Virus record (IMG/VR): IMGVR_UViG_3300032116_000025 | Direction: 5' to 3' (one strand) | Source: a virus | DNA: 64,000 nucleotides | Part shown: in pieces, positions 1 through 64,000 of the stretch | How positions within the stretch are numbered: position 1 is the first letter of the stretch | Layout of the letters: each line of letters opens with the position of its first letter | Program-made: the position numbers and the translations under genes | Notes under the pieces: model-generated | Databases searched by the model: none | What the model saw: the letters and a program-made list of their open reading frames with translations, nothing else | Told to the model about the DNA's origin: nothing

Positions 1-2
1 GG

Positions 3-374
3 ACGAAGCGGCAGCTTATTCGCCGGCAACAAGAGCTTTATCCGGAAAAGACCGGGACTGACTACACACAGTTCTGGCTGGGGCGAGCTTGCTTTGCTGC
101 AATCTACGGAAAGGGAAAAGCCCTAGACGATGTTCAGCCCGGCCTCTTTGCCCTGCGTCGTGGGTCCATTATCGAAGAGACCGCACAAGCCTACGGCATC
201 CTTCCAATAGAGGCGTGCCTCTATTACGAAGCCGTCCTTGACCTGCTTGCTGCCAACGACATCAGTGTCTCTTTGTGGGAGGTCATGGACACAAAAGAGA
301 AACGCCATTACTGGGATACCGCGTGGGGTGGCAAAGGCGTTCGGGTAGAAGCGCCGCCTTGCATGTTTGGGTAG
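3..374 (+). CDS. hypothetical protein, 5'-truncated at the window edge
   Basis: Frame 3 is open from the window start to TAG at 372-374 (TKRQLIRRQQELYP...EAPPCMFG). Preferred over the antisense 123..308 ORF. Confidence 0.6.
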   Translation, partial: TKRQLIRRQQELYPEKTGTDYTQFWLGRACFAAIYGKGKALDDVQPGLFALRRGSIIEETAQAYGILPIEACLYYEAVLDLLAANDISVSLWEVMDTKEKRHYWDTAWGGKGVRVEAPPCMFG

Positions 375-383
375 AATGGCGGC

Positions 384-881
384 ATGGCTACTCGGAGCTT
401 CACTGATTTACACGCACCCAGGCACCTAGGGCTTGCGCAGTGGGATGAGTACGTAAAGCCGGTGCAGTACACGCAGTTCGTGGCCACCGCAGACCCCGTG
501 CCGCGGCCACAAACACTGCTGGACTTCTACCTGAACGGAGATCTTCGGCAGATTCTAAACGACGCAGATCTTCGTCCGGATCACTACACCGACAGGCAGA
601 GAGAGGTTCTTCGCCACCTCGTTTACGGCACCCAGGCGTCTAGCCCGGTTACCACCAAAGACAAGGACGACCTGTTCTATCAATGGACCCGGCAATCGGA
701 ACTCAGCTCAAAAAGCAAAGAGCTAGTGTCGGCAATCTCTGACGCCCGCCATCGGCAAGAGGCAACAGAGAACGAGGGCATCATCATGGACGATGGGCGG
801 TCGTTGGCAGAGCACCAACAGGGCCCTTCGTCTTCTCCGACTTTTGAGGGTCAAGACTTCGGGGACAAGATCATCATCTGA
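384..881 (+). CDS. hypothetical protein
   Basis: 165-aa ORF with no SD; TAGAAT lies 6 nt upstream of the ATG. Confidence 0.7.
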   Translation: MATRSFTDLHAPRHLGLAQWDEYVKPVQYTQFVATADPVPRPQTLLDFYLNGDLRQILNDADLRPDHYTDRQREVLRHLVYGTQASSPVTTKDKDDLFYQWTRQSELSSKSKELVSAISDARHRQEATENEGIIMDDGRSLAEHQQGPSSSPTFEGQDFGDKIII

Positions 882-899
882 AATACCCTTAAAAAACCT

Positions 900-907
900 C
901 CTATAAG
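900..907 (+). promoter_or_regulatory. CCTATAAG putative phage promoter core
   Basis: Recurrent intergenic octamer, here upstream of SD AGGAGG and the ATG at 946. Confidence 0.7.
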
Positions 908-945
908 TAGTTGAAGCCGGAACTAATGTTCTGGCTAGGAGGGGT

Positions 946-1314
946 ATGACAAAAGAAGAAAAGGAAGAGATCAAGTCGCTCCAGCGGCTGGTCTCCTCTC
1001 GTGATGAAGAGATCCGCCAACTCCGCAAGGAGTTGGCGGAGGCGGTACGTCCGCCCAGCCAGCTTGTGCTGTTGCGACGGCTCTCCCGGCTTAGCCCGGG
1101 AGAGCAAGCACAAATCACTGTGAACCGCGATCAGTATAATGCGCGGTATCAAGTGGTGTTCCAAGAGAACGACGTGCGATATGAGGGAGAGGCCAACGCG
1201 CTTACCGAAGCGCTGTCATTGGTAGTGATGGTGCTCCGTCAAGAAAAACAAAAGGAGCTGGAGGAGACAGAGAGGCAGCTCCAGCTCCTCCGCGAGGAGC
1301 TGGAGCAGTACTGA
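946..1314 (+). CDS. hypothetical coiled-coil protein
   Basis: 122 aa, strong SD (AGGAGG), E/K/R/L-rich heptad-like ends. Confidence 0.8.
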   Translation: MTKEEKEEIKSLQRLVSSRDEEIRQLRKELAEAVRPPSQLVLLRRLSRLSPGEQAQITVNRDQYNARYQVVFQENDVRYEGEANALTEALSLVVMVLRQEKQKELEETERQLQLLREELEQY

Positions 1315-1320
1315 TCTCAA

Positions 1321-1365
1321 GCCTGCTCCCCGCCGCAAGGCGGGTCGAGCGGGCTTTCTCTTGCC
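1321..1365 (+). terminator. bulged hairpin terminator + TTTCTCTTGCC
   Basis: GCCTGCTC-CCCGCC-GCAA-GGCGGG-[TC]-GAGCGGGC followed by a pyrimidine tract. Confidence 0.75.
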
Positions 1366-1384
1366 TAACTTTGCCCGTAAAGTC

Positions 1385-1392
1385 CCTATAAG
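1385..1392 (+). promoter_or_regulatory. CCTATAAG putative phage promoter core
   Basis: Recurrent octamer upstream of the 1437 gene. Confidence 0.7.
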
Positions 1393-1436
1393 CGTTTGAA
1401 GCGCGGACCTATTGACGCCGCGATTCAGGAGATAAC

Positions 1437-1787
1437 GTGGCGGTAAACGCGTGCTATCGGTGTGGGTGCTCACACGAACAGTGTGAGTGCCATCTGCGAC
1501 GCTCCTCCGGAGAGATCCTCTCTCCGGAGCAAACCGTGGAGGAAGCGGGGAAAGTCCTCGCTATGCTTCGTCGCTCCCGCCCGCCCTACCGGGTCGGGCA
1601 ATGGGTCGTGCTCGGAGGTAGTGCCCCCGAGCACCTTCGCGGGGCGGAAGGCCGAGTCTCGGCCGTTCGCTCTGACGGCTCAATTCTGATCAGGCAGCTC
1701 AACGAGACTCCGGTAGAAGTTGAGTCTGCGTGGATCGCCCGCACGGGCACCACGTGGGACAAACTGGCGAAGGCCAAGGAGTCATGA
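1437..1787 (+). CDS. hypothetical protein (N-terminal Cys/His cluster, possible SH3/KOW-like C-terminal barrel)
   Basis: GTG start with SD AGGAG; CYRCGC..H..CEC; YRVGQWVVL...GAEGRV pattern. Confidence 0.7.
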   Translation: MAVNACYRCGCSHEQCECHLRRSSGEILSPEQTVEEAGKVLAMLRRSRPPYRVGQWVVLGGSAPEHLRGAEGRVSAVRSDGSILIRQLNETPVEVESAWIARTGTTWDKLAKAKES

Positions 1788-1790
1788 GTC

Positions 1791-1838
1791 AGTTACCCCA
1801 CTCCCCTACCAAGGGGTCGAGTGGGGTAACTTTTTGCC
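1791..1838 (+). terminator. bulged hairpin terminator + TTTTTGCC
   Basis: AGTTACCCCACTC-CCCT-ACCA-AGGG-[GTC]-GAGTGGGGTAACT followed by a T tract. Confidence 0.8.
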
Positions 1839-1845
1839 AAAAACA

Positions 1846-1853
1846 CCTATAAG
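1846..1853 (+). promoter_or_regulatory. CCTATAAG putative phage promoter core
   Basis: Recurrent octamer; CCTATAAGAAGATAG is identical to the copy at 11769. Confidence 0.7.
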
Positions 1854-1892
1854 AAGATAGATCGGAAACGGTTGTTTCCGCAGGAGGACCAC

Positions 1893-2339
1893 ATGATCAA
1901 GAACGGTGCTGAAGACTTGAACGAGCAGATCAAGAACCTGAGCGAGCAGATCGACAAGCAGAAGCGTACCGAAAAGGCGACCGAGAAGTTCTTCGAAAGG
2001 CCGGAGGAGCTTCCGGTCCTCATGCCGGTGAGGCCGCAGTCGATGACCGTGAACGCGGTCATCGAGTCGATTCTCGCCAAGGGCCCGTTGCCCGAGAGTT
2101 CGTTCCGGCAGGTGGTGCTCCTGCTGGCAGGAGCGAACAAGGCGGCGGATTTGGAGATCTCGATGGCGGTCATGGACCGCATCGAGCGAACGCTTCCGGC
2201 GTTCGCCATGCTCATGCAGAAGCGCCTCTCCCCCGAGGAGGCGGAGATCCATGAACTGGAACTCCGGCTGCGCAAAGCGCAGCTACAGGTGCAGCTTGAC
2301 GATCTGGAAATCGTCAAGCACGCCAAGATCAAGGCGTGA
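1893..2339 (+). CDS. hypothetical coiled-coil protein
   Basis: The ATG at 1893 follows SD AGGAGG, so it is preferred over the TTG at 1872. Confidence 0.8.
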   Translation: MIKNGAEDLNEQIKNLSEQIDKQKRTEKATEKFFERPEELPVLMPVRPQSMTVNAVIESILAKGPLPESSFRQVVLLLAGANKAADLEISMAVMDRIERTLPAFAMLMQKRLSPEEAEIHELELRLRKAQLQVQLDDLEIVKHAKIKA

Positions 2340-2343
2340 CACT

Positions 2344-2389
2344 AGGTTGATCCGCCGCCCGCAAGGGCCTGGCGGATCAACTTTTTGCC
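2344..2389 (+). terminator. bulged hairpin terminator + TTTTTGCC
   Basis: AGGTTGATCCGCC-GCCC-GCAA-GGGC-[CT]-GGCGGATCAACTT; lies between convergent genes. Confidence 0.8.
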
Positions 2390-2451
2390 AGTAAAAAGTA
2401 AAGGAGGGCGCCCAGATCAGCAGCACGTCCGGGCGCCCCCCTCTACCTAGC

Positions 2452-5400
2452 TTAGAATGCCCGACCAGCGCCTTGGTACGCGGGTGCAGCAAGGGGGCGG
2501 GAGGTCTGAGACTCTTCCTGCGCCATCTGCGTCTGGTTTAGCATATGGCCTGCTCCTACCGCCAGCCCGCCAAGGCCCAACGCGGCAGCTCCACCGGCAA
2601 TCGGGATGGCATTACGGCGCAGGAACCCAGGCTGTTTGGGTGCTTCCGGAGCGGCTGGCTGGCCCGCGGGTGCTACCGGTGTAGCCGCTCCGGTAGCTGC
2701 TACGGGCGTAGCGGCGGGAGATGCAGCGGCTGGGGCAGGAGGAGGAGGCGGCGCCACTCCCGCTGACTGCTGCGGTGGTGGCGGCGGGGGCGGAGGTGGG
2801 GGCGGCGCAGCACGCTGCGGAGGTGGTGGGGGTGGAGGCACTGGGCGCGCTGCCGCTGCGGGCGGTGGCGGTGGAGCAACAACGCGCCCCGTCTGGTTCT
2901 CAAGAGAGAAGCCAGGGGGCAGGGCAGGCCCGGGGGTTACGGGCAGCTGAGCCCGCGCGGGCGCGGAACTCGCGCCGGAGGCACGAACTAGCTCAGACAA
3001 CTCTGGAACGCGACCAGCCTCTTGCGTAACCGCTTTTGACTCTAGGTTAGCCAGCAGCGACTCAACCTGTGGGGACATTTGTCCCGGATCAGGCTTGGGT
3101 AGTGACGACGGCGCTGGTCGAGGTGCTACTTGGGTTGCCTCGTTCCCAATAGCCTCTCGACGCATGCGATCTTGGGAGGCTCGTAGAGCTTCTGCCCTTC
3201 GAGTTTCCTTTGCCGCCGCGTCAGCTTGACCCTTTGCTAGAACCTCTGCTTGCGAAGGTTCAGCGGGGCGCGCAGCAGGCGTGGCGGGGGGCTTAGCTGC
3301 GGGCTTAGCGGCAGGCGCAGCAGCGGGCGTAGCAGCGGGCGTAGTGGCTGGAGCAGTCGCAGGCGAAGTCTTTGGCGCAGGCGGTGCTTTTTCCCAGCCT
3401 AGCGCTTGGCGAGCCTTGCGGACCTCAGCGGCTTCTGCCGCTCCGCGCCCAGAGACTTCCTTCTTAACTTCGTCGACAAGCTTCTTGTCTTCCGCCCTGG
3501 CTGCGGCTCGCGCTGCCTCAGCCTTATCCAGCTTGGCTTTGTACTCCGGGCTGCCCGTTACGGGGTTTTGCTCACGCTGTTTTGACCTTTGGGCGGCCTC
3601 AGACTCCCGCTGTGTCTTACGCGCTGCCGCGGCCTGTTCTTCCCGCTCAATGGCAGCACGCTCACGCGCCTGACGCTCAGCGGCCCTGGTTCCCGGCTTT
3701 ACGTCTGAGCGCCCAGCAAACTGTTGGTCTAGCTGGTCCTTACGCTGCTGAATGCGCGCCTGATCCTTTGCTGTCGCAGCCTCAAGCTTGTTGCGGTCTG
3801 CTGCGTCGGCCATTTCCCGCTTAAGTGTATCCCGCGCGGTGTCCTGAGCCTTTAGGCGAGCTACCTCTTTAGAGGCTGCCTCCGGACCCCGGACCTTTGC
3901 TCCCGCAAGCCCTTCTCCGCTCCTAAGCGCCTGTACCTCGGCGCCTAGTTGCTTAGCTTTTCCTGAAACAAAGTTTCGACCCTGACGGCCAAAGTGAATA
4001 GCATCGTCGGCAAACTCCCGCCCTACGTCTTTCAGGGCTCCCAGCGCCTGCCGGGCAATACCTTTGGCGATCTTTTCCTGCTCCTCATTGGTCATGTACT
4101 CCCAGTCGGGGTACATGATCTGAGCAACCTTGACCGCCTGCCGCATGGCCAAGGCAGCGTTTGCCTTCTTTTCCTTTGACTTGTACTTCATGTAGTCGTG
4201 GACGGCGTCAATCGCCTCCGACGCACGGTCAATCTTGCTCTCAACCCAAGGCTCCGCGTTGTCCCGAACGGATACAGCACCAGAGAGCCGCTTAGACTGA
4301 TCCGCAAGCCGCTTGAGGTTGCTGACCATCATGTAGCCGGGCGGGTCATTGTGCTCGGAAAGCACGGACTTTCTGGAGGCTGTCTTTGGGGCTTCCGCCG
4401 GAACATAGTCTTCCGGCTTTTTACCGCCGGGAAGAAGCCGGTCGATCCCGCGAGATACGGGCTTGATAACGCCCGGAGCAACAAGGGCTAGTCCGCCGAT
4501 CTCCTGAAGATGGTAATCCTTCATCTTCTTGCCAGCGCCGTGGATTGCGGCTCCCATGGCCTTAATCCTTGGATCGCTGGCGTGCTCCATCTTTTCGCCA
4601 GCAAACTGAGCGATAGACGGGGCCGCTAAAGCAGCAATACCAACGTCGTCTAGCCGATCAGCAATAAACTCGGCGCGCTCGCTGTCCTTAGCCGCCTTGA
4701 TGTTATCGCCTTGGATCGAGGCTGCAAAATCGGTAACCGGCGGGATGTCGTCCCCGACGCCATTCCGCTCACCGTTACGCTTTGCAGGCTGAACCAGCGA
4801 GGCAATCTTCAAAGAACCAAAATCGATGTCTTGACCGCTGCTGATGCGCGCAAGGTTCAGCTCAATGAAGGCGTCGAGTTGTGTTCCACCGACTTTGGCG
4901 GCCTGCCCCGAGCCGTATGCCGAGTTCTGCTTAGTCATGTACATTCCGGCTCCAACGCCGGCAAGACCAACGGTTGGGGTTACCCACCACGGCAGCTTAA
5001 ACCCACCGCCCTCAGCTGCCGCAGCGGCTGGTGCGCCTGCGGGCGCGGCCGCTGCTGGAGCTGCGCCTGCGGCAGCGGCTGGGGGAGGCGGAGGTACCGC
5101 TGCGCCCGGAACCGGGGGAGGAGCAGCAGCCGGCACTCGGCTGCCTCCTTCGTACTTGACGTGGCCTCCGGACATAAGCCGGTCGCCTGCCCGGGTGGCT
5201 TTTACGTCTTGAGTGATGTTAGACAGCTGCTGTGGCGTCAGGCTTGTGCCCTGTAGGCCGGCCTTGAACGACGCTGCGCTGCGGGCAGATCCTGCGGCTA
5301 GTGCGTCACCAGCAGCATGGGCTACGTTCTTAGTGCCCTGAACTGCCCGGCCAGCAAGGTTAGCCGTGCCTTGAACAGCCTGCTGACCTGCGCGCACTAC

Positions 5401-6885
5401 CCGTCCGAACATGTTTGCTGCAACGTTGGCAGCCTTTTCCTGCTCTTCAGGCGACATCCGGTCCCAGTCTGGGAACACCGCACGCGCCAGCTTTACGGCG
5501 TCACCGGCGTAGCGTGGAGTAACCGGCGTGTACGCAAGGCTGGCCTTCTTGTCCCGGTTTGCCAGGTACAAGCCCGTTCCGCCTGCTGCGAGTAAGCCTC
5601 CTCCTACTACAAGCGGCGCATAACCGCCGGATCCGGTTGCCGGGGCAGCAGCTGGAGTTGCGGCCGGGGCAGCCGCTGGTACCGCCGCTGCACCTTCGTT
5701 TTGAACGGCTTGCCGAACGACGTTTTCCCGCTGCGTCCTGCTGGCCTCTGCCGCTGCGTTAAGATTCTGCTCAAACGCCTTTTCAGCTGCACGCGCCTGA
5801 TTCTTAGCCTCTGCATCGATAACTGCGGCAGCTTGGGGAAAGCGACCGCTAGGGTCTGTTGCTGAGGGTCGAAGCGGGGGTGTGTAGCCCGTAGTAGGCG
5901 CAGGTTGAACCGGTGTCGCGGCAGGAGACACGCCCCGGGTTGGCGCGGGGATTGGTGCATGCCCTTGTCCGGCTAGATCTCGCCCACGAGCACGGTAGCC
6001 CTGCTGAATCGCGTCGTCTAGGTCCTTGCCACCACGAAGCCCCCCAACCACGTGCTCTATCGGGGCGCCGCGGCGGGTGCTCTGCGACAGCTCTCCTACA
6101 GCTTTGCGAGCGCCGGATACCCCACCCACTACGCGGCTGTTTGCGGCTTCGCGTGCCTGCTGGGCAATTGCGTTTGCAATGTCTGGCGTAACTTCGTGGC
6201 CAGCGGTGGCTAGGCGCTTGGTTAGCCCAGCGGCAACCCGCTTCTCAATATCGGCCGCAGAAATGGCCAGCTTGGTTACTTCTGCTTTCTTTGATCGCAT
6301 TGTAGGCTTGCCCTTCTCGGCCGGAGCACGCTCAGGGAGGTTCTTCATGTTGGGAGTCTCGTCTGCCCATTCCTTCGCCTTCTCTTTTGAGAAGCCAGGA
6401 ATATGGCCGCCGAATGCGGCGCGCTGCTGACGCTTGGACGTGAAGGGCATCTTATTCTCCGAAATCTTTTGGCCGTGGTTCTTCTTATCGAGAACCTTAC
6501 CCTTAAACTCTTCAACGCCCATCTCCCTCATCGAGCCGAAGAAGCGGGGGTCATTATAGTGAGCTAGGTAAGCCGCCTTAGCCGCTTTGGCGTCCTTAAA
6601 TCCGAGCATCACCTTCTGCTCGTCAAACCGCCTGAAGTCTGGCTTCTTCATCTGATCGACGATGAACACGGAGCTGGAGTCGGTATCCGGGCCGACGTAG
6701 ACATCGACGTGGTCGCCGTCAGTGCCCTCTGTGCGGCGGAAGTAGCCGTAGTCGTACTTCATCACCGTGGTGCCAGATTCTCCGCTGTGGGGATCCTTCC
6801 AATGGCGCGACGACCCTCGCGGGTTTTCGATAGAAATATCGAACCCGTAGAGCTTTACCCTCTTTTTTATCGGATGTGCGGCCAT
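2452..6885 (-). CDS. large polyvalent/virion cargo protein with N-terminal inorganic-pyrophosphatase-like (InPase) domain, Pro/Ala-rich linkers and Gly-rich hydrophobic helices
   Basis: ISIENPRGSxR...YGY...GTDGDHVDVYVG...DQ...FDEQKVMLGF is the InPase signature of polyvalent proteins; internal repeats; many KxA sites. Confidence 0.8.
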   Translation of the reverse strand: MAAHPIKKRVKLYGFDISIENPRGSSRHWKDPHSGESGTTVMKYDYGYFRRTEGTDGDHVDVYVGPDTDSSSVFIVDQMKKPDFRRFDEQKVMLGFKDAKAAKAAYLAHYNDPRFFGSMREMGVEEFKGKVLDKKNHGQKISENKMPFTSKRQQRAAFGGHIPGFSKEKAKEWADETPNMKNLPERAPAEKGKPTMRSKKAEVTKLAISAADIEKRVAAGLTKRLATAGHEVTPDIANAIAQQAREAANSRVVGGVSGARKAVGELSQSTRRGAPIEHVVGGLRGGKDLDDAIQQGYRARGRDLAGQGHAPIPAPTRGVSPAATPVQPAPTTGYTPPLRPSATDPSGRFPQAAAVIDAEAKNQARAAEKAFEQNLNAAAEASRTQRENVVRQAVQNEGAAAVPAAAPAATPAAAPATGSGGYAPLVVGGGLLAAGGTGLYLANRDKKASLAYTPVTPRYAGDAVKLARAVFPDWDRMSPEEQEKAANVAANMFGRVVRAGQQAVQGTANLAGRAVQGTKNVAHAAGDALAAGSARSAASFKAGLQGTSLTPQQLSNITQDVKATRAGDRLMSGGHVKYEGGSRVPAAAPPPVPGAAVPPPPPAAAAGAAPAAAAPAGAPAAAAAEGGGFKLPWWVTPTVGLAGVGAGMYMTKQNSAYGSGQAAKVGGTQLDAFIELNLARISSGQDIDFGSLKIASLVQPAKRNGERNGVGDDIPPVTDFAASIQGDNIKAAKDSERAEFIADRLDDVGIAALAAPSIAQFAGEKMEHASDPRIKAMGAAIHGAGKKMKDYHLQEIGGLALVAPGVIKPVSRGIDRLLPGGKKPEDYVPAEAPKTASRKSVLSEHNDPPGYMMVSNLKRLADQSKRLSGAVSVRDNAEPWVESKIDRASEAIDAVHDYMKYKSKEKKANAALAMRQAVKVAQIMYPDWEYMTNEEQEKIAKGIARQALGALKDVGREFADDAIHFGRQGRNFVSGKAKQLGAEVQALRSGEGLAGAKVRGPEAASKEVARLKAQDTARDTLKREMADAADRNKLEAATAKDQARIQQRKDQLDQQFAGRSDVKPGTRAAERQARERAAIEREEQAAAARKTQRESEAAQRSKQREQNPVTGSPEYKAKLDKAEAARAAARAEDKKLVDEVKKEVSGRGAAEAAEVRKARQALGWEKAPPAPKTSPATAPATTPAATPAAAPAAKPAAKPPATPAARPAEPSQAEVLAKGQADAAAKETRRAEALRASQDRMRREAIGNEATQVAPRPAPSSLPKPDPGQMSPQVESLLANLESKAVTQEAGRVPELSELVRASGASSAPARAQLPVTPGPALPPGFSLENQTGRVVAPPPPPAAAARPVPPPPPPPQRAAPPPPPPPPPPPQQSAGVAPPPPPAPAAASPAATPVAATGAATPVAPAGQPAAPEAPKQPGFLRRNAIPIAGGAAALGLGGLAVGAGHMLNQTQMAQEESQTSRPLAAPAYQGAGRAF

Positions 6886-6952
6886 GCCAATGCGGTGCCC
6901 AGCATAACACAGGCTTACGCCAAGCTAAAAGCCCAAGAAACCCGCTATTCCC

Positions 6953-6960
6953 CCTATAAG
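6953..6960 (+). promoter_or_regulatory. CCTATAAG putative phage promoter core
   Basis: Octamer 6 nt upstream of the ATG at 6967. Confidence 0.7.
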
Positions 6961-6966
6961 CTATTG

Positions 6967-7629
6967 ATGAGCACCAATGTCTCGCTCAACAGCGGTAACC
7001 CCGCCGGCGCGGAGCCGAACTCCGCGATTGCCTGCATTGCGGGCATTTTCGTGCAGGTCTACGGTATTGCCGCCTCGAAGTTCGAGACGGCGTGTGTCGG
7101 AACGCGGGTAGCGTTCCCGATGCAACAATTCGTCCAGGAGTTTGTCGCCCAGGCGGTGAACTCCTGGAAGGGCCCCGATCGGGCGCCCGGGCAGCACTTC
7201 ATCCAGCTGAAGCTGAACGAGTACATGCTGGGGAAGTTCCTTAGCGGGGTCGGGCGCCGGACGACAGACCCAAAGGAATACTTCCCCGCTCTGTGGAGGG
7301 GAGAAGTGGTTCTGCTCGGCCGGCGAAAGCTGGCCGAACCCACCACTGGAGTGGCAGTGATCGTGTACACCCGCGAGGCGTACCTCAACGATCCACAGAT
7401 CGACGAGGCGGGAAGGCGGTGGCTGGACCCGAGGACGACCCACGTCCTTGTGGACGTCCTCGCATTCTCGAACACGATCGGCTCCCCGCAGCTTAGCCCG
7501 CACCGCTTCGTGCGGAACATGGCTGGCGGCAACAATACCCAGCTCACGGCAAGCGCCGACGAGCTTCGAGCAGAGGCTCAACTCGTGGCCGCGTACGATG
7601 CGAGCTACGTCACGGTCGGCGACGACTGA
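6967..7629 (+). CDS. hypothetical protein
   Basis: Start moved from 6709, which overlaps the minus gene, to the ATG at 6967 just after the promoter motif; ends at a terminator. Confidence 0.75.
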   Translation: MSTNVSLNSGNPAGAEPNSAIACIAGIFVQVYGIAASKFETACVGTRVAFPMQQFVQEFVAQAVNSWKGPDRAPGQHFIQLKLNEYMLGKFLSGVGRRTTDPKEYFPALWRGEVVLLGRRKLAEPTTGVAVIVYTREAYLNDPQIDEAGRRWLDPRTTHVLVDVLAFSNTIGSPQLSPHRFVRNMAGGNNTQLTASADELRAEAQLVAAYDASYVTVGDD

Positions 7630-7635
7630 CCACAC

Positions 7636-7681
7636 CGCCCGCTCCCCGGCTTCGGCCGGGTTGAGCGGGCGTTCTCTTGCC
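7636..7681 (+). terminator. bulged hairpin terminator + TTCTCTTGCC
   Basis: CGCCCGCTC-CCCGGC-TTCG-GCCGGG-[TT]-GAGCGGGCG. Confidence 0.8.
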
Positions 7682-7700
7682 TAGTAATACCGCGTTTTCC

Positions 7701-7708
7701 CCTATAAG
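7701..7708 (+). promoter_or_regulatory. CCTATAAG putative phage promoter core
   Basis: Upstream of SD GGAGG and the ATG at 7724. Confidence 0.7.
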
Positions 7709-7723
7709 CATGTGGAGGAAACT

Positions 7724-7864
7724 ATGCGACGAAACCGACGATTGGCTGACCTGGCGCGTGAGCGTCAGGCAGCGGAAGTTCGTGAGGAGGTCAAGCAAAT
7801 CGCGCTTGGCCTCCTCGCGCTCGTAGGGCTGCTGGCCACATCGTGGCTAGCGGCGTTTATCTGA
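7724..7864 (+). CDS. small membrane protein (46 aa, not in ORF track)
   Basis: MRRNRRLADLARERQAAEVREEVKQIALGLLALVGLLATSWLAAFI; has its own promoter motif, SD and terminator. Confidence 0.75.
   Translation: MRRNRRLADLARERQAAEVREEVKQIALGLLALVGLLATSWLAAFI
7741..7771 (+). repeat. 31-bp exact direct repeat, copy 1 (copy 2 at 8868-8898)
   Basis: ATTGGCTGACCTGGCGCGTGAGCGTCAGGCA occurs twice. Confidence 0.9.
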
Positions 7865-7902
7865 AAGATGGGGAGCCTAACAGGCTCCCCATCTTTTTTG
7901 CT
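7864..7902 (+). terminator. perfect hairpin terminator + TTTTGCT
   Basis: AAAGATGGGGAGCCT-AAC-AGGCTCCCCATCTTT. Confidence 0.85.
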
Positions 7903-7938
7903 TTGCTATCTGTATCCAGACCTAGGTAAACCAAACGT

Positions 7939-8133
7939 ATGAGTCGTTCAGAACGCGAGCGGTCCCTTCTTCGTCGGCTACTTGCTATTGCTGTTCACCG
8001 GCTTGGTGGGGAAATGCGGGTCACCAAAGAAGAGGTCTTTACCGGCACTTGGGAGCTGGGGATGGACCACGCAACTCTCCCAACAGTGGTTACCGGATTT
8101 CGTGTAGCTTCTAAAGATCGTGATACTCTGTAG
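7939..8133 (+). CDS. hypothetical protein
   Basis: 64-aa ORF, no clear SD. Confidence 0.55.
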   Translation: MSRSERERSLLRRLLAIAVHRLGGEMRVTKEEVFTGTWELGMDHATLPTVVTGFRVASKDRDTL

Positions 8134-8230
8134 ATAGGCCGGTGAGCAGTTTCTGCTGCTTCCTGCTCTTTACCGACCCCGAAGCAGAGCAGCGTCAGGG
8201 GAAAGACGGCCACCCTTTAGGAGCGCACCT

Positions 8231-8419
8231 GTGAACGTCACACGCACCGTCTGGTACATCAGCTCAGACGAAACGGGAAAGCTGGGCCCGTTTTCTACTC
8301 AAGAGCAAGCCTACAGCGCGATCCGCAAAGATCTTTACGCAAGCACAGATCTAGCAAAGCGCCCATCTAACGTAGTCTTGTGGCCCGAGTACGTATCGAG
8401 CGCAGACCCAAAGGGATGA
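8231..8419 (+). CDS. hypothetical protein
   Basis: 62 aa, GTG start after SD AGGAG. Confidence 0.65.
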   Translation: MNVTRTVWYISSDETGKLGPFSTQEQAYSAIRKDLYASTDLAKRPSNVVLWPEYVSSADPKG

Positions 8420-8436
8420 AATAGCGCTCCTTTTTG

Positions 8437-8444
8437 CCTATCAG
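8437..8444 (+). promoter_or_regulatory. CCTATCAG variant promoter core
   Basis: One-base variant of the recurrent octamer, upstream of the 8465 gene. Confidence 0.6.
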
Positions 8445-8464
8445 TAGGTAGAAAGGAACGCAAA

Positions 8465-8764
8465 ATGTGCATCCTAAACGATAGCGAGAAGGCCGCGGTA
8501 TCCGCCGCGGTCACCACCATCCTGGAGAAGGGTCTGCCCTTCACGGGTCAGTCGGTCACGCACGAGTTGCGTGACCGGGGCGTCAACCTCCCTCACAGGG
8601 AGATTTCCTCGTACACGCGGGAGATCTTCAACGGCGGAAAGATGCCTGGGTGGGCTTCCACCCAGGTCGTCCCGGGCCTTGGCCCGGTGATGTACTTCCC
8701 GGTCCCGCCGCGTAGCGCGGCGGGGATGGCGGCGGCGAAGCTTCGAAAGAAGCTGGTCCCGTGA
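8465..8764 (+). CDS. hypothetical protein
   Basis: 99 aa, SD AAGGA, GTGA overlap with the next gene. Confidence 0.75.
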   Translation: MCILNDSEKAAVSAAVTTILEKGLPFTGQSVTHELRDRGVNLPHREISSYTREIFNGGKMPGWASTQVVPGLGPVMYFPVPPRSAAGMAAAKLRKKLVP

Positions 8765-9498
8765 AGGACGGTAAGCGGCGGAGGGCGAAAGCCCTCCGCC
8801 TGCCGGACGTCCCTGCTTTCCAGCAGGCGGCGTCCATCCCGGTTAAGGGCCAAAAGCCCCTAACCCAATTGGCTGACCTGGCGCGTGAGCGTCAGGCAAA
8901 GGGGCAGGAGGACATGCGTGAGGTGCGCAGGCACCTTGAGCGCTCCTGCAAAGAGTCGGGACGGCAGAACACCTACGGCGGGGTGTTCTACAGCTACACA
9001 GTGTTGAAGCCGAAAGAGCTTCGGCACAAGGACAACACGCGGACCCTGTGGCACGGTACCGCCCTCGGCAATCTCACGAACATCCTAATACACGGATTTA
9101 GGCCTTCGTACGGAGGGCTTATGGGTCCGGGCGTCTACTTCGGTGGACGCCAGAAAGCCGAGGCATACTCAAGGGCCCCCCTCGGAGCGCTGCTCCGATG
9201 CGAGGTGGCCCTGGGCCGAACAGCGGATGCCGTTCCCTCGTGGGAGGACGCGCGCCCGCCGTACGACACCCTACACGGCGTGCCCGGCCAGACGCGCACG
9301 TATGGATCGTCCACCCTTCTTAACGAAGAATGGGCGGTCCTTGACCCTGCCCGAATCTCCATTCACGAAATTCGGGTGTTCACTGCAAATCGAGGCGAGT
9401 GTGTCCGATGCGGACGCCTTGTCAGCGATGAGCACCTTCAGTCGAGGTGGTCACCGCGCCACAAAGACTTCATCAGGCTTTGTGGCCACTGTCTGTGA
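8761..9498 (+). CDS. PARP-like (H-Y-E clade) ADP-ribosyltransferase with C-terminal CxxC..CxxC finger
   Basis: LWHGT, GLMGPGVYF, KAEAYS, LLRCEVALG, NEEWAV motifs; CVRC...CGHC at the C-terminus. Confidence 0.8.
   Translation: MKDGKRRRAKALRLPDVPAFQQAASIPVKGQKPLTQLADLARERQAKGQEDMREVRRHLERSCKESGRQNTYGGVFYSYTVLKPKELRHKDNTRTLWHGTALGNLTNILIHGFRPSYGGLMGPGVYFGGRQKAEAYSRAPLGALLRCEVALGRTADAVPSWEDARPPYDTLHGVPGQTRTYGSSTLLNEEWAVLDPARISIHEIRVFTANRGECVRCGRLVSDEHLQSRWSPRHKDFIRLCGHCL
8868..8898 (+). repeat. 31-bp exact direct repeat, copy 2
   Basis: Identical to 7741-7771; encodes LADLARERQA in both genes. Confidence 0.9.
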
Positions 9499-9503
9499 GT
9501 AAT

Positions 9504-9544
9504 GCGGCCTCCCCATAACGGGTTGAGGCCGCTTTACTTTTGCT
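9504..9544 (+). terminator. bulged hairpin terminator + TTTTGCT
   Basis: GCGGCCTC-CCC-ATAAC-GGG-[TT]-GAGGCCGC. Confidence 0.75.
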
Positions 9545-9565
9545 CCCAAAATATGCGCCGTTTCT

Positions 9566-9573
9566 CGTATAAG
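9566..9573 (+). promoter_or_regulatory. CGTATAAG variant promoter core ahead of the tRNA array
   Basis: Variant of the octamer, ending 21 nt before tRNA-Thr. Confidence 0.55.
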
Positions 9574-9594
9574 ATATTGCGGCTCAACTTACCT

Positions 9595-9666
9595 GCCCCC
9601 TTAGCTCAGCGGTAGAGCAACGGTTTTGTAAACCGTAGGTCGTCGGTTCAATCCCGACAGGGGGCT
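9595..9666 (+). tRNA. tRNA-Thr(TGT)
   Basis: Cloverleaf with acceptor GCCCCCT/AGGGGGC, anticodon arm ACGGT-TT-TGT-AA-ACCGT and TTCAA T-loop; no encoded CCA. Confidence 0.95.
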
Positions 9667-9669
9667 CAC

Positions 9670-9750
9670 GCGGGAATGGCGGAATGGCAGACGCACCAGA
9701 CTTAGGATCTGGCGCCGAAAGGTGTGGGGGTTCAAATCCCCCTTCCCGCA
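9670..9750 (+). tRNA. tRNA-Leu(TAG)
   Basis: Anticodon arm CCAGA-CT-TAG-GA-TCTGG; long variable arm. Confidence 0.95.
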
Positions 9751-9754
9751 CAAA

Positions 9755-9828
9755 CGGGGTGTAGCACAGCCTGGTAGTGCGCCAGCTTTGGGAGCTGGAA
9801 GTCGCAGGTTCAAATCCTGTCGCCCCGA
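9755..9828 (+). tRNA. tRNA-Pro(TGG)
   Basis: Anticodon arm CCAGC-TT-TGG-GA-GCTGG; acceptor CGGGGTG/CGCCCCG. Confidence 0.95.
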
Positions 9829-9842
9829 CTAAGGAGGTACGA

Positions 9843-10343
9843 ATGAAAAAGGTAATGGCCGCTCTCATGATGGCCTACGCCTCTACCGCAGAGGCCCAAG
9901 ACCCCTACGAACTAGGCCGCCGTGATCCTGCTCTGCTACTGGGCCAAGCTCTAGTAGCAGAAGCAGGATGGCGGTTTCACGCAGATCATCTTGCAATACC
10001 CTGGGTTATTTCTCGCCGGGCAACCCTTCCGGCATTTCGCCGAGCGTCAAACCCAGAGGTCGCAGCGTTGATTGCTTACGTCTCAGCGTTAAAGTGCGCC
10101 GATCCCGCTCGTCGGTGCGACTCTGAACGGCGTCGCCGGATGCGATCTATAACTTGGGGGATGCTTGACTCCCTTGCCCCGAAGATTGCGCGCGTTGCCC
10201 GTGATTGGTTCGGGGGTCGTCGTCATCCAGACCCCTGCCCAGACGCCTGGCACTGGGGCAGTGGGTTGCGCCGTTCGTCTCAGTTGGTTGTGCAGTGCGG
10301 GCACACGACTAACACGTTTCTTGGCAGACCCGTCTACCCGTAA
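9843..10343 (+). CDS. secreted protein, possible SleB/Hydrolase_2-like cell-wall hydrolase
   Basis: SD AAGGAGG; signal peptide MKKVMAALMMAYASTAEA; LLGQALVAEAG...AIPWVISRR resembles the SleB-type catalytic Glu helix. Confidence 0.55.
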   Translation: MKKVMAALMMAYASTAEAQDPYELGRRDPALLLGQALVAEAGWRFHADHLAIPWVISRRATLPAFRRASNPEVAALIAYVSALKCADPARRCDSERRRRMRSITWGMLDSLAPKIARVARDWFGGRRHPDPCPDAWHWGSGLRRSSQLVVQCGHTTNTFLGRPVYP

Positions 10344-10363
10344 ACCGCCACACAAGGAACAGA

Positions 10364-10915
10364 ATGCCTAACTGGTGCAGCAACCACGGATTCATCAAGC
10401 TTCCAACCAACGCTTCTCCAGAGGCTGTTGCGGCGTTTAGGGCGCTAAGCAAGGTCGAGGATGACAAAGATGAGTGGTTCGCTAAGGTGCTCCCGTGCCC
10501 CCCTGAAGCGGACTGGTACGAATGGCGGATCCGCCGTTACGGAACAAAATGGGACGTAACCCCCTCGCTTGCCGTAACGGACGACCAGATCAACTTCTCG
10601 TTTGAGTCGGCGTGGGCTCCGCCGCTAGAGTTTTTCAAGCATCTCGCGGAGACCTACGGCCTTCACTACCAGATTCAGTACTCAGAGCCGGGCTGCTGCT
10701 TCGGCGGTACCGCGTCCTACGACGGGGATTTTCAAGACAAGTACGTTGAAAACGAGGAGTACCTCGTCGCGGCGGTGGATGAGTTTGGCGAGCCGATAGA
10801 GTCGGTCCTGTGCGTCGAATCGTACGAGTCCTTCGACGCTTTCTGTAAGGCTCACAAAATTGATAGCCCAAGGCTCAAAGACTTGGTACGAGATTATTAC
10901 CGCGACCACAACTAG
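10364..10915 (+). CDS. DUF1281/YubB (Api92-like ferredoxin-like) protein
   Basis: MPNWCSN, WYEWRI..YGTKWD, FESAWAPP, YSEPG..FGG motifs. Confidence 0.8.
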   Translation: MPNWCSNHGFIKLPTNASPEAVAAFRALSKVEDDKDEWFAKVLPCPPEADWYEWRIRRYGTKWDVTPSLAVTDDQINFSFESAWAPPLEFFKHLAETYGLHYQIQYSEPGCCFGGTASYDGDFQDKYVENEEYLVAAVDEFGEPIESVLCVESYESFDAFCKAHKIDSPRLKDLVRDYYRDHN

Positions 10916-10921
10916 TGGTCG

Positions 10922-11006
10922 GGAGGAGTGGCCGAGTGGTCTAAGGCAGCGGTTTTGAAAACCGCCGTGGGGCAACCCACCAGGGGTTCGAATCCCTTCT
11001 CCTCCG
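10922..11006 (+). tRNA. tRNA-Ser(TGA)
   Basis: Anticodon arm GCGGT-TT-TGA-AA-ACCGC; long variable arm GTGGG-GCAA-CCCAC. Confidence 0.95.
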
Positions 11007-11011
11007 CTCGT

Positions 11012-11204
11012 GCCCGCCAACCACGGGCTAGTGAGGGTGGAATACCTCATGAAGAAGCGGGGTGGTTCCCGTACGTTAGATAGCCCCGGACCCCGGAGGG
11101 GTCGGAGGCGTACAGCCCGTAAGCGGTTCTGGCTGGAGGTCGTTTGGCTGGAGGCGAAAGCCGATGAAAGTCGAGTAGCCGACGAAGGTCAACCGTACTG
11201 TACG
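11012..11204 (+). ncRNA. putative structured ncRNA of unknown family (A)
   Basis: Fills the Ser-Val spacer with successive hairpins, complementary loops (AACCA/TGGTT) and a long nested stem closed by CGTACAG/CTGTACG. Confidence 0.55.
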
Positions 11205-11208
11205 AACT

Positions 11209-11280
11209 GCGGGAATAGCTCAGGGGTAGAGCGCCTCCTTTACACGGAGGAAGTCGGGGGTTCGAAACCCTCTTCCCGTA
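11209..11280 (+). tRNA. tRNA-Val(TAC)
   Basis: Anticodon arm CCTCC-TT-TAC-AC-GGAGG. Confidence 0.95.
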
Positions 11281-11284
11281 CTAA

Positions 11285-11370
11285 GCGAGCGTGGCGAAAT
11301 CGGCATACGCAGCGGATTTAAAATCCGCGGGGCCGCAAGGCTCGTGAGGGTTCAAACCCCTCCGCTCGCA
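11285..11370 (+). tRNA. tRNA-Leu(TAA)
   Basis: Anticodon arm GCGGA-TT-TAA-AA-TCCGC; long variable arm. Confidence 0.95.
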
Positions 11371-11377
11371 CTGTTAG

Positions 11378-11543
11378 TCCCGGTGAGGTGAGATCGGTCT
11401 CTCAGGAGACTAGGGCACCGGGATGGTAGTCAGATGAGCAACGTCGCTGTTGACCACGCGAAAGCGTACGAGGCGCGCCAAGTCGTCTGGCGAAAGGCAC
11501 ACCGGAAGGTGGCAAAGCCCAAGCCGTGGATATGCTGCACGGC
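11378..11543 (+). ncRNA. putative structured ncRNA of unknown family (B)
   Basis: TCCCGGTG/CACCGGGA stem with inner GGTCTC-TCAG-GAGACT, then ACGC-GAAA-GCGT, CGCCA/TGGCG, CACC-GGAA-GGTG and GCCGTG/CACGGC. Confidence 0.4.
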
Positions 11544-11547
11544 ATTA

Positions 11548-11619
11548 GGGATCGTAGATCAGTGGTAGATCAGCGGGCTTTTAACCCGTAGGTCGTGGGT
11601 TCGATCCCCACCGGTCCCA
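11548..11619 (+). tRNA. tRNA-Lys(TTT)
   Basis: Anticodon arm GCGGG-CT-TTT-AA-CCCGT. Confidence 0.93.
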
Positions 11620-11623
11620 CTTC

Positions 11624-11694
11624 TCGGGGTTCGTCTAAGGGCAGGACATCGGCCTTTGAAGCCGCGAATGATGGTTCGATTCCATCACCCCGAA
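11624..11694 (+). tRNA. tRNA-Gln(TTG)
   Basis: Acceptor TCGGGGT/ACCCCGA; anticodon arm CGGC-CT-TTG-AA-GCCG. Confidence 0.92.
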
Positions 11695-11708
11695 TCAGGT
11701 TACCACCT

Positions 11709-11748
11709 AACGCGCACTAGCCCCTCCCTAGTGCGCGTTTCTTTTGCC
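11709..11748 (+). terminator. hairpin terminator of the tRNA operon + TTTTGCC
   Basis: AACGCGCACTAG-CCCCTCC-CTAGTGCGCGTT. Confidence 0.85.
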
Positions 11749-11768
11749 CAAAATTTAAGGGGTTTCCG

Positions 11769-11776
11769 CCTATAAG
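11769..11776 (+). promoter_or_regulatory. CCTATAAG putative phage promoter core
   Basis: Upstream of SD AGGAGG and the ATG at 11792. Confidence 0.7.
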
Positions 11777-11791
11777 AAGATAGGAGGAAAC

Positions 11792-11986
11792 ATGCACCAC
11801 AACGAGTTCAAGTGCGATACCTGTGGGTCCGAGATGAGCCTCGTTTTGTACGGGGCAGGCAACTGCCCCGGCTGCCCGGGAGATATGTCATGCGCGCTCG
11901 AGGCGCGCTGCGACCGGTGCAACCCGCCGCCACCGCCGAAGCCGCGGTACGTGCCGCCGCCGGAGCCCCCCACCGATTACTGGTGA
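11792..11986 (+). CDS. small Cys-rich (Zn-binding) protein with Pro-rich tail
   Basis: CDTC, CPGC, CDRC; strong SD; has its own promoter motif and terminator. Confidence 0.75.
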   Translation: MHHNEFKCDTCGSEMSLVLYGAGNCPGCPGDMSCALEARCDRCNPPPPPKPRYVPPPEPPTDYW

Positions 11987-11995
11987 GGGGCCGCG

Positions 11996-12038
11996 CGCCC
12001 TGCTCCCCGAAAGGGTTGAGCGGGGCGTTTCTTTTGCC
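11996..12038 (+). terminator. bulged hairpin terminator + TTTTGCC
   Basis: CGCCCTGCTC-CCC-GAAA-GGG-[TT]-GAGCGGGGCG. Confidence 0.8.
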
Positions 12039-12045
12039 AATACGG

Positions 12046-12053
12046 CCTATAAG
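12046..12053 (+). promoter_or_regulatory. CCTATAAG putative phage promoter core
   Basis: Upstream of SD AAGGAGG and the GTG at 12072. Confidence 0.7.
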
Positions 12054-12071
12054 CAGACGAAGGAGGGTTGA

Positions 12072-12254
12072 GTGTCTGCCCTAAAGAACTACTACAAAGC
12101 GTGTACCCGCGCGGCAATCGCAGTCGAAAACAATGACAAGGCTGAAGAGCTGGCGGCGCTGGAGCTGGTAAAAACTACGTGGAGTGAGTTACAGAAGGAG
12201 GATCCCAGACTCGCGAAGTTCCTCACGCAAACTGGGATTGACCCGCCAAAGTAA
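12072..12254 (+). CDS. hypothetical protein
   Basis: 60 aa, strong SD. Confidence 0.7.
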   Translation: MSALKNYYKACTRAAIAVENNDKAEELAALELVKTTWSELQKEDPRLAKFLTQTGIDPPK

Positions 12255-12255
12255 A

Positions 12256-12295
12256 ATAGGGCTGGACACATCGTGTCCAGCCCTATCTTTTTGCC
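12256..12295. terminator. hairpin terminator between convergent genes (+ TTTTTGCC)
   Basis: ATAGGGCTGGACAC-ATC-GTGTCCAGCCCTAT. Confidence 0.85.
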
Positions 12296-12304
12296 TAGGT
12301 AAGC

Positions 12305-13024
12305 TCAGGCCATCTGCTCTAGCGTGATGTTCTGCACCGCGATCGGAATCGCTAGCTCAAACTGCACGGCAACCGACTCCTGAACGATGACGCCCTGCGC
12401 GTCTGTCGCAAAGGTGTGGTTGGGGATGTAGCAGCTCTCAAGGTAGAAAGCGCCGTAGGTCTTGAGGTTGGAGTCCTTGACCATGATCAGCAAGCCGATG
12501 GGCTGGCTAAACAGGTCCGAGGCAAGGTTGATGTAGAAGTTCTCGTAGCCCGGGGGCACAACGACGTTGTGCGGGTTAGGCATCGCCGCCGCACCCGGGT
12601 TCGGGAACACCGGGGGGATCTCCGTCGGCAGCTGCGTGTCCGTGTAGTAGGCATAAAGCACCCGTAGGATGCTTGGGCCGTGGTACAGGATGCGCGAAAG
12701 GCCGAGCTGGCCAATCGTGCGGCCCGAGATGAAGTACGACCGCTCCGAGCCAAGCTCGAAGATACGGCTGAACTGCCGGTTGTGGCTAAGGTTGATGTTC
12801 TGCGTAACACCAATCGGGTAAACGATGGTGGACCCGCCCGCGGGGGTAGAAATCGCGGGTGTGAACCCAAGAACACCGCCTACCGAAGCCAGCCGTGACG
12901 GGCCAGCAAAGATTCCGCAGAAGGCGCCGGAGACGAACTGCCCGTCCACCATGCCCGGGCCTTCACCTCCCGTCTGGACGTAGTTCTCGTAGGGCTTCCA
13001 GTTAGCGTAACTAGCGTTAGCCAT
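12305..13024 (-). CDS. tail tube protein (putative)
   Basis: Downstream of the sheath gene; IGVTQNINLS..RQFSRIFELGSERSYFISGRT and YLESCYI...ESVAVQFE tube-like patterns. Confidence 0.7.
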   Translation of the reverse strand: MANASYANWKPYENYVQTGGEGPGMVDGQFVSGAFCGIFAGPSRLASVGGVLGFTPAISTPAGGSTIVYPIGVTQNINLSHNRQFSRIFELGSERSYFISGRTIGQLGLSRILYHGPSILRVLYAYYTDTQLPTEIPPVFPNPGAAAMPNPHNVVVPPGYENFYINLASDLFSQPIGLLIMVKDSNLKTYGAFYLESCYIPNHTFATDAQGVIVQESVAVQFELAIPIAVQNITLEQMA

Positions 13025-13044
13025 GATCTTCTCCTAGCGGGCCT

Positions 13045-13362
13045 TCAGCCCTTCACATCTTGAAGAAATGCGTCAACGGTACGCTGACCGGCGAGCATCA
13101 TTTCCGCCAGCTTCATGCTTACTTTGTGCTCGCGCAGCTTCTCTTCTGCGCGCTCCCGCTTGCTGCGGGCAATCTCCTCGACAACCTCTCGCGGAGACCG
13201 CCCGCCAGCCACAAAGTCCATGCCCGACTCCTTGCTTTGCAGCTCGGCACGCTCTGAGGCTTCCTCGTCCTGACGGCTGCGGTGCTCTGTAAGCTCCACA
13301 ACAAGGGCGTCGTCTAGCGCCTGAGCGTGCTGGCTGTACTTGAAGTCGTCCATGGTGCTCAC
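13045..13362 (-). CDS. hypothetical virion-associated protein
   Basis: 105 aa between sheath and tube genes; translationally coupled to the sheath stop. Confidence 0.7.
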   Translation of the reverse strand: MSTMDDFKYSQHAQALDDALVVELTEHRSRQDEEASERAELQSKESGMDFVAGGRSPREVVEEIARSKRERAEEKLREHKVSMKLAEMMLAGQRTVDAFLQDVKG

Positions 13363-16300
13363 ACCACCAGAGTAACCTGGATGTAGTTAAGCGGGTAGAA
13401 GACGCCCACAGTGACGTCGATCTCAAGCCGCGTGGGATCAGTCGCGTTCTGGCGAATCGCGTTGATCTCAAACGACTCAAAGACGCTCAGGCGGATGAGG
13501 AAGTTCCGCAACCCCTCCATCGTGGTGGTAATCGCGTCCTGTACCGAGGTGGTGATGTTGAACCGCCCGATAAAGTTGCGAAGCGAGGCGCGAATCAGCT
13601 TGGAGGCAAAGTCGAGCGCCGTGGTGATCGAGAACTCGCGCTTCTCAACGGTGCTCATGTCGGTTGTGAGCTGGTGGCGGGTCCGAACAGGCTGGCCATC
13701 GGCCTCCTGGTAGAACACCCACAGACCACTGCCAGACAGGATCTTGAGTTGCGCCTCGGAGTAACGGTCCTGGCTACCCACGACGCCGGTGAACCCGACA
13801 AGCGTGGACTCCGTCATGGGCTCCTGCGGAAGCTTGGCGCTTGTCTTACCAGCCAACGCGCAGGACAGGTAGTAGCCGTCGATAAGCGTCTCTAGCCCGT
13901 CCAAGGTCGCCTTGGCCTGGGCAGGAGCAGTTGCGATCACGCGACGGTCACGATAGCCGAGGGCCAGCTCGCCGTAAGCAACCGCCTCTTCGGTGCGGTT
14001 AGCGATGAGCGCACCACGAATCTTGACCGTGAATGGACGGTCAACAATCGAGGCGGTGAACACAGGGCTACCGGGAGCGTAGTAGAACCCGTCATCGTTG
14101 CCCGCCGTAAGCGGGCCGTCGTTGATTGTTACCTGGCCGCCGGATACCGACTGAACCAGGTACTTGTTGGTGTCATCCTCGAACTCCAGGTAGACGGGAA
14201 CGTCTACCGTGGACGCGGGGTTGTACGGACCCGGGTAGCCTAGGGCAGCCAGGAGAGCCTGTAGGTTGGCGATGCCAGTCTCGACTACGTTTGACGTCGG
14301 GGCAGCAGTTACGTTGCCAAGGGGGCCGCTCGCGACAAGCGTAGAAGACTTACGCGTCGGGCGGCTGGGGTTGAGCATGAGCACGCGCTCAAGCCCGTTA
14401 GCCGGGAGGCTCATCTCGTCTACGTGAACCTGTCCGACAAGGCCCACCTCACCCGAGTGGGTGAGGGGTGCGATGGCGTACACGTCCTTAGACTCGATGA
14501 ACTCAAACGCGCGGGTATACGCGTCGAGGGTGCCCTCGGGCTCCGTGGTTGACGTGTCGTCGACGCCCACGCCGGTAACCTCTAGCCCAGGGGCGTTGAG
14601 GATGGCGAAGTACATGCCCAGACCCAGCGGATTCTGGGTGTCGATGGGAGATAGCTGCGCCTCAAGGTCGGCCACACTGCCGATTCGAAGGAGGTTGAAG
14701 TCCTCCGTCGCGGGGCTCACGTCCTTACGGAGCGCGGTGTACCCTAGGTAGATCGCTAGCGGACCTGCTACCGTGGGAGTTCCGCCAGAATCGCGGAAGA
14801 TGTTGTGCTTGACCCGAACCGTGCCCGAGTCGGTGTCAATGTACAGGTCCGAGCTGGGGCGAGTCGTGGTCCAGAGGTCGTTGTCCAGGCCCTTGGCGAC
14901 GACGTACCAGCTTGTTCCCGTGTAGGTGAGCAGCTGCTCCGCCGAGATACGCAGACGGTTGGAGACGCCCGTGGGAATCTCGGTAACCTGACCCAAGCGG
15001 ATGCCGTCTACCCACACCTCGTCGCCCACAGCCGGGGCGAACGCGGTACCGTAAACAGCCGAGGTGCCCGTAGACGCAGCCGCGCCGAATGGGCCACCAA
15101 GACCCGTTAGGCCGACGGTGGAGAGCATCGTGGCGTCAGAGGCGTCCTTGTCGATAAGGATGACGCTTTCCTTGCCCCGGATGGTTACGCCACCCGTAGA
15201 CGAGACGCTACGAAGAACCAGCTGGTTATCAAACGTAGAGATAGACGCTACGTTTGCTCCCCAAAGCGTGTTGATGGCCGCAACAAGGGTCGCGCCCGAA
15301 ACAACCGATGTGGGCATAACAAGCTGCTGCCAGTAGTCGCCGTCAAGCGACATGCGCAGAACCTTGCCCTGAACGTCGGTAGCCCAGGTAGCTACGGATG
15401 TTAGGTCGACAACCCCTAGCGCACGCGCAAAGCCCGGCTTTGGGCCGCCGTACAGGCTGGGAAGTAGCCCGATGACGCCAAAGCCGATCGAGCTTCCGCC
15501 GGTAACAGGACCAATCTGGATGCTACCAGCACAGGTAGCGCCAGGCGCGGTGCTGCTGGTGATAACCGGGCGGTTGCTTGCGTTAAGGACTGCTGTTGCG
15601 CCCGTTAACCCAGCGTTTAGCTGCGAAATAGCTCCCGCAGCGTCTACCGGGTTGGCAAACGTGATGTTATTGAGAACACCGTCGACGTATACTTCAAGCG
15701 TAAACGTGCCAAAGTCGGCGGGGTAAGTAAGCGTAGTCCAGTCCACGGTGCCCGTGACGCTGGCATTGCGAGCCTGGAACTCCGCTCCGGTAAACTGAAG
15801 GTACGGAGAAAGGTTGTCGCCGTCACCGTCGTTGATGACCGACACCGCGGTTCCGGCGCCGTCAAGGAAGGTCTCGGTCTTGAGCGCCTCCCGCACGTTC
15901 CCGGCACCGTTGTTGATGAACACGCGGACCGTAGCGTAGTCAATCGTAAGATCGCTAAGGTTGCTACGGGGGTCCGGGTAGTCCGAAAGCTGCGGCTCAA
16001 ACGAGAAGAAGTTGGTGTACCCCAGACGACCTACCGCCTTGTACCCGGGCAGTAGGTTGAAGCCTGTACCGGGCCACGCCGTAGCGAGGAGAGCCGCCGA
16101 GGTCGTCGTCCCAACCGCAATGGTGGCATTCTCGCCCTTCGCAGTTGTGCGAAGAACGACGCGGGAGCTACCACCGCTCTCCTCTACCTCTGCAAGGAGG
16201 CCGGTGATCTCCTCGTCGTTGATAGCTTGGGCTACCTGGGCAGGAGTCTTGTTTGCAGGCAGCGCCGCAAACGTAATCCCTACTTCAGCAGCGTTATCTA

Positions 16301-16550
16301 CGCTGAGCCTCAGCGTGGTTCCGCCGATGCCCGTGTAGGTAGCGCCGACAAACCCAAACGCGAGCCGCGCCGGAAGGGTGACCTGAGCTTCCGAGTTCAG
16401 AGTGCCGTCGTCAAGGACAGCCTCAATGACCTGGAAGCAGGGTCCCATGACGCAGGCCGGGAGCGTGGGAACAAGGATCTGGGGAGAGGTCGTCCGGAAC
16501 TCCTGGATGACCTGAACTCCGGGCCTTTCGATCGTGGGCGGACTTGCCAT
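13359..16550 (-). CDS. contractile tail sheath protein (large, with inserted beta-rich domains)
   Basis: N-terminal RPGVQVIQEF; C-terminal RHQLTTD...REFS...DF...FIG.FNI...DPTRLEIDVTVGVFYPLNYIQVTLVV. Confidence 0.9.
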   Translation of the reverse strand: MASPPTIERPGVQVIQEFRTTSPQILVPTLPACVMGPCFQVIEAVLDDGTLNSEAQVTLPARLAFGFVGATYTGIGGTTLRLSVDNAAEVGITFAALPANKTPAQVAQAINDEEITGLLAEVEESGGSSRVVLRTTAKGENATIAVGTTTSAALLATAWPGTGFNLLPGYKAVGRLGYTNFFSFEPQLSDYPDPRSNLSDLTIDYATVRVFINNGAGNVREALKTETFLDGAGTAVSVINDGDGDNLSPYLQFTGAEFQARNASVTGTVDWTTLTYPADFGTFTLEVYVDGVLNNITFANPVDAAGAISQLNAGLTGATAVLNASNRPVITSSTAPGATCAGSIQIGPVTGGSSIGFGVIGLLPSLYGGPKPGFARALGVVDLTSVATWATDVQGKVLRMSLDGDYWQQLVMPTSVVSGATLVAAINTLWGANVASISTFDNQLVLRSVSSTGGVTIRGKESVILIDKDASDATMLSTVGLTGLGGPFGAAASTGTSAVYGTAFAPAVGDEVWVDGIRLGQVTEIPTGVSNRLRISAEQLLTYTGTSWYVVAKGLDNDLWTTTRPSSDLYIDTDSGTVRVKHNIFRDSGGTPTVAGPLAIYLGYTALRKDVSPATEDFNLLRIGSVADLEAQLSPIDTQNPLGLGMYFAILNAPGLEVTGVGVDDTSTTEPEGTLDAYTRAFEFIESKDVYAIAPLTHSGEVGLVGQVHVDEMSLPANGLERVLMLNPSRPTRKSSTLVASGPLGNVTAAPTSNVVETGIANLQALLAALGYPGPYNPASTVDVPVYLEFEDDTNKYLVQSVSGGQVTINDGPLTAGNDDGFYYAPGSPVFTASIVDRPFTVKIRGALIANRTEEAVAYGELALGYRDRRVIATAPAQAKATLDGLETLIDGYYLSCALAGKTSAKLPQEPMTESTLVGFTGVVGSQDRYSEAQLKILSGSGLWVFYQEADGQPVRTRHQLTTDMSTVEKREFSITTALDFASKLIRASLRNFIGRFNITTSVQDAITTTMEGLRNFLIRLSVFESFEINAIRQNATDPTRLEIDVTVGVFYPLNYIQVTLVV

Positions 16551-16560
16551 TTTCGTTCTC

Positions 16561-17469
16561 CTACTTGGTCTCGATATTGACCGTCAGAGGCTGACTGTAT
16601 TGTGCCTCGTTCTGGTCGTTTTGTGGAAGTCCCCCGCCTCCTGACGTGAAACCGCCGGACACGATTGACGGGGGGACGGCAGCATTTCGGGAAGCCGCAG
16701 TCTGTACAGGTTGTGCCACCGCGGTGCCTTGGAGAAGCGCCACGTTTGTCCCGCCCGAAGCTGGTGAAGTGTTGGCCGACGGTGTAGCGGAGGCTGCGGG
16801 AGAAGTACCCGTAGAGCCTGCTGGTGTCGTGGCTCCAGACACCGAAACCCCACTCACAATCTTCTTATTGAGTGGCAGCTTAGACGTGCTGTGTTGCAAA
16901 TACGCTGGAAGCGAAATGACTACAACACACCACTCAAAATCAGTGCTTTCAACAAGTGCCCCAGCGGGAGACGGGGCAGAAATAGAAGCCCTAGCCCCTG
17001 TGTAGAGGAGCTGGGGCATTGACTTCACAATCTCCTCTCGGAACGTGAAGATCTGCTCCTGAATGAACCACGCGAGCGACTCTGCCTCTACCGGCATGCG
17101 GCTTAACACGTTGATCATCAGATTGGTGGGAATCAGATCCATGCGGACCTGAGCACCGGTCTGTAAATCAACGTAGGCAAGATCTCCGATACCAACGCCT
17201 TGGAACGCCGCTCCGCTACGAAGAACGGTGATGGCGGGCCGCTTGCCAACAACTTGTGGCTTGATGGGCGTATCCGCAGAGATAAAAATCTCGGCCCCAG
17301 CCTGGTCAGGAGAGCTTTCTGCCTCCGGCTTCCATTGGTAAGCGCCAGCGGGCAGCGTAGAGAACCGCCATTTTAGAAAGCTAATGATGTGGCGGACCAG
17401 CTCAAAGGTGGGCGGGAATACCTGGCCCTGTAGGTATCCTTCAGGCGTAGTTGGGGAGATTGCCGTCAT
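16561..17469 (-). CDS. tail terminator/tail completion-like protein (putative)
   Basis: Directly upstream of the sheath gene; RPAITVLR motif; low-complexity C-terminus. Confidence 0.5.
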   Translation of the reverse strand: MTAISPTTPEGYLQGQVFPPTFELVRHIISFLKWRFSTLPAGAYQWKPEAESSPDQAGAEIFISADTPIKPQVVGKRPAITVLRSGAAFQGVGIGDLAYVDLQTGAQVRMDLIPTNLMINVLSRMPVEAESLAWFIQEQIFTFREEIVKSMPQLLYTGARASISAPSPAGALVESTDFEWCVVVISLPAYLQHSTSKLPLNKKIVSGVSVSGATTPAGSTGTSPAASATPSANTSPASGGTNVALLQGTAVAQPVQTAASRNAAVPPSIVSGGFTSGGGGLPQNDQNEAQYSQPLTVNIETK

Positions 17470-18089
17470 GGGCGTCTCGCAAGTCGGGAGCCCACGAATA
17501 CAGAAAACTCGCCTGACAGCTTTTCCTGCACCTGTTGCTGCGGAGACCGAGCACCGGCCTCATCTCGCCTGCGGGCCATCTCTCCACGGCTCCGACCCAT
17601 GGCGTAAGAACCAACTGAAGAGAGGAGTGCCGTTGCAGCGGGAATGTGTTTCGTCCACTCGGGACGCACACCTTCCCGCGCAAGCCGCTCCCCTACTGCG
17701 CCGGAAATCGTCTTTCCGATCCCCCAACCTAAGCCGGTTGCAAGAATAACAAGAGGGATGTCTTTGAGCGTCTGCTTCCAACGCTCTTCGTCCATCTTTT
17801 CTGCGCTGGTCTTGCTGCGCTTAGCGATCGGGGCGCGGTATTCCTCTTCAGTCGTTTTGATCTCGGCGTTGGTGACGCCACCGCACGCGTCGTCCGCGCG
17901 CTTTACAATCCCAGTCCCAGGTATCGAGCTTTTAACTCCAAACGTTCCTAGGGCAGGCGGTTTTAGGGCTTTATTTGTTGGCCCTACTGCGCCGAGCACC
18001 CGCCCAGCATCAAGCTGACGAAAGACGCCAGGCACGTTCGATAGCTTATCGAACGTATGCCTCAGCACAGTTTCGTCAGCCCGCGGCAT
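17466..18089 (-). CDS. virion-associated protein with two hydrophobic helices
   Basis: IPLVILATGLGWGIG and IPAATALLSSVGSYAMG; KxS/A motifs. Confidence 0.75.
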   Translation of the reverse strand: MPRADETVLRHTFDKLSNVPGVFRQLDAGRVLGAVGPTNKALKPPALGTFGVKSSIPGTGIVKRADDACGGVTNAEIKTTEEEYRAPIAKRSKTSAEKMDEERWKQTLKDIPLVILATGLGWGIGKTISGAVGERLAREGVRPEWTKHIPAATALLSSVGSYAMGRSRGEMARRRDEAGARSPQQQVQEKLSGEFSVFVGSRLARRP

Positions 18090-18090
18090 C

Positions 18091-18714
18091 TCAGCCCTTT
18101 GTCGCCCGGCCTACCATGGCGGCGGTTCCAAGCGTGCCTACCGCTCCAGCCGCCCCAAGACCCTTATGGAGCAGGTCCCTACCGGCCGCTCGCGTGGCGC
18201 CCGGCCCTAGGAAGTTCTGAGCTGCCGTGATTCCCTTATTGTAGAGCCCGGCGCCCGCGCTGCCCATACCAGCGCTGCTCATACCCTTTAGACCCAGCCC
18301 GGCAACACCCTTGCCCAGGGCGCCTAGAGTAGCCCCTAGAAACGCGGTCTTCTCAACCTCGTCGGAGAATGCGGCCCACATAACACGGTCATAAGGGGTC
18401 ATGGCTTCCTTGGTTTCCTCTGAAGGTTTTTTCTTCCGGGCTGATGCGCGAGCTTCGGCACGCTGGTGCATCCTCTGCTGCGTAACGACATCCCGCATTG
18501 ACTTCTCACGGCCCTTTAGCCCGCCGTGAACAGCCCCAATGATACCACCCACGGTCCCGAGGGTACCAGGCCCAACCTTTCCACCAGTATGCTTCAGCAG
18601 CGCTCCTAGCGCAGTACCCGCAGCGGTCCCCTTGGCGGCCTCGCCAAGGATCTCCTTTGCGTACATCGTGCTGTGGAGACCGGACTCCCCTTCGACTTTA
18701 GGACGGTCAGTCAT
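18091..18714 (-). CDS. Gly-rich virion-associated protein (putative ejection/internal protein)
   Basis: Glycine-zipper helices; AAFSDEVEKTA motif. Confidence 0.75.
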   Translation of the reverse strand: MTDRPKVEGESGLHSTMYAKEILGEAAKGTAAGTALGALLKHTGGKVGPGTLGTVGGIIGAVHGGLKGREKSMRDVVTQQRMHQRAEARASARKKKPSEETKEAMTPYDRVMWAAFSDEVEKTAFLGATLGALGKGVAGLGLKGMSSAGMGSAGAGLYNKGITAAQNFLGPGATRAAGRDLLHKGLGAAGAVGTLGTAAMVGRATKG

Positions 18715-18715
18715 A

Positions 18716-19627
18716 TCACTCTTCCCCTACGTTGCTGGGGTAGGTCGGGTAGTTAGCAAAGATGTTGGGGGTTCTCTCGTCGATCGCGGAGAACAGATCC
18801 GTGGGGTTTGTAAACATCCTAGGAGGGCTCGGCTGAATGTCCTTGAGCGCCCTAGTGAGGTTGATGGGCAGGCGGTATTCAATGTCAGTCAAAGCAATCT
18901 GTCGGAGTGTTAACTCCTGCTTGATCGGGGCGCGTAGCCGCTCAGACTGTGTGACTGATAAAACCCGCCACCGCTTGTTTTCTGCTTCAACCAGCACATC
19001 CCCAGGCCCAATGTTTGGGTAGAACGACGTACGGGCTGACGTGGCTGTCTGCTGGTCAATCTGCTGCGCGTTGTTCTGTTGAGACTTTGCAGCAGGATCA
19101 ATCTGAATCCAGACTTCGATGGGGTCGAGGTACCCGCGCAGGTAGCCGGTGTCGAAGCAGTCGATACAGCTAGACCGTGTCCGCTTGTGGCTTGTTGTAT
19201 CCCAGCAAGAAGGGCACCTTGCCCCAAAACTGCGGAGCTTAAACAGCCAACAAGCCCTTCCAATGACCTGCGTTAGCAGTGTCATCTCACTACGGCGGAT
19301 GTACTGAGCAACTAGATCCGGGTCAGCCTCATGGGTTGCCGGGCCATGCTCACGAACATCTCCTGAAGACTTGTGGACGACCCGAAGCTTGTACCAAAGC
19401 TGGCGAAACCGGTCTCCCTGTGGGACCCGCGCGTCTACAAAGATATAGCGGTCCTCAAACGTTGCAGTGACCGGATCAAACGGCCCCTCGGGAGACTCCG
19501 AGCGTAGAACCTGAAACGTGTAATCGAGGGCGTCCTCTTGGGTGTCATTGACCTCCCAAGTGAACTCCTTTCGATCCACGTCTAGGCTCCGCACTCGGAG
19601 CTTATCGATGGGCAGGTAGTGCGGCAT
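18716..19627 (-). CDS. neck/head-closure protein (putative) with N-terminal FN3-like and Zn-finger segments
   Basis: FQVLRSESPEGPF...YKLRVV; RCPSCWD...CIDCFDTGYLRGY; GDVLVE..NKRWRV. Confidence 0.6.
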   Translation of the reverse strand: MPHYLPIDKLRVRSLDVDRKEFTWEVNDTQEDALDYTFQVLRSESPEGPFDPVTATFEDRYIFVDARVPQGDRFRQLWYKLRVVHKSSGDVREHGPATHEADPDLVAQYIRRSEMTLLTQVIGRACWLFKLRSFGARCPSCWDTTSHKRTRSSCIDCFDTGYLRGYLDPIEVWIQIDPAAKSQQNNAQQIDQQTATSARTSFYPNIGPGDVLVEAENKRWRVLSVTQSERLRAPIKQELTLRQIALTDIEYRLPINLTRALKDIQPSPPRMFTNPTDLFSAIDERTPNIFANYPTYPSNVGEE

Positions 19628-19636
19628 ACAGGGTGG

Positions 19637-21568
19637 TCAAGCAGCACTGAATAGTGATAGCGGCGGAGCAGGAACGTTTGTGGGGTACACCCCGCTGCTT
19701 CGAAGCTTTTGTCCCGCAGCGGCCATGCCGCTAAGCATGTTGTTGGGCTGCTTAGCTAGGTTCCTAGCTACTTCGTGAGAAACCCCATGAGACAGCTCCT
19801 GCGCCGACATAGCCGCCGTAGGAATGAGCTTTCTTTGGACTGTCTTAGCTACAGCGGACGCGGGGAGCGCAGCGCTTAGCTTTTTAAAAAGCAGCGAGCT
19901 GGCCTTTCGCAAATAGCGGTCTTCAAGCGCGGTCAACTCACTGTCTAAGCGCCTTCGAGCAGCGAGGCCCTTTTCAGACGGCACTCCTCGGGTAAGCACT
20001 GGCGGCGAAGATACGGGCTTAGTGGGGACCAGCGTAGGCGCTACTCGGCTAGCAGCGCGAGCCTCGCCGCTCTCAAACTTACGGATAGCGGAAGCGATGC
20101 CACCAAAGTCGTGCGGGGCGGCGCTGCTCAGTCCACCGGTAAGGATCTGGCCCGGCTTGAACGCGACCTTCATAGACGACTTCTTGACCCCCGGCAGGTC
20201 TAGGTTGCTAATCCTTATAAACCTTGTTCTGTCGGTGCGAGGGCCAACTGGCAGTCCTCTGGGCGGGCCGAGCGTCTTCTTCAGTTTTTCTGCCGCCGCA
20301 ACCGCAGACGGGTTGTTATGGAACAGCTCACTAAGCGCCATCCCAGCCCGGTCATTCATGCCGGCGTACTTGCCAAGCGCGGCAGATACCTTGGTGGGCG
20401 CGTCGTACTTTCCGACGTAACTAACCCGCGGGGACTGAAGGAAGTCCGAGGGCTTTGTGGCGTGGCGAGCTACCCCAGGAGCAATCCGATGCTTGCCAAA
20501 CGCGTTGGCGACCATCGACGAGCAGATAACCTGGTTCTCGTTAATCGGCTTGTCGCCGATGTCCATGAAGGCGCTAGCCGCCGCGGGAATGAGATCCTTC
20601 GTGTTGTAGTGGATCTTATCCCGGTTCTTGAAGTAGCTTTCGGCGCGCTGAACTGCTTCTTGCCGCGCTTTACCCCGGACGTTGGGGCGCACCACGGCGA
20701 CCCCAAGATCCTTGGTTAGACTCTTCAAAGGAACCTTGCGCACACCCGTTTCGGCGCGGATGTCGATTACGTTGCCATCACCGGTGTAGATACCTGCGTG
20801 GGTGTACTTGCCCTGAATGGCTCCGGATACAGCACCAAAGACGCTTCCACCAATCCGCTGGAGCAGGCCAGCATCTTCGGGAAGCGGCTGGGGCGTCATA
20901 AGAACGACGTCGCCCGGCTTCATGTTCTTGGTAAGATCTTCAACCGTCTTGTGGCTCTGAAGCTCACGAGCAACCTTAGCCACCCCGCCGCTAAACAGCG
21001 AGATCAGCTTCTCGTCGTGGGCGCCCTTGGTAACAAAGCCTTCGCCGTCGGTTCGGGGGCTTACGTGCTGTACGTCGGGAGAGACGCTTGTGTCTTGCTG
21101 ACGGCGCTCTTCACGAGTTGCGAGGCGGCCCGCAGAGTCAATCCCAAGCGCAGCACGGGGCCACTCGGGAGCCGTGGCAATCCCGTTGTTTACCTGGCCG
21201 CCGTACTCAACGTCTTCTGCGCGCTTAATCTTGCTGACTAACCCCTTGATCTTAGTGCCAAGCCCAACAGGGGGAGCAGACGCCCCGCGGGAAGCAACTG
21301 CTCGCTCTAACGAACCGCGGTCAACGGGCGCATTAAACTGAGCTACGAGCTTTTTTGTGAACTCTGGGTCTAGCTCAGACTTCTTCTTGAGCTGACCTAG
21401 CCGATGCATCTTCTCCCGAAGGGGGTCTCCGTTTGCAGCAAGCTTTTGACCCTCTCGCAGATCCGCTAGGGCGCGCATATCAAACAAAGACAACTCCTCT
21501 GGGGTCTCTGTGCGGTGGGGCGCGATGAGGCCAGCTACCACGTCATCTAAATCTGTTCGACGAGACAT
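19637..21568 (-). CDS. virion cargo protein containing a permuted NlpC/P60 (YiiX/YebB-like) papain-fold amidase domain
   Basis: KPGDVVL...YTHAGIYTGDGNVID...VICSSMVANAF...KPSDF, with His before Cys; flanked by KxA-rich regions. Confidence 0.8.
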   Translation of the reverse strand: MSRRTDLDDVVAGLIAPHRTETPEELSLFDMRALADLREGQKLAANGDPLREKMHRLGQLKKKSELDPEFTKKLVAQFNAPVDRGSLERAVASRGASAPPVGLGTKIKGLVSKIKRAEDVEYGGQVNNGIATAPEWPRAALGIDSAGRLATREERRQQDTSVSPDVQHVSPRTDGEGFVTKGAHDEKLISLFSGGVAKVARELQSHKTVEDLTKNMKPGDVVLMTPQPLPEDAGLLQRIGGSVFGAVSGAIQGKYTHAGIYTGDGNVIDIRAETGVRKVPLKSLTKDLGVAVVRPNVRGKARQEAVQRAESYFKNRDKIHYNTKDLIPAAASAFMDIGDKPINENQVICSSMVANAFGKHRIAPGVARHATKPSDFLQSPRVSYVGKYDAPTKVSAALGKYAGMNDRAGMALSELFHNNPSAVAAAEKLKKTLGPPRGLPVGPRTDRTRFIRISNLDLPGVKKSSMKVAFKPGQILTGGLSSAAPHDFGGIASAIRKFESGEARAASRVAPTLVPTKPVSSPPVLTRGVPSEKGLAARRRLDSELTALEDRYLRKASSLLFKKLSAALPASAVAKTVQRKLIPTAAMSAQELSHGVSHEVARNLAKQPNNMLSGMAAAGQKLRSSGVYPTNVPAPPLSLFSAA

Positions 21569-21580
21569 CGTTATCTCCTG

Positions 21581-22975
21581 TCAGGCGCCCGTAGCCTGGC
21601 TAATCGCTGCTTGTTGCCCCTGAATCTGCGCTTCCTGAGAGGCGCGCTGCGCTTCAGCGGTCTCTTCCTTAGCCCGAGGCCCGCCCTGCTGCATAGCGGC
21701 CATCTGCTCGGAAGCTAGCTGACCAATAGCCTGCTGCTGGGCCATTTGCTGTTGCTGCTGAGTAGCCGTAGATACGTCGCCCGGACCAGCAACAGCCGGC
21801 ATGCCAAGACCCTCTTCACCAGCTGCATCTTGCGAAGCCATATTCGCTAGCTGCTGGCGAATCTGAGACAACCGCACGGAGAGCCGCATCTTTGCCTCGG
21901 CTTCCGCAGCGGCTTGGGCCTGCGCTTGAGTTGTGGCAGTTTGCGCAGCCTGTGCCATTTGCTGCTGGGCCGCTGCTTGCTGCATAGCCTGGCTTGCCTG
22001 CATCGCTGCCTGCTGCGCAGACATGTTCGACTGCTCGGCCATCATCTGAACTTGAGCGGCAGTGTTCTGCGCTTGCTGTAGCCGAGCGGCAAGATCCTGC
22101 CGCTCGGCCTCACTCTGGGCTAAAGATAACTGGTGCTCACGTTGAACGTAGGACTCAATGGGCTCTGAGCCCGGCGCAGGCACCATCTCTTGCGCGCTCT
22201 TGCGTCGAGCGATCTTAATCGCCGCAGCTAGCTTAGGCCCCGCTGCGGCCGGAACCTGCGCCACTTCCATCATGGGCTGCGGGGACTGGTGCATCGGAAC
22301 GCCAGCTGGCATAAACTGCCAAAGCTTATCAAGGTGTCCCTGCTCCTCCGAGAGCATCTCCTCGACCGTGTACTTCATGGGGTTTTCCCCCATCTGGCTG
22401 TGCAGAGCCTTAAGCAGCACAATAGCCTGCTGCTCCCCGGCAATCATCTGGTTAAGGATCTGAACTGGATCCACCATTGGAGTCGGGCTGGGCGGAATGG
22501 GAATCTGCACACCGCCCGGCATGAGGACCGAGATACGCTTTAGGAGATACTGAGCATCTTCGATCTCTTGCTTAGCGATGTCGCCAAACACCTTGGACAG
22601 GTCGCGGTTAAGCCCGCGGAGCATCTCCGCATAGAAGAGGTAGGCTAGCTGAAGCTTTAGCTCGTGACTAACAAGCTGGGCCATCGTCATCACGGCCTGA
22701 TCGACCGGAACTGCAAACTCACCCTCAAGGTGGCCCGAGGTATCAGGAGTTGCCTGCTGGTACAGCGCTTCTGCATCAGCAGGGGACGCTTCGTCACCCG
22801 AAGCTACCGCCTCAGTGTGCGTAGCCAGATTCTGGTCTGGTGCGGCCTCGCCGGGAGCAGCCAGCTTACGAAGAGCGTGCAAAAAGATGCCGCCCTGAAC
22901 CGGTGTACCGGCAGACTTCTGAAGAGATAGGATGTCTAGGTCCAGCTCTTGGTAGTGGCGCATTAGAGCCCTCAC
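21581..22975 (-). CDS. virion-associated protein with ferritin/bacterioferritin-like four-helix domain and Q/A-rich coiled coil
   Basis: HEL...Y, QEIEDA..L.KRI, GEQQAI, EEQGH spacing typical of ferritin-like bundles. Confidence 0.7.
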   Translation of the reverse strand: MRALMRHYQELDLDILSLQKSAGTPVQGGIFLHALRKLAAPGEAAPDQNLATHTEAVASGDEASPADAEALYQQATPDTSGHLEGEFAVPVDQAVMTMAQLVSHELKLQLAYLFYAEMLRGLNRDLSKVFGDIAKQEIEDAQYLLKRISVLMPGGVQIPIPPSPTPMVDPVQILNQMIAGEQQAIVLLKALHSQMGENPMKYTVEEMLSEEQGHLDKLWQFMPAGVPMHQSPQPMMEVAQVPAAAGPKLAAAIKIARRKSAQEMVPAPGSEPIESYVQREHQLSLAQSEAERQDLAARLQQAQNTAAQVQMMAEQSNMSAQQAAMQASQAMQQAAAQQQMAQAAQTATTQAQAQAAAEAEAKMRLSVRLSQIRQQLANMASQDAAGEEGLGMPAVAGPGDVSTATQQQQQMAQQQAIGQLASEQMAAMQQGGPRAKEETAEAQRASQEAQIQGQQAAISQATGA

Positions 22976-23439
22976 GGAGAGACAATGAGTGTTAGCTGCC
23001 CAAAGGAGGGTCCGCCCGTCATCCCAGAGATCTTAGCAATCGGGATGATGCCAGCAGAGGTAAAGGCCGATAGCCCCAGGTCCGCAAGCGCCGTTCCAGT
23101 CCCATCCAGCGCCAGCCCAGCATCTCGCTGAAACACGAGGCGCTGCTTAGGGATGAGCCTTCCGTCGCCCGCGCGGCTCGTTGTGTGCGGGCCGTAGTCA
23201 TACGCGCGTGAAACAGCGACCGTAGAGCCAACAGCGGCGTTGATCTCTGTCACAACCGCCGCTAGCGACATAAACGAACCTACGGCACCTGACAAGGTCA
23301 CGGTTACCGCCGGAGTCGTAAAGACCAGGGTCTTTCCCCCCACAGGCAAGTCCAGCGTAGGGATTGGGTTCCCGAGCGTTGCCCCGTTGATGTAATCCTC
23401 TAGCGTCTCTCGGGTCCCGACGATGATCTTGTGTGGCAT
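22972..23439 (-). CDS. hypothetical virion structural protein
   Basis: 155 aa, beta-rich composition, located in the structural operon. Confidence 0.75.
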   Translation of the reverse strand: MPHKIIVGTRETLEDYINGATLGNPIPTLDLPVGGKTLVFTTPAVTVTLSGAVGSFMSLAAVVTEINAAVGSTVAVSRAYDYGPHTTSRAGDGRLIPKQRLVFQRDAGLALDGTGTALADLGLSAFTSAGIIPIAKISGMTGGPSFGQLTLIVSP

Positions 23440-23502
23440 GGCCTAGTTCCTTCTGATCTTGCCCACAAACGCGGCGAACTTGCCCAAACGCGGCTTGTGG
23501 CT

Positions 23503-24009
23503 TTAGTAGAATCCGATGGCCGACAGCGCGTAGTAGTCCGAGTGTACACCGCTTGGACTGGCGTCCATAATCCCCTCTACGTTCAACGACGTTTTTACGA
23601 GTCGCTTTTGCTGCTCGTAGGCGCTCTGAAACAATCCCAGCATGGACTGGATGATGGGCGCCTTGTCGTTGATGGATACGCTCAGCCCACCATCCGAAAA
23701 TGGAAGGTGGTTCCTTGCGTAGAAGATCATCAGACTTTGCATCAAGCTGATGACAGTTCCCCGGACGCAGAAGCTCTGGAGATTTAGAGAAAACAGATCA
23801 TCCAGAGAGTAGTTTGTCAGGTACGGGGTGCCATTAAAGTCGCTTAAAAAGTCTACGGTAGCCCAGGCAACCATGCGGTCTGAGCTTTCCTCCCCACGAA
23901 TGAGGAGGTTAAGCTCAGAGAAATCGCGGGTGAACAGCCGAACGCTCTGAATGTGCGCGTTAAACGCGTCAGAGCTTGACTGCCCTAATGGCTGTAGCTG
24001 GGTAGGCAC
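23503..24009 (-). CDS. head-tail adaptor/neck protein (putative)
   Basis: Helical; VRLF.RD near the N-terminus and FSDGGLSVS; located downstream of the capsid gene. Confidence 0.55.
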   Translation of the reverse strand: MPTQLQPLGQSSSDAFNAHIQSVRLFTRDFSELNLLIRGEESSDRMVAWATVDFLSDFNGTPYLTNYSLDDLFSLNLQSFCVRGTVISLMQSLMIFYARNHLPFSDGGLSVSINDKAPIIQSMLGLFQSAYEQQKRLVKTSLNVEGIMDASPSGVHSDYYALSAIGFY

Positions 24010-24621
24010 TCAAGCGCCCTGGCTGCTCTCGAAAGATGACAGGACCGCGGTTAGCTCGCGGTTCGACATCTTGTCGTTAACGTTAAGGCCACGCTCTAAG
24101 CCGAGGGTAAGCAGAACGCGCTTGCTCTGCGTACGCCAGCCATCTGGGAGAGGCTCGTAGGCGGGAGCGGCCATCTCGGCCTCTACCTGCTCGGGCTCCT
24201 CAAGAGGAGAGCTAGTGGGTTCCGGGGCGTCATCTTCAACGGCGGGAGTCTCGACGAGAGGCTCCATTACCTCAGGCTCAGCCTGGGGAAGAACTTCAGT
24301 CTCAGGCTCCGGCTCCGGCCGATACTCCTCTGACGCCTTAACTAGCGGCTCCCCACGAACGAGAGCACGCAGCTCGTTCGGGTCTAAGTAGCGGTCCGAG
24401 TCGCTCTGAAGCCTAAGGGCTCCCCGCTCTACATGACCGATAACCTCCTCTAGGTGGTCGGCAATGTACTTCACTGAGATGGGAATCCGGCGACCTGCGC
24501 GGACTACGACATCCGCACCGATGCGGAAAGTCCGCTCACCAAAACGGTCAAGCCGACGTGCCATCTTTGTCTGCGGGTCACGTCCTGAGCCAAACGCGTA
24601 GATAACCTGGTCTTGGATCAT
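24010..24621 (-). CDS. hypothetical protein (acidic Pro/Glu linker, C-terminal HeH/Rho_N-like motif)
   Basis: SD AAGGAG; SKRVLLTLGLERGLNVNDKMSNREL. Confidence 0.7.
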   Translation of the reverse strand: MIQDQVIYAFGSGRDPQTKMARRLDRFGERTFRIGADVVVRAGRRIPISVKYIADHLEEVIGHVERGALRLQSDSDRYLDPNELRALVRGEPLVKASEEYRPEPEPETEVLPQAEPEVMEPLVETPAVEDDAPEPTSSPLEEPEQVEAEMAAPAYEPLPDGWRTQSKRVLLTLGLERGLNVNDKMSNRELTAVLSSFESSQGA

Positions 24622-24656
24622 GTGGCGCTCCTTGTTTTTTGCTTATATCAGCACAA

Positions 24657-24686
24657 AGGGGCACCGGCACAGTAGCCGGTGCCCCT
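24657..24686 (-). terminator. terminator after the major capsid gene
   Basis: Inverted repeat AGGGGCACCGGC/GCCGGTGCCCCT. Confidence 0.75.
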
Positions 24687-24719
24687 CCGTACTGGGGTTG
24701 GGGCCGTTCCCCCTAGTTA

Positions 24720-25832
24720 TCAGAAGCTGACAACCTGCGGGTAGAACTGGCGGTTGCCCGCACGGTTGTTCTGCGCGCCCAGGTTCTCCTCGCTCACCGG
24801 CGTAACCGAGGCAAGGATCGCGTTCGCGTTCGTCGTCGGGTTCGCGTCGCCGGAGTACAGCTCCAGCTTACGAACCGAGGCGATGTTCACGATCGACATG
24901 CCAACATCCTTCCAAGCGACAAACTTGATGATGTTGATGACCTTGTCGATGTAGAACTTGACCTGGTTGAGCACGTAGAAGCGCCCCAGGAAGTCCGGCG
25001 AGGTGAAGCAGTACACGTTGCCCGGGCGAAGGATGTCCGTCTTGATGGTACGGACATAGCGCTTGCCAAGAAGCAGGTTGTACTTGTAGCCGTTGACGAC
25101 CGTCTCCGACTGGATCTTGTCGCCCTGGTCCTCGACGGTCCACTGAAGGATGTCGTTCCAGTCCTGCGACGTCATAAGGATCATGTCCGACTCTAGGCGG
25201 TTGCCGTCGAGCAGCTTCATGAGCCGAACCACGTCGGGGCGCTGGATAGGACGAACAACCGCGTCGTTCGTGGCCGCGATACGAGCAAGCTCGCCCTTCG
25301 TGACCGAGAACTCCACGACCGAACCCGCGCCGATGGTGGCCGCGTTGAGCGCCGTAGCGACGCCACCGTTGGCCTCCGTCTGGAGGGCCTGAACCGCGCT
25401 CTCGATGTGAATCGTGAACTCGCGGTCCTGGATCTCGCCCAGGTCACGGACGGCGTTCTGCTCGATGACCTTCCCGATTGGGAAGGCGTAAGCAAGGAAC
25501 TCCTGCTCCGGCTTCTGGAACATCTCCGACATGATCGTGATGAAGGGAACCTCCACCTTCTCACCCCGGATGAAGTTCGCACGCGGCTCGCCACGGAACG
25601 TGACAACCATCGCGCGGCTGCGCGGCTCAAGGTACTCGATCTTCACGAGCGCGTCGTGATTGGTCGAGACCTGACACTGCGAGCGGTCGACGTTCTCGGG
25701 CGGCAGAACCCGCTCAACGAACGACGCCTCACGAAGGCGGTCCCGAATGTACCCACCGAAACGGGCAGCAATCTTGCTCTTTGCACCCGGATCGGAGAGC
25801 TGGCTGAGTAGCATCTCCTTGGCGTTCGACAT
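24720..25832 (-). CDS. major capsid protein (HK97 fold, putative)
   Basis: 370 aa with strong codon bias, after the protease/scaffold genes and followed by a terminator; IRDRLREASF..RVLPP and D....EDxxF-like (EIQDREF) patterns. Confidence 0.8.
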   Translation of the reverse strand: MSNAKEMLLSQLSDPGAKSKIAARFGGYIRDRLREASFVERVLPPENVDRSQCQVSTNHDALVKIEYLEPRSRAMVVTFRGEPRANFIRGEKVEVPFITIMSEMFQKPEQEFLAYAFPIGKVIEQNAVRDLGEIQDREFTIHIESAVQALQTEANGGVATALNAATIGAGSVVEFSVTKGELARIAATNDAVVRPIQRPDVVRLMKLLDGNRLESDMILMTSQDWNDILQWTVEDQGDKIQSETVVNGYKYNLLLGKRYVRTIKTDILRPGNVYCFTSPDFLGRFYVLNQVKFYIDKVINIIKFVAWKDVGMSIVNIASVRKLELYSGDANPTTNANAILASVTPVSEENLGAQNNRAGNRQFYPQVVSF

Positions 25833-25885
25833 GATGTGGTTCCTTTCCTTTCCTGGCCCTGGTTCTCTTTTGCCTTCCCTGGGGC

Positions 25886-26365
25886 TCAGGCGAAGGTCTG
25901 GATAAAGCGGAGGCGGTTACCGTTGCTGGCCGGAAGCCGCATGACGTAACCGAGCACGATGTTAGCGCCCGCGTGAGCCACAAGGCCCCAGCGCGCCACG
26001 CTGCCCGAAAGCGCGTTGTTCACAACGCCGCCCATGAGCGCCTGGCCAAGCGTGACGACACCGACGTTGTCAAAGACAACCGTGTCCGCCTCGAAGGTCG
26101 GGCCGATGATGGCCGAGAGCTTACGCGAGGCCTGAACACCGTAGTCGCCGCGATCCTCGATAACGAAGAAGCCCGGCTTCGCGGCGTCAGTCCCGCGCGC
26201 CCACTTGTACGACGAGTTGACCTGAACGATCTCACCGTCGATAAGGGGAACGGGCGAGGTGCCCTGGGGATTAAGCAGACCCACGTCTGCCACCTCAAGC
26301 GGCTTGCGCATAAGGCGGTCGAGGGTCGGCTGGATGATCTCGAACTTGCGATCAAACGATGCCAT
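25886..26365 (-). CDS. capsid decoration/cement protein (putative)
   Basis: 159 aa, beta-rich, immediately upstream of the MCP gene, strong codon bias. Confidence 0.55.
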   Translation of the reverse strand: MASFDRKFEIIQPTLDRLMRKPLEVADVGLLNPQGTSPVPLIDGEIVQVNSSYKWARGTDAAKPGFFVIEDRGDYGVQASRKLSAIIGPTFEADTVVFDNVGVVTLGQALMGGVVNNALSGSVARWGLVAHAGANIVLGYVMRLPASNGNRLRFIQTFA

Positions 26366-26415
26366 GGTGGTTCTCTCCTAGTTGCTTTCTTTACCTAGCC
26401 TTGGCCAGCCGAGCC

Positions 26416-26820
26416 TCAGCTGTAGGCGGACATTGTCTCTACGAAACCCTCTAACACATCACCGCTGTCACCGGCGGAGTAAAGCTCCCCGCTCGAAGCC
26501 CGCTTCTCGCCCGTCTGCGGCTGCTCGACGTGCCCGAGGCGGAACCCACCCGCTGTAAGCTCAACGGCCTCTTCTACGGCCGCTAGCTTAGTGACGGGAA
26601 GCTGCGCGATCTTCGCCACCTTCGACTCAAAGTCGAGCGCTGGCTCAATCCCGCGAACCTCCATACGGCGAGCAAGCTTCATCGTGCGAAGCTCGTGCCG
26701 AAGACCGTCGTTTTCCTCAGCAAGGCCGACGTTGGCCTCAGCTAGCTTACGCATGTGCTGCGCAGCCTCGTGAAGAACGCCGGGAACTTGCCCCGCTACC
26801 TTTGTCATCTTGTTACTCAT
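26416..26820 (-). CDS. scaffold-like head protein
   Basis: The ATG at 26820 follows SD GAGGA; helical, with several KxA motifs. Confidence 0.7.
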   Translation of the reverse strand: MSNKMTKVAGQVPGVLHEAAQHMRKLAEANVGLAEENDGLRHELRTMKLARRMEVRGIEPALDFESKVAKIAQLPVTKLAAVEEAVELTAGGFRLGHVEQPQTGEKRASSGELYSAGDSGDVLEGFVETMSAYS

Positions 26821-26828
26821 GCTGTTCC

Positions 26829-27002
26829 TCACTTCCTAAGCTGCGCAAAAACCTGACCAAGATGTTTGTCGTTGGCCGATTTTACAGCGGCTACAACTTG
26901 TTGAGCGTAAGCGCGCTCGTGAGTGTCCGCGTCTGGGTCTGACGCCACCTTTACTGCGCGCTCTAAGAACGCGCGGCCAAGATCAACGTTAGGGCGAGTC
27001 AT
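26829..27002 (-). CDS. small head-module protein (57 aa, not in ORF track)
   Basis: MTRPNVDLGRAFLERAVKVASD...VFAQLRK fills the gap exactly; carries a KVAS motif. Confidence 0.7.
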   Translation of the reverse strand: MTRPNVDLGRAFLERAVKVASDPDADTHERAYAQQVVAAVKSANDKHLGQVFAQLRK

Positions 27003-27014
27003 CGTTCCGATTCC

Positions 27015-28673
27015 TCACTTCCTAAGCTCCGCAAGCGTTTTGCTGCTGAGAATGCGGTCTTTCAGATCTTCAGCCGCCCAGGTTACAGACTTTGCACTCC
27101 TCCTCGGGTCTAGGTACTCTATCTTGCGCCCCCCCTGCTCGATAGCATCCGCCACTCGGCGGCCCGCTGAAGCAGCACCTTCCCCGGCACTACGTACTGC
27201 TAGCCCAGCGCGCTGGACGGCTTGTCCGGTACCAGCTAGCGCGCGATCTGTAGCGGTGAGTAGGCCACGACCAGCCTTTCCGGCCAGGTGCTTTGCGGCA
27301 TCCGCAACGCCCGCTTCTTTCAACCGTTCAGCGTCAATGGTGGTTAAGGCGGAGGTCTTTTCACGCGCCTTCTGCTCAAGGAAAGCACGCGCAGCCTCCC
27401 GGCGTCCACGATCCCAATCCGCGTACGCGGGCCCGCCCCAGAAGTACTTTGCGCCAGACGGCCGAGCGTTAAGAATGTCCCGAGCCGCCGACTCGGTCAT
27501 CTCATTCTTGGCTTGGTGCTTTTTGTACGCCTGCTGGTACTTTTCGGACTTGAACTCAGCCTTGGCCTTCTGTTTTTCGGATAGGCCTTTGCTCTCGGCT
27601 TTCGCCTTGAGCTTCTCAAGCTTCTCCTCCCACGACTTGGCCGTCTTCTCACTTCCGCCGAAAGGGAGGCCGAGTGCTTCTCCCACAGCGTCAAGCGAGG
27701 AAACCTTCAGGCCGTCAGTACGAAGAGTGTGGGCCGCCACGGCGTTATCCTGCCGCGGGGTCTCCGACAGATACTCAGACGTAGTGCGGACTGAGCGATC
27801 CTTCGCCTGAGCCCTGCTCATGGCAATGAGGCCAGCGTTATCCGGAATCATGCTGGACTCGCCGGGCTCCGTGCTCATACGGAAGCTCTCGTTGTGGGCC
27901 GGAAGCTCCGGGGGAGGTGAGGAAGGGTCCTGCGCCTGCTTGTAGACCTCTTGCATGAGCGCCTCAGCCGCCTTGGTCTGGCCAAGGCGAGAAAGCAGCT
28001 CAGCCTGGGCGACCTTGGCGCGAAGAACCCGCTCCGAAGCCTCCTTGCTGCGTGTCCAGCCGGCGGTCTTGCCCGTGTTATTCGGGGGCATCTGACCGTC
28101 AAGCTTGCCCGTGTGGTCAGCCTTGCTCGTCGGAAGGTCCGAGTTGCTGAGCGACGGGCCGGAAATGCGGCCCGACACTGTAGACTGAGCGCGCGGGTGT
28201 GCAGTCTGCTCCCCGATGAACCCGCTAGACATTACGTCTGGGCCGGGGGCGCTTAATGGCGATGTACCCGCACCCCCGGTGCCCACCGTAACGGGCGACG
28301 GGTGCGTGGAGGGATCAGTGTCCGCAGCCAGCTTTGCGACAAGGTAGGCGCTTTGCTCAAGCGCGGTCGCAAGCTTCAGCCCATAGGCGGCGTCATCCCG
28401 AATACGAAGGGCGCTCTCCTTCTTTTCATGCTCCCCGTGCTCGTGGTGCATGGAGCGCTCGTGCTCCTTCATGATCTTCTTTGCGCCCTCACGCTCCTTC
28501 TTGGAGAAGGAATCCTCCTCCGAAGCAGCGGTCTTGGCCCGGGGCTCCGCCAGCTCAGCAGCGAGGAAGTCCCCTGAGTCTACAGTCGTAGCGTCGTAGG
28601 CAGACGCAATCTTGAGGTTCCTGTCAGCGTCAGACAGGGCCGAGTTCACGATCTCGCTTAGGGACTTACCCAT
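27015..28673 (-). CDS. scaffold/core-like head protein, KxA-rich
   Basis: 552 aa, low complexity, SD AGGAGA, many KxA/S motifs. Confidence 0.8.
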   Translation of the reverse strand: MGKSLSEIVNSALSDADRNLKIASAYDATTVDSGDFLAAELAEPRAKTAASEEDSFSKKEREGAKKIMKEHERSMHHEHGEHEKKESALRIRDDAAYGLKLATALEQSAYLVAKLAADTDPSTHPSPVTVGTGGAGTSPLSAPGPDVMSSGFIGEQTAHPRAQSTVSGRISGPSLSNSDLPTSKADHTGKLDGQMPPNNTGKTAGWTRSKEASERVLRAKVAQAELLSRLGQTKAAEALMQEVYKQAQDPSSPPPELPAHNESFRMSTEPGESSMIPDNAGLIAMSRAQAKDRSVRTTSEYLSETPRQDNAVAAHTLRTDGLKVSSLDAVGEALGLPFGGSEKTAKSWEEKLEKLKAKAESKGLSEKQKAKAEFKSEKYQQAYKKHQAKNEMTESAARDILNARPSGAKYFWGGPAYADWDRGRREAARAFLEQKAREKTSALTTIDAERLKEAGVADAAKHLAGKAGRGLLTATDRALAGTGQAVQRAGLAVRSAGEGAASAGRRVADAIEQGGRKIEYLDPRRSAKSVTWAAEDLKDRILSSKTLAELRK

Positions 28674-28683
28674 GGTGCTCTCC

Positions 28684-28896
28684 TCACACTGGCGGTGATT
28701 GAATGGCTTTTTGTGAAGTGATCATGTCTGGCACGGTACCGCTTGTTGGCGGGTTGGGCTGGGAGTATTCCTGCCTGCGGCGGTTGTACCCCTCCAAAGC
28801 CCGCTGCGAGTCACCTACCCCGTAGGGCTCCATCATGGCGGACTGAGCCTCCTTGATGAAGCTGTCGATCATCTCTACGGGATAGGTGGTTCGCAT
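28684..28896 (-). CDS. small head-module protein
   Basis: 70 aa, MIDSFIKEA motif, fills the operon gap. Confidence 0.65.
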   Translation of the reverse strand: MRTTYPVEMIDSFIKEAQSAMMEPYGVGDSQRALEGYNRRRQEYSQPNPPTSGTVPDMITSQKAIQSPPV

Positions 28897-28910
28897 GGGT
28901 ACCTGCTAGG

Positions 28911-29819
28911 TCACTCCACCCAGCCGCTCTCCTTAAGGATTTCAAGCGCACGGATACGCACGAGGTCGTCGTCCGACGCAACCTTGCCGGTGTCCGGGTC
29001 GATCCCGTTGTCAACGAGAGCCTGACGCGCCATCTCCAGCGCGGCCGCCTCAATCGCTGACTCCTTATCCATGTCCTGCATCATCTTGCGCTTCTGCTTC
29101 GAGCGGCCCACGCCCTTACCGACCATGTAGGCGCCGCCGGTCGTAGCCGTGCCAAGCGCGAGGCCACCCTTGTGCTCCTTGGCGAAGTCAAGAGCCTTGT
29201 CGGTGTTGCGACCGACAAAGTCCTTAGCCTTCGACAGGCCACCCTTGATGCTCTCGTAAACGCCCTTAGCGGCCTCGGTCTTCGCGTCGCTGGCCAGCTT
29301 GTACTGCTCGTCAACAAACGCGCGCGCCATAAGGCGGCCGATAGCGTCAGCCTCGGCGACCTTCGCCTCTACCTCGGCGTTCGCCATCTTCTCAGCCTCG
29401 TACTCCGGGCTGGTCATCGCGGCGGCCATACGGTCAAAGGCCTCGTGGTACGCCTCGCGGCTAACCTCGTTAAGGTCGATGCCGTTCGCCGCCGCGTACT
29501 TGCCAAGCTCGGCAGCAACGTCGGCAAACGTAACGGTGTCGGGGATGCCCGCCTTCTTCTCTGAGGTCTCACGCTTCTCACGCTTCTCCGCGTGCTCCTT
29601 GCGCTCCTCCTCCTCGGACTCAGCGGCCTCATGGTCAGCGGCGAGCTTGCTGGGCATAAGCTCAACGATAAGCTCGGCCACCTGGTCGTCTGTAAGAAGA
29701 CTGAGATCCACGCCCTGATCGAGGGCGACCTTCTCTAACACCTGGGCAGCGGTAGCCAGCTCCGCGTCAAGGTCGGTGCCCGCGGTGTCCTGCTCAAAGA
29801 TCTCTCGGATATCATCCAT
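28911..29819 (-). CDS. scaffold-like acidic head protein
   Basis: 302 aa, acidic and helical, directly after the protease; many KxA motifs; one Gly-rich helix. Confidence 0.75.
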   Translation of the reverse strand: MDDIREIFEQDTAGTDLDAELATAAQVLEKVALDQGVDLSLLTDDQVAELIVELMPSKLAADHEAAESEEEERKEHAEKREKRETSEKKAGIPDTVTFADVAAELGKYAAANGIDLNEVSREAYHEAFDRMAAAMTSPEYEAEKMANAEVEAKVAEADAIGRLMARAFVDEQYKLASDAKTEAAKGVYESIKGGLSKAKDFVGRNTDKALDFAKEHKGGLALGTATTGGAYMVGKGVGRSKQKRKMMQDMDKESAIEAAALEMARQALVDNGIDPDTGKVASDDDLVRIRALEILKESGWVE

Positions 29820-29887
29820 GGTTGTCTCCGTATCTCTCTACCTGTAGATCCTTTGGTCCTCGGCGGCGCGGAGCTGCCTATAAAGGA

Positions 29888-31657
29888 TCAAACCATCAGC
29901 CCCGCTTTGCCGAAAAGGTGCTCCGCAGCCTGCACCAAACTACTTGTCTTGTCGACTAGCATAGTTTGACGGAGGGCAGCTCCAATGGTGTGCATCGCTT
30001 CAAACGAGCCGTTGTCTGCGATGAGTTTAGCCATTTTGCTGATCTGGGATCCCTCTTCGCCAGAGCGACGAAGATGCGATGAAATAAACTGTATCATAGG
30101 CCCGTGACCTAGGAGAAGTTCTCCGAGGTCCGGTTCAACCTGCGCACCCTCAGCTCCGGAGAGTAAGTCTAGGTCCAGATACTCTGCGGACTTTGGGAAT
30201 AGAGAATGCGCCTGTTCTAGTACAGAAATTCGGTAGCCGTTGTACATCTCCGCAACCTTGTTTAGGAGCGGAGCGTTCAACTCTACGCGCCGAGATGAAG
30301 CAAGCTTTGGCCCGCTCTCAGACATGCGGCGCATGAGGAACGGGTCGAAGCTTGAACGCTCGTCCATTAGGGCGGAAAAAGCCGAAGCAAGCTTGGCGTC
30401 GTAGTGTTGAGGAGAAACTGCGTATGTGTTGTCTACGCCAGGGGCTCGGGTGTCGAACGTAGCGTTACGCTCGTCCAACGCCTTCTTGAGCAGATCGCCA
30501 CCCTCCATCCCCGGCAACACCAAAGACTGGAACTCTCCGGGGGTAGGAATGATGCCAAGAGCAGCGAGGGTGGACAGCACCTTTCGTGGGTCAGAGCCCG
30601 ACCCACGAACAATAACGCTCATGCTCAGCTCTGGCGTGGTGTCCGCATCCCTAAACGCGGCCTCAGAAACGCCGCCAGGGATTTCCTTCTCAATCATCGA
30701 ACGCTTTGTCGATGCGTGAGACACCTTAGCCGAAAGCATGTTGAGGAGTTTCTCCAGCATACCGGCTGGAGGCCCTAAGCGCGGGGCAGACACTGGAGCA
30801 TCTGGAGAGGACAGATGCCACATCACGCGGGCCGTTCGGTCTGCGCCAATCCAAACGAAGCTAATGTCAAAGAAGCGGGGGAAGTCGTTGTACACGAAGA
30901 CCTTGCGGCCATCCGGGTACACCTTCCCGCCCTCGTTGATCATGTGCTGGCAGTAGTCAACCTTAGTCACCGCCAAGCCCCGGATCGGCCGGACCTTTCG
31001 GTGGTACTCAAGGATTGCGATTCCTGGGTGCCGATGGCGGGACTCGTCGTAAGTCTTCCAGGCTTTTTTGACTTCGTTCCAGTCTGTACAGATGGAACAA
31101 AGGTCAAAAGGAACCTTACACCCCATGCTTACGTCGACGCGCTCTCCCGCGCGAACTCGGTCAAGAATGGAGGTGTGGCCTTTCTTCTGGGCCTCTTCGT
31201 TGAACACGCGCTTGACCAGCTCAACCCGCTTCATGGCTGGGTTGAGCGTCGCAAAGATCACGTCACCAAAGCCCAACTGCTGCGGGTCCGTGTTCTTGTG
31301 GTGCGCGTATACGGTAGCTCCGTAGAAGCAAGGGTAGCCGTAGGGCCAAGCCTTCCCCTTCATACGGTCAGCTTCAGCGTTACACCCGATGTCGTCCCAC
31401 GAGTGTAAGAGCCCGTTGAAGTCTAAGTGAGAGTTGTAGCCGTACCAGTCTTTGTTGGAGTTGGCTCCGTAAAACTCGGAGTACCCCATCGCGTTACAAA
31501 GAACGTACGTGTACCGGGGGTCTGGCTTTAAGCAGTCACAGAACTTCTGTGCCTCTGGAGCAAGCCCCGCCACCTTCTCCATCTCACCCGGACGAAGAAC
31601 ACGGACGAGGGGCTCCCCGTCGTGCTCCCCCGCGAAGTATGACCGCTTGATAAGCAT
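29888..31657 (-). CDS. prohead (capsid maturation) serine protease with Zn-binding insertion
   Basis: N.NKD, VYAHHKN, VSMGCKV...CSIC...YCQH, FFDISFV..GADRTA; upstream of the scaffold and MCP genes. Confidence 0.8.
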   Translation of the reverse strand: MLIKRSYFAGEHDGEPLVRVLRPGEMEKVAGLAPEAQKFCDCLKPDPRYTYVLCNAMGYSEFYGANSNKDWYGYNSHLDFNGLLHSWDDIGCNAEADRMKGKAWPYGYPCFYGATVYAHHKNTDPQQLGFGDVIFATLNPAMKRVELVKRVFNEEAQKKGHTSILDRVRAGERVDVSMGCKVPFDLCSICTDWNEVKKAWKTYDESRHRHPGIAILEYHRKVRPIRGLAVTKVDYCQHMINEGGKVYPDGRKVFVYNDFPRFFDISFVWIGADRTARVMWHLSSPDAPVSAPRLGPPAGMLEKLLNMLSAKVSHASTKRSMIEKEIPGGVSEAAFRDADTTPELSMSVIVRGSGSDPRKVLSTLAALGIIPTPGEFQSLVLPGMEGGDLLKKALDERNATFDTRAPGVDNTYAVSPQHYDAKLASAFSALMDERSSFDPFLMRRMSESGPKLASSRRVELNAPLLNKVAEMYNGYRISVLEQAHSLFPKSAEYLDLDLLSGAEGAQVEPDLGELLLGHGPMIQFISSHLRRSGEEGSQISKMAKLIADNGSFEAMHTIGAALRQTMLVDKTSSLVQAAEHLFGKAGLMV

Positions 31658-32475
31658 CAGGGATTTGTGCGGAAGACAGACCGAATGCGGCCAAGCAGAG
31701 ACTGCTGTGCCGGTGTAGCTGGCGGCGCTGAAGGCGGGCTGGAGGGAACGTTCCCCAGCATCTGAAGCGCTCGCTGTCGGCGGTTCTCTAGCTGCTCAAT
31801 CTCCCGCGTAGCCCTATCTACCGCAGCACGCTGCGCCTCAACCGCGCGCTCCCGCTGGAACTTGTTTACCTGATCCTCAAACTTCTCTTTTTCCCTGCGA
31901 AGAGCTGCGAGCGGCTGAGCCTTCTGCTCTGCCTGAATGTCCTTTACCGCCTCAAAGCCACCCTGAACAGCTCGTTGGGCAGCCTCTCCCCAAGAACTGC
32001 GCATCTTCCGCTCCTTCTCCAGAGAAGAAACGATGGAGGCGCGGCCTTGAGAAAGCTCTGACACTTGCTTGGCAAGAGCAACCATTGGTTGGTCCATGCC
32101 GTAGGCGCTTTGAGCTTCAATAGTGCTGTGAACCAGCGCGCCCGCCACCATGGGGTCGTTCATGAAGTGGGGGTTAGCGGCGTGAAGGCTGCTAAACACG
32201 CGCTTCACCGTGGTTTGGTCCTGGTCACGGAGCGTCGGGTTTAGCTGCAACATCCCACGGAACGTGTCGTTCTTTTTCTTAGCGTCCGCCAGACGGGTCA
32301 CTAACGACTGAGCGCCACCAACAGCGGCACCTACACCCATCATGGCTAGCGGAGCCAAGAACGCAGGGTGCCGGACAATGTCGCTGATTAAACTGGGCGG
32401 AGGAGCATTGGCAGTCTTTGTAGCCTCTACCAGCGCGTGCGCGACTTTAGTGTGCTGTGAGTAACGAATTGCCAC
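31657..32475 (-). CDS. virion-associated protein with N-terminal hydrophobic helix and coiled coil
   Basis: HALVEATKTA, then AFLAPLAMMGVGAAVGGA. Confidence 0.75.
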   Translation of the reverse strand: MAIRYSQHTKVAHALVEATKTANAPPPSLISDIVRHPAFLAPLAMMGVGAAVGGAQSLVTRLADAKKKNDTFRGMLQLNPTLRDQDQTTVKRVFSSLHAANPHFMNDPMVAGALVHSTIEAQSAYGMDQPMVALAKQVSELSQGRASIVSSLEKERKMRSSWGEAAQRAVQGGFEAVKDIQAEQKAQPLAALRREKEKFEDQVNKFQRERAVEAQRAAVDRATREIEQLENRRQRALQMLGNVPSSPPSAPPATPAQQSLLGRIRSVFRTNP

Positions 32476-32490
32476 AAAAACCTCTGTAGG

Positions 32491-32808
32491 TCAGTAACCC
32501 TGTGGATAGCCCGCGCCCGGAGAGATTAGACCATGGCGCGCGCGCCACTGGTCTACCCGGTTTGCTCCTGCGGTTAGGCCAGACTTAGCAAGCTGGGCGC
32601 CCCCAAGCAGAGTACCACCTACAGCAAGTCCGACGCCGAGGTTTTTGGGCGCACCAAGGCTTTCAGCAAACCGGCCGCCATGCTCACCCACATGACTGAT
32701 GACGTCCATCGTGCCGTGAGCAAGCTGCTTTAGCGCAGAGGCGGCAGTCTCTGATTTGCCTGCGGTCTTGAGCAACGCGCGCGCAATAGCGTGTCCACGA
32801 GAGGTCAT
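32491..32808 (-). CDS. small Gly-rich membrane-type virion protein
   Basis: ARALLKTAG, then LGVGLAVGGTLLGGA. Confidence 0.7.
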   Translation of the reverse strand: MTSRGHAIARALLKTAGKSETAASALKQLAHGTMDVISHVGEHGGRFAESLGAPKNLGVGLAVGGTLLGGAQLAKSGLTAGANRVDQWRARHGLISPGAGYPQGY

Positions 32809-33599
32809 GAGGTCCTCCGGTTGGCCTTGATCCAGTTGCTAACCTTGTGCAACTCCGCCTCTAGTTCGGTGAGCGCCCGCTGGTGGGCCTCGTAGCTATG
32901 CGCGGACTTAGAGAAGTCCGCAAACGTACGAACTACAGAAGAGCGAGGGCTGATCTCTCGCCCAGCTACCTTTGTTCCGTCACCGTGCATAAGGTGGCTA
33001 AGCTTACCAAACGCCAGCTTTGCAAGCTCTGCGTCTACCTTGGCCCAAGCAGAGAAGATCTCGCCGGAGGTGGCCCCTTGGAGTGAAGCTGCCTTCACCT
33101 CACCAGATAGAGAAACTAGGTGCTCGTTCATATCGCCGCGAGCAGCCTCGTAGTTCTGCGTAACCTCGTCGTGAGCAGCACGAAGCCGGTCACTCAGGGC
33201 GTGCACATCCCCGCGCACCCCGTCTGCCGTTCGAGCCGAATCCACAAAGGAGAACGAAGAGGTCTTAAACTGCTCAGGAGGCATCGAGTACTCAAGCACG
33301 TCGATTGTTACCTCCCGGGGCCGCGCCCCGTCGTTAAGAGCTTGTAGCACGGCAGCTGGGTCCGCAGGCCCACCGTCAATGTGAACCGCGCGCATGGAAC
33401 CGGAGGTCGAGGCGAACTTACGATTAAACGCCTCAACATTTGCCTGCTCCACCACGCGCCGAACCTGCTCGGAGTTAAGCTTTACATGCCCAATCGTGTG
33501 AACGACGGCTTCGGTAAGGCTTAGATCTCCGGTCTCGGCAAGCCGTGCGGCTTGCTTTCCGAGGTTTTCGAAGGTCATAGCATCCATGGGGGTATCCAT
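32805..33599 (-). CDS. head-module protein, KxA-rich
   Basis: 264 aa; LNSEQVRRVVEQAN; first gene of the minus-strand head operon. Confidence 0.8.
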   Translation of the reverse strand: MDTPMDAMTFENLGKQAARLAETGDLSLTEAVVHTIGHVKLNSEQVRRVVEQANVEAFNRKFASTSGSMRAVHIDGGPADPAAVLQALNDGARPREVTIDVLEYSMPPEQFKTSSFSFVDSARTADGVRGDVHALSDRLRAAHDEVTQNYEAARGDMNEHLVSLSGEVKAASLQGATSGEIFSAWAKVDAELAKLAFGKLSHLMHGDGTKVAGREISPRSSVVRTFADFSKSAHSYEAHQRALTELEAELHKVSNWIKANRRTS

Positions 33600-33657
33600 T
33601 TTTCTGGATCTGTTATTAGGGTAGCGTATCTAGGCCCTCCAGGGAAACCCAGTACAC

Positions 33658-36055
<2,398 letters not shown>

Positions 36056-36072
36056 AATTAATGGGGAATACG

Positions 36073-36080
36073 CCTATAAG
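36073..36080 (+). promoter_or_regulatory. CCTATAAG putative phage promoter core
   Basis: Upstream of the 36127 gene. Confidence 0.7.
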
Positions 36081-36126
36081 TTATTGGTAGGAAGCTTGGA
36101 TCCCTCCTACTAGAAAGAAAGCATGC

Positions 36127-36759
36127 ATGTCTAACAACAATCAGCAGCAGCCGAACATTCAGACCGCAATGACCGACCTGGGCAACCAGGTTGCAAAGGC
36201 GGACAACCGGATGGCAAACATGGACGCCCAGCTCGCTAACCTGGCGACCACCTTGAACGCGCTGCACGCGTTCGTGCAGCAGCAGCAGCAGATGATGCCC
36301 GCTGTCCCGCAGATGCCTGCGCCTGTCGCGCAGATGCCTGCGCCTGTCCCGGGCCTTCAGGTCGTGCAGCTGAGTCCAGCTCAGCTGCAACAGCTGCAGC
36401 AGGCGGGGCCAGTCGGGGTGATCCCGACAAACGGGGTGGCCCACGTTCCCACCCCGGCGCAGCCGGGCCGTTTCGTATTCGGATCTCACCAGGCCGCCGT
36501 AGGCGCCATCGGGACGGCCATGGCCGCCCCGATGGTCTCCGGGGGTGTCCCCCCGGAGGTTGCGTCCATGATCGCAATGCAGCAGGCTCGCTCTACTCTG
36601 TCCGCTCTCAGCAATGCAGGGACGTTCGTCCTGCCAGATGCCCCCGCTGGATTCCAGTGGAAGTGGTACCACGTGCTCGGGATCGGGCTCGTCTGCGCCC
36701 TTGTGGGCGCGGGTGGGGTATACGCCTATAATCGGTGGTTCACCGACCAGACGAAGTGA
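36127..36759 (+). CDS. Q/P-rich membrane-anchored protein
   Basis: N-terminal coiled coil, QMPAPV repeats, C-terminal TM segment (VLGIGLVCALVGAGGVYAY). Confidence 0.75.
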   Translation: MSNNNQQQPNIQTAMTDLGNQVAKADNRMANMDAQLANLATTLNALHAFVQQQQQMMPAVPQMPAPVAQMPAPVPGLQVVQLSPAQLQQLQQAGPVGVIPTNGVAHVPTPAQPGRFVFGSHQAAVGAIGTAMAAPMVSGGVPPEVASMIAMQQARSTLSALSNAGTFVLPDAPAGFQWKWYHVLGIGLVCALVGAGGVYAYNRWFTDQTK

Positions 36760-36765
36760 ACCACT

Positions 36766-36803
36766 GAGAGGGGGCAGCAGTTGCTGCCCCCTCTCTTTTT
36801 GCC
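36766..36803. terminator. hairpin terminator between convergent genes (+ TTTTTGCC)
   Basis: Inverted repeat GAGAGGGGGCAGCA/TGCTGCCCCCTCTC. Confidence 0.85.
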
Positions 36804-38633
36804 TTACTCCGGACCTAGAGCGTAGTCGTTAGACGCCTGCCACGAAAGCTCTTCAAGCGCAGCGTCTTCGCTCGCACTCTTGGCGGCTTCTGATCCAGAC
36901 TCGCGAATGGGGGCCATAATGTCAGGCCGCTTTACCTCAAACATCGAGGCCAATAAGCAGTAAACCAGCGCGTGAAAGCTGTCGTCTGGAGTACTTCTTG
37001 GGTGGTCATACCTAAGCATTCTTAGGTTGTCCGAGTATTCAGACCGGATAGCGAGCATGTCGTCTGCAAACGGAGACTTAAACTCGTCCCACGCCGGAAA
37101 CCTGATCTTTGCCGACTTGATCGCGTTAAACACGTCGCTCATAATCGGTGTGCGAAAACATAGAAACCGGTGCAAGGCTCCTTTATACGCCACCTTATTG
37201 GGAGCCCGAACGACGTACTGGTACTGGTGAATGCGCTGTGGGCCAAACAGGGAGCTGAGCACCTTGTTGGGATGAAAGCCCATGCCCCAGTCGCACCCTA
37301 CAAACTTGAGCCTAAACTTGCGAATGAGCCGCTCAAGCTCTTTGATCTGAAGTTCCGGGTCCGTCAGCTGCTTGTCGAAGCGCTTTGCGTATACGACCTG
37401 GAAGCTGGAATCGGCGCGAGTGTATCCACCAACGAATAGAACCGTGTAGCTGTGCTCGCCCGTTCCCCAGTCCACCCCTCCGTATAGGGTGTGGCTCTGG
37501 GCGATCTTTACAACCTCTTCCTCATCCATGCTGTACTTGTCATCGCATACGCGGATGACTTCAGCCCTGGTGATCGGCTTTGTTCCGGAGTCATAGCTCA
37601 TCGCCATGACCTCGTTCATGAACTGCGCCGTCGGGTACCTTTCCCGATCAGATAGGATCGTGTTCCACTGCTTGTACGGGTCGTCTGACCCCGTGTTTGG
37701 TTTCCAGTACCAAGGCACCATGAGGCGGCAGACGCGAAAGCCCTCGAACTCCGCCCCCGGGTTCATCTGCACCCACTCAGCCATAGGGTGCTCTGGGTTG
37801 ATAGCCGCGCCGCACCTATCGCAGATAGGTCCGCGCTTCCCGATGTTCTTGTCGCCTAGGACGTTCCAGTGCCAGGTGTACGGCTTATTCGGCGTCCCGT
37901 GGCGTTCACAAGGAATCACCCACTCTGACTGAGTGGAGTGCTTGGCCCAGTAGTTTTCGATTGTGTTGTCGAACGTCTTGGGCGTCCCGGAGTATACGAA
38001 GAGCCTGTCCTTGTGGTGGGAGGAGGCCTCCTCAATAACCGGCATGAGGTCCCAGAGCATGTCCTGAATCTCGTCAACAAAGATCGAGTTTGTGGACAAG
38101 CCGCGGATACGATCAGCGGACAGGAACGCGTACCGGAGATAAATTTTGCTCTTGTTGGAGAACTCTTTCTCCAAGATGTTCATCACTAGGTTCTTGTGCG
38201 TCATTCCCCGGATCAGCGGGGAGATGTCGATGATGTCTGCCAAACGGGCGTTAGAAAACACCTTGGTCTGCATCGCCGAGGGTGTGACAAACAGGGACGT
38301 GTACATTGGCCGCATGACGCTAAGCGCAAGCAGCTTGTTGCCGAGTGTCGTCGACTTTTCAGTCTGACGGCTGGTCATCAACAGGATCTTCTTAGACGGG
38401 GTGTCGTAGGGACGTACGAGGTACCGCCGCTCAGAGAAGTCCATGGGCAAGAGAGTTCCAGTGTCCCCGCCCTTGATCTTGATGAACTTGGACGCCCACT
38501 GAGACGGTCTAAGGTGAATCCGACCACCAGAGGTCGTCTTCCGCTTTCCAGAAAACGGGTCATCGACCTTCCGGCCCGACACGCGTACGATGGGTGACGT
38601 GTCTAAGTCGCTAAAGTTAGGTCTCGATGGCAT
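36804..38633 (-). CDS. terminase large subunit (GpA-like)
   Basis: Walker A-like SRQTEKST, Walker B FVDE, SGTP motif III, Cys ribbon, nuclease GVDWG...PDDSFHA. Confidence 0.9.
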   Translation of the reverse strand: MPSRPNFSDLDTSPIVRVSGRKVDDPFSGKRKTTSGGRIHLRPSQWASKFIKIKGGDTGTLLPMDFSERRYLVRPYDTPSKKILLMTSRQTEKSTTLGNKLLALSVMRPMYTSLFVTPSAMQTKVFSNARLADIIDISPLIRGMTHKNLVMNILEKEFSNKSKIYLRYAFLSADRIRGLSTNSIFVDEIQDMLWDLMPVIEEASSHHKDRLFVYSGTPKTFDNTIENYWAKHSTQSEWVIPCERHGTPNKPYTWHWNVLGDKNIGKRGPICDRCGAAINPEHPMAEWVQMNPGAEFEGFRVCRLMVPWYWKPNTGSDDPYKQWNTILSDRERYPTAQFMNEVMAMSYDSGTKPITRAEVIRVCDDKYSMDEEEVVKIAQSHTLYGGVDWGTGEHSYTVLFVGGYTRADSSFQVVYAKRFDKQLTDPELQIKELERLIRKFRLKFVGCDWGMGFHPNKVLSSLFGPQRIHQYQYVVRAPNKVAYKGALHRFLCFRTPIMSDVFNAIKSAKIRFPAWDEFKSPFADDMLAIRSEYSDNLRMLRYDHPRSTPDDSFHALVYCLLASMFEVKRPDIMAPIRESGSEAAKSASEDAALEELSWQASNDYALGPE

Positions 38634-38910
38634 GTCGGGGTTCCTGTGGAAGGCGCTAGGGGACCTGATCCATCAATCCTCAAAAGCCAACGACGGCGCC
38701 ATCTGGTACCAGATGCGCATGGAGCCGTCGTCAACCTTAAAAGACAGCCTTAGATCCTACATTCGGGAATATAACCGGGAAAACAGGACCCGGTTTGCTG
38801 TTTCTTTTCCGAATGCTTTTCGGATCAGGCTTGCGGATCGTCCACAGCGCGGAAGAACCGGTCCACAAGCGGCCACGGATCGAGCGACGCGCCCAGACCA
38901 CCGACGATGA
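38632..38910 (+). CDS. possible small divergent protein
   Basis: MSGFLWKALGDLIH... fills an otherwise empty 190-bp gap, but overlaps the 3' end of the 38825 gene. Confidence 0.35.
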   Translation: MSGFLWKALGDLIHQSSKANDGAIWYQMRMEPSSTLKDSLRSYIREYNRENRTRFAVSFPNAFRIRLADRPQRGRTGPQAATDRATRPDHRR

Positions 38911-39193
38911 TGTAGAAACTATCCATCTCTGGGGCAAACCCGGCGGTCACGTCTTGGACTCGAAAGCACTTATCAATCGCGCGCTTGAGCCGCTCGTCCA
39001 TCTTTGCCGAAGGGTCCCACGTCTCTCGGTCTTTGGGGGAGAAGAAGTGGAAGACAAACGCCTGGTCGTCCAACCGGACACCGTACTCAACCAGGTAGTC
39101 CTTCGTGTCCCTAGCAAGGGGGTGCGGGATGTGCGGCAGCAGAGAATCTGCCCGGATGTCCTTTAGCTCCGCCTCGTCAAGTGTGCTGCTCAT
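38825..39193 (-). CDS. hypothetical protein
   Basis: 122 aa, ATGA-coupled to the upstream gene. Confidence 0.75.
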   Translation of the reverse strand: MSSTLDEAELKDIRADSLLPHIPHPLARDTKDYLVEYGVRLDDQAFVFHFFSPKDRETWDPSAKMDERLKRAIDKCFRVQDVTAGFAPEMDSFYIIVGGLGASLDPWPLVDRFFRAVDDPQA

Positions 39194-40101
39194 GTTGCTG
39201 GTTCCTTTTCTTCCATAGCCCCCGAGGGGAGCATTGGCCGGAGTACTGGCACTTCGCGGATTGTAAGCACTCTACCGCGGTCGTACACCGTCTCCATCTT
39301 TCGAAGCTCGTCGAGAAGCTCAACGCTGCCGCCACGAGTCTTGTCTAGCTCCTCTTCCGCCATGCGGAACGCCTGGAGCGCAAAGAACGCCCCCTGCGTT
39401 CTAGCTAGAGACGGCTTCTCCATCGTTGCGTGCTGCATGTACATGACGAACGCGCAGTTGCGGAACGCGTTGTAAGCATCCGCACTAGACAGGCTGTCGG
39501 CTCCACGGTCCGACACCGCAAGCGTCAGCGCCGCCCCGGCTGAAGTGCGGGGTGAGTTCAACGCCATTAGCAGGTCGCTGTGGTCGCCCTTTGGGTAATG
39601 AGTAAAGAAGAAGTTTCTCCACTCAGACGTGTTCATGGCCGTATACAGCCAGTAATAGTGGCCAAACTCTCGGATCACCCGGGCGTTCATCACGTCGGGG
39701 TTCAGTCCCCAGCGCGCACATACTCGGTTTGCGATCCCGCCCACGTTTAGTGGGCCAAGGAGCAATACTTCTAGGGACCGCCGGATGTGCGGGTCTAGGA
39801 GCGCATCTGTGGCGTGATCCACAAACGGATCTTTTCGCCACATGGCCCCAATCTTCCACTTGTCTAGGAAGGCTACTGTGGCCGCATTCCAGTTTTCTGC
39901 GGTGGGATCAAAGCCTGCGGGAATCTTCATGTCCCGCTGAAGGCGCTGCAAATCCCCTACGAAGTCATTAAAGGCTACGCGCTCCTGGGGCAGCGGAAAA
40001 CTCAAATCCCCAAGGTGCTGGAGCACGTCCTTGATGGACATGCTCCGCCTAGACAACAAGTAGTGAATGTAATGCCGCGCCGGATGCTTTAGGCGAATCA
40101 T
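39190..40101 (-). CDS. hypothetical protein
   Basis: 303 aa, ATGA-coupled, upstream of the terminase gene. Confidence 0.8.
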   Translation of the reverse strand: MIRLKHPARHYIHYLLSRRSMSIKDVLQHLGDLSFPLPQERVAFNDFVGDLQRLQRDMKIPAGFDPTAENWNAATVAFLDKWKIGAMWRKDPFVDHATDALLDPHIRRSLEVLLLGPLNVGGIANRVCARWGLNPDVMNARVIREFGHYYWLYTAMNTSEWRNFFFTHYPKGDHSDLLMALNSPRTSAGAALTLAVSDRGADSLSSADAYNAFRNCAFVMYMQHATMEKPSLARTQGAFFALQAFRMAEEELDKTRGGSVELLDELRKMETVYDRGRVLTIREVPVLRPMLPSGAMEEKEPAT

Positions 40102-42173
40102 CCAGACACCAAGCCGTCGTCCTCCAGCTTTCGGAGGGAGAGCGCCCGCAGACCGCGCACAGCTTCGTCAAGTCCGCGCGCCGCACGAGCCGTGGCACCC
40201 TCCGGAATCTCCGTAAGACCAAGCCGAGCGACGAGTAGTAGCTCGCAGATCATAGAGAGCGCCTTCTCAAGGTACGGAAGGCGGCTGATGAACATACGCA
40301 CGTTCTCAGAGTTGATGAACCCAAGGCTGAGAACGGCGTCCACAGTCATCGCGTCTGGGAGCACGGCGGCCTCCTTGACGAGGTCTACCCGCAGCTGACG
40401 GATGCTGGCCGCGTTTGCAGATGCGGCCTTACGCATAGCACCAAAAGCGTCGTGAGCGGTCTTTACGTCAACTAAGCCCGACACGTCGACAAACCCGTCT
40501 TCGGCAGACGCCAGTTTGTCTACGGCGCTCTGAGCGCTTAATCCGGCAAGACAAAGAACCATCATTGCTTGGTCGCTGTCTAGTGAGCGGGGAAACATCC
40601 CGGCAAGTTTGGGCAGGTTATCAAACCGGAAGTAGTACTCGCCCTCACCAGACCCCGTGATGTGAATGGACCTGTCCACAACGGCGGCGGCGGTTTTTGC
40701 CAGATCAGCCGGCTCCTCGATGAGCTGGATCGCAACCTCAGTGTCCAGCGGAAGGAACTTGACGGCGGGGGTTACATGGAACTCGCCGCCCAAGGCTCGC
40801 ATACCTGACATGCCGGGAACGATGCACACCTTCGACTCGTGCCCAGTCATGGTGCGCACTAAGTAACAATCCCCACCGTTCATCTGGGCCTCAGACCCAA
40901 GAACCATAAGAGGGACAGTACCTTCGATGCCGCCCTGGCCTGCTACGTAGAAGATGCCCGGCCCCTTTGCTGGAGCTGAGGGTAGATCGATTCCGGTGCC
41001 AACGTGCGCACCGGCAATCTGACTCTGAACAGACGCCACAGCCCCGTTTGTAAACACTGCAAGCGGAACGCGGGTGCCATCAAGGTCTAGTAAGTTTGGA
41101 AGAACCCACCCGGTCATGTCCTTCCCCGCAAGGGTACGGACCTTATAGATCCCGGGCTTCTCTACCACGGACCACTTCGACGCGTGCGGGTCTACGCTCT
41201 CATCGACAACCGGCTGTGTAGAAAGCGTAACCGTTCCCTGAGTGTCTACCTTGTGGGTAACCTCGGGACCCGCAAACTTTAGAAAATCGCGGCGGTCCAT
41301 CCAAGTGGGGTTGGTGTGGTAGAACACCTCTCGGCTAGCTACCTTTACCCAGTAGCCTTCCCCGGGCTCAAAGCCTAGCTGGATGACGCTGGGCTTCGCA
41401 GAGTCGGCAGCCAGCTTCATCGCGTTCGCTGCCGAGGACGCGGAAGTAGCTTCAAACGAAGCCAAGAGCCGAATCGCATCGCTGCTGGCCGCGTTTTCCA
41501 CAACAGCGGACAGCAGAGCCTCGTCTGACGATAGCTTGCTCGCCAAAGCCTCTAAGTCCGGCTTCAGCGCTGATGGGCCGACAACGTCCTCAAGAAGCTC
41601 AAAACGCTGGTCGGCGCTCAGCTTCATGCCGGGGCCTTGAATCATCGTTACGGCGCCAGCAGTTCCGCCGTCAGAGCCCTGAGAAATGCCAGCGCCAAAG
41701 GTGTTGTCTGAGCGTCCGGGCGGGTAGAAAAGGTTCCACAGGCTGCTGTCGCCGCTGTCCTCCGTAACCATCTCAAAGGTCTCAGGACGAAACAGCGCTT
41801 CTCGTAGACGCGTTCCATTTAGCGGAAGCATCTTCCCGCTTGACGTCATCAGGATGTCTAGCGGCTGAAGTTCGTGCCCCTTCACAATGACTGGAATCAA
41901 GACCTTCTTAGAGGCTGTGCCGGTCCTAGTTACGGCAAGCGCGCTGTCTGTCGTGTTTGCCAACACGATGCAGCCAAGGCCATAGCCCTGCTCCTCGTCC
42001 ACCTGCATGAACATGACCTTGGGAGTGTAGTCCGCTACCTCCGGCACCTGGCGGTAAAGCTCACTAAGAACCTCCCGAGACCACATCTGGGGGTTTTCGC
42101 TGAGTTCGATGCCCGCGAGCTTGTTCTGCTCAAAGGATAGCGTGGGGCGGTAGGTGAACAGGTCAGAGTTCAT
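40098..42173 (-). CDS. virion structural protein, KxA-rich
   Basis: About 690 aa; start chosen at the ATG at 42173, 7 nt after TGCTACCAT. Confidence 0.8.
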   Translation of the reverse strand: MNSDLFTYRPTLSFEQNKLAGIELSENPQMWSREVLSELYRQVPEVADYTPKVMFMQVDEEQGYGLGCIVLANTTDSALAVTRTGTASKKVLIPVIVKGHELQPLDILMTSSGKMLPLNGTRLREALFRPETFEMVTEDSGDSSLWNLFYPPGRSDNTFGAGISQGSDGGTAGAVTMIQGPGMKLSADQRFELLEDVVGPSALKPDLEALASKLSSDEALLSAVVENAASSDAIRLLASFEATSASSAANAMKLAADSAKPSVIQLGFEPGEGYWVKVASREVFYHTNPTWMDRRDFLKFAGPEVTHKVDTQGTVTLSTQPVVDESVDPHASKWSVVEKPGIYKVRTLAGKDMTGWVLPNLLDLDGTRVPLAVFTNGAVASVQSQIAGAHVGTGIDLPSAPAKGPGIFYVAGQGGIEGTVPLMVLGSEAQMNGGDCYLVRTMTGHESKVCIVPGMSGMRALGGEFHVTPAVKFLPLDTEVAIQLIEEPADLAKTAAAVVDRSIHITGSGEGEYYFRFDNLPKLAGMFPRSLDSDQAMMVLCLAGLSAQSAVDKLASAEDGFVDVSGLVDVKTAHDAFGAMRKAASANAASIRQLRVDLVKEAAVLPDAMTVDAVLSLGFINSENVRMFISRLPYLEKALSMICELLLVARLGLTEIPEGATARAARGLDEAVRGLRALSLRKLEDDGLVSG

Positions 42174-42216
42174 GGAAGGCATGGTAGCACCGTCTTGTGT
42201 GGCGGGAGAATAAGGA

Positions 42217-43335
42217 TCAGGTGGAAACTTTCACCTTTTGAGACAAGAACTGAGTCGGGACTGGCGGCGTAACGCTCCCCGGAGCGATTGCGTTGATGGC
42301 CGCCGCCAGCTGGCCCAAGTAGACTACTAGAGGCTCCCCCAGCACCGCGGAGTTCGCCGCCGAGGAATCGCCTAAAAAGGTGTTCCCCGATGTGATTACA
42401 CTGGGGGCCTTGATTGTAGCCTGAGAGCCACCTTCAAGAATAGCGGACCCGCCCGACTTGTAGGACAGATCGCCGTCTACGTCTACGGTGTGGTTCCCCT
42501 TTACCCGTAGAGAGTAGTTCGTCCCGATCATCTCGGTCTTCTCCCCCTCTACGGTGAGAAGCATCGAGTAAACCTCGTCCGCAACCTCTCCCGTATCTCG
42601 GTCGATGTTCTGCGGGGCTACGTAGACTTCCCAGGCAACCTTATCGCCGCCACCAGGCCCCGTCACCGGCAGGTGACGGACGCGCACGGTGGCCTTCTCG
42701 TCTTGCGCAAACTCGTTTGCGTGGAACGTCCAGGTTGCTGGGGCGTCTCCGCCCGGGTCGTCCTCTACTCTTCCTACGGTCCACGAGATGTCTCCGCCAA
42801 AGGCGTTCATCTCGTAGTTCTCGCAGAAGTCTTTGATGTAGTTCAGGATCGGGATGTAGATCCTTTGCGCAATCGGGGTGGCGCCTAGTTGCAGGATCCC
42901 TCCCCGCCGCAATACGACAAAGTTCTCGTCGCGGGTTGTAAGCGCGATGTCTCCCGGTTGTAGATCAGGCCGGCGAGACTTGAACTCCACGTTCGACATG
43001 GACCCAGCGCCGTCTGGGGTAGACCGCTCCGGCTCCCCGTCCGTAGAGGCACGAACGCCGGCCGCCCCGATGTACCCGAGGATGAACGGCGGCGTGTTGT
43101 CGCTAGGCCAAAACAGATAGCAGAGAGCACCTATCTCTGGAAGGTGGTGCACTCCTTCCCCGTTTTCATAGTGGTGGTAGGGCACAAGACACTGGATGTC
43201 CTCTACCGTCTTGTTGCTGTGCCGGGTGTCGCAGGTAACCGTGTACGACTTACGGTTGACATCGGTGATCACAGCTTCCTCGACGCGGACCTGCGAGTAA
43301 GACGCATGTGACGGAGCGTCGCGAGACCTAGCCAT
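42217..43335 (-). CDS. baseplate spike/hub protein (gpV/gp5-like, putative)
   Basis: N-terminal OB-like region with HLPEIGA; C-terminal VxG beta-helix repeats (VKGNHTVDVDGD) and LG....AVLGE. Confidence 0.65.
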   Translation of the reverse strand: MARSRDAPSHASYSQVRVEEAVITDVNRKSYTVTCDTRHSNKTVEDIQCLVPYHHYENGEGVHHLPEIGALCYLFWPSDNTPPFILGYIGAAGVRASTDGEPERSTPDGAGSMSNVEFKSRRPDLQPGDIALTTRDENFVVLRRGGILQLGATPIAQRIYIPILNYIKDFCENYEMNAFGGDISWTVGRVEDDPGGDAPATWTFHANEFAQDEKATVRVRHLPVTGPGGGDKVAWEVYVAPQNIDRDTGEVADEVYSMLLTVEGEKTEMIGTNYSLRVKGNHTVDVDGDLSYKSGGSAILEGGSQATIKAPSVITSGNTFLGDSSAANSAVLGEPLVVYLGQLAAAINAIAPGSVTPPVPTQFLSQKVKVST

Positions 43336-46300
43336 CAGCGCCCGCCCGGATTCGAAGCAATGAACTGGCCGTAGGCTAGTCGAGGAATCGGGTGTGACCC
43401 ACGCACGTTAGCCGTCTCAAGGTGCTGAGCCGCCCGCCGAATGGTCTTGGACAGGTTTTCTCCCTGTAGCTTACCCATCCAGTCCGGCTGGATACGCTCT
43501 GGAACAGAGCCTACCGGAGTAATAACGGACGTATACTCGATGGGCTTCTTACCCTGAAGCACTGTCCGGTTCAGCTCGTCAAGAACCGTCCTTTGCGCGA
43601 AGTCTCCGCGCAGGTAGTGAGAGTGATCGCCGGGGTCAGTAACTCGGGCGACTCCGGTAGAGGATCTTACGGCCAGCTCTACGTGCCTACGGAGAACCCC
43701 CTCCGCCGCGTAGATGTCGCCGATCTTGTTGACCATGTGCTGCTGGGTTGCGTCAATGCCCTGCGTAGTCATCAGATCGTTTACGTTAGGGTCGCCATGC
43801 GTAAGCACTTCACCGCGGTGCGGCTTGTACCCGGCCACTACATGTTGGAGCGGCTTCTGACGGGTCTCTAGTGGGCGCTTAGACCCTTCGGTATGAATGG
43901 CCCACACACCTTCGCGAGACCGCTCTACCTTTGTCACCGGCGATGCGGCGTGGGCTACAGCCGCATCCATAAGACTCGGCTTTGCTGCGTTGAACATGCG
44001 CTGCACGTCACCGAACACAGCCACGGTCTGTCCCTTTGTAGACACGATGCCCTGGCCGTGGGTCTGCTTAAGCATGATCTGCGCGGCACGCTCGCCAAGA
44101 GCATGAGCTGCAATGATTCCGGCGTTTTCTCCGTGAGAGTACTCTTTGCCGCTAGGATGTATACCCATGCAGTGAGAGCAAACCCCGGCGGGCATACGAC
44201 ACTTTAGCGGGCTGCGAACAACAAGCTGCCCCACCCTGGCTTTATCCGCCTCAGACAGAATCGTAGGCGTAACAACCGTACCGGCTCTGTGGACCCGGTC
44301 TCCTAGCTTTGTGTCCGAAGCCAGGCGTCGATCTACGATATCCTTGTCGGTCAACGGAAGCGCAATTCCAGAAGCAGTGCCGCAGTCTACCCCGGTGATC
44401 GGCTGATCAATGTTGGCCTGCACAAGCAGCTTGCTCATGTAGCCAGGCTCTCGGACAGAATCTGTCTTTTGAATTACGCCTCGGCGCGCTCCAGCAGCAG
44501 AAAGGAAGTAACCGCCAACGTCGACGCCTTCCGCAAACGACCGGGTAAGCGGAACACGGGAGGGGCGACCTAGGTGATCCTCGACCAGCATCGGGGCCAT
44601 TACTAGGCCCTGGAACTGCTCGTGCTTAGCCTTGATCCCGCTGCTCGCCATGTCACTAATGTGGGTGGGGTTTCCCTTGTAGTGCTGGTTATAGACGTCA
44701 TGAAGCTGCCGGGTTGCGGCCAGCCACTTCTCAGTAGTCGCTTCACGGCTTGGGCCCGTTAAGCCTTCTACCTCTTTTTGTGTCTTATTGATGATCTGTC
44801 CACGAGCTTCGCGGAGCGGCTCTAGGTCTTTCAAAGATACGGTATGGCCAGACTCGTAGGCCATCTGGAAGCCAAGGCGGCTTAGGCCGTCTACGGTGGG
44901 GACGAAGATGTGAGGGTTTTGCTTTGCCACCTCGGACAAAACTGTGCTTTGGAACTTTCGGTCGAAAGGCCGATCCAGCTTTGTCAGCACCTCATGCCGG
45001 TACTTTTCTGGAACAACTTGGGCAATCCTAGCCCGCCCCAGCGTCGTCTTTCCTACGCCAGAGATCGTAATGGCCTCGTTAAGGTCGAGCTTGTTTTGCC
45101 GGAAAGCAGTCTCGGCTTCTTCCTTCGTCTTAAAGGTCTTGCCCTTATCTCCACGCGGAATCGACATCCGGTAGAGGGCCAGCGCCGACTCGTTTGAGGG
45201 CGCGTAAAGTACATCTCCGCTGCTGTCGGAAAGCGTCCTCTGCGAAGGAAGGACCCGCTTAGCCTCCGCAACTGCGTGAGGAGACAGCGGAACCATCAGC
45301 GCAACGGTGTCGCCGTCGATGTCACCATTTAGCGGCGGTAGAACGAGGGGGTTTACCTTGATGGCCGCCTCGTTTGTGAGCTTGATGTTTTGACCGATGA
45401 TTCCGTACTGATGCAGAACAGGATCTCGCTTTAGAAGAATTGGCCGGGTCTCTACCTCTTTTTCGAGGGCCTTGAGCGCCGTCTCGTGCTTGTGCGAGAT
45501 CATGGTCTCTGCTTGACCGGGGGCGTACCCAAGCGCTTGAAGACGCCTAGACACCATTGGGCGCATCAGCTCTACGGCGATCTTCTTGGGAACCGCGATC
45601 TCCTCCACGCTAAGCGTGGGATCTACGACGATCGTAGCCCGAGACGTGTAGTCTTGTTTCTTGCCAATTAGCTTGTCTTGGAAGAAACCGTCCTTGGGCT
45701 GGTCGCCGGAGATCATATGGATGATTCCGGGCAGCTTCTTGTTGGGATCCTCTTTGGTTCCCCGTACATCAAGATCTAGGCCCTTCTTGCCCTTAGCTGC
45801 GGTGCCAAACAGCTCCGTCATAGCCGTGTACAACCCCCGCCGGGTATCCAGCGTAGCGTTGTACGGAACATGCTTGGACCCCTTCTCCAGCGACTCATTC
45901 GTCATCGCAAGACGACGGTAAAGAGAGTTGAGCGGGTTTACCTTGACGGTACCGTCAGGGAGCATTCCTTGCTGCCGGTAAATCGGGGGAAGGACGGGGA
46001 GGGCCTTAAGTGTCCACGCATCAGCGGGGTTCTTGCCGACCTCCTTTAGGCCAACAAGAGCATGGAGTTTGAAGTTGACCTTGTCTAGCGCGGTCCCCTT
46101 TAACTTCGGGTCCTTAAGGGCTTCACGCGTCCTTACGATCTCTTTATCCAGATCAAGCTTGGCAAGAGACTCGCGGAACGCCTTACCCCCGTATCCACCA
46201 TCCGGCAGCTTCTTTTTGCCCTCAATGATGTCTGGGATGTCGGTTTCTTTGATCCCAAGCGTGTGTGCGATTGCTTTTGAAAACACCGGGTTGGGCATCG

Positions 46301-49300
46301 GCTCAACCAGTTCGATGTGAGACCACCGCTGACCTGACGGACCGCCTGTAATGTTGCGGTCGAAGAGACCGCCCTTCACCGGCTCGTCTCCCTCTGCCCA
46401 GCGCCCCTTTGACGCCTTTGTCAGCGCTCCGGCACTAAGCTTTCGGGTCTCTTCGTCCGTCCGCGGAATCATCCGGATAGACGTGCCGTTCTTGTGCAGG
46501 TCTACTCCAAGACCTTTCAGCATGTTCTCAAACTTGTTGTATACGAAGGGCACCTTGGGCGGAGGGAGCACCTCCCCGTTGATGAGCGCTCCCCAGACCT
46601 CGCGGGCTTGGTCCTTATCGGCCTTGAGCGTCTGCATCTCAGCAAGGTTGTGGTGCAGCCCAGCAGCAAGCGCTCCGTAGATACCAAGAGATCCAAGAGA
46701 CTGAGCGCCGGTGTGGCCACCGCCGCGCGGGATCTTTGTATCGTTGTCGTAGTGGATCATCGGTGCGTCAAACTGAGTAAACGCCCGACCTCCGCTACGC
46801 ACGTGGGTCTTCTTGTCGATCTGGTGCTCTAACTGGAACACGTAGTGCGGCCCGGTAGTAACGTCACCTAGCTTGCGACCGGTCTTTGGATCAAACAAAG
46901 ACTCTGTCTCTTTAAGCCCGTGCCTGTTCAAATCGTCTTGAACCTTCTTGAGGTAGTCTACTCCCCCCTGAAAGTTCTTTACCGCGTAGGGTTGGCCGGT
47001 TTTTTCTGCGATCTTGCCAGCCGCAGTTTCTAGGATTTGGCCCGGGTTCATTCGGCCCGGCACTGAGACCGGGTTAATGAGCATTTCTACGGGCTTGCCC
47101 TGGCCGTCGTGGGGCATGTCCTTGTCGGGAAGAACCGACGTGACGATCCCCTTCGCGCTGTGGCGCGTGGAGATCTTGGAGCCTACCTGTGCGGGCTCCC
47201 GGGTCTTTACATGGACGATGATGTTTCGCCCAGACCGCGCAACGTCAATAACCTCGCCTGGGTAGTCCGAATCCCAGGTCAACGACGTATTCATGAACTC
47301 TTGGCGAAGCTTTCCACCAAGCTTGAGATTCGTGTTCTCGTCAATGCTGCTAAGCTGAGATCGCCGCGACATTGCTAGGACAAGCGGATCGCCTGGGTGA
47401 ACAATTGCACCCTTCTTTACGACGCCGTCGTCGCCAATCTTCGCCATGCGCTGCGACCCGTATACGTCCTTGTTGTAGATAAACTTGTTCTTATCGATGA
47501 TGGTTTCGTCTGAGACCATCATTACGGGTTTGTTGAGGTGCACCGACCGAAGCTTCTCAGCCGCACTCTCAGAGATGACGATGCCATCCTCGTGGTTGGA
47601 CCCGTTTGCTAGGTACGCCACGCGGAGGTTTGTCCCTAGCGCCAGTTGTCCGTTACGAGTGAAGTTGTTGTCGGCCAAGAGCTGACCCGACTTTACGCGG
47701 TCACCTTCTTTTACCAAGGGCTCGCTGTGAAGCATTCCCTTGTCGTGGTTGGTGGGGTAGTGATCGTACAGGTGTACAGAATGCTGTTTGCCAGCTGAGT
47801 CCTGTACGATGATCTCTTTAGGCCTAACCGCTTTTACAACACCGTCTATCGGAGCTTTGTGGGCGAGAAACCCACTGCCTACGAGTTTCTCAAAGGTCCT
47901 ACCAGCGCCAATCTCTACCTGAACCTTGGGTGGCTCCCGGCCCTCGATGCTGATTGCCTGCGCCATGTGTCGCGCAGACATCGTAGTCCGACCAGCCGCG
48001 TCGTTTTGCATGAACGGGACTAGGTTTGTCTCCGTAGCAAAAACCTGCGATGAGCTTGGCATCACGTAATGAGCAGACGACCATGGGAGATCATCCCTGA
48101 GTTCGCCCTTTACGTCAGACATGCGGATAGACTTCTCTCGCGGAGAAGGCTTACCGCCTTTCCAAACAACCTGGTCCGGAAGAACTACGTTGGATGTAGA
48201 CGCAATCGTAGCGTCCACATCTTCCAGCTTTCCGGTCCTTAGGTTGTACAAGCTAACGTATGGCTTTCGATCCTTAATGCCGACGCCAAACGCCAGGTGT
48301 GTGTTTACCCCGGGGTTAGACTCTGGGGTAAACACGGGGTCCAGGATGCCCAGGTGGCTTGGGTCAATCGCTGTGTTGGACTTTGTGATGCTGTGGGGGT
48401 TTGTAATTCCACCAGGACCCTGAATCGTAACCATACTCCTGTCAGAGAGCATGGAGATCGGGTTCGTCTGCTTGCCGTTGGAGGCAAGTGACGTCGTGAA
48501 CACGCTGTAGAACGGTCGCCGGATAAGATCTGGCGGCACTACGTCACGGATAACATCCGCATCGCCGGTAATAAGCTTCTTTTGGATCGACGGCTTATTT
48601 AGGGCTACAGAGACGCGGGACTTGATGTCGTCGCTTGCGCCAGCAAGCCGCTCGGCAAAGTGGTCCTTTGCTGACCACAGCTCTTTGTAACGAAGGCTAT
48701 CGATGGGATCCGGCTCACGCCGACCACCGGAGACGTCTACCAGCTTCTTAGACGCGGCAAACAGTACGTCTGGCCCTACGCTGGCGGAGTCTAAGCCGAG
48801 GTTGGCCTTGACCACCGCGGGGTCCACCTTGGTCTGCTCAAAGAGGGCTTTGACGGCAAGCTTGGGGTCGTCTTTTTCCGAAAGAGCGCGCCCAGACCAT
48901 GCCTCATGGAAGGAGCGGAGGTGCTTGTCGATGCCGCCCTTGTCCTTTACGGACTTTTGCTTGGTGACCTCAAACGCCGTGTCTCCCCAAGCAGAACGCA
49001 TCTCACTGTCTGAGATGCCGTAGGCGTGCAGCACAGAGTAAAGGGGCACCTTCCGCCCCCCGACCTTGAGGTGCAGGTAGCCCTCTTGCCCCTGCTGGAT
49101 GTCAAACGCAGCCCCCTTAGCTAACTGAAACTGCGCTTCGTACTCCCCGGGCTTCTCCGTACTCTTTACGTAAACACCCGGGCGGAGTCGCCACTGCTTT
49201 GTGATGAACTTTTCCTGCCCGCCAATGATGTAGCTGTAGTGCCTGGTCAGCTTGGGGATAGAAGCTAGCTGAATCTTCTTCTCTACCAGGCTTTTTCCGG

Positions 49301-49538
49301 TTTCTACGTCGACCACGGACACGCGTCCGGTGACTGGAGCTGCCCAGGACTTTCCCGTCATGCGGGCGTCGTGCTGCCCCTTGATGTCTCCGACGCCCTT
49401 GTCGTCGGAGACGGATACGTCCGACACACGAACCTCAAACCGGCCGGTTTTGTCCTTGATCGGAAACGTACTTCCAATCTGCTCGACCAGCTTGGTCTTC
49501 AGTTCCTCAAACTCGGCCTGCGGTTCGATAGTTAGCAC
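43335..49538 (-). CDS. single-chain fused beta-beta' DNA-directed RNA polymerase (phage, divergent)
   Basis: Beta motifs: LVPFMQND, GSKISTRHSAKG, NPVSVPGRMNPGQILE, GAQSLG. These are followed in frame by beta' motifs: GLFD, LPVLPP, GFFQDKLIGKKQDY, LLKRDPVLH, NGDIDGD, GARRG..GY, RSPLKC, GERAAQIMLKQTH. Confidence 0.95.
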   Translation of the reverse strand: MLTIEPQAEFEELKTKLVEQIGSTFPIKDKTGRFEVRVSDVSVSDDKGVGDIKGQHDARMTGKSWAAPVTGRVSVVDVETGKSLVEKKIQLASIPKLTRHYSYIIGGQEKFITKQWRLRPGVYVKSTEKPGEYEAQFQLAKGAAFDIQQGQEGYLHLKVGGRKVPLYSVLHAYGISDSEMRSAWGDTAFEVTKQKSVKDKGGIDKHLRSFHEAWSGRALSEKDDPKLAVKALFEQTKVDPAVVKANLGLDSASVGPDVLFAASKKLVDVSGGRREPDPIDSLRYKELWSAKDHFAERLAGASDDIKSRVSVALNKPSIQKKLITGDADVIRDVVPPDLIRRPFYSVFTTSLASNGKQTNPISMLSDRSMVTIQGPGGITNPHSITKSNTAIDPSHLGILDPVFTPESNPGVNTHLAFGVGIKDRKPYVSLYNLRTGKLEDVDATIASTSNVVLPDQVVWKGGKPSPREKSIRMSDVKGELRDDLPWSSAHYVMPSSSQVFATETNLVPFMQNDAAGRTTMSARHMAQAISIEGREPPKVQVEIGAGRTFEKLVGSGFLAHKAPIDGVVKAVRPKEIIVQDSAGKQHSVHLYDHYPTNHDKGMLHSEPLVKEGDRVKSGQLLADNNFTRNGQLALGTNLRVAYLANGSNHEDGIVISESAAEKLRSVHLNKPVMMVSDETIIDKNKFIYNKDVYGSQRMAKIGDDGVVKKGAIVHPGDPLVLAMSRRSQLSSIDENTNLKLGGKLRQEFMNTSLTWDSDYPGEVIDVARSGRNIIVHVKTREPAQVGSKISTRHSAKGIVTSVLPDKDMPHDGQGKPVEMLINPVSVPGRMNPGQILETAAGKIAEKTGQPYAVKNFQGGVDYLKKVQDDLNRHGLKETESLFDPKTGRKLGDVTTGPHYVFQLEHQIDKKTHVRSGGRAFTQFDAPMIHYDNDTKIPRGGGHTGAQSLGSLGIYGALAAGLHHNLAEMQTLKADKDQAREVWGALINGEVLPPPKVPFVYNKFENMLKGLGVDLHKNGTSIRMIPRTDEETRKLSAGALTKASKGRWAEGDEPVKGGLFDRNITGGPSGQRWSHIELVEPMPNPVFSKAIAHTLGIKETDIPDIIEGKKKLPDGGYGGKAFRESLAKLDLDKEIVRTREALKDPKLKGTALDKVNFKLHALVGLKEVGKNPADAWTLKALPVLPPIYRQQGMLPDGTVKVNPLNSLYRRLAMTNESLEKGSKHVPYNATLDTRRGLYTAMTELFGTAAKGKKGLDLDVRGTKEDPNKKLPGIIHMISGDQPKDGFFQDKLIGKKQDYTSRATIVVDPTLSVEEIAVPKKIAVELMRPMVSRRLQALGYAPGQAETMISHKHETALKALEKEVETRPILLKRDPVLHQYGIIGQNIKLTNEAAIKVNPLVLPPLNGDIDGDTVALMVPLSPHAVAEAKRVLPSQRTLSDSSGDVLYAPSNESALALYRMSIPRGDKGKTFKTKEEAETAFRQNKLDLNEAITISGVGKTTLGRARIAQVVPEKYRHEVLTKLDRPFDRKFQSTVLSEVAKQNPHIFVPTVDGLSRLGFQMAYESGHTVSLKDLEPLREARGQIINKTQKEVEGLTGPSREATTEKWLAATRQLHDVYNQHYKGNPTHISDMASSGIKAKHEQFQGLVMAPMLVEDHLGRPSRVPLTRSFAEGVDVGGYFLSAAGARRGVIQKTDSVREPGYMSKLLVQANIDQPITGVDCGTASGIALPLTDKDIVDRRLASDTKLGDRVHRAGTVVTPTILSEADKARVGQLVVRSPLKCRMPAGVCSHCMGIHPSGKEYSHGENAGIIAAHALGERAAQIMLKQTHGQGIVSTKGQTVAVFGDVQRMFNAAKPSLMDAAVAHAASPVTKVERSREGVWAIHTEGSKRPLETRQKPLQHVVAGYKPHRGEVLTHGDPNVNDLMTTQGIDATQQHMVNKIGDIYAAEGVLRRHVELAVRSSTGVARVTDPGDHSHYLRGDFAQRTVLDELNRTVLQGKKPIEYTSVITPVGSVPERIQPDWMGKLQGENLSKTIRRAAQHLETANVRGSHPIPRLAYGQFIASNPGGR

Positions 49539-49578
49539 CGGAGAAGTCTACCCCTTCGTGAAGAACCGGGTCAACGCG

Positions 49579-49586
49579 GCTATCAG
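49579..49586 (+). promoter_or_regulatory. GCTATCAG variant promoter core
   Basis: Divergent intergenic region, upstream of SD GAGGT and the ATG at 49602. Confidence 0.6.
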
Positions 49587-49601
49587 AGTGTAGAGGTATT
49601 T

Positions 49602-49730
49602 ATGCCCGACCCTGACCGCGAAAAAACTCATGAAGACCCACGAGACTACACCACGGAGTTCGAGGCTTCGCTAGACGAGGCCTTGAGAGACAGCATCCAG
49701 GAAGACATGGACCGAGAGGACGGCGAGTGA
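49602..49730 (+). CDS. small highly acidic protein (42 aa, not in ORF track)
   Basis: MPDPDREKTHEDPRDYTTEFEASLDEALRDSIQEDMDREDGE; has an SD and a GTGA overlap with the next ORF. Confidence 0.6.
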   Translation: MPDPDREKTHEDPRDYTTEFEASLDEALRDSIQEDMDREDGE

Positions 49731-49822
49731 TCTGGCTCGTTTGGTCTTTTCTAGGCGGACTCTGTCTAGGGCTTGTTGACGGAGTGCGAACCTCCGTCTT
49801 CTGGAGATGGGTGCTTCGATGA
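49727..49822 (+). CDS. small hydrophobic peptide (31 aa, not in ORF track)
   Basis: MIWLVWSFLGGLCLGLVDGVRTSVFWRWVLR; GTGA and ATGA couplings on both sides. Confidence 0.55.
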   Translation: MIWLVWSFLGGLCLGLVDGVRTSVFWRWVLR

Positions 49823-50178
49823 AGGCGAAAGCAAGCAAGGTAGAGCTAGTTACCGCGCCCAGATTTCTAGCAGCCAACTACGTAGAAAACGCACATACGC
49901 CAATCTGTAGTTACTGTCAACAGAGCATTGATCTTCTGGACGACGCCCTCTGCGTTATTCCCGGGCAGTGGATGGCAGACAAGTCGGAGGGCGGCGCGAT
50001 GTTCGTGCTTGAGCCGGACGTTCAGGTTCAGATCATCCAGCTAACAAATGGACAGATGGCCCTTCGGGTGGACTCCCACACCGCCAACCACGTGCACGCA
50101 GAGTGTCAGAAGCAGCTAGTCGCTGAGATGTTCGACTCCCCCTGGGGGATGGAAATCGAAGAGGAGGACTACCGATGA
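49819..50178 (+). CDS. hypothetical protein with CxxC...HxxC Zn site
   Basis: CSYC and HAEC; ATGA overlaps at both ends. Confidence 0.75.
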   Translation: MKAKASKVELVTAPRFLAANYVENAHTPICSYCQQSIDLLDDALCVIPGQWMADKSEGGAMFVLEPDVQVQIIQLTNGQMALRVDSHTANHVHAECQKQLVAEMFDSPWGMEIEEEDYR

Positions 50179-51365
50179 GCAGCGGTGTTGAAAGGCGCGG
50201 GCTGACCTACGGGCAGGCGCAAATCCGAGTACACGAAAATCTCCGCATCCAGGCGAAGCTTTCTACGCAGAACGACAGTGAGGTTCTAAACACCCCCTGC
50301 CTCATGGCAGGGGTTGGCGGGGGAAAGACCTCCATGGCCCGCAGCGAAGCTCAGCGGTTTGAGCTTCCCCTTCGTGCCATCAATAACGGGGAGAACAGCG
50401 ACCCAACGGACATGAGCGGTGTTCCGGTTCCTGCGCTCATCCGAGATCTGATGGAGAGGGGAACCAACTCCGAAAAGTCAGGAGCCCAGGATGCCTACAT
50501 GGAGTGGGTTCTTAACCGGTACGCGCTAGAGGCCTGCCAAGAAGGTGTATTCCTTTTCCTCGATGACATCGACAAGGCGCCCCCGCCGATTCAAGGGGCA
50601 CTCCTTGGAATTATTGGCAACCGCAAGTTCCGGGATCGAAGTATCCACCCCCACACGCTAATCATGGCTGCGGGCAACAGAACTTCAGACGACATCTACG
50701 CCCATCAGATCTCAGAGAGCCTAAAGACGCGGCTCACAATCATCGAGATGGAGCCAGATGTTCTGTCGTTCTGCGACTACGGTGTGCGTACGGGCAGAAT
50801 CCACGAGATCGTTTGCGGGTTCTTACAGTACCGGCCGGAGTACCTACACAAGTGGATTGAGGGTGTAAATCGCTTCCCCACCCCGCGTGGGTGGCGAGAA
50901 GTGTCCGTCCACTTCTCGGAAAGCCCCGACCCGTTTATGGACGGCTTGCACAACGGGTCGAAAGACAACTGGAAACAGATCGTATCTGAGAAGTGCGGAG
51001 AACCGGTCAGCAAAGACTTCTGGGCATGGTTCAAGATCATCCGCAAGGTTGACGTTCAGAAGGTCCTTCGTTCTGGGTCCATCGACGCAGTTCAAGGCGA
51101 CGACGGGAAAACCACTGACAAGCGAATGGCAGAGTTTGCGGCGGTGTTCGCGATTGCCCAAGAGCTAAACAACAACGGAGTGAAGAAGGAATACTCCGGG
51201 TTAAACACCTTGTTCGACAACGCCAACAAGGCCGGCGTATCTAAGGAAATGCGGGTGGCGCTAGCTGTTCAGCTAAAGCGAGACGTACGTACTCAGATCG
51301 CCAAGATGTTTACGAAGGCGGCAGATCAAATGATGGAAGTTCTCATTCCCACGGAGTCTGCTTGA
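50175..51365 (+). CDS. MoxR-like AAA+ ATPase
   Basis: Walker A GVGGGKT, DMSGVP, Walker B FLFLDD, AAGNR, L.TR, FPTPRGW. Confidence 0.85.
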   Translation: MSSGVERRGLTYGQAQIRVHENLRIQAKLSTQNDSEVLNTPCLMAGVGGGKTSMARSEAQRFELPLRAINNGENSDPTDMSGVPVPALIRDLMERGTNSEKSGAQDAYMEWVLNRYALEACQEGVFLFLDDIDKAPPPIQGALLGIIGNRKFRDRSIHPHTLIMAAGNRTSDDIYAHQISESLKTRLTIIEMEPDVLSFCDYGVRTGRIHEIVCGFLQYRPEYLHKWIEGVNRFPTPRGWREVSVHFSESPDPFMDGLHNGSKDNWKQIVSEKCGEPVSKDFWAWFKIIRKVDVQKVLRSGSIDAVQGDDGKTTDKRMAEFAAVFAIAQELNNNGVKKEYSGLNTLFDNANKAGVSKEMRVALAVQLKRDVRTQIAKMFTKAADQMMEVLIPTESA

Positions 51366-52609
51366 TTAATGAAGCGTCGTTTACGAGTAAGGAGGCTCTC
51401 CGGCTTGTAAACGACGCTGTTTTTGATTTGATTCTACGGGCGGAGCTGATGGGGCTGTCCCTCATGGGAGAGGCCATCAAGATTCTACAAGACGACTCGA
51501 TCAAAACAATGTGTACCGATGGGAGAACCATCCGAGTTTCGTCTGAGTGGCTGTCCAAGAACGGACTACGCGGCAACGTTTTTGACCTACTGCATGAGTG
51601 GCTTCACTGCTTCGGCAACCACGTCGCGCGGCGTGGGAGCAGAGATCCCAGCCTGTGGAACATTGCCTGCGACATCTGGGTAGTAAAGACAGCCTCAGAA
51701 ATACTAAGCCGCCCAAATGACGCTTGGGACCCTCCTAAAGATGGGGTTCAGCCTCCCAAGTGGGCCGAGGGGCTCTCCGTAGAGGAGATCTACGACAAGC
51801 TAAAGTCTGAGCAGGACCAGCGAAAGTCATCGGGCCTTACGTCACCTGGACCGCTTAGGTCAGCTTCTCAAAGTTCGTCTAGTGATCCTAGTAGCGAAAT
51901 CCAGTCCGGTAAGGACTTCGACTACAAGAGCGCGGAAGAAGCCACGGAGCAAGAAGAGCAAGACTTCGTAGATCAGTTTACAAACGAGCTTGCCCAAGCT
52001 CAGCTGATTATGGAGATGTCCAGTGGCCAAAGCGTAGAGGATCGCTACGGGTCAAAGGTGTCATCTCGTATTACAGAGGTGTTAAGGGGCACCGTTCCTT
52101 GGTCACGGCTGCTTCGTGGGGACTTGATCGATAAGCTGGAGAAGCAGCACGCTACCTGGAGCCCTCCGCGCCGGAAATATTACCCGCTGATTCCGCTGCC
52201 TTCGTACCAAAGCACAAAGACTCGCAAGCTGGTCTTGTCGATCGACGTGTCGGCGTCCGTTGGCGAGAAGATGATGAAGGCGTTTATTTCAAACACCATG
52301 CCGGCGGCGCTGCGGGCTGATGAAACCATCGTCATTACTTTCGATCAGGTAATCCGCGAGGTGGTTCACACGCGAAGACCCAAAGACATCTTGAATCAAG
52401 TCAAGTTCTTACAGGGGGCGCATAGCTACACGGATGTCCGCCCCGTGTTTGACATGATCAGAGAAATCAACCCGTCTGCCGTAGCGATTCTTACTGACGC
52501 GTATCTATCCTACCCAGACGATCCGTACCGAGATGCCATCTTTGTGGTTCCACGGGGGGCAGGAACTCCCCCATGGGGAAAGGTGTACGTAATGGAGGAG
52601 TCTTGGTGA
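51362..52609 (+). CDS. DUF2201-like metallopeptidase + VWA domain protein
   Basis: TMCTDG, LLHEWLH, WNIACD, VPW..LL, IDVSASV (MIDAS-like), ILTDAY. Confidence 0.85.
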   Translation: MINEASFTSKEALRLVNDAVFDLILRAELMGLSLMGEAIKILQDDSIKTMCTDGRTIRVSSEWLSKNGLRGNVFDLLHEWLHCFGNHVARRGSRDPSLWNIACDIWVVKTASEILSRPNDAWDPPKDGVQPPKWAEGLSVEEIYDKLKSEQDQRKSSGLTSPGPLRSASQSSSSDPSSEIQSGKDFDYKSAEEATEQEEQDFVDQFTNELAQAQLIMEMSSGQSVEDRYGSKVSSRITEVLRGTVPWSRLLRGDLIDKLEKQHATWSPPRRKYYPLIPLPSYQSTKTRKLVLSIDVSASVGEKMMKAFISNTMPAALRADETIVITFDQVIREVVHTRRPKDILNQVKFLQGAHSYTDVRPVFDMIREINPSAVAILTDAYLSYPDDPYRDAIFVVPRGAGTPPWGKVYVMEESW

Positions 52610-53970
52610 CGGACGCGCTTCTACGAGACAGCTGCTTGGCGTTGCTAGCTCAACCCGGCGGCACCGCCCAGTTTCAGAAGATCGGACTCCTAGCGTGCGG
52701 TAGCGAGTGGGCGCACGTTATCTCGTCTGTTTCAGCTACGAAGACCTGCGAAGTAGAGTCTTACGCAGTTTCAGTAGCCCACGGCGTAAAGCCAAGCGAA
52801 CTGTACGGGCGCTTAAAGCCACGGCCCCTGGTCAACGTGCTTGAAACGAACCGCTATTACAGGGCGGCTTACCGAAGCGCATTTATCTCGCACCCACTTC
52901 ATCTGAGCCTTGCGTTTAGTGAACTACTAAACGACAGGGAAGAGGGAGACTGGCTTCTACAGGAGTACCAAGAGGCTGGCGACGCTGACAAGTACCGGGG
53001 TAGCGACTTTCTCTCAGTAAGCTGGATTCCTCCCTACACGCCCGAAAGTACCGGCAGAACCCCGTTCGCAAAGCCAAAGTGCATAGACAACATCTCGTTC
53101 ATCGCATGGTTTGATAAAAACTCGGTGAGCGAACTCGTTTCTAACGTAGACTCCTCGTTTATCGCAGAAGCGGCCAACGTTAGCGTTCACCTAAGTAGGC
53201 CGCTTGACCTGTCGATACCAGCATGGGCTGCGCTAAGCTCCCATTGGGGTCACGCAAGACCCGATTACAACTGGGTAACCGACCTCCTACGCCTTGTGCG
53301 CCCTCACAAGGCTCACGCCTTGCTGGATAACGCCGTCGGTGTTCGGCGCTCGTTTGGCATTACCCGCGACGATGCAACGCCGCGCCAGATGACACATGGC
53401 ATGCGGTCAATAGCGGGAATGACAGAAGAGGCTAGGGAGGCCATGTCTAGGCTTTACGGAAGGGCTCCGACCATTAGCGAGATCAAGGCTGTGCGGGGCG
53501 GCGGTATCGTAGATCTCCTCTACTACATGCCGTGGGTACTCCTAGAAAACGTACTCAAGGAGCACTCGTCCGACCTTCGCGCGCTTACCCTGCCCCACCT
53601 ACAGCACCTAACTGGCAGCAAGCGCTACCTGCTACAAGACCACGATCGTAGGGCAAAACTACGCGCCTACGCAGGGAGAGAAGCAGGAGATCGTATAACC
53701 GTAACGCCGAACACCACAACCAGCGATTGGTCAAAGGTGTTTACCGGGCTGGTAAACCAGTACCAAGCGTCCCGCTCCCTACGAAACAGGCTGCTTGAGG
53801 CGTGCCAAGACCCTGTGGTAGCCGCAGTCGCGTTGATGGCTAAGTTTGAGATACTAGACAAGAATCTTGTAGAGCGTGTTCTGCGCCACCACAGGAACTT
53901 TCGTCGGATCTCAGAAGTAGCAAACCAAGCTACCGAGGTCATTACAGATCCGGATAATCTAGTTACGTAA
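52606..53970 (+). CDS. hypothetical protein
   Basis: GTG at 52606 follows SD GGAG and overlaps the previous stop. Confidence 0.75.
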   Translation: MTDALLRDSCLALLAQPGGTAQFQKIGLLACGSEWAHVISSVSATKTCEVESYAVSVAHGVKPSELYGRLKPRPLVNVLETNRYYRAAYRSAFISHPLHLSLAFSELLNDREEGDWLLQEYQEAGDADKYRGSDFLSVSWIPPYTPESTGRTPFAKPKCIDNISFIAWFDKNSVSELVSNVDSSFIAEAANVSVHLSRPLDLSIPAWAALSSHWGHARPDYNWVTDLLRLVRPHKAHALLDNAVGVRRSFGITRDDATPRQMTHGMRSIAGMTEEAREAMSRLYGRAPTISEIKAVRGGGIVDLLYYMPWVLLENVLKEHSSDLRALTLPHLQHLTGSKRYLLQDHDRRAKLRAYAGREAGDRITVTPNTTTSDWSKVFTGLVNQYQASRSLRNRLLEACQDPVVAAVALMAKFEILDKNLVERVLRHHRNFRRISEVANQATEVITDPDNLVT

Positions 53971-54051
53971 AATAAGGGGGCGCGTGCGCCCCCTTATTGC
54001 CGGATAACTAAGTTACCTAGAATAAGGGGCGTGGCCCCTTATTCTTTTGCC
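53950..54051. repeat. imperfect 50-bp tandem duplication containing two terminator hairpins
   Basis: CCGGATAA..AGTTAC.TA.AATAAGGGG-loop-CCCCTTATT occurs at 53950-53998 and 54000-54043, followed by TTTTGCC. Confidence 0.8.
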
Positions 54052-54053
54052 CA

Positions 54054-55952
54054 CTACCTGCGAGGCGGAAGAACCTCAGGTTGCGGACGCATATCTACCC
54101 CGGGGGGTTGTTGCTGCTGAGAAGGCACACCGCCCGCGTTTCCAACCGATGGCGTGCTCGGTAGGTTCGGCATGCCCTGCTGCTGAAGCATCTGCACGGC
54201 TTCCGGCATCTGAACTTGTAGCTGCTCCAAATACTGCCGACGTCGATCCTCCGGCATACGCTTAACCTCTTGGGCAAGCGCAGCAGCCGCTGCGTCAAGC
54301 GGCACACCGGCGGGTTGCATAAGCTGAGAAGTTTGCGCCGCAATAAACGGGTCTGGAGGAGGGGCTTGGGCAGCCGCCTGGGCTTGAACCATGGCGGCCT
54401 GCGCCTTAGCCTGCGCCTTGGCCATAACCGTCTGAGCTTCAGCCTGTACTTCAGCCTGCAATAGCTGCTGCTTTCTAATAGCCTCGGCCCGAAAGCCCGA
54501 CTCGCTAATCTGAAGATCCGCTTCGTCCTCGACCTTTAGATCCGCGTACGACAGCAGAGTCGTGTCGCTGATTTTTCCGGCTTGGTTAAGCTGGAACATC
54601 AACGCCTGACGCTGAAGATCATCCGCCATTCGGAACGGCTTAAACCGCGCGTCTGGGGTAGGCCAGTTCATGAACGCCCCCATGCGCCGGATAACCCAGT
54701 GCAGCAAGCGGAGCTGGCTGTGGACGTTAGATAGGAAGAAGTTCTCCAGCATTCGCATAGAGACACTGGTGCCCGCGTAACTGCCCTGCCCGAAGACAAG
54801 ATCAGACGGGAACCCCATGCCGACGGCAATCATCTCCGTCATTGCGCGGATTTCCGGCATCAGCAGAAGGCTTCTCCCGTTTTCCCCGATGACCTGATGG
54901 CCAATGGGGAAGGGAAGGATGCCGTAGTAGCTTGGGTCCATCCTCTGCCGAGCAAGCTCCCGGCGGATGTGATCGCGCCAGTTTTGTAGGTTAGACACCG
55001 TGAACGGGTCTGCGCCCCCGGTAGCCGGCTGCGGGAACAAGAAGATCTGCGGAACTAGGTGCGTAAGAAGAACCGCCTCCTGAGCCTTCTTCATGACCTG
55101 GACGTAGAAGGCGTCCTTCATGACGGGCATCAAAAGCGGCGTTCCCCACCCGCGGTTGGCAGAACTTAGGCTTGGGCGACGGAGATGGAAAACCTCCTGC
55201 CGGTCAAACACTAGACTTCGGCGCATCTTGATGGCGTCGAGGAAGATCTCAGGCGTAGTAGCCACGAGGTCTTTTCGTCCCATCTGGATCTGGGCGCGGA
55301 AGTCTGGAGAGATGTCTAGCAGGTAGTCGAGTCGGCCCGTCGACTCGTTGTAAAAGATCTGTACGTTCTCCGGGTTCCAGCGAATAAGGCTTACCTCGCT
55401 GTACTTCGGGTAGTAGTCGTCGCGGCTCTTGGCAAAGTCCGTTTGCCCGCACTTTTGGCAGGTCAGCCAAAACCGGTGGTTGATAAACCGCCAGTAGGGG
55501 CGGCTCTCAAGAGCGTCCGACTCCGACCCGCAGCTTTCGCAGATTAGCTTCTTTCGAAATGGGAAGCTGGGGCTTACAAATGCGTTCCCGTAAACGTAGT
55601 AGTCAAGGTTCACCTCAAACTGGTGAACCCGGTAGTTCATTACACCGAGAAGAAGCTCTTCCCACTTGTTTACAACGGCGCGGTCCTTGTGCTGAATCAC
55701 AAGGTCAGTAACCGGGTACTCCGACGCCTTTGTATTGATCGCGTTAATTACGCCGTGTGTTAGGTGGTAGAAGCGGCAAAAGCCAAACAGGCTTTTGACC
55801 GTAGGAGGGGTGTATGTGCTTGCCTGATCAAAGAACGGGTTTGCAAAAGGTTGATACCGACGACCTAGGATTTGTGACCTAGACGCGGTTCCATCGAACA
55901 TCGCGCTTCGGCCTTGGCCGAACGCGGAGCCACCTCCACCAAAGAAGGTCAT
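54054..55952 (-). CDS. portal protein (with Zn-ribbon insertion)
   Basis: DYYVYGNAF, VFHLRR....GWGTPLL, IAVGMGFP.DLVFG..SYA patterns; Q/A-rich C-terminus. Confidence 0.8.
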   Translation of the reverse strand: MTFFGGGGSAFGQGRSAMFDGTASRSQILGRRYQPFANPFFDQASTYTPPTVKSLFGFCRFYHLTHGVINAINTKASEYPVTDLVIQHKDRAVVNKWEELLLGVMNYRVHQFEVNLDYYVYGNAFVSPSFPFRKKLICESCGSESDALESRPYWRFINHRFWLTCQKCGQTDFAKSRDDYYPKYSEVSLIRWNPENVQIFYNESTGRLDYLLDISPDFRAQIQMGRKDLVATTPEIFLDAIKMRRSLVFDRQEVFHLRRPSLSSANRGWGTPLLMPVMKDAFYVQVMKKAQEAVLLTHLVPQIFLFPQPATGGADPFTVSNLQNWRDHIRRELARQRMDPSYYGILPFPIGHQVIGENGRSLLLMPEIRAMTEMIAVGMGFPSDLVFGQGSYAGTSVSMRMLENFFLSNVHSQLRLLHWVIRRMGAFMNWPTPDARFKPFRMADDLQRQALMFQLNQAGKISDTTLLSYADLKVEDEADLQISESGFRAEAIRKQQLLQAEVQAEAQTVMAKAQAKAQAAMVQAQAAAQAPPPDPFIAAQTSQLMQPAGVPLDAAAAALAQEVKRMPEDRRRQYLEQLQVQMPEAVQMLQQQGMPNLPSTPSVGNAGGVPSQQQQPPGVDMRPQPEVLPPRR

Positions 55953-56923
55953 GTTACCGGAAGCCTTCCGGGTGACTCGCCGGAGACAGGAGCCTCGCCC
56001 GACACAGCTGTGCGCGGGTGAACAAGCCTGTTCGTTGTCTCCATTACCTTCGGCATCACCAGTTTATCGATACCTGTTTGAGCTACCAACTGCGCTCCTA
56101 CGGGCATTCCGCCCATCATCCCGCCGGTAGCTGTAGTGACCCCGAGGTTTACAAACTTCTGGGGAACCGTTCGTCCACCAGTAGCAGATTCATCGCCCTG
56201 CATCACGTCATAAGCGCCAAACCCGAGCGGAATGCCAACGCCCATAACCGTTCCGAGGGCGCCACCGCCGCCGATCATCTGCTTTCCTAAATACTTAGCA
56301 GTCTCGCCGCGGGTCTCCTTAGAAGCAAGACCTTTAATCGTGCCCGGTAGGTGCGTGACGCCCATGGCAATCGCCTGGTCGCCTTCCTTACCAGCACGGT
56401 AGAGCCCAGCAATCTCTTCTCTAGCGTCGTCCATCAGCTTTCTACGCGCTGCGGGATCGCTAGTGTACTTCATCTCGTCGATCAAGCGCTTAGATACAAG
56501 CCGCGCTTGATCCTTGGCGTGCAGCGTGCTCTGCATGCCAGCTTCGGCAGGGTTCAGCATTCCGGTAAGCCCGTGAACTGTGCGCTTACCGAAGTTCTTT
56601 ACGCTGCCGCCGAGTCGACGAGCAAAAGCTTCGCCCCCACCCATCCCAGGATTGAGCAGGCGGGCGTCGCGGTAAACCCGGCCAAGATAGCCCGTCATGC
56701 CCCCGGCTACTGCACCGCGAACTGCGCCGCCTAGAGCACCGCCTACAACGTTTTCCCCGTCGCTCTCGTAGGCTCCCATGGCAGCTCCACCAAGTGAGCC
56801 AAGCGCAGCAGTAGCGGCGGGATTCCTAGAAAGAAATCTACCAACACCCCGAGCTAGCGAAAGAGGTTCTGCTGCCTCTTTCGCTAGATGTGCGGAGAAC
56901 GCTTCTAGGACTTCGAGTTTCAT
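55949..56923 (-). CDS. Gly-rich virion-associated protein (putative ejection/internal protein)
   Basis: N-terminal EAFSAHLAKEA, then several glycine-zipper helices. Confidence 0.8.
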   Translation of the reverse strand: MKLEVLEAFSAHLAKEAAEPLSLARGVGRFLSRNPAATAALGSLGGAAMGAYESDGENVVGGALGGAVRGAVAGGMTGYLGRVYRDARLLNPGMGGGEAFARRLGGSVKNFGKRTVHGLTGMLNPAEAGMQSTLHAKDQARLVSKRLIDEMKYTSDPAARRKLMDDAREEIAGLYRAGKEGDQAIAMGVTHLPGTIKGLASKETRGETAKYLGKQMIGGGGALGTVMGVGIPLGFGAYDVMQGDESATGGRTVPQKFVNLGVTTATGGMMGGMPVGAQLVAQTGIDKLVMPKVMETTNRLVHPRTAVSGEAPVSGESPGRLPVT

Positions 56924-57873
56924 CGCCTTGCGCCGACCATTCTCAGCTGCTGCACCATTTGTGAGCGAACCCGCCGGGCGTAGTCCCAGTGAACCAGCAA
57001 GCGATATACCGCATTTCCGGGCCCGTTGTCAGGAAGACCGTCTACTGCGCGCACGATTGGCATGGCCTTGCGGGCTTTCCAAAGAGATTCAGAGGTTTTC
57101 TTTGCCTCCTCAAACTCTCCCGGCAGTTTCTCTAGCTTCCTATGGCCGCACGATACACAGCGCACATCGTTGTCGTCGCGGTTAATCGTGTTGCAGCGCT
57201 CGCACTGGATCTTCGGGTCGTCTAGTTCCCGCTGAGCAAAATGAAGCGGATCCGGTGCGTAATGGATCCCGTCCTCTTTTAAAACGGCTGCTACGTACTT
57301 GTCTACCTCTGTCCCGGTGGACCTCTTTGGGTCCGTCAGCCGCATCAGATCGGCCATCACGAAAAGGTGCCCGATCTCAGGAGACTCTAGGTAGACGATG
57401 TTTGGCTGCTGGCCCGATAGTCCGCGGGCTACCCAGTGAAACACCTCCCACCGGCGCCAAGGCGCCGGGGAAGCAAGCAGCACAAACACAGAGAGGATCT
57501 TTGCGTAAGCGCTGTTAGACAGCTGAATGCCGTCCTTCTCTAGCGTCTGCTGAACCGTCACGGGCATCCAGCCCGTGACGTCCTCACCGTACCGGTCAAT
57601 CAGCATCAAGGCGAGCACCATGGGGTGCGCGTCTGGGTGCTTCCAGATGTTATCCGGTGTAATTGTAGGTGACGTAACGTCATCTACAGCAGCTGTCTTG
57701 CTGCCGAGAATGCCCCACTCTTGCGCGCAGCTTACCGCGCTATCAACCAAACTCTCGGTTGATACGGTGGGGCACTCATACGGCTCTTCAGTAGGGGCGT
57801 CGTTGAACGCCGTAGCGGAGCCGCCCGCTGGAGGCCAGCTCCGCCAGTGCGAGGAGTCTAACTCCATGGTCAA
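56920..57873 (-). CDS. hypothetical virion-module protein with CxxC..CxxC ribbon
   Basis: 317 aa; CERC...CVSC; SKTAA motif. Confidence 0.75.
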   Translation of the reverse strand: MTMELDSSHWRSWPPAGGSATAFNDAPTEEPYECPTVSTESLVDSAVSCAQEWGILGSKTAAVDDVTSPTITPDNIWKHPDAHPMVLALMLIDRYGEDVTGWMPVTVQQTLEKDGIQLSNSAYAKILSVFVLLASPAPWRRWEVFHWVARGLSGQQPNIVYLESPEIGHLFVMADLMRLTDPKRSTGTEVDKYVAAVLKEDGIHYAPDPLHFAQRELDDPKIQCERCNTINRDDNDVRCVSCGHRKLEKLPGEFEEAKKTSESLWKARKAMPIVRAVDGLPDNGPGNAVYRLLVHWDYARRVRSQMVQQLRMVGARR

Positions 57874-58565
57874 CCCGCCGGGTCGACCTCATACGAGAGT
57901 GCGTAGTCATGCGTCCCATCTGGCGCCGCCGCTGGCGTGTAAAGGCGGCCGTCAAGGGTAGCCGTTGGCGGGTCAATCAGGGCGCCGTCCATCACCTCGC
58001 GGAAGATCGCAGCAAGGCCCGCGCGGGTCTTGACGGCTCCAAACAAACCCAGCGCCGCCCCGTACCCGATCTTAAACGTGCCGGTCGTAAGCAGGTTGGC
58101 CGGGATCTGGACCTCCTCAATCGTCTGGAGGCCACGGCGCTCCGTCGACGTAAGGACGTCGTTACCGTCGTCGTTGGGCTGCACAAAGTTAAGCGTCACC
58201 CGCTCGCCGTAGCAAGTCCCAATGACCTTAATGGTACCCGTGCTAAACGCGTTCGCCGTGTTTGAGCGGGTAATGACGATCTCACGGGCAAGGCTGCCGG
58301 GGGTCGAGGAGGCTAGAAAGCTTCCAGCCGACGCGCGCAAGGTTACCGCCGACGTTGAGCCGTTGAAGGGGGCCTTGAAATAGGCGTCATCCGCGACGGC
58401 AGGGTTTGTAAACTCGTCTGTACGGATAAACCCGCCGGACTCAAGGAGCCCAAACGCCGCATCGACGTCAAGGCGCAGATCGTAGATCTCCGCGGCCTGA
58501 CCACCGGGGCCGACAATCAGGTGGGGCTTACGCGGGTTTGACGCACCAAAATGACGAGAGGACAT
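57870..58565 (-). CDS. virion structural protein (beta-rich; decoration-like)
   Basis: 231 aa, SD AAGGAG, G/T/A-rich. Confidence 0.75.
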   Translation of the reverse strand: MSSRHFGASNPRKPHLIVGPGGQAAEIYDLRLDVDAAFGLLESGGFIRTDEFTNPAVADDAYFKAPFNGSTSAVTLRASAGSFLASSTPGSLAREIVITRSNTANAFSTGTIKVIGTCYGERVTLNFVQPNDDGNDVLTSTERRGLQTIEEVQIPANLLTTGTFKIGYGAALGLFGAVKTRAGLAAIFREVMDGALIDPPTATLDGRLYTPAAAPDGTHDYALSYEVDPAG

Positions 58566-58593
58566 AGTAGATCTCCTTCAGTTCGTTAGACAA

Positions 58594-60105
58594 TCAGATG
58601 CGGAAGGTCTGGGACGAGTTATCCGACGCGAGGCGCGATAGTACCACCTTTTGCGGATCGGGCATGGACTTGAAGATTCCCACGGGGTCGGTCTGGAACG
58701 ACTGGCTGAACCCCGACCCAAACGTAGTGTCTAGGTCTGCTCGACGGGAGGCCAGAGCTTTCAGCATCGCGCCGCTGACGTAGTCGCCACCGCTTCGCCA
58801 GGAGTACACGTCCTCTTCCGCGGGCTGAGCCTCGCTGAGCTTAGGCTGGCCGTAAACTGCCTCATAAGGGTCGCGGAACCCGACCCCGGGACGACCGTAT
58901 ACAAGGTCTGCACCCGATTCGTGATCTGCTTCACGAAGCATGTCTGCCATGATGTTAGGGCTGATCGAGCTGACTTTTTCAAGGAGCAACTCGTAAACCT
59001 CTTCGTGTCCGCTACCCGCGTAACTAGAGACCCGAGCGTGCAACTCCGGGTGAATAAACGGGCCGTACTCGACACCCCCGTAAGCAAGAGCAGACCCGGA
59101 GATCTTAACCCCAAGCTCGTCCGCGCGGCCCAAAACCGACTGCGAGAACACCCGCCGGTCTAGTGGGGAGAACGAGTAAAGGTGCTCGTCTAAGTACGCC
59201 GACGCGGTTTTAAGCTGGTTGACGGTGTCGATTGGGTAGAGACCCTTGTGGGGCATCGCAAAGTGCTGGTGCGATGCCTCCTTGTGGCGAACCGGGGAAG
59301 ACTCGTGGGTAAGGTCTACCGAGACACCCAGCGAGGATGTCTTAGAGGTCACGCCGGCAGAGCGGAGGGGACTTGCCTTTGCGTGCCCCCGGCGCTGCTG
59401 GTGGCTCATGGCCTCGGTGTTGTTTAGGTCCGCGACCTTCTTCGCTTGCTCCGCAAACTCTCCATGCTGTACTTGCCGGTCAAGCTTGCGGTGCGTCGGC
59501 CCATGCTGGGAGAACTGGTCTAGCGGGCCAAAAATGTAACCCGACTCTGGGCCCTCGGCACGCTGCATGGCGGCGTCCTGGTCCATTGTAAGCTGGATCT
59601 CCCGCCCCGACGCTACCTTTGCGCCCGCCATCTGATTGGCGCGGAAGACTTCCATACGCTCACGGCCCTTGGCGTTTTCTTCGCGGGCTGAGTTCGCAGC
59701 GTCCCCAATACCCTGACCAATGGTAAGCGCGTTCATCGCCATGTTAAGGAGCGCTTCCTTCTTCAAGAAGCTTGGCGGGTCCTGGTCGTACCAGCCGCAC
59801 CCCTCTACTAAGTTTGAGGCTACCTTTGCCCGTACATGATCCGGAAGAAGGTGTCCGCACTCTGCAAAGTAGAGGATGGAAGTAGCGAGGTGCCCCTCGT
59901 CATGCATAGCAAACTTGCGGAGTGTGTCCCCGTGATTGCTTGCTACTAGTGCAAACAACCGGTCCGGTAGACGCTCCAGCTCCTCGTGGTCTAGCAGACG
60001 AGAGGAGGCAAGCTTCTGGGGCAGCGAGCGCCCAGCCATCTTGTTTCGGAGAACGACTCCCTTTGGGTCGTCGTAAATGTCTAGGATCACGCCTGCGAGG
60101 TTCAT
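58594..60105 (-). CDS. head-associated KxA-rich protein with two LPD..FA / FA.P....YPID modules
   Basis: LERLPDRLFA...RKFAMHD and HFAMPHKGLYPID resemble DUF6582-like phage head modules. Confidence 0.75.
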   Translation of the reverse strand: MNLAGVILDIYDDPKGVVLRNKMAGRSLPQKLASSRLLDHEELERLPDRLFALVASNHGDTLRKFAMHDEGHLATSILYFAECGHLLPDHVRAKVASNLVEGCGWYDQDPPSFLKKEALLNMAMNALTIGQGIGDAANSAREENAKGRERMEVFRANQMAGAKVASGREIQLTMDQDAAMQRAEGPESGYIFGPLDQFSQHGPTHRKLDRQVQHGEFAEQAKKVADLNNTEAMSHQQRRGHAKASPLRSAGVTSKTSSLGVSVDLTHESSPVRHKEASHQHFAMPHKGLYPIDTVNQLKTASAYLDEHLYSFSPLDRRVFSQSVLGRADELGVKISGSALAYGGVEYGPFIHPELHARVSSYAGSGHEEVYELLLEKVSSISPNIMADMLREADHESGADLVYGRPGVGFRDPYEAVYGQPKLSEAQPAEEDVYSWRSGGDYVSGAMLKALASRRADLDTTFGSGFSQSFQTDPVGIFKSMPDPQKVVLSRLASDNSSQTFRI

Positions 60106-60145
60106 GCCTACAAAGATACTTCGTTAAACGTATGGGGGTCAACGG

Positions 60146-60153
60146 CCTATCAG
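60146..60153 (+). promoter_or_regulatory. CCTATCAG variant promoter core
   Basis: Divergent intergenic region, upstream of SD AAGGAGG and the ATG at 60172. Confidence 0.65.
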
Positions 60154-60171
60154 TATTTGCAAGGAGGTTTC

Positions 60172-60876
60172 ATGCGAGTACAGACGGGTCCGCAGGAAGA
60201 AAGCCCAATTCCGGGCAAACTGAAAAACTGCTCCTCGTGGGCCAAGTATGAAGCAGGCTACACAGGCGAGGCCGCCATGTGTAACGGAGGCCATTACGAC
60301 GGGGATTACTACGAGCCCTGCCCAGTGCAGTTCCACTGTAGGAACGAGACTGACGAGAAGAAGCGAAGGCTCACGGTCATGAACCCCGCCCAGCCCTTCG
60401 GCGGAAACCGGATCATTGCGTCGACGCCAAACATGCCGCAGCAGCAAACGCAGCATGCCGGTAACATGGACTTCGACTACCGAAGGTGGCGAGAGGACTA
60501 CGAGCGTAGACTAGCCCAGGCTCCGACTACAGCCCCGGCGCGCCCAGCGCAAATCGGCGGCGCACAGCCAGCCCGCCCTGCGTCACCCGCCGTAGCAGCT
60601 TCTGCTGCCCCGCAGCAGTTTCAGTACCCATCGACTCCGTATCCGGTCTACTATCCGCAGGCGATAACGCCGCCTACTCAGTTCCCGCAGACGATGCAAA
60701 CACAGTATGCGGCGCCTATCCCGTTCCACGCGGGCGGCATTACGCCGACTTTTCTGCCAGCCAACGGAGAGAGCGTCTGGTCTAGGCTGGGCAAGAACGT
60801 AGCCCAGGGCATGATCGGCTCAACCGGCTGGCATATCTTCGATCTAGCCCGGACCGTAGATTTCTTCGGCCGATGA
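60172..60876 (+). CDS. hypothetical protein (Cys cluster, Q/P-rich disordered middle)
   Basis: Strong SD before the ATG at 60172. Confidence 0.8.
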   Translation: MRVQTGPQEESPIPGKLKNCSSWAKYEAGYTGEAAMCNGGHYDGDYYEPCPVQFHCRNETDEKKRRLTVMNPAQPFGGNRIIASTPNMPQQQTQHAGNMDFDYRRWREDYERRLAQAPTTAPARPAQIGGAQPARPASPAVAASAAPQQFQYPSTPYPVYYPQAITPPTQFPQTMQTQYAAPIPFHAGGITPTFLPANGESVWSRLGKNVAQGMIGSTGWHIFDLARTVDFFGR

Positions 60877-60884
60877 GGTAGCAG

Positions 60885-62288
60885 ATGAGGTTTACTCGAC
60901 GGGACCCAGGAGCCGGGTACCTAGATAACTGGCTATGGATCCCTAAGACCCACATGTCCGTGCTTCAAGCAAGAAGCGCGTTTTCCTACGTGACCCCCAA
61001 GATGGAGGTCATCAACGCGTGGGCGGAGGAACCTCATCACTTTCGGGTGCCGCGGAACTACCTGAGTTCCGCGGCACTTGGGAGTATGCCGTTCCCTGTC
61101 TACGACGCGAGGTTTAAGAGCTTCCCGCGCGTCAACATTTCTTCCCTAGTAAAGCTGGACTCTAAGGAGCCGACTAAGACCTACCAGCAAGACGGGAGCG
61201 ATGCGTTACTTGCAACGCACGATGGTGTTCTTTGTCTTCGCTGCGGAGCTGGAAAAACCGTTGTCGGCCTTCACAGCGCAGCCCAACTAAAAGTGCCCAT
61301 CCTGATCATGGTCACCAACAAGGGGTTGGCCCGCCAGTGGATGGACGAGATCACTCAGTTCTTAGGCGTGCCCACGGAAGACATTGGGCGTGTAGGAGGT
61401 GACGGCAGCCCGTTTGATTGGGAAAAGCCGATCACGGTAGCGATGGTACAAACTATCGCCTCACGGGTGTCTAGCGGAACGCTACCAGCGGAAATGACCC
61501 GACACTTCGGGGTTATTCTTTGTGATGAGGCGCATCTTATGGGCGCCCCGTACTTCAACACCGCTGTTCCGCCGTTTCACGGAAGAAGGTGGGGACTGTC
61601 AGCCACCCCAAACCGAGACGACGGGTTTGACTCTCTGCTCCGGTACACGATCGGTAGCGTCGTCTACTCGTACCTGATTCCAGACCTTAAGCCGACGGTG
61701 TTCTTCAAAAGGCTACCGACACGCCCAGACTTTGCGAAGAAGGACGTAGTAGATCAAACGCACGACGTAGCAAAGAACCTACACTTCGGGATGCTCTACT
61801 CGTACTTTGCGTCTGACTGCCACGACAGGACAGACGAGATCGTCAAGGAAGTGCGGGCGGCTGTAGACGACGGTAGGCAGGTACTCGTCCTTACGCACAG
61901 CCGAGCCATGTGTGAGCTACTTGGGCAAAAACTACCGGGATCAGGCGTGTGTCACGGAGGCGTAAAGGAGGACGACCGGATTCGGCATATCAGGGAGTGC
62001 AACCCGGTTGTTGCCATTATGCAGCTGGGCAAAGAGGCGCTGAACAAGCCCAGCTTAGACACGCTGTTCGTATGCGAGCCGTTTACGAAAAAGGGCGCGC
62101 TTCAACAAACAATGGGCAGGGTACTTCGGGCATTCTCTGGAAAGAAATCGCCCATCGTAGTTTTCTTTGAAGACGTGCACATCCGGCCGTTGCTACTGAT
62201 GTGCAACAAGATTCGTCAATCCCTAATCCGTTGGCCGTCGTTTAAGGGCGGATCAATCCCGTTCAAGATCATAAAAGTAAAGGAATGA
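60885..62288 (+). CDS. superfamily 2 DNA helicase (UvsW/XPB-like)
   Basis: CGAGKT, DEAH, SATP.R.DG, QTMGRVLR. Confidence 0.92.
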   Translation: MRFTRRDPGAGYLDNWLWIPKTHMSVLQARSAFSYVTPKMEVINAWAEEPHHFRVPRNYLSSAALGSMPFPVYDARFKSFPRVNISSLVKLDSKEPTKTYQQDGSDALLATHDGVLCLRCGAGKTVVGLHSAAQLKVPILIMVTNKGLARQWMDEITQFLGVPTEDIGRVGGDGSPFDWEKPITVAMVQTIASRVSSGTLPAEMTRHFGVILCDEAHLMGAPYFNTAVPPFHGRRWGLSATPNRDDGFDSLLRYTIGSVVYSYLIPDLKPTVFFKRLPTRPDFAKKDVVDQTHDVAKNLHFGMLYSYFASDCHDRTDEIVKEVRAAVDDGRQVLVLTHSRAMCELLGQKLPGSGVCHGGVKEDDRIRHIRECNPVVAIMQLGKEALNKPSLDTLFVCEPFTKKGALQQTMGRVLRAFSGKKSPIVVFFEDVHIRPLLLMCNKIRQSLIRWPSFKGGSIPFKIIKVKE

Positions 62289-62289
62289 T

Positions 62290-62712
62290 ATGAGCCTGAA
62301 GGTGAACCTCGGTAACTCAGAGATCGTCATTGACCGCGCGGGACAGAACCAGGACTGGCAGAAGCGAGTCGTGGTTGTGGCAACTCCGCCGGTTCGCTAC
62401 GTGGGCATTCTGAGCACGGATGATGAGGCGCAGGCGCTAGAGGGCAAGGCGTTCTGGGTGTACGCAGCAGTCAGCTACTTCTGCAACGTCTCTGTCATCA
62501 ACACCCCGGAAGGCCAAAAGATCGGAGCTATTCCTCAGATCCTTGCCGGGTACGATCTGGTAGAGCCGGTTCAGCGCGTTCGGATTTGCTCTCCCCAGCA
62601 TTGGTTCTTTGCGCACGAACAGAGCGAGCGTCTTCGAGAGTTGTTCATCGAGGGGTACCTCTCCGTGTTTGACCCTCCCAGGGTACAGCTTGCGCGGCCG
62701 GGTACTCGGTGA
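62290..62712 (+). CDS. hypothetical protein
   Basis: 140 aa, SD AAGGA. Confidence 0.75.
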   Translation: MSLKVNLGNSEIVIDRAGQNQDWQKRVVVVATPPVRYVGILSTDDEAQALEGKAFWVYAAVSYFCNVSVINTPEGQKIGAIPQILAGYDLVEPVQRVRICSPQHWFFAHEQSERLRELFIEGYLSVFDPPRVQLARPGTR

Positions 62713-63392
62713 ACGCAAAGAGCGAGTTACTACGAGTGAAGAAGGACTGGGAAGGCTGCACTCGGTGCGGCCTTTCTCAGATCCGGCCAAAGGACTCTCA
62801 CGTAGTGTTTGGGTGGGGCGCTATACCCGCCGACTACCTATTCGTGTACGACGCTCCAAGCGAGGAAGAAACTCACTCTGGAGTTCCGCTTGTAGGCCGC
62901 TACGGAGACGTCCTCGAAAAGGTTATTGAGGACGCCGAGTTTGCCAGCGGATCATGGGCAATTACTCCCACGGTAGGTTGCCGACCGTACTTCGTCCTTC
63001 CAGCAACGGAGGACGTACAGGAACAAGTAAGGGATCGGGACCCTGCTGACGAAGAGCTAGACGCGTGTGCTAGCCGACTCACGTCAGTGATCTATCACAT
63101 CGATCCCAGGGTCATCATCGCCGTTGGCGCGGTGCCCTGGGAGCGGCTTGTTCGTCCAAAAGATCGCGGGGAGTACAGCACGTTTGAATCCGCATGCGGA
63201 AACCTGTTTGTAGCAACCGTTCAGGGGGTTAGGGACCAGGTTCTTTACCCTCTGGTTCCTATCCCATCTCCCAAGAAGATCATTGCTAACCCCAGCTCCG
63301 CTAAGCATGGACCCGTCGCGGTTACCGCAAACGTACTGAAGAAGATCCAGTACTACGTAAACCAGCTAAAGAGGATGGAGGAAAAGAAATGA
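62709..63392 (+). CDS. family-4 uracil-DNA glycosylase-like protein (degenerate active site)
   Basis: CTRC, VFGWG, DAP..EE...G.PLVG..G, CRP, AC, P.VIIAVG. Confidence 0.75.
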   Translation: MNAKSELLRVKKDWEGCTRCGLSQIRPKDSHVVFGWGAIPADYLFVYDAPSEEETHSGVPLVGRYGDVLEKVIEDAEFASGSWAITPTVGCRPYFVLPATEDVQEQVRDRDPADEELDACASRLTSVIYHIDPRVIIAVGAVPWERLVRPKDRGEYSTFESACGNLFVATVQGVRDQVLYPLVPIPSPKKIIANPSSAKHGPVAVTANVLKKIQYYVNQLKRMEEKK

Positions 63393-63811
63393 ACATGAAG
63401 GTGATCCCGCTCAAGGTGCAGGCTTCTATTGCTAAGTACGAGTCGGCGCGTGAGACGCTTCGCGCTTTTGAACTCGCAAACGCCCGGTTTGTAGAAGAGT
63501 ATGGGATGCTGCGGTCCGCCTACAATGACGCCGTTGAGGCCGTGGCAGAGGTGTACCGAGAGAATGCGGACACCATCGGCAACAAGCTGGGTGATTTCAG
63601 CTTGCGCCAGCGCATCGAGGTAGACCCGCACAAGCTGATGGACCTGCTTGGGCCAGAGGCGGTTACCCGTGGGTACATCAAGACGGAGCTAGCGGTTGAC
63701 CGCAAGGAGTACGACCGGGGCGTAAAGAGCGGGGATATCCCCGGCGACGTGGCGCAGGCCTCCGAGAAGCGGCTTCCTCCGGCGGTGATGAAGCCGCGCA
63801 AGTCTGAGTGA
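63389..63811 (+). CDS. hypothetical protein
   Basis: 140 aa, SD GGAGG, ATGA overlap. Confidence 0.75.
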   Translation: MNMKVIPLKVQASIAKYESARETLRAFELANARFVEEYGMLRSAYNDAVEAVAEVYRENADTIGNKLGDFSLRQRIEVDPHKLMDLLGPEAVTRGYIKTELAVDRKEYDRGVKSGDIPGDVAQASEKRLPPAVMKPRKSE

Positions 63812-64000
63812 CCTACCAAGCAACCGTCAGCGTAGAGATCAAAGACGGAAAACGAACTCTCTACACTATCGGCAGCAGCATCGCTACGTACCAAGACACG
63901 CACTACGAAAGCCCCATGGGAAACAAAGAAAAGTACAAAGACCTACTAGGCGACGGAAACGCAAGGGTGTCTATCGGCATGGACGAGCGTATTGCCGGAC
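63808..64000 (+). CDS. hypothetical protein, 3'-truncated
   Basis: GTGA overlap; frame is open to the window end (MTYQATVSVEIKDG...). Confidence 0.6.
   Translation, partial: MTYQATVSVEIKDGKRTLYTIGSSIATYQDTHYESPMGNKEKYKDLLGDGNARVSIGMDERIAG

What the first reader, a model, noticed from the sequence alone, without database searches (positions are those of the whole stretch)
11012..11204. Unannotated ~190-nt structured RNA between tRNA-Ser and tRNA-Val, with a potential kissing loop
Seen: hairpin 1 GCCCG-CCAACCA-CGGGC and hairpin 3 GCGGG-GTGGTT-CCCGT have complementary loops (AACCA/TGGTT). Between them, TGAGG-GTGGAATA-CCTCA has a T-loop-like TGGAA. Next come GACCC/GGGTC and a long nested arm: CGTACAG/CTGTACG, GCGGTT/AACCGT, TGGCT/GGTCA, GTCG/CGAC, TTGGCT/AGTCGA, capped by GGC-GAAA-GCC. 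The same purine internal loop (GGA..GAA) is used twice. Adjacent tRNAs elsewhere in the array are separated by only 3-4 nt, so this insert would be released by tRNA processing. I cannot match it to a family I know.
Basis: partly seen in the sequence, partly recalled or inferred. Interest (0 to 1): 0.72.

Follow-up and report, generated by a model that had tools for sequence, protein, structure and literature searches.

The report
Orphan 198-bp insert in phage tRNA operon
A 198-base stretch sits between two tRNA genes of an uncultured lake phage where three related phages have only the four bases CTCT; it matches no known RNA or protein family and folds no better than the rest of the genome, so it is more likely a recent passenger insertion than a conserved new structured RNA.

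Summary

What I found:
- **Clean insertion.** Three related phage contigs carry the same Ser-Val-Leu block. They read tRNA-Ser-CTCT-tRNA-Val where this phage reads CTC-[198 nt, 11010-11207]-T.
- **No homologue.** Rfam, ARAGORN, blastn, exact-pattern scans, a covariance model and a protein search all found nothing. Covariation therefore cannot be tested.
- **No folding signal.** The shuffle z-score is -1.25, and 21% of the phage's own 198-nt windows fold as well. The proposed long arm has helix probabilities of only 0.04-0.22.
- **Two mildly unusual features.**
  - A 5-bp loop-loop complementarity occurs in 3-7% of controls.
  - An apical loop that fits the K-turn consensus occurs in about 5% of controls.
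- **A coding-like signal of similar weight.** One frame is open across the whole insert, and its internal repeats have in-frame periods of 15 and 18 nt.

My best reading (0.55) is a lineage-specific passenger insert that is co-transcribed and cut out during tRNA maturation. A functional small RNA remains possible (about 0.25). An earlier scan report reached a similar verdict for the neighbouring Leu-Lys spacer.

The parts
10922..11006 (+). tRNA-Ser(tga), the left neighbour. It is 98-99% identical in relatives L062 and L074.
   Evidence: ARAGORN; Rfam tRNA 59.4 bits; blastn
11007..11009 (+). CTC, the left three bases of the ancestral 4-nt spacer CTCT
   Evidence: Junction read in L062, L074 and L076
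11010..11207 (+). 198-bp lineage-specific insert. Its boundary is ambiguous by one C. It is 61% GC and G-rich (G 72, C 49, A 44, T 33).
   Evidence: blastn break points at 11009/11207; composition; identical in 6 metagenome contigs of the same phage
11012..11028 (+). H1, GCCCG-CCAACCA-CGGGC. Ensemble pair probability is only 0.07. Its loop is complementary to the H3 loop.
11032..11049 (+). H2, UGAGG-GUGGAAUA-CCUCA (P > 0.9). Together with the 3' strand of H1 it matches the variable-arm/T-arm junction of tRNA-Leu(taa) at 12 of 13 bases.
11057..11072 (+). H3, GCGGG-GUGGUU-CCCGU (P > 0.9). Its stem equals the first 5 bp of the tRNA-Val acceptor stem, and a 9-nt exact match (UUCCCGUAC) follows.
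11089..11103 (+). H4, GACCCC-GGA-GGGGUC (P 0.5-0.99)
11109..11204 (+). Proposed long nested arm. All pairs are valid, but helix probabilities are 0.04-0.22, and the arm alone has z 0.0 against shuffles.
11144..11174 (+). Apical module that fits the K-turn consensus: NC stem UUGGCU/AGUCGA, then G.A, G.A and A.G pairs, a GAU bulge, and a C stem GGC/GCC capped by GAAA.
   Evidence: Read from the sequence; pattern hit at 11151/11163 and its chance rate
11130..11192 (+). Two pairs of direct repeats. UGGCUGGAGG lies at 11130 and 11145 (period 15). GCCGAYGAARGUCRA lies at 11160 and 11178 (period 18). Both periods are multiples of three.
   Evidence: Read from the sequence (indexed)
11010..11321 (+). 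Reading frame open through the whole insert and on into tRNA-Val and tRNA-Leu (103 codons, with an ATG at 11049). It was not called as a gene in any assembly.
11208..11208 (+). T, the last base of the ancestral spacer CTCT
11209..11281 (+). tRNA-Val(tac), the right neighbour. RNase P cleavage at its 5' end would define the 3' end of the excised insert RNA.
   Evidence: the RNase P step is inferred from established tRNA maturation
11709..11739 (+). Intrinsic terminator-like hairpin that ends the operon after tRNA-Gln

Best explanation
The stretch is a 198-bp insertion, specific to this phage lineage, into the 4-nt spacer (CTCT) between tRNA-Ser and tRNA-Val. The operon belongs to an uncultured phage of about 160-168 kb and 59% GC that carries a tail-sheath gene, found in lake metagenomes.

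The insert has no promoter or terminator of its own, so it is transcribed as part of the tRNA precursor. RNase P cutting at the 5' end of tRNA-Val and 3'-end maturation of tRNA-Ser then remove it as an internal transcribed spacer. It is tolerated because the tRNA-processing enzymes excise it.

I find no evidence that its fold or sequence is under selection. Its origin is unknown. The hints point to a decayed fragment of a cargo gene or of tRNA-like DNA, left in an array that gains and loses cargo often.

Shown here: the insertion, its boundaries, its absence in relatives, the lack of any homologue and the lack of a folding signal. Inferred: co-transcription, excision and neutrality.
For: **Clean indel.**
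- Three independent relatives read ...CCG-CTCT-GCGGGAA, where the window reads CTC-[198 nt]-T.
- The relatives are L062/L077, L074, the closest, whose neighbouring ORF is 85% identical in protein, and L076.
- The blastn break points lie at 11009 and 11207.

**The array is a hot spot for cargo.**
- The Api92-like gene at 10364-10915 is also absent in L062, L074 and L078.
- L062 has an HD_4-type gene between tRNA-Leu and tRNA-Lys, where the window has 176 nt.
- More distant relatives (major capsid protein 56-85% identical) have no tRNAs at the syntenic site.

**No homologue.**
- Rfam gave nothing at gathering threshold or at E <= 10.
- ARAGORN called no tRNA or tmRNA in the gap.
- blastn against 50,697 phage records found nothing.
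- Four exact-pattern scans of IMG/VR found nothing relevant.
- Covariance model R1 found no credible match beyond the insert itself in 5 complete relatives and 368 kb of loci.

**No folding signal.** The long arm is disfavoured in the ensemble.

**One transcription unit.** There is no promoter-like or terminator-like site in the insert or anywhere from tRNA-Ser to the terminator at 11709.

**Gene-remnant hints.**
- One frame is open across all 66 codons.
- Its codon score is -0.02. Real genes score 0.36 +/- 0.16 and off-frames -0.42 +/- 0.25.
- Its GC by codon position (0.65/0.53/0.64) resembles that of the phage genes (0.63/0.45/0.67).
- The repeat periods are 15 and 18 nt.
Against: - The loop-loop complementarity (2.7-7.2% by chance) and the K-turn-like apical loop (about 4.7% by chance) occur together. 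If independent, their joint chance is near 0.2-0.3% before correcting for post-hoc choice.
- Three hairpins are very stable.
- The insert is kept identical in all six contigs that span it, from several samples. These are one population, with only 2 SNPs in 2.7 kb nearby, so this says little.
- Absence from relatives does not exclude a recently acquired functional RNA.
- The insert itself was never searched against the large JGI metagenome collection.
Confidence: 0.55

Rival explanations
1. It is a functional, newly acquired small structured RNA that uses the tRNA operon as its expression and processing platform. RNase P and tRNA 3' maturation release it. It would fold into a 5' domain of hairpins held together by an H1-H3 loop-loop contact, plus a long arm with one or two K-turn-like purine loops that could recruit a protein. 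It might act as a decoy or sponge during infection.
For: - H2, H3 and H4 have P > 0.9.
- The H1 and H3 loops are complementary over 5 bp, which is seen in only 2.7% of shuffles.
- The apical loop meets the K-turn sequence consensus, seen in 4.7% of shuffles.
- The module is duplicated on both strands in a nested way, so that both copies can pair.
- The insert sits exactly in the processing spacer and leaves both tRNAs intact.
- Phage T4 offers a precedent, with stable RNAs rnaC and rnaD inside its tRNA cluster.
Against: - The overall fold is at background level.
- The arm and H1 are minor species in the ensemble, and the proposed structure lies 10.7 kcal/mol above the MFE.
- No homologue exists, so there is no covariation.
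- All three relatives that share the array lack it.
- The motifs were picked after the fact from many possible ones.
Confidence: 0.25
2. It is protein-coding, or the recent remnant of a protein-coding cargo gene. The frame starting at 11010 (ATG at 11049, with GAGGGUGG upstream) encodes a very basic peptide containing WLExx and ADExxx repeats.
For: - It is the only frame without a stop over all 66 codons.
- It has the best codon score of the six frames and gene-like GC phasing.
- Both internal tandem repeats have periods divisible by three (15 and 18 nt).
- Neighbouring spacers of this array hold genes in this phage or its relatives.
Against: - The frame has no stop of its own. It runs 114 nt on, through tRNA-Val and into tRNA-Leu.
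- No gene was called there in any assembly.
- phmmer of the 66-residue translation against 1.84 billion proteins gave 0 hits at E <= 0.001.
- The codon score lies 2.4 sd below the gene mean.
- An open frame of 66 codons has about a 10% chance per frame at this GC content (my own estimate).
- The putative Shine-Dalgarno sequence and start codon lie inside the stable hairpin H2.
- The only pattern hit, an Endozoicomonas small ORF sharing WLEAK.DES, covers 9 residues and looks like chance.
Confidence: 0.1
3. It is what remains of one or two decayed tRNA or tRNA-like genes from the array. This would explain the 5-bp stems with 7-8-nt loops, the T-arm-like H2 and the acceptor-like H3. It concerns origin rather than function, and it is compatible with the best explanation.
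For: - Insert positions 16-29 match the variable-arm/T-arm junction of tRNA-Leu(taa) at 12 of 13 bases (p 0.047 for that tRNA).
- UUCCCGUAC is identical to the 3' end of tRNA-Val, and the H3 stem equals the first 5 bp of its acceptor stem.
- The helix GCGGU/ACCGU resembles the anticodon stem of tRNA-Ser.
- T4 rnaC likewise ends in a tRNA-like T arm and acceptor strand (sequence printed).
Against: - Over all 8 tRNAs the best local alignment is not significant (p 0.16).
- The tRNA covariance model gives no hit in the insert, even at E <= 10 with truncated alignments allowed.
- ARAGORN finds nothing there.
- The 105-nt arm has no tRNA counterpart.
Confidence: 0.1

Closest known systems
Phage T4 species 1 and species 2 stable RNAs (rnaC, rnaD) in the T4 tRNA gene cluster
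   Same: They are non-tRNA segments of 119-139 nt that abut tRNA genes in a phage tRNA cluster, on the same strand and within 1-6 nt. From established T4 literature, they are presumably released by tRNA-precursor processing and their function is still unknown. rnaC carries a tRNA-like 3' part, and the insert here shows faint echoes of tRNA.
   Different: - There is no sequence similarity (local alignment p 0.05 and 0.35).
- The T4 RNAs sit at the end of the cluster, not between two tRNAs.
- They are conserved among T4 relatives and are known to accumulate. This insert is unique to one lineage and its accumulation is unknown.
Spacer-derived regulatory RNAs of bacterial tRNA operons (3'ETS-leuZ and the metZ-metW internal spacer of E. 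coli, which act as sRNA sponges)
   Same: They are pieces of a tRNA precursor lying between or after tRNAs. The tRNA-processing nucleases release them, and they can have a function of their own (my own knowledge of the literature, not tested here).
   Different: Those spacers are short (tens of nt), act by base pairing with known sRNAs, and are conserved. No partner or conservation is known here.
K-turn (kink-turn) RNA motif
   Same: The apical internal loop at 11150-11168 has the consensus order. It runs C stem (GGC/GCC), 3-nt bulge (GAU), tandem G.A/A.G, a third A.G pair, then an NC stem.
   Different: This is a sequence match only. The C stem is just 3 bp under a GAAA loop, the helix has ensemble probability 0.2-0.6, and the pattern arises in about 5% of shuffles.
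DUF3800-IX RNA (Rfam RF02968)
   Same: It is the only Rfam model with any hit. The first 36 nt of the insert (GUGCCCG...CGGGCUAG.G.GGG) align to model positions 33-67.
   Different: The score is 13.1 bits against a gathering score of 36.8, with E 4.2. Only the 3' half of the model is matched, so its long closing helix has no partner. This is a chance-level match.

Membership tests
Any Rfam 15 family (4227 models) | Score at or above the family's gathering threshold | tested here: not met
   There was no hit in 11008-11208 at gathering threshold or at E <= 10 in a 2.4-kb search. On the insert alone, only DUF3800-IX hit, at 13.1 bits and E 4.2.
tRNA / tmRNA (including decayed or truncated copies) | Cloverleaf recognised by ARAGORN or by the RF00005 / tmRNA covariance models | tested here: not met
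   ARAGORN called 8 tRNAs, none of them in the gap. No tRNA or tmRNA model hit the insert at E <= 10, with truncated modes allowed. Local similarity to the array's tRNAs has p 0.16 overall.
Self-cleaving ribozymes found next to phage tRNAs (HDV-like/theta, hammerhead, twister, pistol, hatchet) and group I/II introns | Match to the family covariance model and its conserved catalytic core | tested here: not met
   No such Rfam model reached E <= 10. The 5' GUGCC and 3' AC ends and the CGAU-GAAA-GUCG hairpin only superficially recall a group II intron. At 198 nt the insert is far too short, and no domain V-like helix can be drawn (read from the sequence).
T4-type stable RNAs of phage tRNA clusters (rnaC / rnaD) | Sequence or structure homology to rnaC or rnaD | tested here: not met
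   Local alignment scores lie within the shuffle range (p 0.053 and 0.35).
T4-type stable RNAs of phage tRNA clusters (rnaC / rnaD) | Non-tRNA segment on the same strand, abutting tRNA genes of a phage tRNA cluster, with no promoter or terminator of its own | tested here: met
T4-type stable RNAs of phage tRNA clusters (rnaC / rnaD) | Accumulates as a discrete stable RNA during infection | not testable with these tools
   No expression data are at hand, and the phage is uncultured.
K-turn motif | C stem, 3-nt bulge, tandem sheared G.A/A.G and NC stem, in the consensus strand order | tested here: inconclusive
   The sequence pattern is met at 11151/11163. However, the host helix has P 0.2-0.6, the chance rate is 4.7% per shuffle and 0.046 per 198-nt genome window, and there is no covariation or probing.
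Conserved structured ncRNA (generic criterion) | Homologues with compensatory base changes | tested here: not met
   No homologue was found. All copies are 100% identical. The relatives with the array lack the element.
Protein-coding gene | Own start and stop, gene-like codon usage, and homologues | tested here: not met
   There is no stop before the tRNA genes. The codon score is -0.02 against 0.36 +/- 0.16 for genes. phmmer found 0 hits among 1.84 billion proteins, and no assembly called a gene there.

The most novel reading that the evidence does not exclude
The insert is a new class of small RNA that rides in a phage tRNA operon. tRNA-processing enzymes would release it. It would fold through a loop-loop (kissing) contact and one or two nested K-turn modules that recruit a host or phage protein. 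It would act in host takeover or counter-defence, next to the anti-defence-like cargo of the same array (tRNAs, a PARP-like ADP-ribosyltransferase, an Api92-like protein).
Probability: 0.15. Interest if true: 0.6.

Novelty: new member of a known kind. Interest (0 to 1): 0.25.

Why it matters
If the insert is only a passenger, it is a small but clean example of how phage tRNA arrays gain and lose material at the short spacers between tRNAs. In four related phages, three junctions of the same array differ in cargo: a 198-nt insert, an Api92-like gene and an HD-domain gene. Because the tRNA-processing machinery cuts out whatever lands there, these spacers may be permissive landing sites.

If the RNA is functional, it would add an uncharacterised K-turn-bearing RNA to the very few known non-tRNA products of phage tRNA operons. 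With only one lineage carrying it, that claim cannot be tested by sequence comparison. It needs expression data.

Tried and rejected
**Known RNA families.** Rfam at gathering threshold and at E <= 10, on the region and on the insert alone, gave nothing usable. I considered SRP, 6S, tmRNA, T-box, ribozymes and group I/II introns, and rejected them for lack of any model hit.

**Homologue searches.**
- blastn in 'distant' mode against the phage records found none.
- Four IMG/VR exact-pattern scans based on the insert found nothing relevant. The direct-repeat pattern hit only coding repeats in unrelated phages.
- One GTDB genome scan with the K-turn hairpin pattern hit a small ORF in two Endozoicomonas genomes. 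They share 9 residues (WLEAK.DES) and I judged this to be chance.
- blastn and covariance model R1 found no credible match in five complete relatives or in all fetched loci.

**Neighbour-gene routes.**
- The Api92-like protein has only distant relatives, and no tRNA array lies beside them.
- The PARP-like protein gave nothing in IMG/VR.
- A tRNA-Ser 3'-end pattern hit an unrelated AT-rich phage.

**Other ideas.**
- A multi-copy mobile element (MITE-like): there is no second copy in the 64-kb window and there are no terminal inverted repeats.
- Coding: see the rival explanation.
- Relatedness to the second spacer at 11372-11547: none (p 0.74).

**Could not do.**
- The window's whole genome and the ENA record are not held, so the remaining roughly 100 kb of the phage was not checked for other copies.
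- The 48-kb contig of the closest relative has no DNA on file.

Full report
**Context.** The window is part of an uncultured phage.
- It is 59% GC throughout.
- Among its genes are a tail sheath, a major head protein, a large terminase, a topoisomerase II and a helicase.
- The same genome occurs, essentially identical, on contigs of 160-168 kb from several ENA and JGI metagenomes.
- ARAGORN and Rfam agree on eight tRNA genes on the + strand: Thr-Leu-Pro at 9595-9829, Ser at 10922-11007, Val-Leu at 11209-11371 and Lys-Gln at 11548-11694.
- Within each block the genes are 2-3 nt apart.
- Two ORFs lie between Pro and Ser, one of them Api92-like (PF18406).
- There is no promoter-like or terminator-like site in the insert or anywhere between tRNA-Ser and the hairpin-plus-T-run at 11709-11739. 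The stretch from Ser to Gln therefore reads as one transcription unit.

**The observation.**
- One adenine (11191) was used in two helices, so GCGGUU/AACCGU is really GCGGU/ACCGU with a UC bulge.
- The "same purine loop used twice" comes from direct repeats. UGGCUGGAGG occurs at 11130 and 11145, 15 nt apart. GCCGAYGAARGUCRA occurs at 11160 and 11178, 18 nt apart.
- The inner copy (11144-11174) fits the K-turn consensus well. It has a 3-bp C stem (GGC/GCC) under a GAAA loop, a GAU bulge, G.A, A.G and A.G pairs, and then a 6-bp NC stem.
- The outer copy can be drawn the same way in a different register (GGU/GCC, bulge GAC).

**Is it more than chance?**
- The insert's MFE is -77.4 kcal/mol, against -71.6 +/- 4.7 for dinucleotide shuffles (z -1.25).
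- The 5' domain alone gives z -0.6 and the arm alone z 0.0. The tool's own shuffle test on 11008-11208 gave z -1.78.
- Compared with 642 windows of 198 nt from the same phage, 21% fold at least as well. After correcting for GC, the insert sits at z -0.26.
- In the ensemble, H2, H3 and H4 are solid (P > 0.9). H1 has P 0.07 and the arm helices P 0.04-0.22.
- Nearest-neighbour rules undervalue K-turns and tandem G.A pairs, so this does not exclude the arm. It gives the arm no support either.
- The two most specific features are mildly unusual.
  - A loop-loop match of at least 5 Watson-Crick pairs between two 5-bp hairpins occurs in 2.7% of shuffles and 7.2% of genome windows.
  - A K-turn-like pattern occurs in 4.7% of shuffles and at 0.046 per genome window.
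- Taken together they are suggestive, but they were chosen after looking.

**The decisive comparative result.**
- A scan of JGI metagenome contigs with a 22-mer from tRNA-Val found one contig, L062 (Ga0129333_10004073, 13.7 kb). It carries the same eight tRNAs in the same order.
- Its coding flanks are 66-80% identical to the window, and its tRNAs 94-98% identical.
- There, tRNA-Ser is followed by CTCT and then tRNA-Val.
- I traced relatives of the ORF between Pro and Ser through the protein collection. This gave two more independent contigs.
  - L074 is the closest: that ORF is 85% identical in protein and the region 83% identical in DNA.
  - L076 carries a different array, Ser(gga)-Ser(tga)-Val-Leu(caa).
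- Both read ...CCG-CTCT-GCGGGAA.
- The window reads CTC-[198 nt]-T, and the blastn break points lie at 11009 and 11207.
- So the ancestral state is the 4-nt spacer, and the 198 nt (11010-11207, ambiguous by one C) are an insertion in this lineage alone. There is no target duplication beyond that one base, and there are no terminal inverted repeats.
- Other junctions of the array vary too.
  - The Api92-like gene is missing in L062, L074 and L078.
  - L062 has a 142-residue HD_4-type gene between Leu and Lys, where the window has 176 nt.
- More distant relatives (major capsid protein 56-85% identical) lack tRNAs at the syntenic site altogether.

**No homologue of the insert.**
- All six contigs of this phage that span the insert carry it without a single change. 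They offer no variation to analyse.
- Rfam gives nothing at gathering threshold or at E <= 10. The only hit is a 13-bit, 5'-truncated match to DUF3800-IX (E 4.2) when the insert is searched alone.
- blastn against 50,697 phage records found nothing.
- Four exact-pattern scans of IMG/VR found nothing relevant.
The best non-self hit scored 16.5 bits, needed large deletions, and lies inside a gene.
- A pattern for the K-turn hairpin hit two Endozoicomonas genomes, inside a small ORF. I regard this as chance.
- There is no second copy in the window.
- T4 rnaC and rnaD, the classical non-tRNA products of a phage tRNA cluster, show no similarity.

**Coding?**
- The frame that begins at 11010 is open through all 66 codons of the insert. 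It has the best codon score of the six frames: -0.02 per codon, against 0.36 +/- 0.16 for genes and -0.42 +/- 0.25 for off-frames. Its GC phasing is gene-like.
- Both internal repeats have periods divisible by three.
- Against coding:
  - The frame has no stop until it has read through tRNA-Val into tRNA-Leu.
  - No assembly's gene caller called it.
  - An exhaustive phmmer search of 1.84 billion proteins gave no hit.
  - The candidate ribosome-binding site and ATG lie inside hairpin H2.
- A live gene is unlikely. A decayed fragment of a former cargo gene is a fair guess at the origin.

**tRNA-derived?**
- Insert positions 16-29 match the variable-arm/T-arm junction of the neighbouring tRNA-Leu(taa) at 12 of 13 bases.
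- H3 repeats the first five acceptor pairs and the 3' end of tRNA-Val.
- One arm helix resembles the anticodon stem of tRNA-Ser.
- The best of these has p 0.047 alone and 0.16 over the eight tRNAs. The tRNA model sees nothing in the insert. This is a hint, no more.

**Verdict.**
- The gap and its complementary segments are real. The claim of a selected structured RNA is not supported, and with one carrier lineage it cannot be tested by comparison.
- Most likely (0.55): a recent passenger insertion into a permissive tRNA spacer. It is co-transcribed and removed by RNase P and tRNA 3' maturation. These steps are inferred from established tRNA processing, not shown here.
- A functional small RNA with a loop-loop contact and K-turn modules keeps about 0.25, and a coding role about 0.1.
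- An earlier follow-up in this scan (e1-5679260) reached the same kind of verdict for the adjacent Leu-Lys spacer. Its remark that a relative has a gene there was the lead to L062, and I confirmed it.

**Limits.**
- The insert itself was not searched in the JGI metagenome collection.
- The rest of this phage's genome was not available.
- All E-values from R1 are rough.

Noticed in passing
window 8136-8212 (+): This is a CyVA-1 RNA (Rfam RF02965) above its gathering score (47.7 against 41.4 bits, E 9e-8). It lies just downstream of a 64-codon ORF in the same accessory block as the tRNA array.
   Followed up: no
L062 8443-8868 (- strand; L077 4839-5267): The relative carries a 142-residue HD-domain gene (weak PF13328 HD_4 hit) between tRNA-Leu(taa) and tRNA-Lys. 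Read by eye, it looks like a small alarmone hydrolase. The window has only a 176-nt non-coding spacer there, and the first roughly 15 nt after tRNA-Leu are shared.
   Followed up: partly
window 10364-10915 (+): The Api92-like gene (PF18406) just upstream of tRNA-Ser is absent from relatives L062, L074 and L078. In those contigs the preceding ORF ends 6-60 nt before tRNA-Ser. It is a second lineage-specific insertion flanking the same tRNA.
   Followed up: partly
window 7969-7982 (+) against insert 11174-11187: There is a 14-nt perfect antisense match between the 3' strand of the insert's arm (AGUAGCCGACGAAG) and codons 11-15 of the small ORF at 7939-8133. The blastn-short E-value is 0.037 within the window, so it could be chance.
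   Followed up: no
L074, L077, L078 and window 8761-9498: A PARP-type ADP-ribosyltransferase gene (PF00644) sits just upstream of the Thr-Leu-Pro tRNAs in the window phage and in two related lineages (L074; L077/L078). It therefore belongs to the conserved core of this accessory block, unlike the inserts.
   Followed up: no
L047 1-2378 against L048 1-3135: Two otherwise near-identical assemblies of this phage differ upstream of the array. L047 has a 1280-residue Ig-domain protein where L048 and the window have the InPase polyprotein, small ORFs and the PARP gene. This could be a contig end or circular permutation, or a real rearrangement.
   Followed up: no
L091 (T4 NC_000866) 70908-71046: T4 rnaC (species 1 RNA) ends in a sequence that looks like a tRNA T arm plus acceptor strand (CCGGGTTCGAATCCCGG...). 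This is a reminder that non-tRNA products of phage tRNA clusters can derive from tRNAs.
   Followed up: no

Follow-up and report, generated by a model that had tools for sequence, protein, structure and literature searches.

In the window, a 64,000-nucleotide stretch of a large uncultured phage (IMG/VR virus record IMGVR_UViG_3300032116_000025), enrichment of the tripeptide K-x-A is specific, directional and confined to proteins of the head module. This signal is probably what the prohead serine protease encoded by the phage itself recognizes. The N-terminal domain of that protease, encoded within the gene at 29888 (genes are named here by their lower coordinate), is predicted to adopt a gp21/assemblin fold. 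From the observed motif statistics, motif conservation and protease fold we infer that the motif is cleaved, that 29888 carries out the cleavage, and that the bond is cut in the alanine register. On the best reading, K-x-A is the cleavage code of a clade of prohead proteases; if true, this would be a cutting rule so far undescribed for phages. We found no published account of a K-x-A cutting code in the literature, and the papers on phages Arash (PMC10585845) and G (PMC12484599) nowhere mention a cleavage motif.

K-x-A is enriched in head-module proteins after composition control

The carriers of the motif, together with the portal protein as a negative example, are as follows.

17466..18089, minus strand: 207-aa protein, K-x-S enriched; a weaker case, judged on the window protein alone
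21581..22975, minus strand: ferritin/rubrerythrin-like protein (Pfam PF02915, E 8e-4), N-terminal site K37-L-A followed by A
26416..26832, minus strand: 138-aa protein carrying 7 KxA sites; cleavage into peptides of ~20 aa is predicted
26829..27014, minus strand: small ORF; its N-terminal segment closes with VKVA, followed by S
27015..28673, minus strand: 552-aa protein; its conserved N-leader of 20 aa ends in K21-I-A, then S, and a variable linker with more sites follows
28911..29819, minus strand: acidic, helical, scaffold-like 302-aa protein between protease and major capsid protein, 10 Kx[AS] sites ~20-30 aa apart
31657..32808, minus strand: two proteins of only 272 and 105 aa, each with a site among its first 10-20 residues, then hydrophobic segments
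32805..33599, minus strand: 264-aa protein, most motif-rich family of the module
40098..42182, minus strand: 694-aa protein, N-terminal site K21-L-A, then G
54054..55952, minus strand: portal protein (phage G gp14 portal, E 7e-15), no N-terminal site, strict motif count 0
58594..60105, minus strand: 503-aa protein, 14 Kx[AS] sites spread over aa 22-422

To control for composition, each protein was shuffled 1000 times internally and all a-x-b pairs were ranked. KxA was the top pair in 26416-26832 (7 seen versus 1.0 expected), 32805-33599 (6 versus 1.6; Kx[AS] 9 versus 2.8), 40098-42182 (10 versus 3.3; strict motif, defined below, 9 versus 0.56) and 58594-60105 (9 versus 2.4; Kx[AS] 14 versus 4.5; strict 8 versus 0.36), and ranked second in 29888-31657 (8 versus 3.1). 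The excess in 28911 was modest (8 versus 4.3, p 0.05), K-x-S was the top pair in 17466 (5 versus 0.8), and in 27015 plain KxA was weak (11 versus 7.4) while the strict motif was significant (6 versus 0.94). An earlier note on this DNA had described dense KxA/S sites in minus-strand head proteins and proposed composition-corrected counts as a check. The strings that it quoted from 28911 and 27015 are all present, and the excess survives shuffling in 26416, 32805, 40098 and 58594. The same claim fails for 2452-6885 (15 versus 19.4) and 19637 (6 versus 5.9), where the density of KxA is a matter of composition.

Pooling the eight enriched proteins gave 60 KxA versus 24.7 expected (z 8.1), and the strict form K[LVIMFT][AS][SGA] reached 37 versus 3.3 (z 19). 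As directional controls, AxK, KA, AK, KxxA and RxA were all at expectation in these proteins, and KxxxA was likewise unenriched. All remaining window proteins together held 65 KxA versus 82.7 expected, that is, absent or slightly depleted, which bears out the note's impression that the motif is sparse elsewhere; the strict signal is absent from the window's enzymes, tail genes, portal and terminase. The full signal reads hydrophobic(L/F/M)-x-K-[T/L/V/I]-A-[S/A/G], with the lysine its most strictly required residue. Since codons vary at the K-x-A sites, the signal lies at the level of protein rather than DNA. Within 40098, clusters of sites at aa 187-336 and 496-603 separate three site-free blocks.

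The identical blind scan applied to T4 as a positive control returned LxE/IxE in gp22, gp68 and gp21, and did not return it in terminase, sheath or tube. This recovery of a known motif, together with the conservation pattern described below, argues for the note's view of K-x-A as a protease motif.

The 29888 product is a predicted prohead protease

29888..31657, minus strand: predicted prohead protease precursor, 589 aa, with short N-leader, protease domain, linker and helical C-terminal domain
31568..31576, minus strand: N-terminal site K28-V-A30, followed by G; K-[TVL]-[AS]-[GS] in 36/38 homologues
30788..31573, minus strand: protease domain, aa 29-290, gp21/assemblin fold by predicted model and fold comparison
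31298..31303, minus strand: His119-His120, candidate catalytic His, invariant in 38 homologues
31127..31129, minus strand: Ser177 (DVSMG), candidate nucleophile, invariant in 38 homologues
30950..31099, minus strand: Cys187/Cys190/Cys236 (+His) insert, nearly invariant, the "Zn insert" of the earlier note
30698..30727, minus strand: linker sites K311-V-S and K318-R-S past the protease domain, putative release-site analogue by conservation
30299..30307, minus strand: C-domain site K451-L-A, followed by S, in 30/38 homologues within a variable stretch

The 29888 product has more than 700 metagenomic homologues. Neither it nor 38 of its homologues matched a Pfam (Peptidase_S77/S78/S80/S21) or PHROG protease family, and searches of its profile against PDB sequences and by hhalign against gp21 were both negative. 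A model of the N-domain (m6a14ee78b0ee, pLDDT 75.7) was compared with 48,161 chains using VIA-align. T4 gp21 (5jbl_A; rmsd 2.8, 131/165 aa) was the sole match with Z>=8, its Z of 8.7 being only moderately above the shared beta-barrel background (MCE domains, Z 6-7). The herpesvirus proteases of VZV, HCMV and KSHV scored Z 5.2-6.9 (VZV 6.9), and the best ~35 Foldseek matches were all herpesvirus proteases (E 0.02-0.3).

His119/His120 and Ser177 are candidate catalytic residues, judging from the alignment. They lie 57-58 aa apart in sequence, compared with 55 aa between His85 and Ser140 of gp21, and the DVSMGC motif is retained in phage G gp19. Some homologues carry inteins at DVSMG|C180 and PFDL|C187, 3-10 aa downstream of Ser177. 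The Cys187/Cys190/Cys236 insert, whose cysteines are jointly missing in 2/38 homologues (P0049, P0067), may bind metal.

The gene lies in the order 32805, 32491, 31657, protease, 28911, 27015, 26416, 25886, major capsid protein, an order kept in loci L001-L003 and in phages Arash, D69 and G. The modelled fold, the adjoining scaffold-like genes and major capsid protein, and its distant homologue phage G gp19, which is annotated as a head maturation protease (PMC12484599), all support the earlier assignment of 29888 as the head protease. By position and composition, 28911 would be a scaffold.

Motif sites persist as islands in the hypervariable linkers of the 38-sequence protease alignment. The K318 site is found in 35/38 homologues and the K311 site in 19/38, where flank identity is 0.07; the 29888 linker has a predicted pLDDT below 50. 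The K467 and K489 sites sit within predicted helices of the C-domain, and could have a structural role instead of being cut.

The motif is conserved in the capsid protein and across relatives

24720..25832, minus strand: major capsid protein, 370 aa (phrog_2522, E 1.3e-9; 24% identity to the Arash protein)
25767..25775, minus strand: its single site K20-I-A22, followed by A; predicted loss of a 22-aa N-peptide

Sites near the N-termini of both the capsid protein and the protease had been noted earlier, and both were located. Kx[AS] near residue 20 is kept in 59/59 capsid protein orthologues. The Arash and D69 capsid proteins have GL[TV]KEA|G at K27, and that of phage G has no K-x-A close to its N-terminus.

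Among 79 IMG/VR loci with a 29888-type protease (GC 0.49-0.67), KxA was the top pair in 73 and ranked first or second in 78. The 32805 orthologue occurs in 79/79 loci. Orthologue counts exceeded expectation for 32805 (777 versus 201, z 44), the 29888 family (676 versus 298, z 23), 26416 (85 versus 18, z 16.5) and 28911 (187 versus 84, z 12.8), with the proviso that orthologous sites are not independent events, so that z values of this size exaggerate how many independent observations there are. Given the linker islands, the N-terminal site in every capsid protein orthologue and the 79 relatives, K-x-A behaves as the recognition motif of 29888.

Enrichment extends to the cultured Salmonella phage Arash, Vibrio phage D69 and Bacillus phage G, in the last despite a very different base composition. 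Their proteases (Arash gp222, D69 VPHD69_0270, phage G gp19) are very distant in sequence from 29888 but true homologues of its N-domain (24-28% identity, E 1e-8 to 9e-20), and K-x-A is the top motif in the head proteins adjoining the protease, as in the window. In Arash the motif is limited to head-module virion proteins detected by mass spectrometry (PMC10585845). The N-terminus of 32805 weakly matches Arash gp220, one of the virion proteins so detected (PMC10585845). No homologues of 40098 or 58594 were detected in the three cultured phages.

Comparison with characterized prohead proteases

Prohead proteases with the assemblin/gp21 fold are grouped in MEROPS clan SH (S21, S77, S78 and S80). 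T4 gp21 (MEROPS S77), the best structural match of the 29888 N-domain, has a similar His-to-Ser spacing. Its L/I-x-E sites occur in gp22, gp23, gp24, gp67, gp68 and the internal proteins. Both motifs are of the P3-x-P1 type, dense in scaffold/core proteins and in the protease, single near the N-terminus of the major capsid protein, and absent from tail and terminase. The two systems differ in that sequence similarity between the enzymes is undetectable, the window motif is K-x-A plus a small P1' residue, and 29888, at 589 aa compared with the 212 aa of gp21, includes an insert rich in Cys and a helical C-domain of 270 aa. The predicted capsid propeptide is also shorter here, 22 aa as opposed to the 65 aa of T4 gp23.

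The N-domain belongs to the same fold family as herpesvirus assemblin (pUL26/pUL80a, MEROPS S21; VIA Z 5-7). The R and M sites of assemblin (YLQA|T and VQA|S, for example) have Ala at P1 and a small P1' residue, as proposed here. In both the assemblin precursor and 29888 the protease is N-terminal, followed by a linker in which a self-cleavage site is conserved (putative in 29888) and by a helical C-terminal domain with more sites (PMC4498786). However, P3 is Lys here and Val/Leu/Ile in assemblin, sites per protein are far more numerous here, and the assemblin triad is Ser-His-His whereas the catalytic residues of 29888 are candidates. The C-part of the assemblin precursor is scaffold; the C-domain of 29888 is at most a putative one.

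The phiKZ gp175/SPN3US gp245 proteases are of another lineage than 29888 and recognize S/A/G-x-E or A-x-E, with Glu at P1, at sites verified by mass spectrometry, whereas the window sites are known from sequence. In phiKZ-like phages many head and ejection proteins are processed, the protease auto-cleaves, and long propeptides with multiple motif copies are cut into fragments (PMC10052503).

The proposed cleavage reaction and its alternatives

The cut most likely falls after Ala, which would put Lys in P3, Ala/Ser in P1 and a small residue in P1'; this register fits the P3-x-P1 layout of the T4 (L/I-x-E) and herpesvirus (V/L-x-A|S) sites. Inside the assembled prohead, 29888 would release itself at K28 and at linker sites K311/K318, remove the first 22 residues of the major capsid protein and trim short N-peptides off about ten other head proteins. 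The scaffold-like/core proteins 28911, 27015, 26416 and 32805 would be chopped into peptides of ~20-30 residues able to exit the shell ahead of DNA entry, and 40098 and 58594 would be cut at their linker clusters.

The same protease might instead cut after Lys (K|x-A) in a trypsin-like manner, as the strict requirement for that residue could suggest. On indirect grounds we consider this unlikely. Three specificity positions (x, A and S/A/G) would then be primed, an unusual arrangement; in characterized relatives of the fold, specificity is read at P3 and P1 (T4 L/I-x-E| and SPN3US A-x-E|, PMC10052503; herpesvirus V/L-x-A|S, PMC4498786), and Ala followed by Ser/Ala/Gly matches assemblin sites. 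Many carriers are Ala/Lys/Glu-rich and helical and some sites lie within predicted helices, features that would suit a part in the structure or binding of helical scaffold proteins, or use of the Lys for modification or cross-linking. Such a role is very improbable: the signal is directional, with AxK, KxxA and KxxxA unenriched, its sites fall in hypervariable, low-confidence linkers and once at the extreme N-terminus of every capsid protein orthologue and of the protease, and the pattern of carriers mirrors that of the T4 cleavage motif.

Least probable of all is cleavage of the motif by another enzyme, either a protease supplied by the host or the papain-like (C92/LRAT-type) domain of 19637. 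The product of 19637 is NlpC/P60-like and its aa 237-358 weakly match Peptidase_C92 and LRAT, and catalysis by 29888 is itself predicted. Against this, the motif and a 29888-type protease occur together in all the relatives that were tested, a range extending from phage G to the present phage, and 29888 has conserved sites at its own domain borders, as expected of autoprocessing. NlpC/P60-type domains in virions are, moreover, usually cell-wall hydrolases. Recognition of K-x-A by 29888 is the preferred reading of the pattern.

N-terminal leaders

A strict site lies at aa 11-42 in at least nine proteins of the window, against a rough expectation of ~0.5 from residue frequencies, and those N-terminal sites examined are conserved in orthologues. 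The earlier note had interpreted an F..E..K-x-A helix as a packaging tag, by which leaders would act, as in T4 internal proteins, as capsid-targeting sequences that are later cut off, making the motif a packaging as well as a cleavage code. The number and conservation of N-terminal sites are consistent with this idea, as are the conservation of the 27015 and 28911 leaders themselves (the former in L001-L003), the presence of likely cargo-type carriers (ferritin-like 21581 and NlpC/P60-like 19637) and the recurrence of hydrophobic residues at -2, -9 and -12 upstream of sites. Nevertheless, we regard it as doubtful. Apart from the extended cleavage context (hydrophobic at -2, E/V at -1), which is identical at internal sites, the leaders of different proteins have no consensus in common; they range from 5 to 45 aa, and vary freely in the 32805 family. 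Short N-propeptides are also found on the capsid protein and the protease, which need no targeting. The six leader strings quoted in the note are all present, but AAFSDEVEKTA sits inside its protein (aa 114 of 18091-18714). T4 capsid-targeting sequences are also poorly conserved, so sequence alone is no arbiter of whether leaders are interchangeable.

A broader proposal, to which we give somewhat less credence still, is that Lys-x-Ala marks a new and very widespread specificity class of the assemblin fold, from phage G to hundreds of uncultured phages of ~150-195 kb, with N-leaders as targeting tags that load ferritin-like, papain-like hydrolase and multi-domain 40098/58594 cargo. If true, the packaged proteome could be mapped directly from sequence, and foreign proteins could be loaded into large capsids by means of a portable tag.

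The site in 24010 shows no conservation. The K37-L-A site of 21581 is conserved in L001, and the N-terminal sites of both small proteins at 31657..32808 in L001-L003. RAFLERAVKVA, one of the quoted leaders, lies in the small minus-strand ORF 26829-27014.

Distribution of the K-x-A motif among window proteins

The window, with a GC content of about 58%, comes from a large tailed phage that has not been cultured. Its relatives are metagenomic contigs, which reach about 195 kb. Its landmark genes are the following; other proteins are named by their start coordinates.

24720-25832 (-), major capsid protein (MCP), phrog_2522, 24% identity to the MCP of Salmonella phage Arash
34115-36055 (+), gyrase B
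36804-38633 (-), large terminase
43335-49538 (-), fused single-chain beta-beta' RNA polymerase (Pfam Rpb2_6, Rpb1_2, Rpb1_3, Rpb1_5), within the virion gene block
54054-55952 (-), portal, matching phage G gp14 (E 7e-15)

An earlier note had described dense Lys-x-Ala/Ser sites in the minus-strand head proteins and few elsewhere. Genes were called as the longest non-overlapping ORFs, and all 400 a-x-b residue pairs were ranked without prior choice of motif, with expected counts taken from 1000 shuffles of each protein against itself. In this blind ranking K-x-A came first in 26416, 32805, 40098 and 58594, which are unrelated proteins encoded on the minus strand. It ranked second in 29888 and was in modest excess in 28911, and the top pair of 17466 was K-x-S. 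The claim of dense sites thus survives composition correction in a subset. It fails for two proteins that the note had listed, 2452 (15 K-x-A vs 19.4 expected) and 19637 (6 vs 5.9), whose K-x-A density is due to composition. Nor is there a window-wide enrichment: when all 54 proteins are taken together, K-x-A falls outside the top pairs. The eight proteins of the enriched set contain 60 K-x-A vs 24.7 expected. The proteins outside it are slightly depleted (65 vs 82.7), which bears out the reported sparseness elsewhere.

The sites have an extended form. A hydrophobic residue lies two places before the Lys, the middle position is Leu, Val, Ile or Thr, and the Ala is followed by Ser, Ala or Gly. 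A strict form, K[LVIMFT][AS][SGA], which was refined on the window proteins themselves, occurs 37 times vs 3.3 expected in the eight enriched proteins and 16 vs 10.8 in all others. The same preferences were seen again in independent relatives and, as [LMI]-x-K-x-A-[SA], in Arash and Vibrio phage D69, and they recur in a family-wide tally of 1771 sites. Outside the head proteins, the plus-strand protein 51362 is exceptional in having the strict form twice, and the minus-strand RNA polymerase in having it once. In 19637 the strict form is found 3 times vs 0.86 expected (p 0.06).

Counts of K-x-A and of the strict motif in individual proteins (seen vs expected)
26416: K-x-A 7 vs 1.0
32805: K-x-A 6 vs 1.6; strict motif 3 vs 0.24
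40098: K-x-A 10 vs 3.3; strict motif 9 vs 0.56
58594: K-x-A 9 vs 2.4; strict motif 8 vs 0.36
29888: K-x-A 8 vs 3.1; strict motif 4 vs 0.49
28911: K-x-A 8 vs 4.3; strict motif 3 vs 0.45
27015: strict motif 6 vs 0.94
Terminase, portal, gyrase and most plus-strand enzymes: strict motif 0

Ala- and Lys-rich helices could produce such an excess through local composition. In the enriched set, however, AxK, KA, AK, KxxA, AxxK and RxA are all at expectation, and the excess of K-x-A is therefore a directional sequence signal and not an Ala/Lys bias. A repeat or codon artefact at the DNA level was also ruled out: different sites use different Ala codons, and the motif persists over GC contents of 0.49 to 0.67 and in phage G, whose base composition is very different.

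Two proteins outside the enriched set deserve separate mention. The RNA polymerase contains fewer K-x-A than expected (5 vs 12.5). The RNA polymerase subunits of Arash show no such depletion; it may be chance and was given no weight. The 2452-6885(-) product is a 1477-aa Ala/Pro-rich protein with an InPase domain at its start (PF18823, E 6.5e-39), in which P-x-P is strongly over-represented (36 vs 12.8 expected). The idea that it is a polyprotein delimited by K-x-A was discarded on its K-x-A count and on that of the strict motif (2 vs 1.9).

The 29888 product is a predicted prohead protease

The 589-aa product of 29888-31657(-) has no match in Pfam, PHROGs or PDB sequences, and hhalign of the protein against T4 gp21 returned nothing. 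It has more than 700 metagenomic homologues. An alignment of 38 sequences revealed a conserved domain at aa ~40-290, with invariant His119-His120, Asp175, Ser177 and other residues, followed by a hypervariable linker and a helical C-terminal half.

With a full-length model Foldseek gave no significant match, and T4 gp21 was the best match on a second look (Z 7.7). A model of the domain alone (pLDDT 75.7) was searched, with no prefilter, against 48,161 representative chains; gp21 alone reached Z 8 (its Z is 8.7, with an rmsd of 2.8 Å over 131 of 165 residues), and the varicella, cytomegalovirus and KSHV proteases came next (Z 5.2-6.9). For the domain model about 35 herpesvirus proteases head the Foldseek list, all below the significance threshold. 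The His-to-Ser spacing is 57-58 aa, and 55 between gp21 His85 and Ser140.

Inteins are often found near active sites. Many homologues (P0007, P0057 and about 25 others) owe a length of 920-1020 aa to inteins (Pfam PF14528, PF05203 and others). Two insertion points are used: two different inteins sit 3 and 10 residues after Ser177, one between DVSMG and Cys180, the other immediately ahead of Cys187. Inteins within a prohead protease seem unusual, and these suggest that the active site lies around Ser177. Distant cultured homologues were found in Vibrio phage D69, Salmonella phage Arash (gp222) and Bacillus phage G (gp19), the last of which has been named a head maturation protease (PMC12484599).

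Considering the modelled fold matches, the His-Ser spacing, the inteins and the cultured homologues, we accept the earlier identification of the 29888 product as a predicted prohead protease, which falls outside any curated sequence family; its catalytic residues are candidates. The "Zn insert" described earlier corresponds to a cluster of Cys187, Cys190 and Cys236, all three of which are missing from two homologues; putative metal binding by this cluster is plausible.

The motif accompanies the protease

Four lines of evidence, one of them the single capsid protein site described below, indicate that the motif belongs to this protease. The protease family has sites at the borders of its own domains: of the 38 sequences, 36 keep K28, 30 keep K451 and 19 keep K311, and K318, which directly follows the catalytic domain, is present in 35. 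The columns flanking K311 are 7% identical, and on this alignment the site is a short linear motif preserved in an otherwise free-running linker.

The association extends to relatives. In three syntenic metagenomic relatives, with proteases 45-58% identical, K-x-A again leads the ranking in the counterparts of 32805, 26416, 28911 and 27015. Of 351 confirmed viral-contig stretches the best 80 were kept as loci. For 79 IMG/VR loci, picked solely for encoding a relative of the protease domain, all same-strand ORFs within 8 kb were scanned. Among these, K-x-A was the top pair in 73 of 79 loci and ranked first or second in 78, with a median z of 5.9.

Around the protease genes of Arash, D69 and phage G, K-x-A is likewise the top or a near-top pair. 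Across 81 kb of the Arash genome it is limited to head-module proteins, and these carriers have been detected in virions by mass spectrometry (PMC10585845).

As a positive control, the same blind scan of T4 returned L-x-E and I-x-E, the gp21 motif established by experiment, as top pairs in gp22, gp68 and gp21; neither was top in terminase, sheath or tube.

Capsid protein site and N-terminal leaders

The MCP contains exactly one K-x-A site, at residue 20 (K-I-A, then Ala), and K-x-A/S is kept there in 59 of 59 orthologues recovered. In Arash and D69 the site is at residue 27. Among the orthologues from the viral-contig loci, the site is followed by Ala/Ser in close relatives (AK[ST]KIAA) and by Glu/Gln in more distant ones (GKEK[ILMV]A[EQ][YF]); the two groups may mirror a change in what proteases of the family prefer at P1'. 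Immediately upstream of the MCP gene, 25886-26365(-) encodes a conserved 159-aa protein without a conserved K-x-A site, which is a candidate decoration protein because it occupies the same position as the phage G capsid decoration gene gp26.

Six short helical leaders ending in the motif had been proposed as packaging tags. All six strings are present, although one is internal and one lies in a small ORF, 26829-27014. The short N-propeptides are real, but no common targeting helix is apparent from their sequences. The only features that unite the leaders of different proteins are ones also found at internal sites: a hydrophobic residue at -2, Glu/Val at -1 and weaker hydrophobic peaks at -9 and -12. 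The leaders range in length from 5 to 45 residues; they are freely variable in the 32805 family and conserved in 27015, 28911 and the MCP.

Proposed processing

We propose that the protease precursor would be incorporated into the prohead and release itself at K28 and K311/K318. It would then remove 22 residues from the capsid protein and trim short N-terminal peptides from 27015, 26416, 32805, 32491, 31657, 21581, 40098, 58594 and others. The N-terminal sites are kept in orthologues for those window proteins whose orthologues were compared; an N-terminal KMA in 24010 is not conserved in three orthologues and was taken as chance. The scaffold-like proteins 28911, 27015, 26416 and 32805 would be cut every 20-30 residues, so that the pieces could leave before DNA enters. 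In SPN3US, propeptides with multiple copies of the motif are cut into fragments (PMC10052503). The sites of 40098 form two clusters separating three site-free blocks, as if its domains were strung together for later separation by cleavage. For 40098 and 58594 ESM Atlas look-ups were uninformative, and Arash and D69 have no detectable homologue of either.

The predicted cut is probably after the Ala, with Lys at P3, Ala/Ser at P1 and a small residue at P1', because relatives of the fold read P3 and P1 and because Ala followed by Ser/Ala/Gly is assemblin-like. Cleavage after the Lys of the motif would use the same sites but is improbable on these grounds.

The system would work like those of T4 gp21 and herpesvirus assemblin, whose fold the modelled enzyme has. 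Prohead proteases read short motifs, and few of these rules have been measured: Glu at P1 in T4 and phiKZ-type phages, and Ala|Ser in herpesviruses. The herpesvirus protease-scaffold precursor consists of a protease, a linker with a conserved site and a helical C-terminal domain with sites, the layout also seen in 29888. In the herpesvirus precursor, Ala is the last residue of both the release and the maturation sites, with Ser or Thr next (PMC4498786). Lys at P3 with Ala at P1 matches none of the measured phage rules that we know or found. Literature searches of limited coverage turned up no account of a Lys-x-Ala motif for prohead proteases, and the papers on Arash and on the phage G genome make no mention of processing.

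If true, Lys(P3)-x-Ala(P1) would be a new specificity for this fold, covering a large and almost unannotated lineage of more than 700 protease homologues, 351 viral-contig stretches and three cultured phages, among them phage G, the largest cultured phage. It would predict from sequence which head proteins are processed and where mature capsid proteins start, as needed for cryo-EM model building and mass calculations, and would separate disposable scaffold from retained cargo. Trypsin cuts after the motif Lys and reduces the peptide ending at the natural cut to a dipeptide, which may explain why standard tryptic proteomics could have missed the rule.

Further proteins with N-terminal sites

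19637-21568 (-), 643-aa protein with a weak permuted papain-like (Peptidase_C92/LRAT) domain at aa 237-358 and a K42-L-A site
21581-22975 (-), ferritin/rubrerythrin-like protein (PF02915, E 8e-4) in the head-tail module, with a conserved N-terminal K-L-A site
31657-32475 (-) and 32491-32808 (-), small proteins upstream of the protease, each with K-x-A within the first 10-20 residues, then Gly/Ala-rich hydrophobic segments

The 19637-21568 product is possibly a cell-wall hydrolase borne by the virion. Ferritin matches were also obtained from the homologues of the 21581-22975 protein in two syntenic relatives, L001 and L003; this protein may be packaged capsid cargo, recalling the ferritin-like cargo of encapsulins. 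The early K-x-A and the hydrophobic segments of the two small proteins are kept in three relatives, and the segments look membrane-like.

Follow-up and report, generated by a model that had tools for sequence, protein, structure and literature searches.

Positions 43335–49538 of the window, i.e. the entire 64 kb stretch of DNA that was analysed, encode a single-chain RNA polymerase (P0001), which is the only RNA polymerase of an uncultured freshwater tailed phage with a genome of ∼161 kb, of which the window represents only a part. Domain matches and alignments confirm, at the level of sequence, that P0001 comprises a complete bacterial-type β subunit, a linker of ∼6 residues, and a β′ subunit starting at about its residue 10–20. 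This large phage probably carries a self-sufficient transcription enzyme into its host. The gene and its structural elements are the following:

43335..49538, minus strand: single-chain RNA polymerase gene P0001, one uninterrupted ORF of 2067 aa with a GTG start
46497..49538, minus strand: β module, residues 1–1014 (Pfam and alignment to bacterial β)
48408..48512, minus strand: counterpart of rifampicin-binding cluster I, residues 343–377
47148–47183, minus strand: second-barrel motif GSKISTRHSAKG in the β module
46422..46496, minus strand: β/β′ junction, with the ∼6-residue linker HKNGTS followed by the β′ N-terminal strand IRMIPRTDEETRKLS
46308..46370, minus strand: site of the deleted β′ zinc-binding domain, GLFD, 11 residues, WSHIEL, without Cys
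45822..45935, minus strand: β′ clamp helices, residues 1202–1239, where the phage sigma is predicted to dock
45309..45329, minus strand: catalytic loop NGDIDGD, residues 1404–1410
44424..44492, minus strand: bridge helix, residues 1683–1705
44169..44387, minus strand: second zinc site, Cys1719, Cys1780, Cys1787 and Cys1790
44049..44096, minus strand: trigger loop GERAAQIMLKQTHGQG

The ORF runs from β to β′ without a break, as the original prediction stated, and the order of the two modules is borne out by the Pfam matches and the alignments. The Pfam matches comprise Rpb2_6 at residues 562–918 and Rpb1_2, Rpb1_3 and Rpb1_5 within residues 1292–1972, all above the cut-offs; the match to PF00562 has an E-value of 2.5e-57, and PF00623, PF04983 and PF04998 are the β′ barrel-related matches, likewise with scores above the cut-offs. 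Residues 13–1016 can be aligned to nearly the whole of a 1104-residue bacterial β, and residues 1102–2000 to residues 179–1112 of bacterial β′, covering ∼900 residues of the latter (E-values of 1e-70 to 1e-85). The β part extends to about residue 1014 (nt 46497), and the β′ homology begins at about residue 1021 (nt 46478), in agreement with a junction that had been placed near 46500. P0001 can be called minimal, as it had been, only in a relative sense. The length of the β part equals that of the smallest bacterial β, and what is missing from the β′ part is limited to its first 10–20 residues, its zinc-binding domain and a few short inserts.

Conservation of the functional motifs was counted over 104 homologues. 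The second double-psi barrel of β, with its Lys/Arg/His/Lys residues, is present in P0001; there is no variation at K788, R792 or K796, and 103 of the 104 homologues have H793. The catalytic loop has exactly the position and letters that had been predicted, and its three aspartates (D1406, D1408 and D1410) are invariant. It deviates from the universal NADFDGD motif, and the family as a whole is variable here, with Gly (80/104) or Asn (23/104) at the first position, Gly (82/104) or Ala (22/104) at the second, and Ile, Val, Phe or Leu at the fourth. The departure of the first two loop residues from NADFDGD is an observation that counts against an active enzyme; the variant loop, in which NA is replaced by G or N followed by G or A, also bears on how strictly the motif is required. 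The bridge helix is conserved. The altered trigger loop that had been noted, GERAAQIMLKQTH, is present and conserved across the homologues: its G, E, R and Q residues are invariant, His1827 occurs in 103 and M1822 in 95 of the 104, and the position of K1824 is Lys or Arg in all. The second zinc site is retained as predicted, with four invariant cysteines. Since the catalytic aspartates, the β Lys/Arg/His residues, the bridge helix, the trigger-loop histidine and the second zinc site are all invariant or nearly so, P0001 should be an active DNA-dependent RNA polymerase.

The deletion of the N-terminal zinc-binding domain of β′, also part of the original prediction, is evident from two observations. 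The family profile covers β′ residues 20–67 and then 101–383, skipping residues 68–100, such that ∼33 zinc-binding-domain residues have no counterpart. In addition, the 11-residue stretch that replaces the domain contains no Cys in any of the 104 homologues. In the β module, six drug-contact positions in the counterpart of rifampicin cluster I (as known from E. coli) are substituted in the alignment to canonical bacterial β. With its rifampicin pocket rewritten in this way, the enzyme would be expected to ignore the drug.

The surroundings of the gene contain the following features:

13359–16550: tail sheath
24720–25832: major capsid protein, matching phrog_2522
36804–38633: TerL, matching PF05876 and phrog_675
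42217..43335, minus strand: downstream 372-aa gene, weakly similar to a baseplate assembly protein; its ATG overlaps the polymerase stop (TGATG)
49545..49586, minus strand: conserved promoter-like element CTGATAG-N4-CGTTGACC-N18-TAGACT, ending 6 nt before the GTG start
54054–55952: portal, ∼4.5 kb from the P0001 gene

With portal, TerL, capsid and sheath genes around it, the polymerase gene is indeed embedded in a virion gene module, and its stop codon overlaps the start of the spike-like gene at 43335, as had been described. The gene is co-oriented with the spike-like genes and TerL, and the operon that it heads continues past the 372-aa gene toward TerL. TTGACC-N18-TAGACT is conserved upstream of the polymerase gene in 13 phages, and the CTGATAG/TTGACC/TAnnnT element is common to the RNAP and portal operons. 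Such a −35/−10-like promoter before the P0001 gene could also be read early by host sigma70, a possibility that counts against an injected enzyme. A second promoter class, CCTATAAG, has no −35 element, and the two classes are candidate targets of the P0001 enzyme. Because the element ends 6 nt before the GTG and no Shine-Dalgarno sequence is present, the sequence suggests that the P0001 mRNA is leaderless or near-leaderless. Metatranscriptome contigs (runs X16 and X20) include ten pieces of 150–330 nt that match positions 42000–51000, nine of them with at least 99% identity; RNA libraries can hold DNA, and these pieces show no starts, so they are taken neither as evidence of transcription nor of a leaderless start.

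None of the α, ω or sigma families is matched among the ∼60 window ORFs that were scanned, consistent with the original prediction. The suggestion that the enzyme might work without a sigma factor, on the other hand, does not hold: the same phage genome carries a 272-aa sigma70-family gene ∼59 kb upstream of P0001 (L040:2626-3444). This gene was reached by a walk of five links of exact protein identity, the first locus of which matches 10,612 bases of the window with 100% identity. Its family profile matches regions 2–4 of RpoD (E = 3e-12 against the PDB), and the protein is homologous (E = 5e-31) to gp10 of Salmonella phage Arash (OQ632216.1), which has been detected in virions. A Pfam search of the 272-aa protein gives no sigma domain at E ≤ 0.01; the assignment is based on the family profile against the PDB, together with weak r2/r4 matches in relatives. 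The sigma candidates of the relatives and Arash gp10 and gp196 give no tblastn match to the window. Two word-based protein searches retrieve 80 and 38 clusters of sigma proteins, all of them from contigs other than that of the window, and a metagenome scan for sigma gives matches on other contigs only. In at least six cases the sigma and the fused RNAP occur on contigs of matching length.

P0001 combines two properties of a sigma70 holoenzyme, a sigma gene in its own genome and retained clamp helices. In the model of the sigma–core complex the interface lies on residues 1202–1239, the clamp helices, with an ipSAE of 0.80 against 0.00 for the best control. Of 80 solved complexes, 58 attain the ipSAE mark, as do 2 of 110 mismatched pairs. 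At least 61% of the contacts are common to the runs, and the partner pLDDT is at least 71. This result may reflect likeness to solved holoenzymes, the clamp-helix contact being the textbook interface. An alternative role of the phage sigma could be to redirect the RNAP of the host, and the complex model cannot separate these two options.

The explanation that we slightly favour, taken as a whole, is that an active fused core and the phage sigma are packaged, injected and used independently of the host. The P0001 gene would head an operon of virion genes with the same conserved type of promoter as the portal operon and, given this common promoter type, would be expressed together with the head proteins. 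The sigma70-family factor, docked on the β′ clamp helices, would provide the promoter specificity. P0001 and sigma would then be packed into the capsid, injected, and begin phage transcription without the host enzyme. The more specific proposal that the head packs a complete sigma-dependent holoenzyme, i.e. the single-chain β-β′ core with its sigma70-family factor, to be injected with the DNA, is put forward tentatively, at somewhat less than even odds. If true, this would be the first bacterial-type, sigma-using RNAP known to work without α and ω and to be delivered by the virion, and the covalent fusion would let the core refold and assemble alone after ejection.

Packaging of P0001 itself is plausible by analogy with Arash, the only relative for which virion proteomics is available. 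In gradient-purified Arash virions, the polymerase piece gp206 is the most-detected protein with 3516 spectra, gp216 is represented by 1210 spectra, and the sigma gp10 by 467 spectra with 100% coverage, while a second sigma, gp196, is mentioned in neither the text nor the table of the paper (PMC10585845). These particle data concern a split-enzyme relative. The Arash particle preparation contains 116 proteins, including ribonucleotide reductase and ligases (PMC10585845), so abundant non-structural proteins may have co-purified.

Alternatively, P0001 may not be a virion protein: host RNAP would read the sigma70-like promoter early, after which the single chain and the phage sigma would run middle and late transcription in the manner of T7 RNAP, with no injection. 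The resemblance of TTGACC-N18-TAGACT to the host consensus fits this scheme, as does the presence of one RNAP set per genome, in contrast to the separate virion and non-virion sets of phiKZ phages, and many enzymes in the Arash preparation are unlikely to be structural. We nevertheless judge it rather unlikely. The P0001 gene has the promoter class of the portal operon and the orientation of the spike-like genes and TerL. In the Arash particles, spectral counts are high for the two orthologous RNAP pieces, with gp206 ranking first, and for one of the sigmas, the other being unreported. Moreover, phages with RNAPs of only 54–65% identity have exactly the same letters at the non-consensus promoter positions, a pattern that a phage-specific reader explains better than diverse host sigmas do.

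For every bacterial RNA polymerase, the α2 dimer is considered to be the platform on which assembly takes place. Four relatives of the phage that are rated 100% complete by CheckV each contain one RNAP copy, and α and ω (PF01000, PF01193 and PF01192) are absent from these four genomes, in which controls are positive, as well as from the window. Since no α or ω gene is present in the complete relatives, we propose that the covalent β-β′ fusion replaces the α-dimer platform. Host α and ω could be borrowed, with which their absence from the phage genomes is compatible. P0001 would then be a hybrid enzyme, composed of the single chain with host α2, ω and perhaps host sigma, and would not be self-sufficient. 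A full-length β and most of β′ are kept, so the surfaces for α and ω may persist, and the natural β-β′ fusions of Helicobacter still use α and ω. A hybrid of this kind is nonetheless improbable, in view of the conserved phage sigma that co-occurs with the enzyme and of the ∼26% identity to bacterial β and β′, which makes conserved inter-subunit surfaces with many hosts unlikely. In addition, the phiKZ and AR9 RNAPs are active without α and ω (PMC7598289).

The fused architecture is not due to chance, as it is shared by more than 100 full-length homologues, which are 37–87% identical to P0001 and located on contigs of 160–200 kb. The best 150 clusters at 50% identity all belong to the P0001 family and consist mostly of ∼2050-aa fused forms on phage contigs of 160–200 kb. 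In a β′ tree that includes four bacterial sequences, the phage enzymes form one side and the four bacteria the other (SH-aLRT 99), such that P0001 groups apart from, and is not nested among, the sampled bacteria. An assembly or frameshift artefact, or bacterial rpoBC DNA mis-binned as phage, is rejected as practically negligible in likelihood: the identical protein occurs on 8–9 independent metagenome contigs of ∼161 kb, the junction is common to 104 homologues, terminase, portal, capsid and sheath genes flank P0001, and the family, with its ∼26% identity to bacteria, separates from them in the tree. A GTDB genome scan gives only one bacterial rpoBC locus, with 26% identity and no clue to the host, and the phage collection contains no near or distant DNA match to the window. 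No published description of the fused architecture was found: the Arash paper does not comment on it, nor does an enzyme of this kind appear in the mReC study, in a review of jumbo-phage RNAPs from 2020 or in a jumbo-phage review from 2026.

The P0001 family comprises more than 150 clusters at 50% identity from freshwater, marine, sludge and other metagenomes. A widespread natural enzyme that uses a sigma and retains nearly all of β and β′, but itself supplies no α, ω or zinc-binding domain, would reveal for what purposes these parts are actually required. As a compact core encoded by one gene, P0001 would also lend itself to structural and synthetic studies. Two routes to host-independent transcription are known, via the split phiKZ-type enzymes or via the T7-like enzyme of N4, and the P0001 enzyme would represent a third. 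Cultured relatives, i.e. Salmonella phage Arash and Vibrio phages D69, D148 and D181, allow these proposals to be tested.

These cultured relatives are also the closest known systems. They belong to the same lineage, with homologous portal, capsid, TerL and tail genes and a gp10-type sigma, and the RNAP gene is located among virion genes, in Arash adjoining the portal gene. The polymerases of Arash and of Vibrio D69, D148 and D181 show ∼30% identity to P0001, and the β-β′ junction and zinc-binding-domain loss of Arash gp206 and Vibrio phage D69 are identical to those of P0001. In these relatives, however, β′ is divided behind the catalytic barrel, at a point that corresponds to about residue 1492 of P0001, the second gene lying 5–7 kb away in Arash, and the catalytic loop is AADYDGD instead of NGDIDGD. 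The Arash paper labels gp206 and gp216 simply as β and β′ and leaves the fusion unremarked (PMC10585845).

Cobetia phage Carin-5, the Rhizobium Kleczkowskaviridae phages and Vibrio phage 1.031.O are cultured phages of ∼150–200 kb with bacterial-type RNAP genes, like the P0001 phage, but their RNAP subunits are separate genes. In Carin-5, sigma, β and β′ lie in a row, and its sigma gives no match with the gp10-family profile. In the β′ tree, the group formed by the fused family plus Arash includes neither Rhizobium TM21B nor Vibrio 1.031.O, which branch outside it; Carin-5 has a very long branch and its placement is not reliable. The cellular rpoB-rpoC fusions of Helicobacter and Wolbachia also join the β C-terminus end-to-end with the β′ N-terminus, two termini that are close in the enzyme. 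Unlike P0001, they are ordinary cellular enzymes with α2, ω, the zinc-binding domain and the NADFDGD loop.

The mReC group consists of metagenomic tailed phages with β/β′ homologues that branch outside the cellular clades (Weinheimer and Aylward 2020, PMC7481178). In the supplement, the contig that is depicted for mReC contains several split β and β′ genes, unlike the fused P0001, the tables have no entry at six common lengths of the P0001 family (2066–2074 aa), and no fusion is mentioned for mReC (PMC7481178). The features of the mReC clade, i.e. a Gp23-type capsid (PF07068), a PF03237 terminase and separate β and β′ genes, are not found in the P0001 phage, which has a PF05876 TerL and a phrog_2522 capsid.

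Like P0001, the RNAPs of phiKZ and AR9 are phage-encoded two-barrel enzymes related to bacterial β/β′, and in this type one RNAP set is packaged and injected (PMC7598289). They are, however, composed of 4–5 polypeptides in two paralogous sets, are far more divergent and have no sigma70-family factor, whereas the P0001 phage has one chain, one set and a sigma; the difference from the split type that had been pointed out is thus upheld. The crAss-like gp66, YonO and the tape-measure-fused RNAP of P23-45 resemble P0001 in having both barrels in one polypeptide; two of them, the crAss gp66 and the enzyme of P23-45, are proteins of the virion and transcribe early genes (10.1101/2020.03.07.982082; PMC10770324). 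These three enzymes contain little beyond the barrels and can barely be aligned to β/β′, whereas P0001 keeps the clamp helices, the bridge helix and the trigger loop.

P0001, the single-chain β-β′ RNA polymerase (RNAP) of this freshwater phage, is encoded by one open frame of 2067 codons with a GTG start (43335-49538, minus strand), in which, as the original prediction held, β is followed by β′ without interruption. Pfam domain RNA_pol_Rpb2_6 (residues 562-918) and Rpb1 domains 2, 3 and 5 (residues 1292-1972) are found above their curated cut-offs. In comparison with solved structures, residues 13-1016 match nearly all of a 1104-residue bacterial β (E = 6e-71) and residues 1102-2000 match β′ 179-1112 (E = 2e-82). 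The C-terminal β segment stops at about residue 1014, and the N-terminal strand of β′ begins six residues past the end of β. A 25-member family profile matches β′ residues 20-67 and then 101-383, so that the ∼33-residue four-Cys zinc-binding domain has no counterpart, in line with the predicted deletion. The catalytic loop NGDIDGD is located exactly where it had been placed (45309-45329), and the stop codon does overlap the ATG of the next gene (TGATG).

Judged from its distribution among related sequences, the β-β′ fusion is no accident. A protein identical to P0001 occurs on 8-9 contigs of ∼161 kb, and over 100 clusters with members 2040-2150 residues long, encoded on contigs of 160-200 kb, are 37-87% identical to it. 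In an exhaustive search with the β′ half, 150 family clusters (50% identity) rank ahead of any cellular protein, and in most of these the β′ part lies at ∼1020-2050 of proteins of ∼2050 residues. Inteins and homing endonucleases (PF14528, PF05204, PF14890) are present inside the polymerase, sometimes several per protein, and as a result many members measure 2400-4739 residues; the enlarged, intein-bearing homologues include P0011, P0022, P0045, P0058, P0099, P0241 and P0310.

Across an alignment of 104 homologues, the catalytic Asp triad, residues K788, R792 and K796 of the β barrel and the Cys quartet of the second zinc site, predicted to be kept, are invariant, while H793 and the trigger-loop His are each present in 103. 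Conservation extends to the bridge helix and to the remaining trigger-loop positions (G-E-R-x-x-Q-[LI]-M-L-K-Q-T-H). The catalytic loop differs from the universal NADFDGD: residue 1 is Gly in 80 and Asn in 23 of the homologues, residue 2 is Gly in 82 and Ala in 22, and residue 4 is Ile, Val, Phe or Leu across the family. The Asn replaced by Gly is invariant in cellular enzymes; it is retained in the subclade of the window. Loop positions 1 and 2 are residues 1404-1405 of P0001 (45324-45329). The counterpart of rifampicin cluster I, TS-LASNGKQTNPISMLSDRSMVTIQGPGG, differs from the canonical sequence in the alignment, with changes at what we take to be Q513, F514, D516, H526, R529 and S531 (E. 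coli numbering), and on the basis of these substitutions P0001 is predicted to be insensitive to rifampicin.

The window is phage DNA; it covers positions 26506-90505 of a freshwater metagenome contig 160,844 bases long and spans only 40% of the phage genome. Among cultured phages, Salmonella phage Arash and three Vibrio phages (D69, D148 and D181) come closest, at ∼30% identity; Arash capsid protein gp226 and several Arash tail proteins are matched by window proteins. A type II topoisomerase subunit and a helicase are encoded in addition to the following proteins.

13359-16550: tail sheath
24720-25832: major head protein
36804-38633: large terminase, homologous to Arash terminase gp1
54054-55952: portal, matching Arash portal gp204

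The N-terminal 150 residues of a 1477-residue protein (2452-6885, minus strand) match families of minor head and virion structural proteins (phrog_4660, phrog_20705), and this large protein may be ejected or sit inside the head.

The polymerase gene heads a leftward operon that continues with a spike- or baseplate-like gene and on to the terminase. The 110 bases preceding this gene were aligned across 13 phages with polymerases 54-65% identical. CTGATAG and CGTTGACCC are invariant there, as is GTAGACT, which follows after a variable spacer and lies 5-6 bases ahead of the GTG start; no Shine-Dalgarno sequence is present. Related elements and a second motif occur in the window as follows.

49545-49586, minus strand: RNAP-operon element, CTGATAG-(2-4)-CGTTGACC-N18-TAnnnT, start codon GTG
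60105-60153, minus strand: element heading the portal operon, CTGATAG-N2-CGTTGACC-N18-TATCTT-N7-ATG (its CTGATAG-to-TAnnnT part at 60113-60153)
900, 1385, 1846, 6953, 7701, 11769, 12046 and 36073, plus strand: 8-mer CCTATAAG

The start codons of the RNAP (GTG) and portal (ATG) operons lie 6-7 nt past the element, without a Shine-Dalgarno sequence. The common element type suggests that the RNAP is co-expressed with the head genes from near-leaderless mRNAs, and leaderless messages from both operons, one beginning with GUG, are suggested. The RNAP-type element also occurs in loci L004-L018, at ∼9941-9999. The eight exact copies of CCTATAAG (0.85 expected) all lie on the plus strand, 15-45 bases ahead of Shine-Dalgarno-led small genes and mostly in the first 12 kb; they have no -35 element and look like a -10-only promoter class for non-structural, perhaps early, genes. 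A terminator-like GC hairpin with a T-run often precedes the motif, and just one additional copy turned up in another 47 kb of this genome. The cluster of genes with CCTATAAG promoters includes one for a 245-residue protein (8761-9498, plus strand) whose PARP-type ADP-ribosyltransferase domain (PF00644) scores 38.3 bits against a cut-off of 26.7; by analogy with the T4 Alt/Mod enzymes, this protein may modify a host protein.

Mass spectrometry of gradient-purified Arash particles (PMC10585845) found gp206, the larger piece of the Arash RNAP and labelled simply β, as the most-detected protein (3516 spectra), together with its second piece gp216 (1210 spectra) and sigma factor gp10 (467 spectra, 100% coverage); gp196, the other sigma of Arash, appears nowhere in the paper. 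The preparation contained 116 proteins, ribonucleotide reductase and ligases among them, so that carry-over is possible. A non-virion enzyme, made once the host transcribes its sigma70-like promoter, is the main alternative and appears rather unlikely to us. We lean, at slightly better than even, towards a catalytically competent single-chain core, free of α and ω, which works with a phage sigma and is probably carried in the particle and injected.

None of the window ORFs scanned hit an α, ω or sigma family, which bears out the original statement on the window. In four relatives with a completeness rating of 100%, the polymerase is present in a single copy per genome and α or ω families have no match, whereas all control genomes were positive for them. 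In relatives, the homologue of Arash gp10 has a weak Sigma70_r2 match; this sigma family comprises 80 clusters, several on contigs equal in length to RNAP-bearing ones, and its profile matches RpoD regions 2-4 (E = 3e-12). Five exact-protein-identity look-ups, from the last gene of the window along an assembly of the same phage (first locus 100% identical to the window across 10,612 bases), led to a 272-residue member at L040:2626-3444 (HMM E = 1e-109). This gene shares the strand of the polymerase gene and is found ∼59 kb upstream of it, about 58.6 kb from the RNAP start. The large genes around it are all on that strand and include one with an Amidase_2 domain, a setting similar to that of Arash gp10, which is two genes past cell-wall hydrolase gp8. 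The sigma2/clamp-helix interface is textbook, and in a complex model with P0001 residues 1000-1330 the predicted sigma contacts are residues 1202-1239, in the clamp helices (at least 61% of contacts common between runs; partner pLDDT at least 71). The ipSAE of 0.80 (best control 0.00) passes a mark that 58 of 80 solved complexes attain, as do 2 of 110 mismatched pairs, a pass that may reflect likeness to solved holoenzymes and by which phage and host core are indistinguishable. Given this gene, its profile match and the clamp-helix model, an enzyme working without a sigma factor, as the original prediction had considered, is judged unlikely.

A β′ tree separates the four bacteria included (SH-aLRT 99) from all phage enzymes. 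P0001 falls within a fully supported subclade of fused forms, and Arash and D69 are sister to the fused family; the tree samples bacteria thinly. Bit scores against β′ differ little (223-289) between Thermus, Clostridioides, Streptomyces, Bacillus, Mycobacterium and E. coli, and no bacterial phylum stands out as donor. In Arash and D69, gp206 (1525 residues, adjoining the portal gene) comprises β and the first third of β′, and the C-terminal β′ is a separate gene of ∼606 residues, whereas P0001 is one chain; the break falls after about residue 1492 of P0001. The β/β′ junction and the zinc-domain deletion are identical to those of P0001, which makes the fusion older than both lineages. The portal and RNAP operons, adjoining in Arash, are separated here by a plus-strand cassette (49807-53970).

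50175-51365, plus strand: MoxR-like AAA_5 ATPase
51362-52609, plus strand: DUF2201 metallopeptidase/VWA protein
within 49807-53970, plus strand: 123-residue ORF
within 49807-53970, plus strand: 465-residue ORF

The study of multisubunit-RNAP-encoding Caudovirales (PMC7481178) described phage β/β′ genes with no fusion among them; in its example the subunits are split and the capsid and terminase are of different types, whereas the enzyme described here is fused. Two reviews, one on jumbo-phage RNAPs (2020) and one on jumbo phages (2026), describe only split, phiKZ-type enzymes. The cultured 155-kb Cobetia phage Carin-5 (PV155638.1) carries sigma, β (1083 residues) and β′ (927 residues) consecutively in three separate genes, as opposed to the single chain of P0001, and thereby provides a second, unfused layout in which a phage pairs a bacterial-type RNAP with a sigma of its own.
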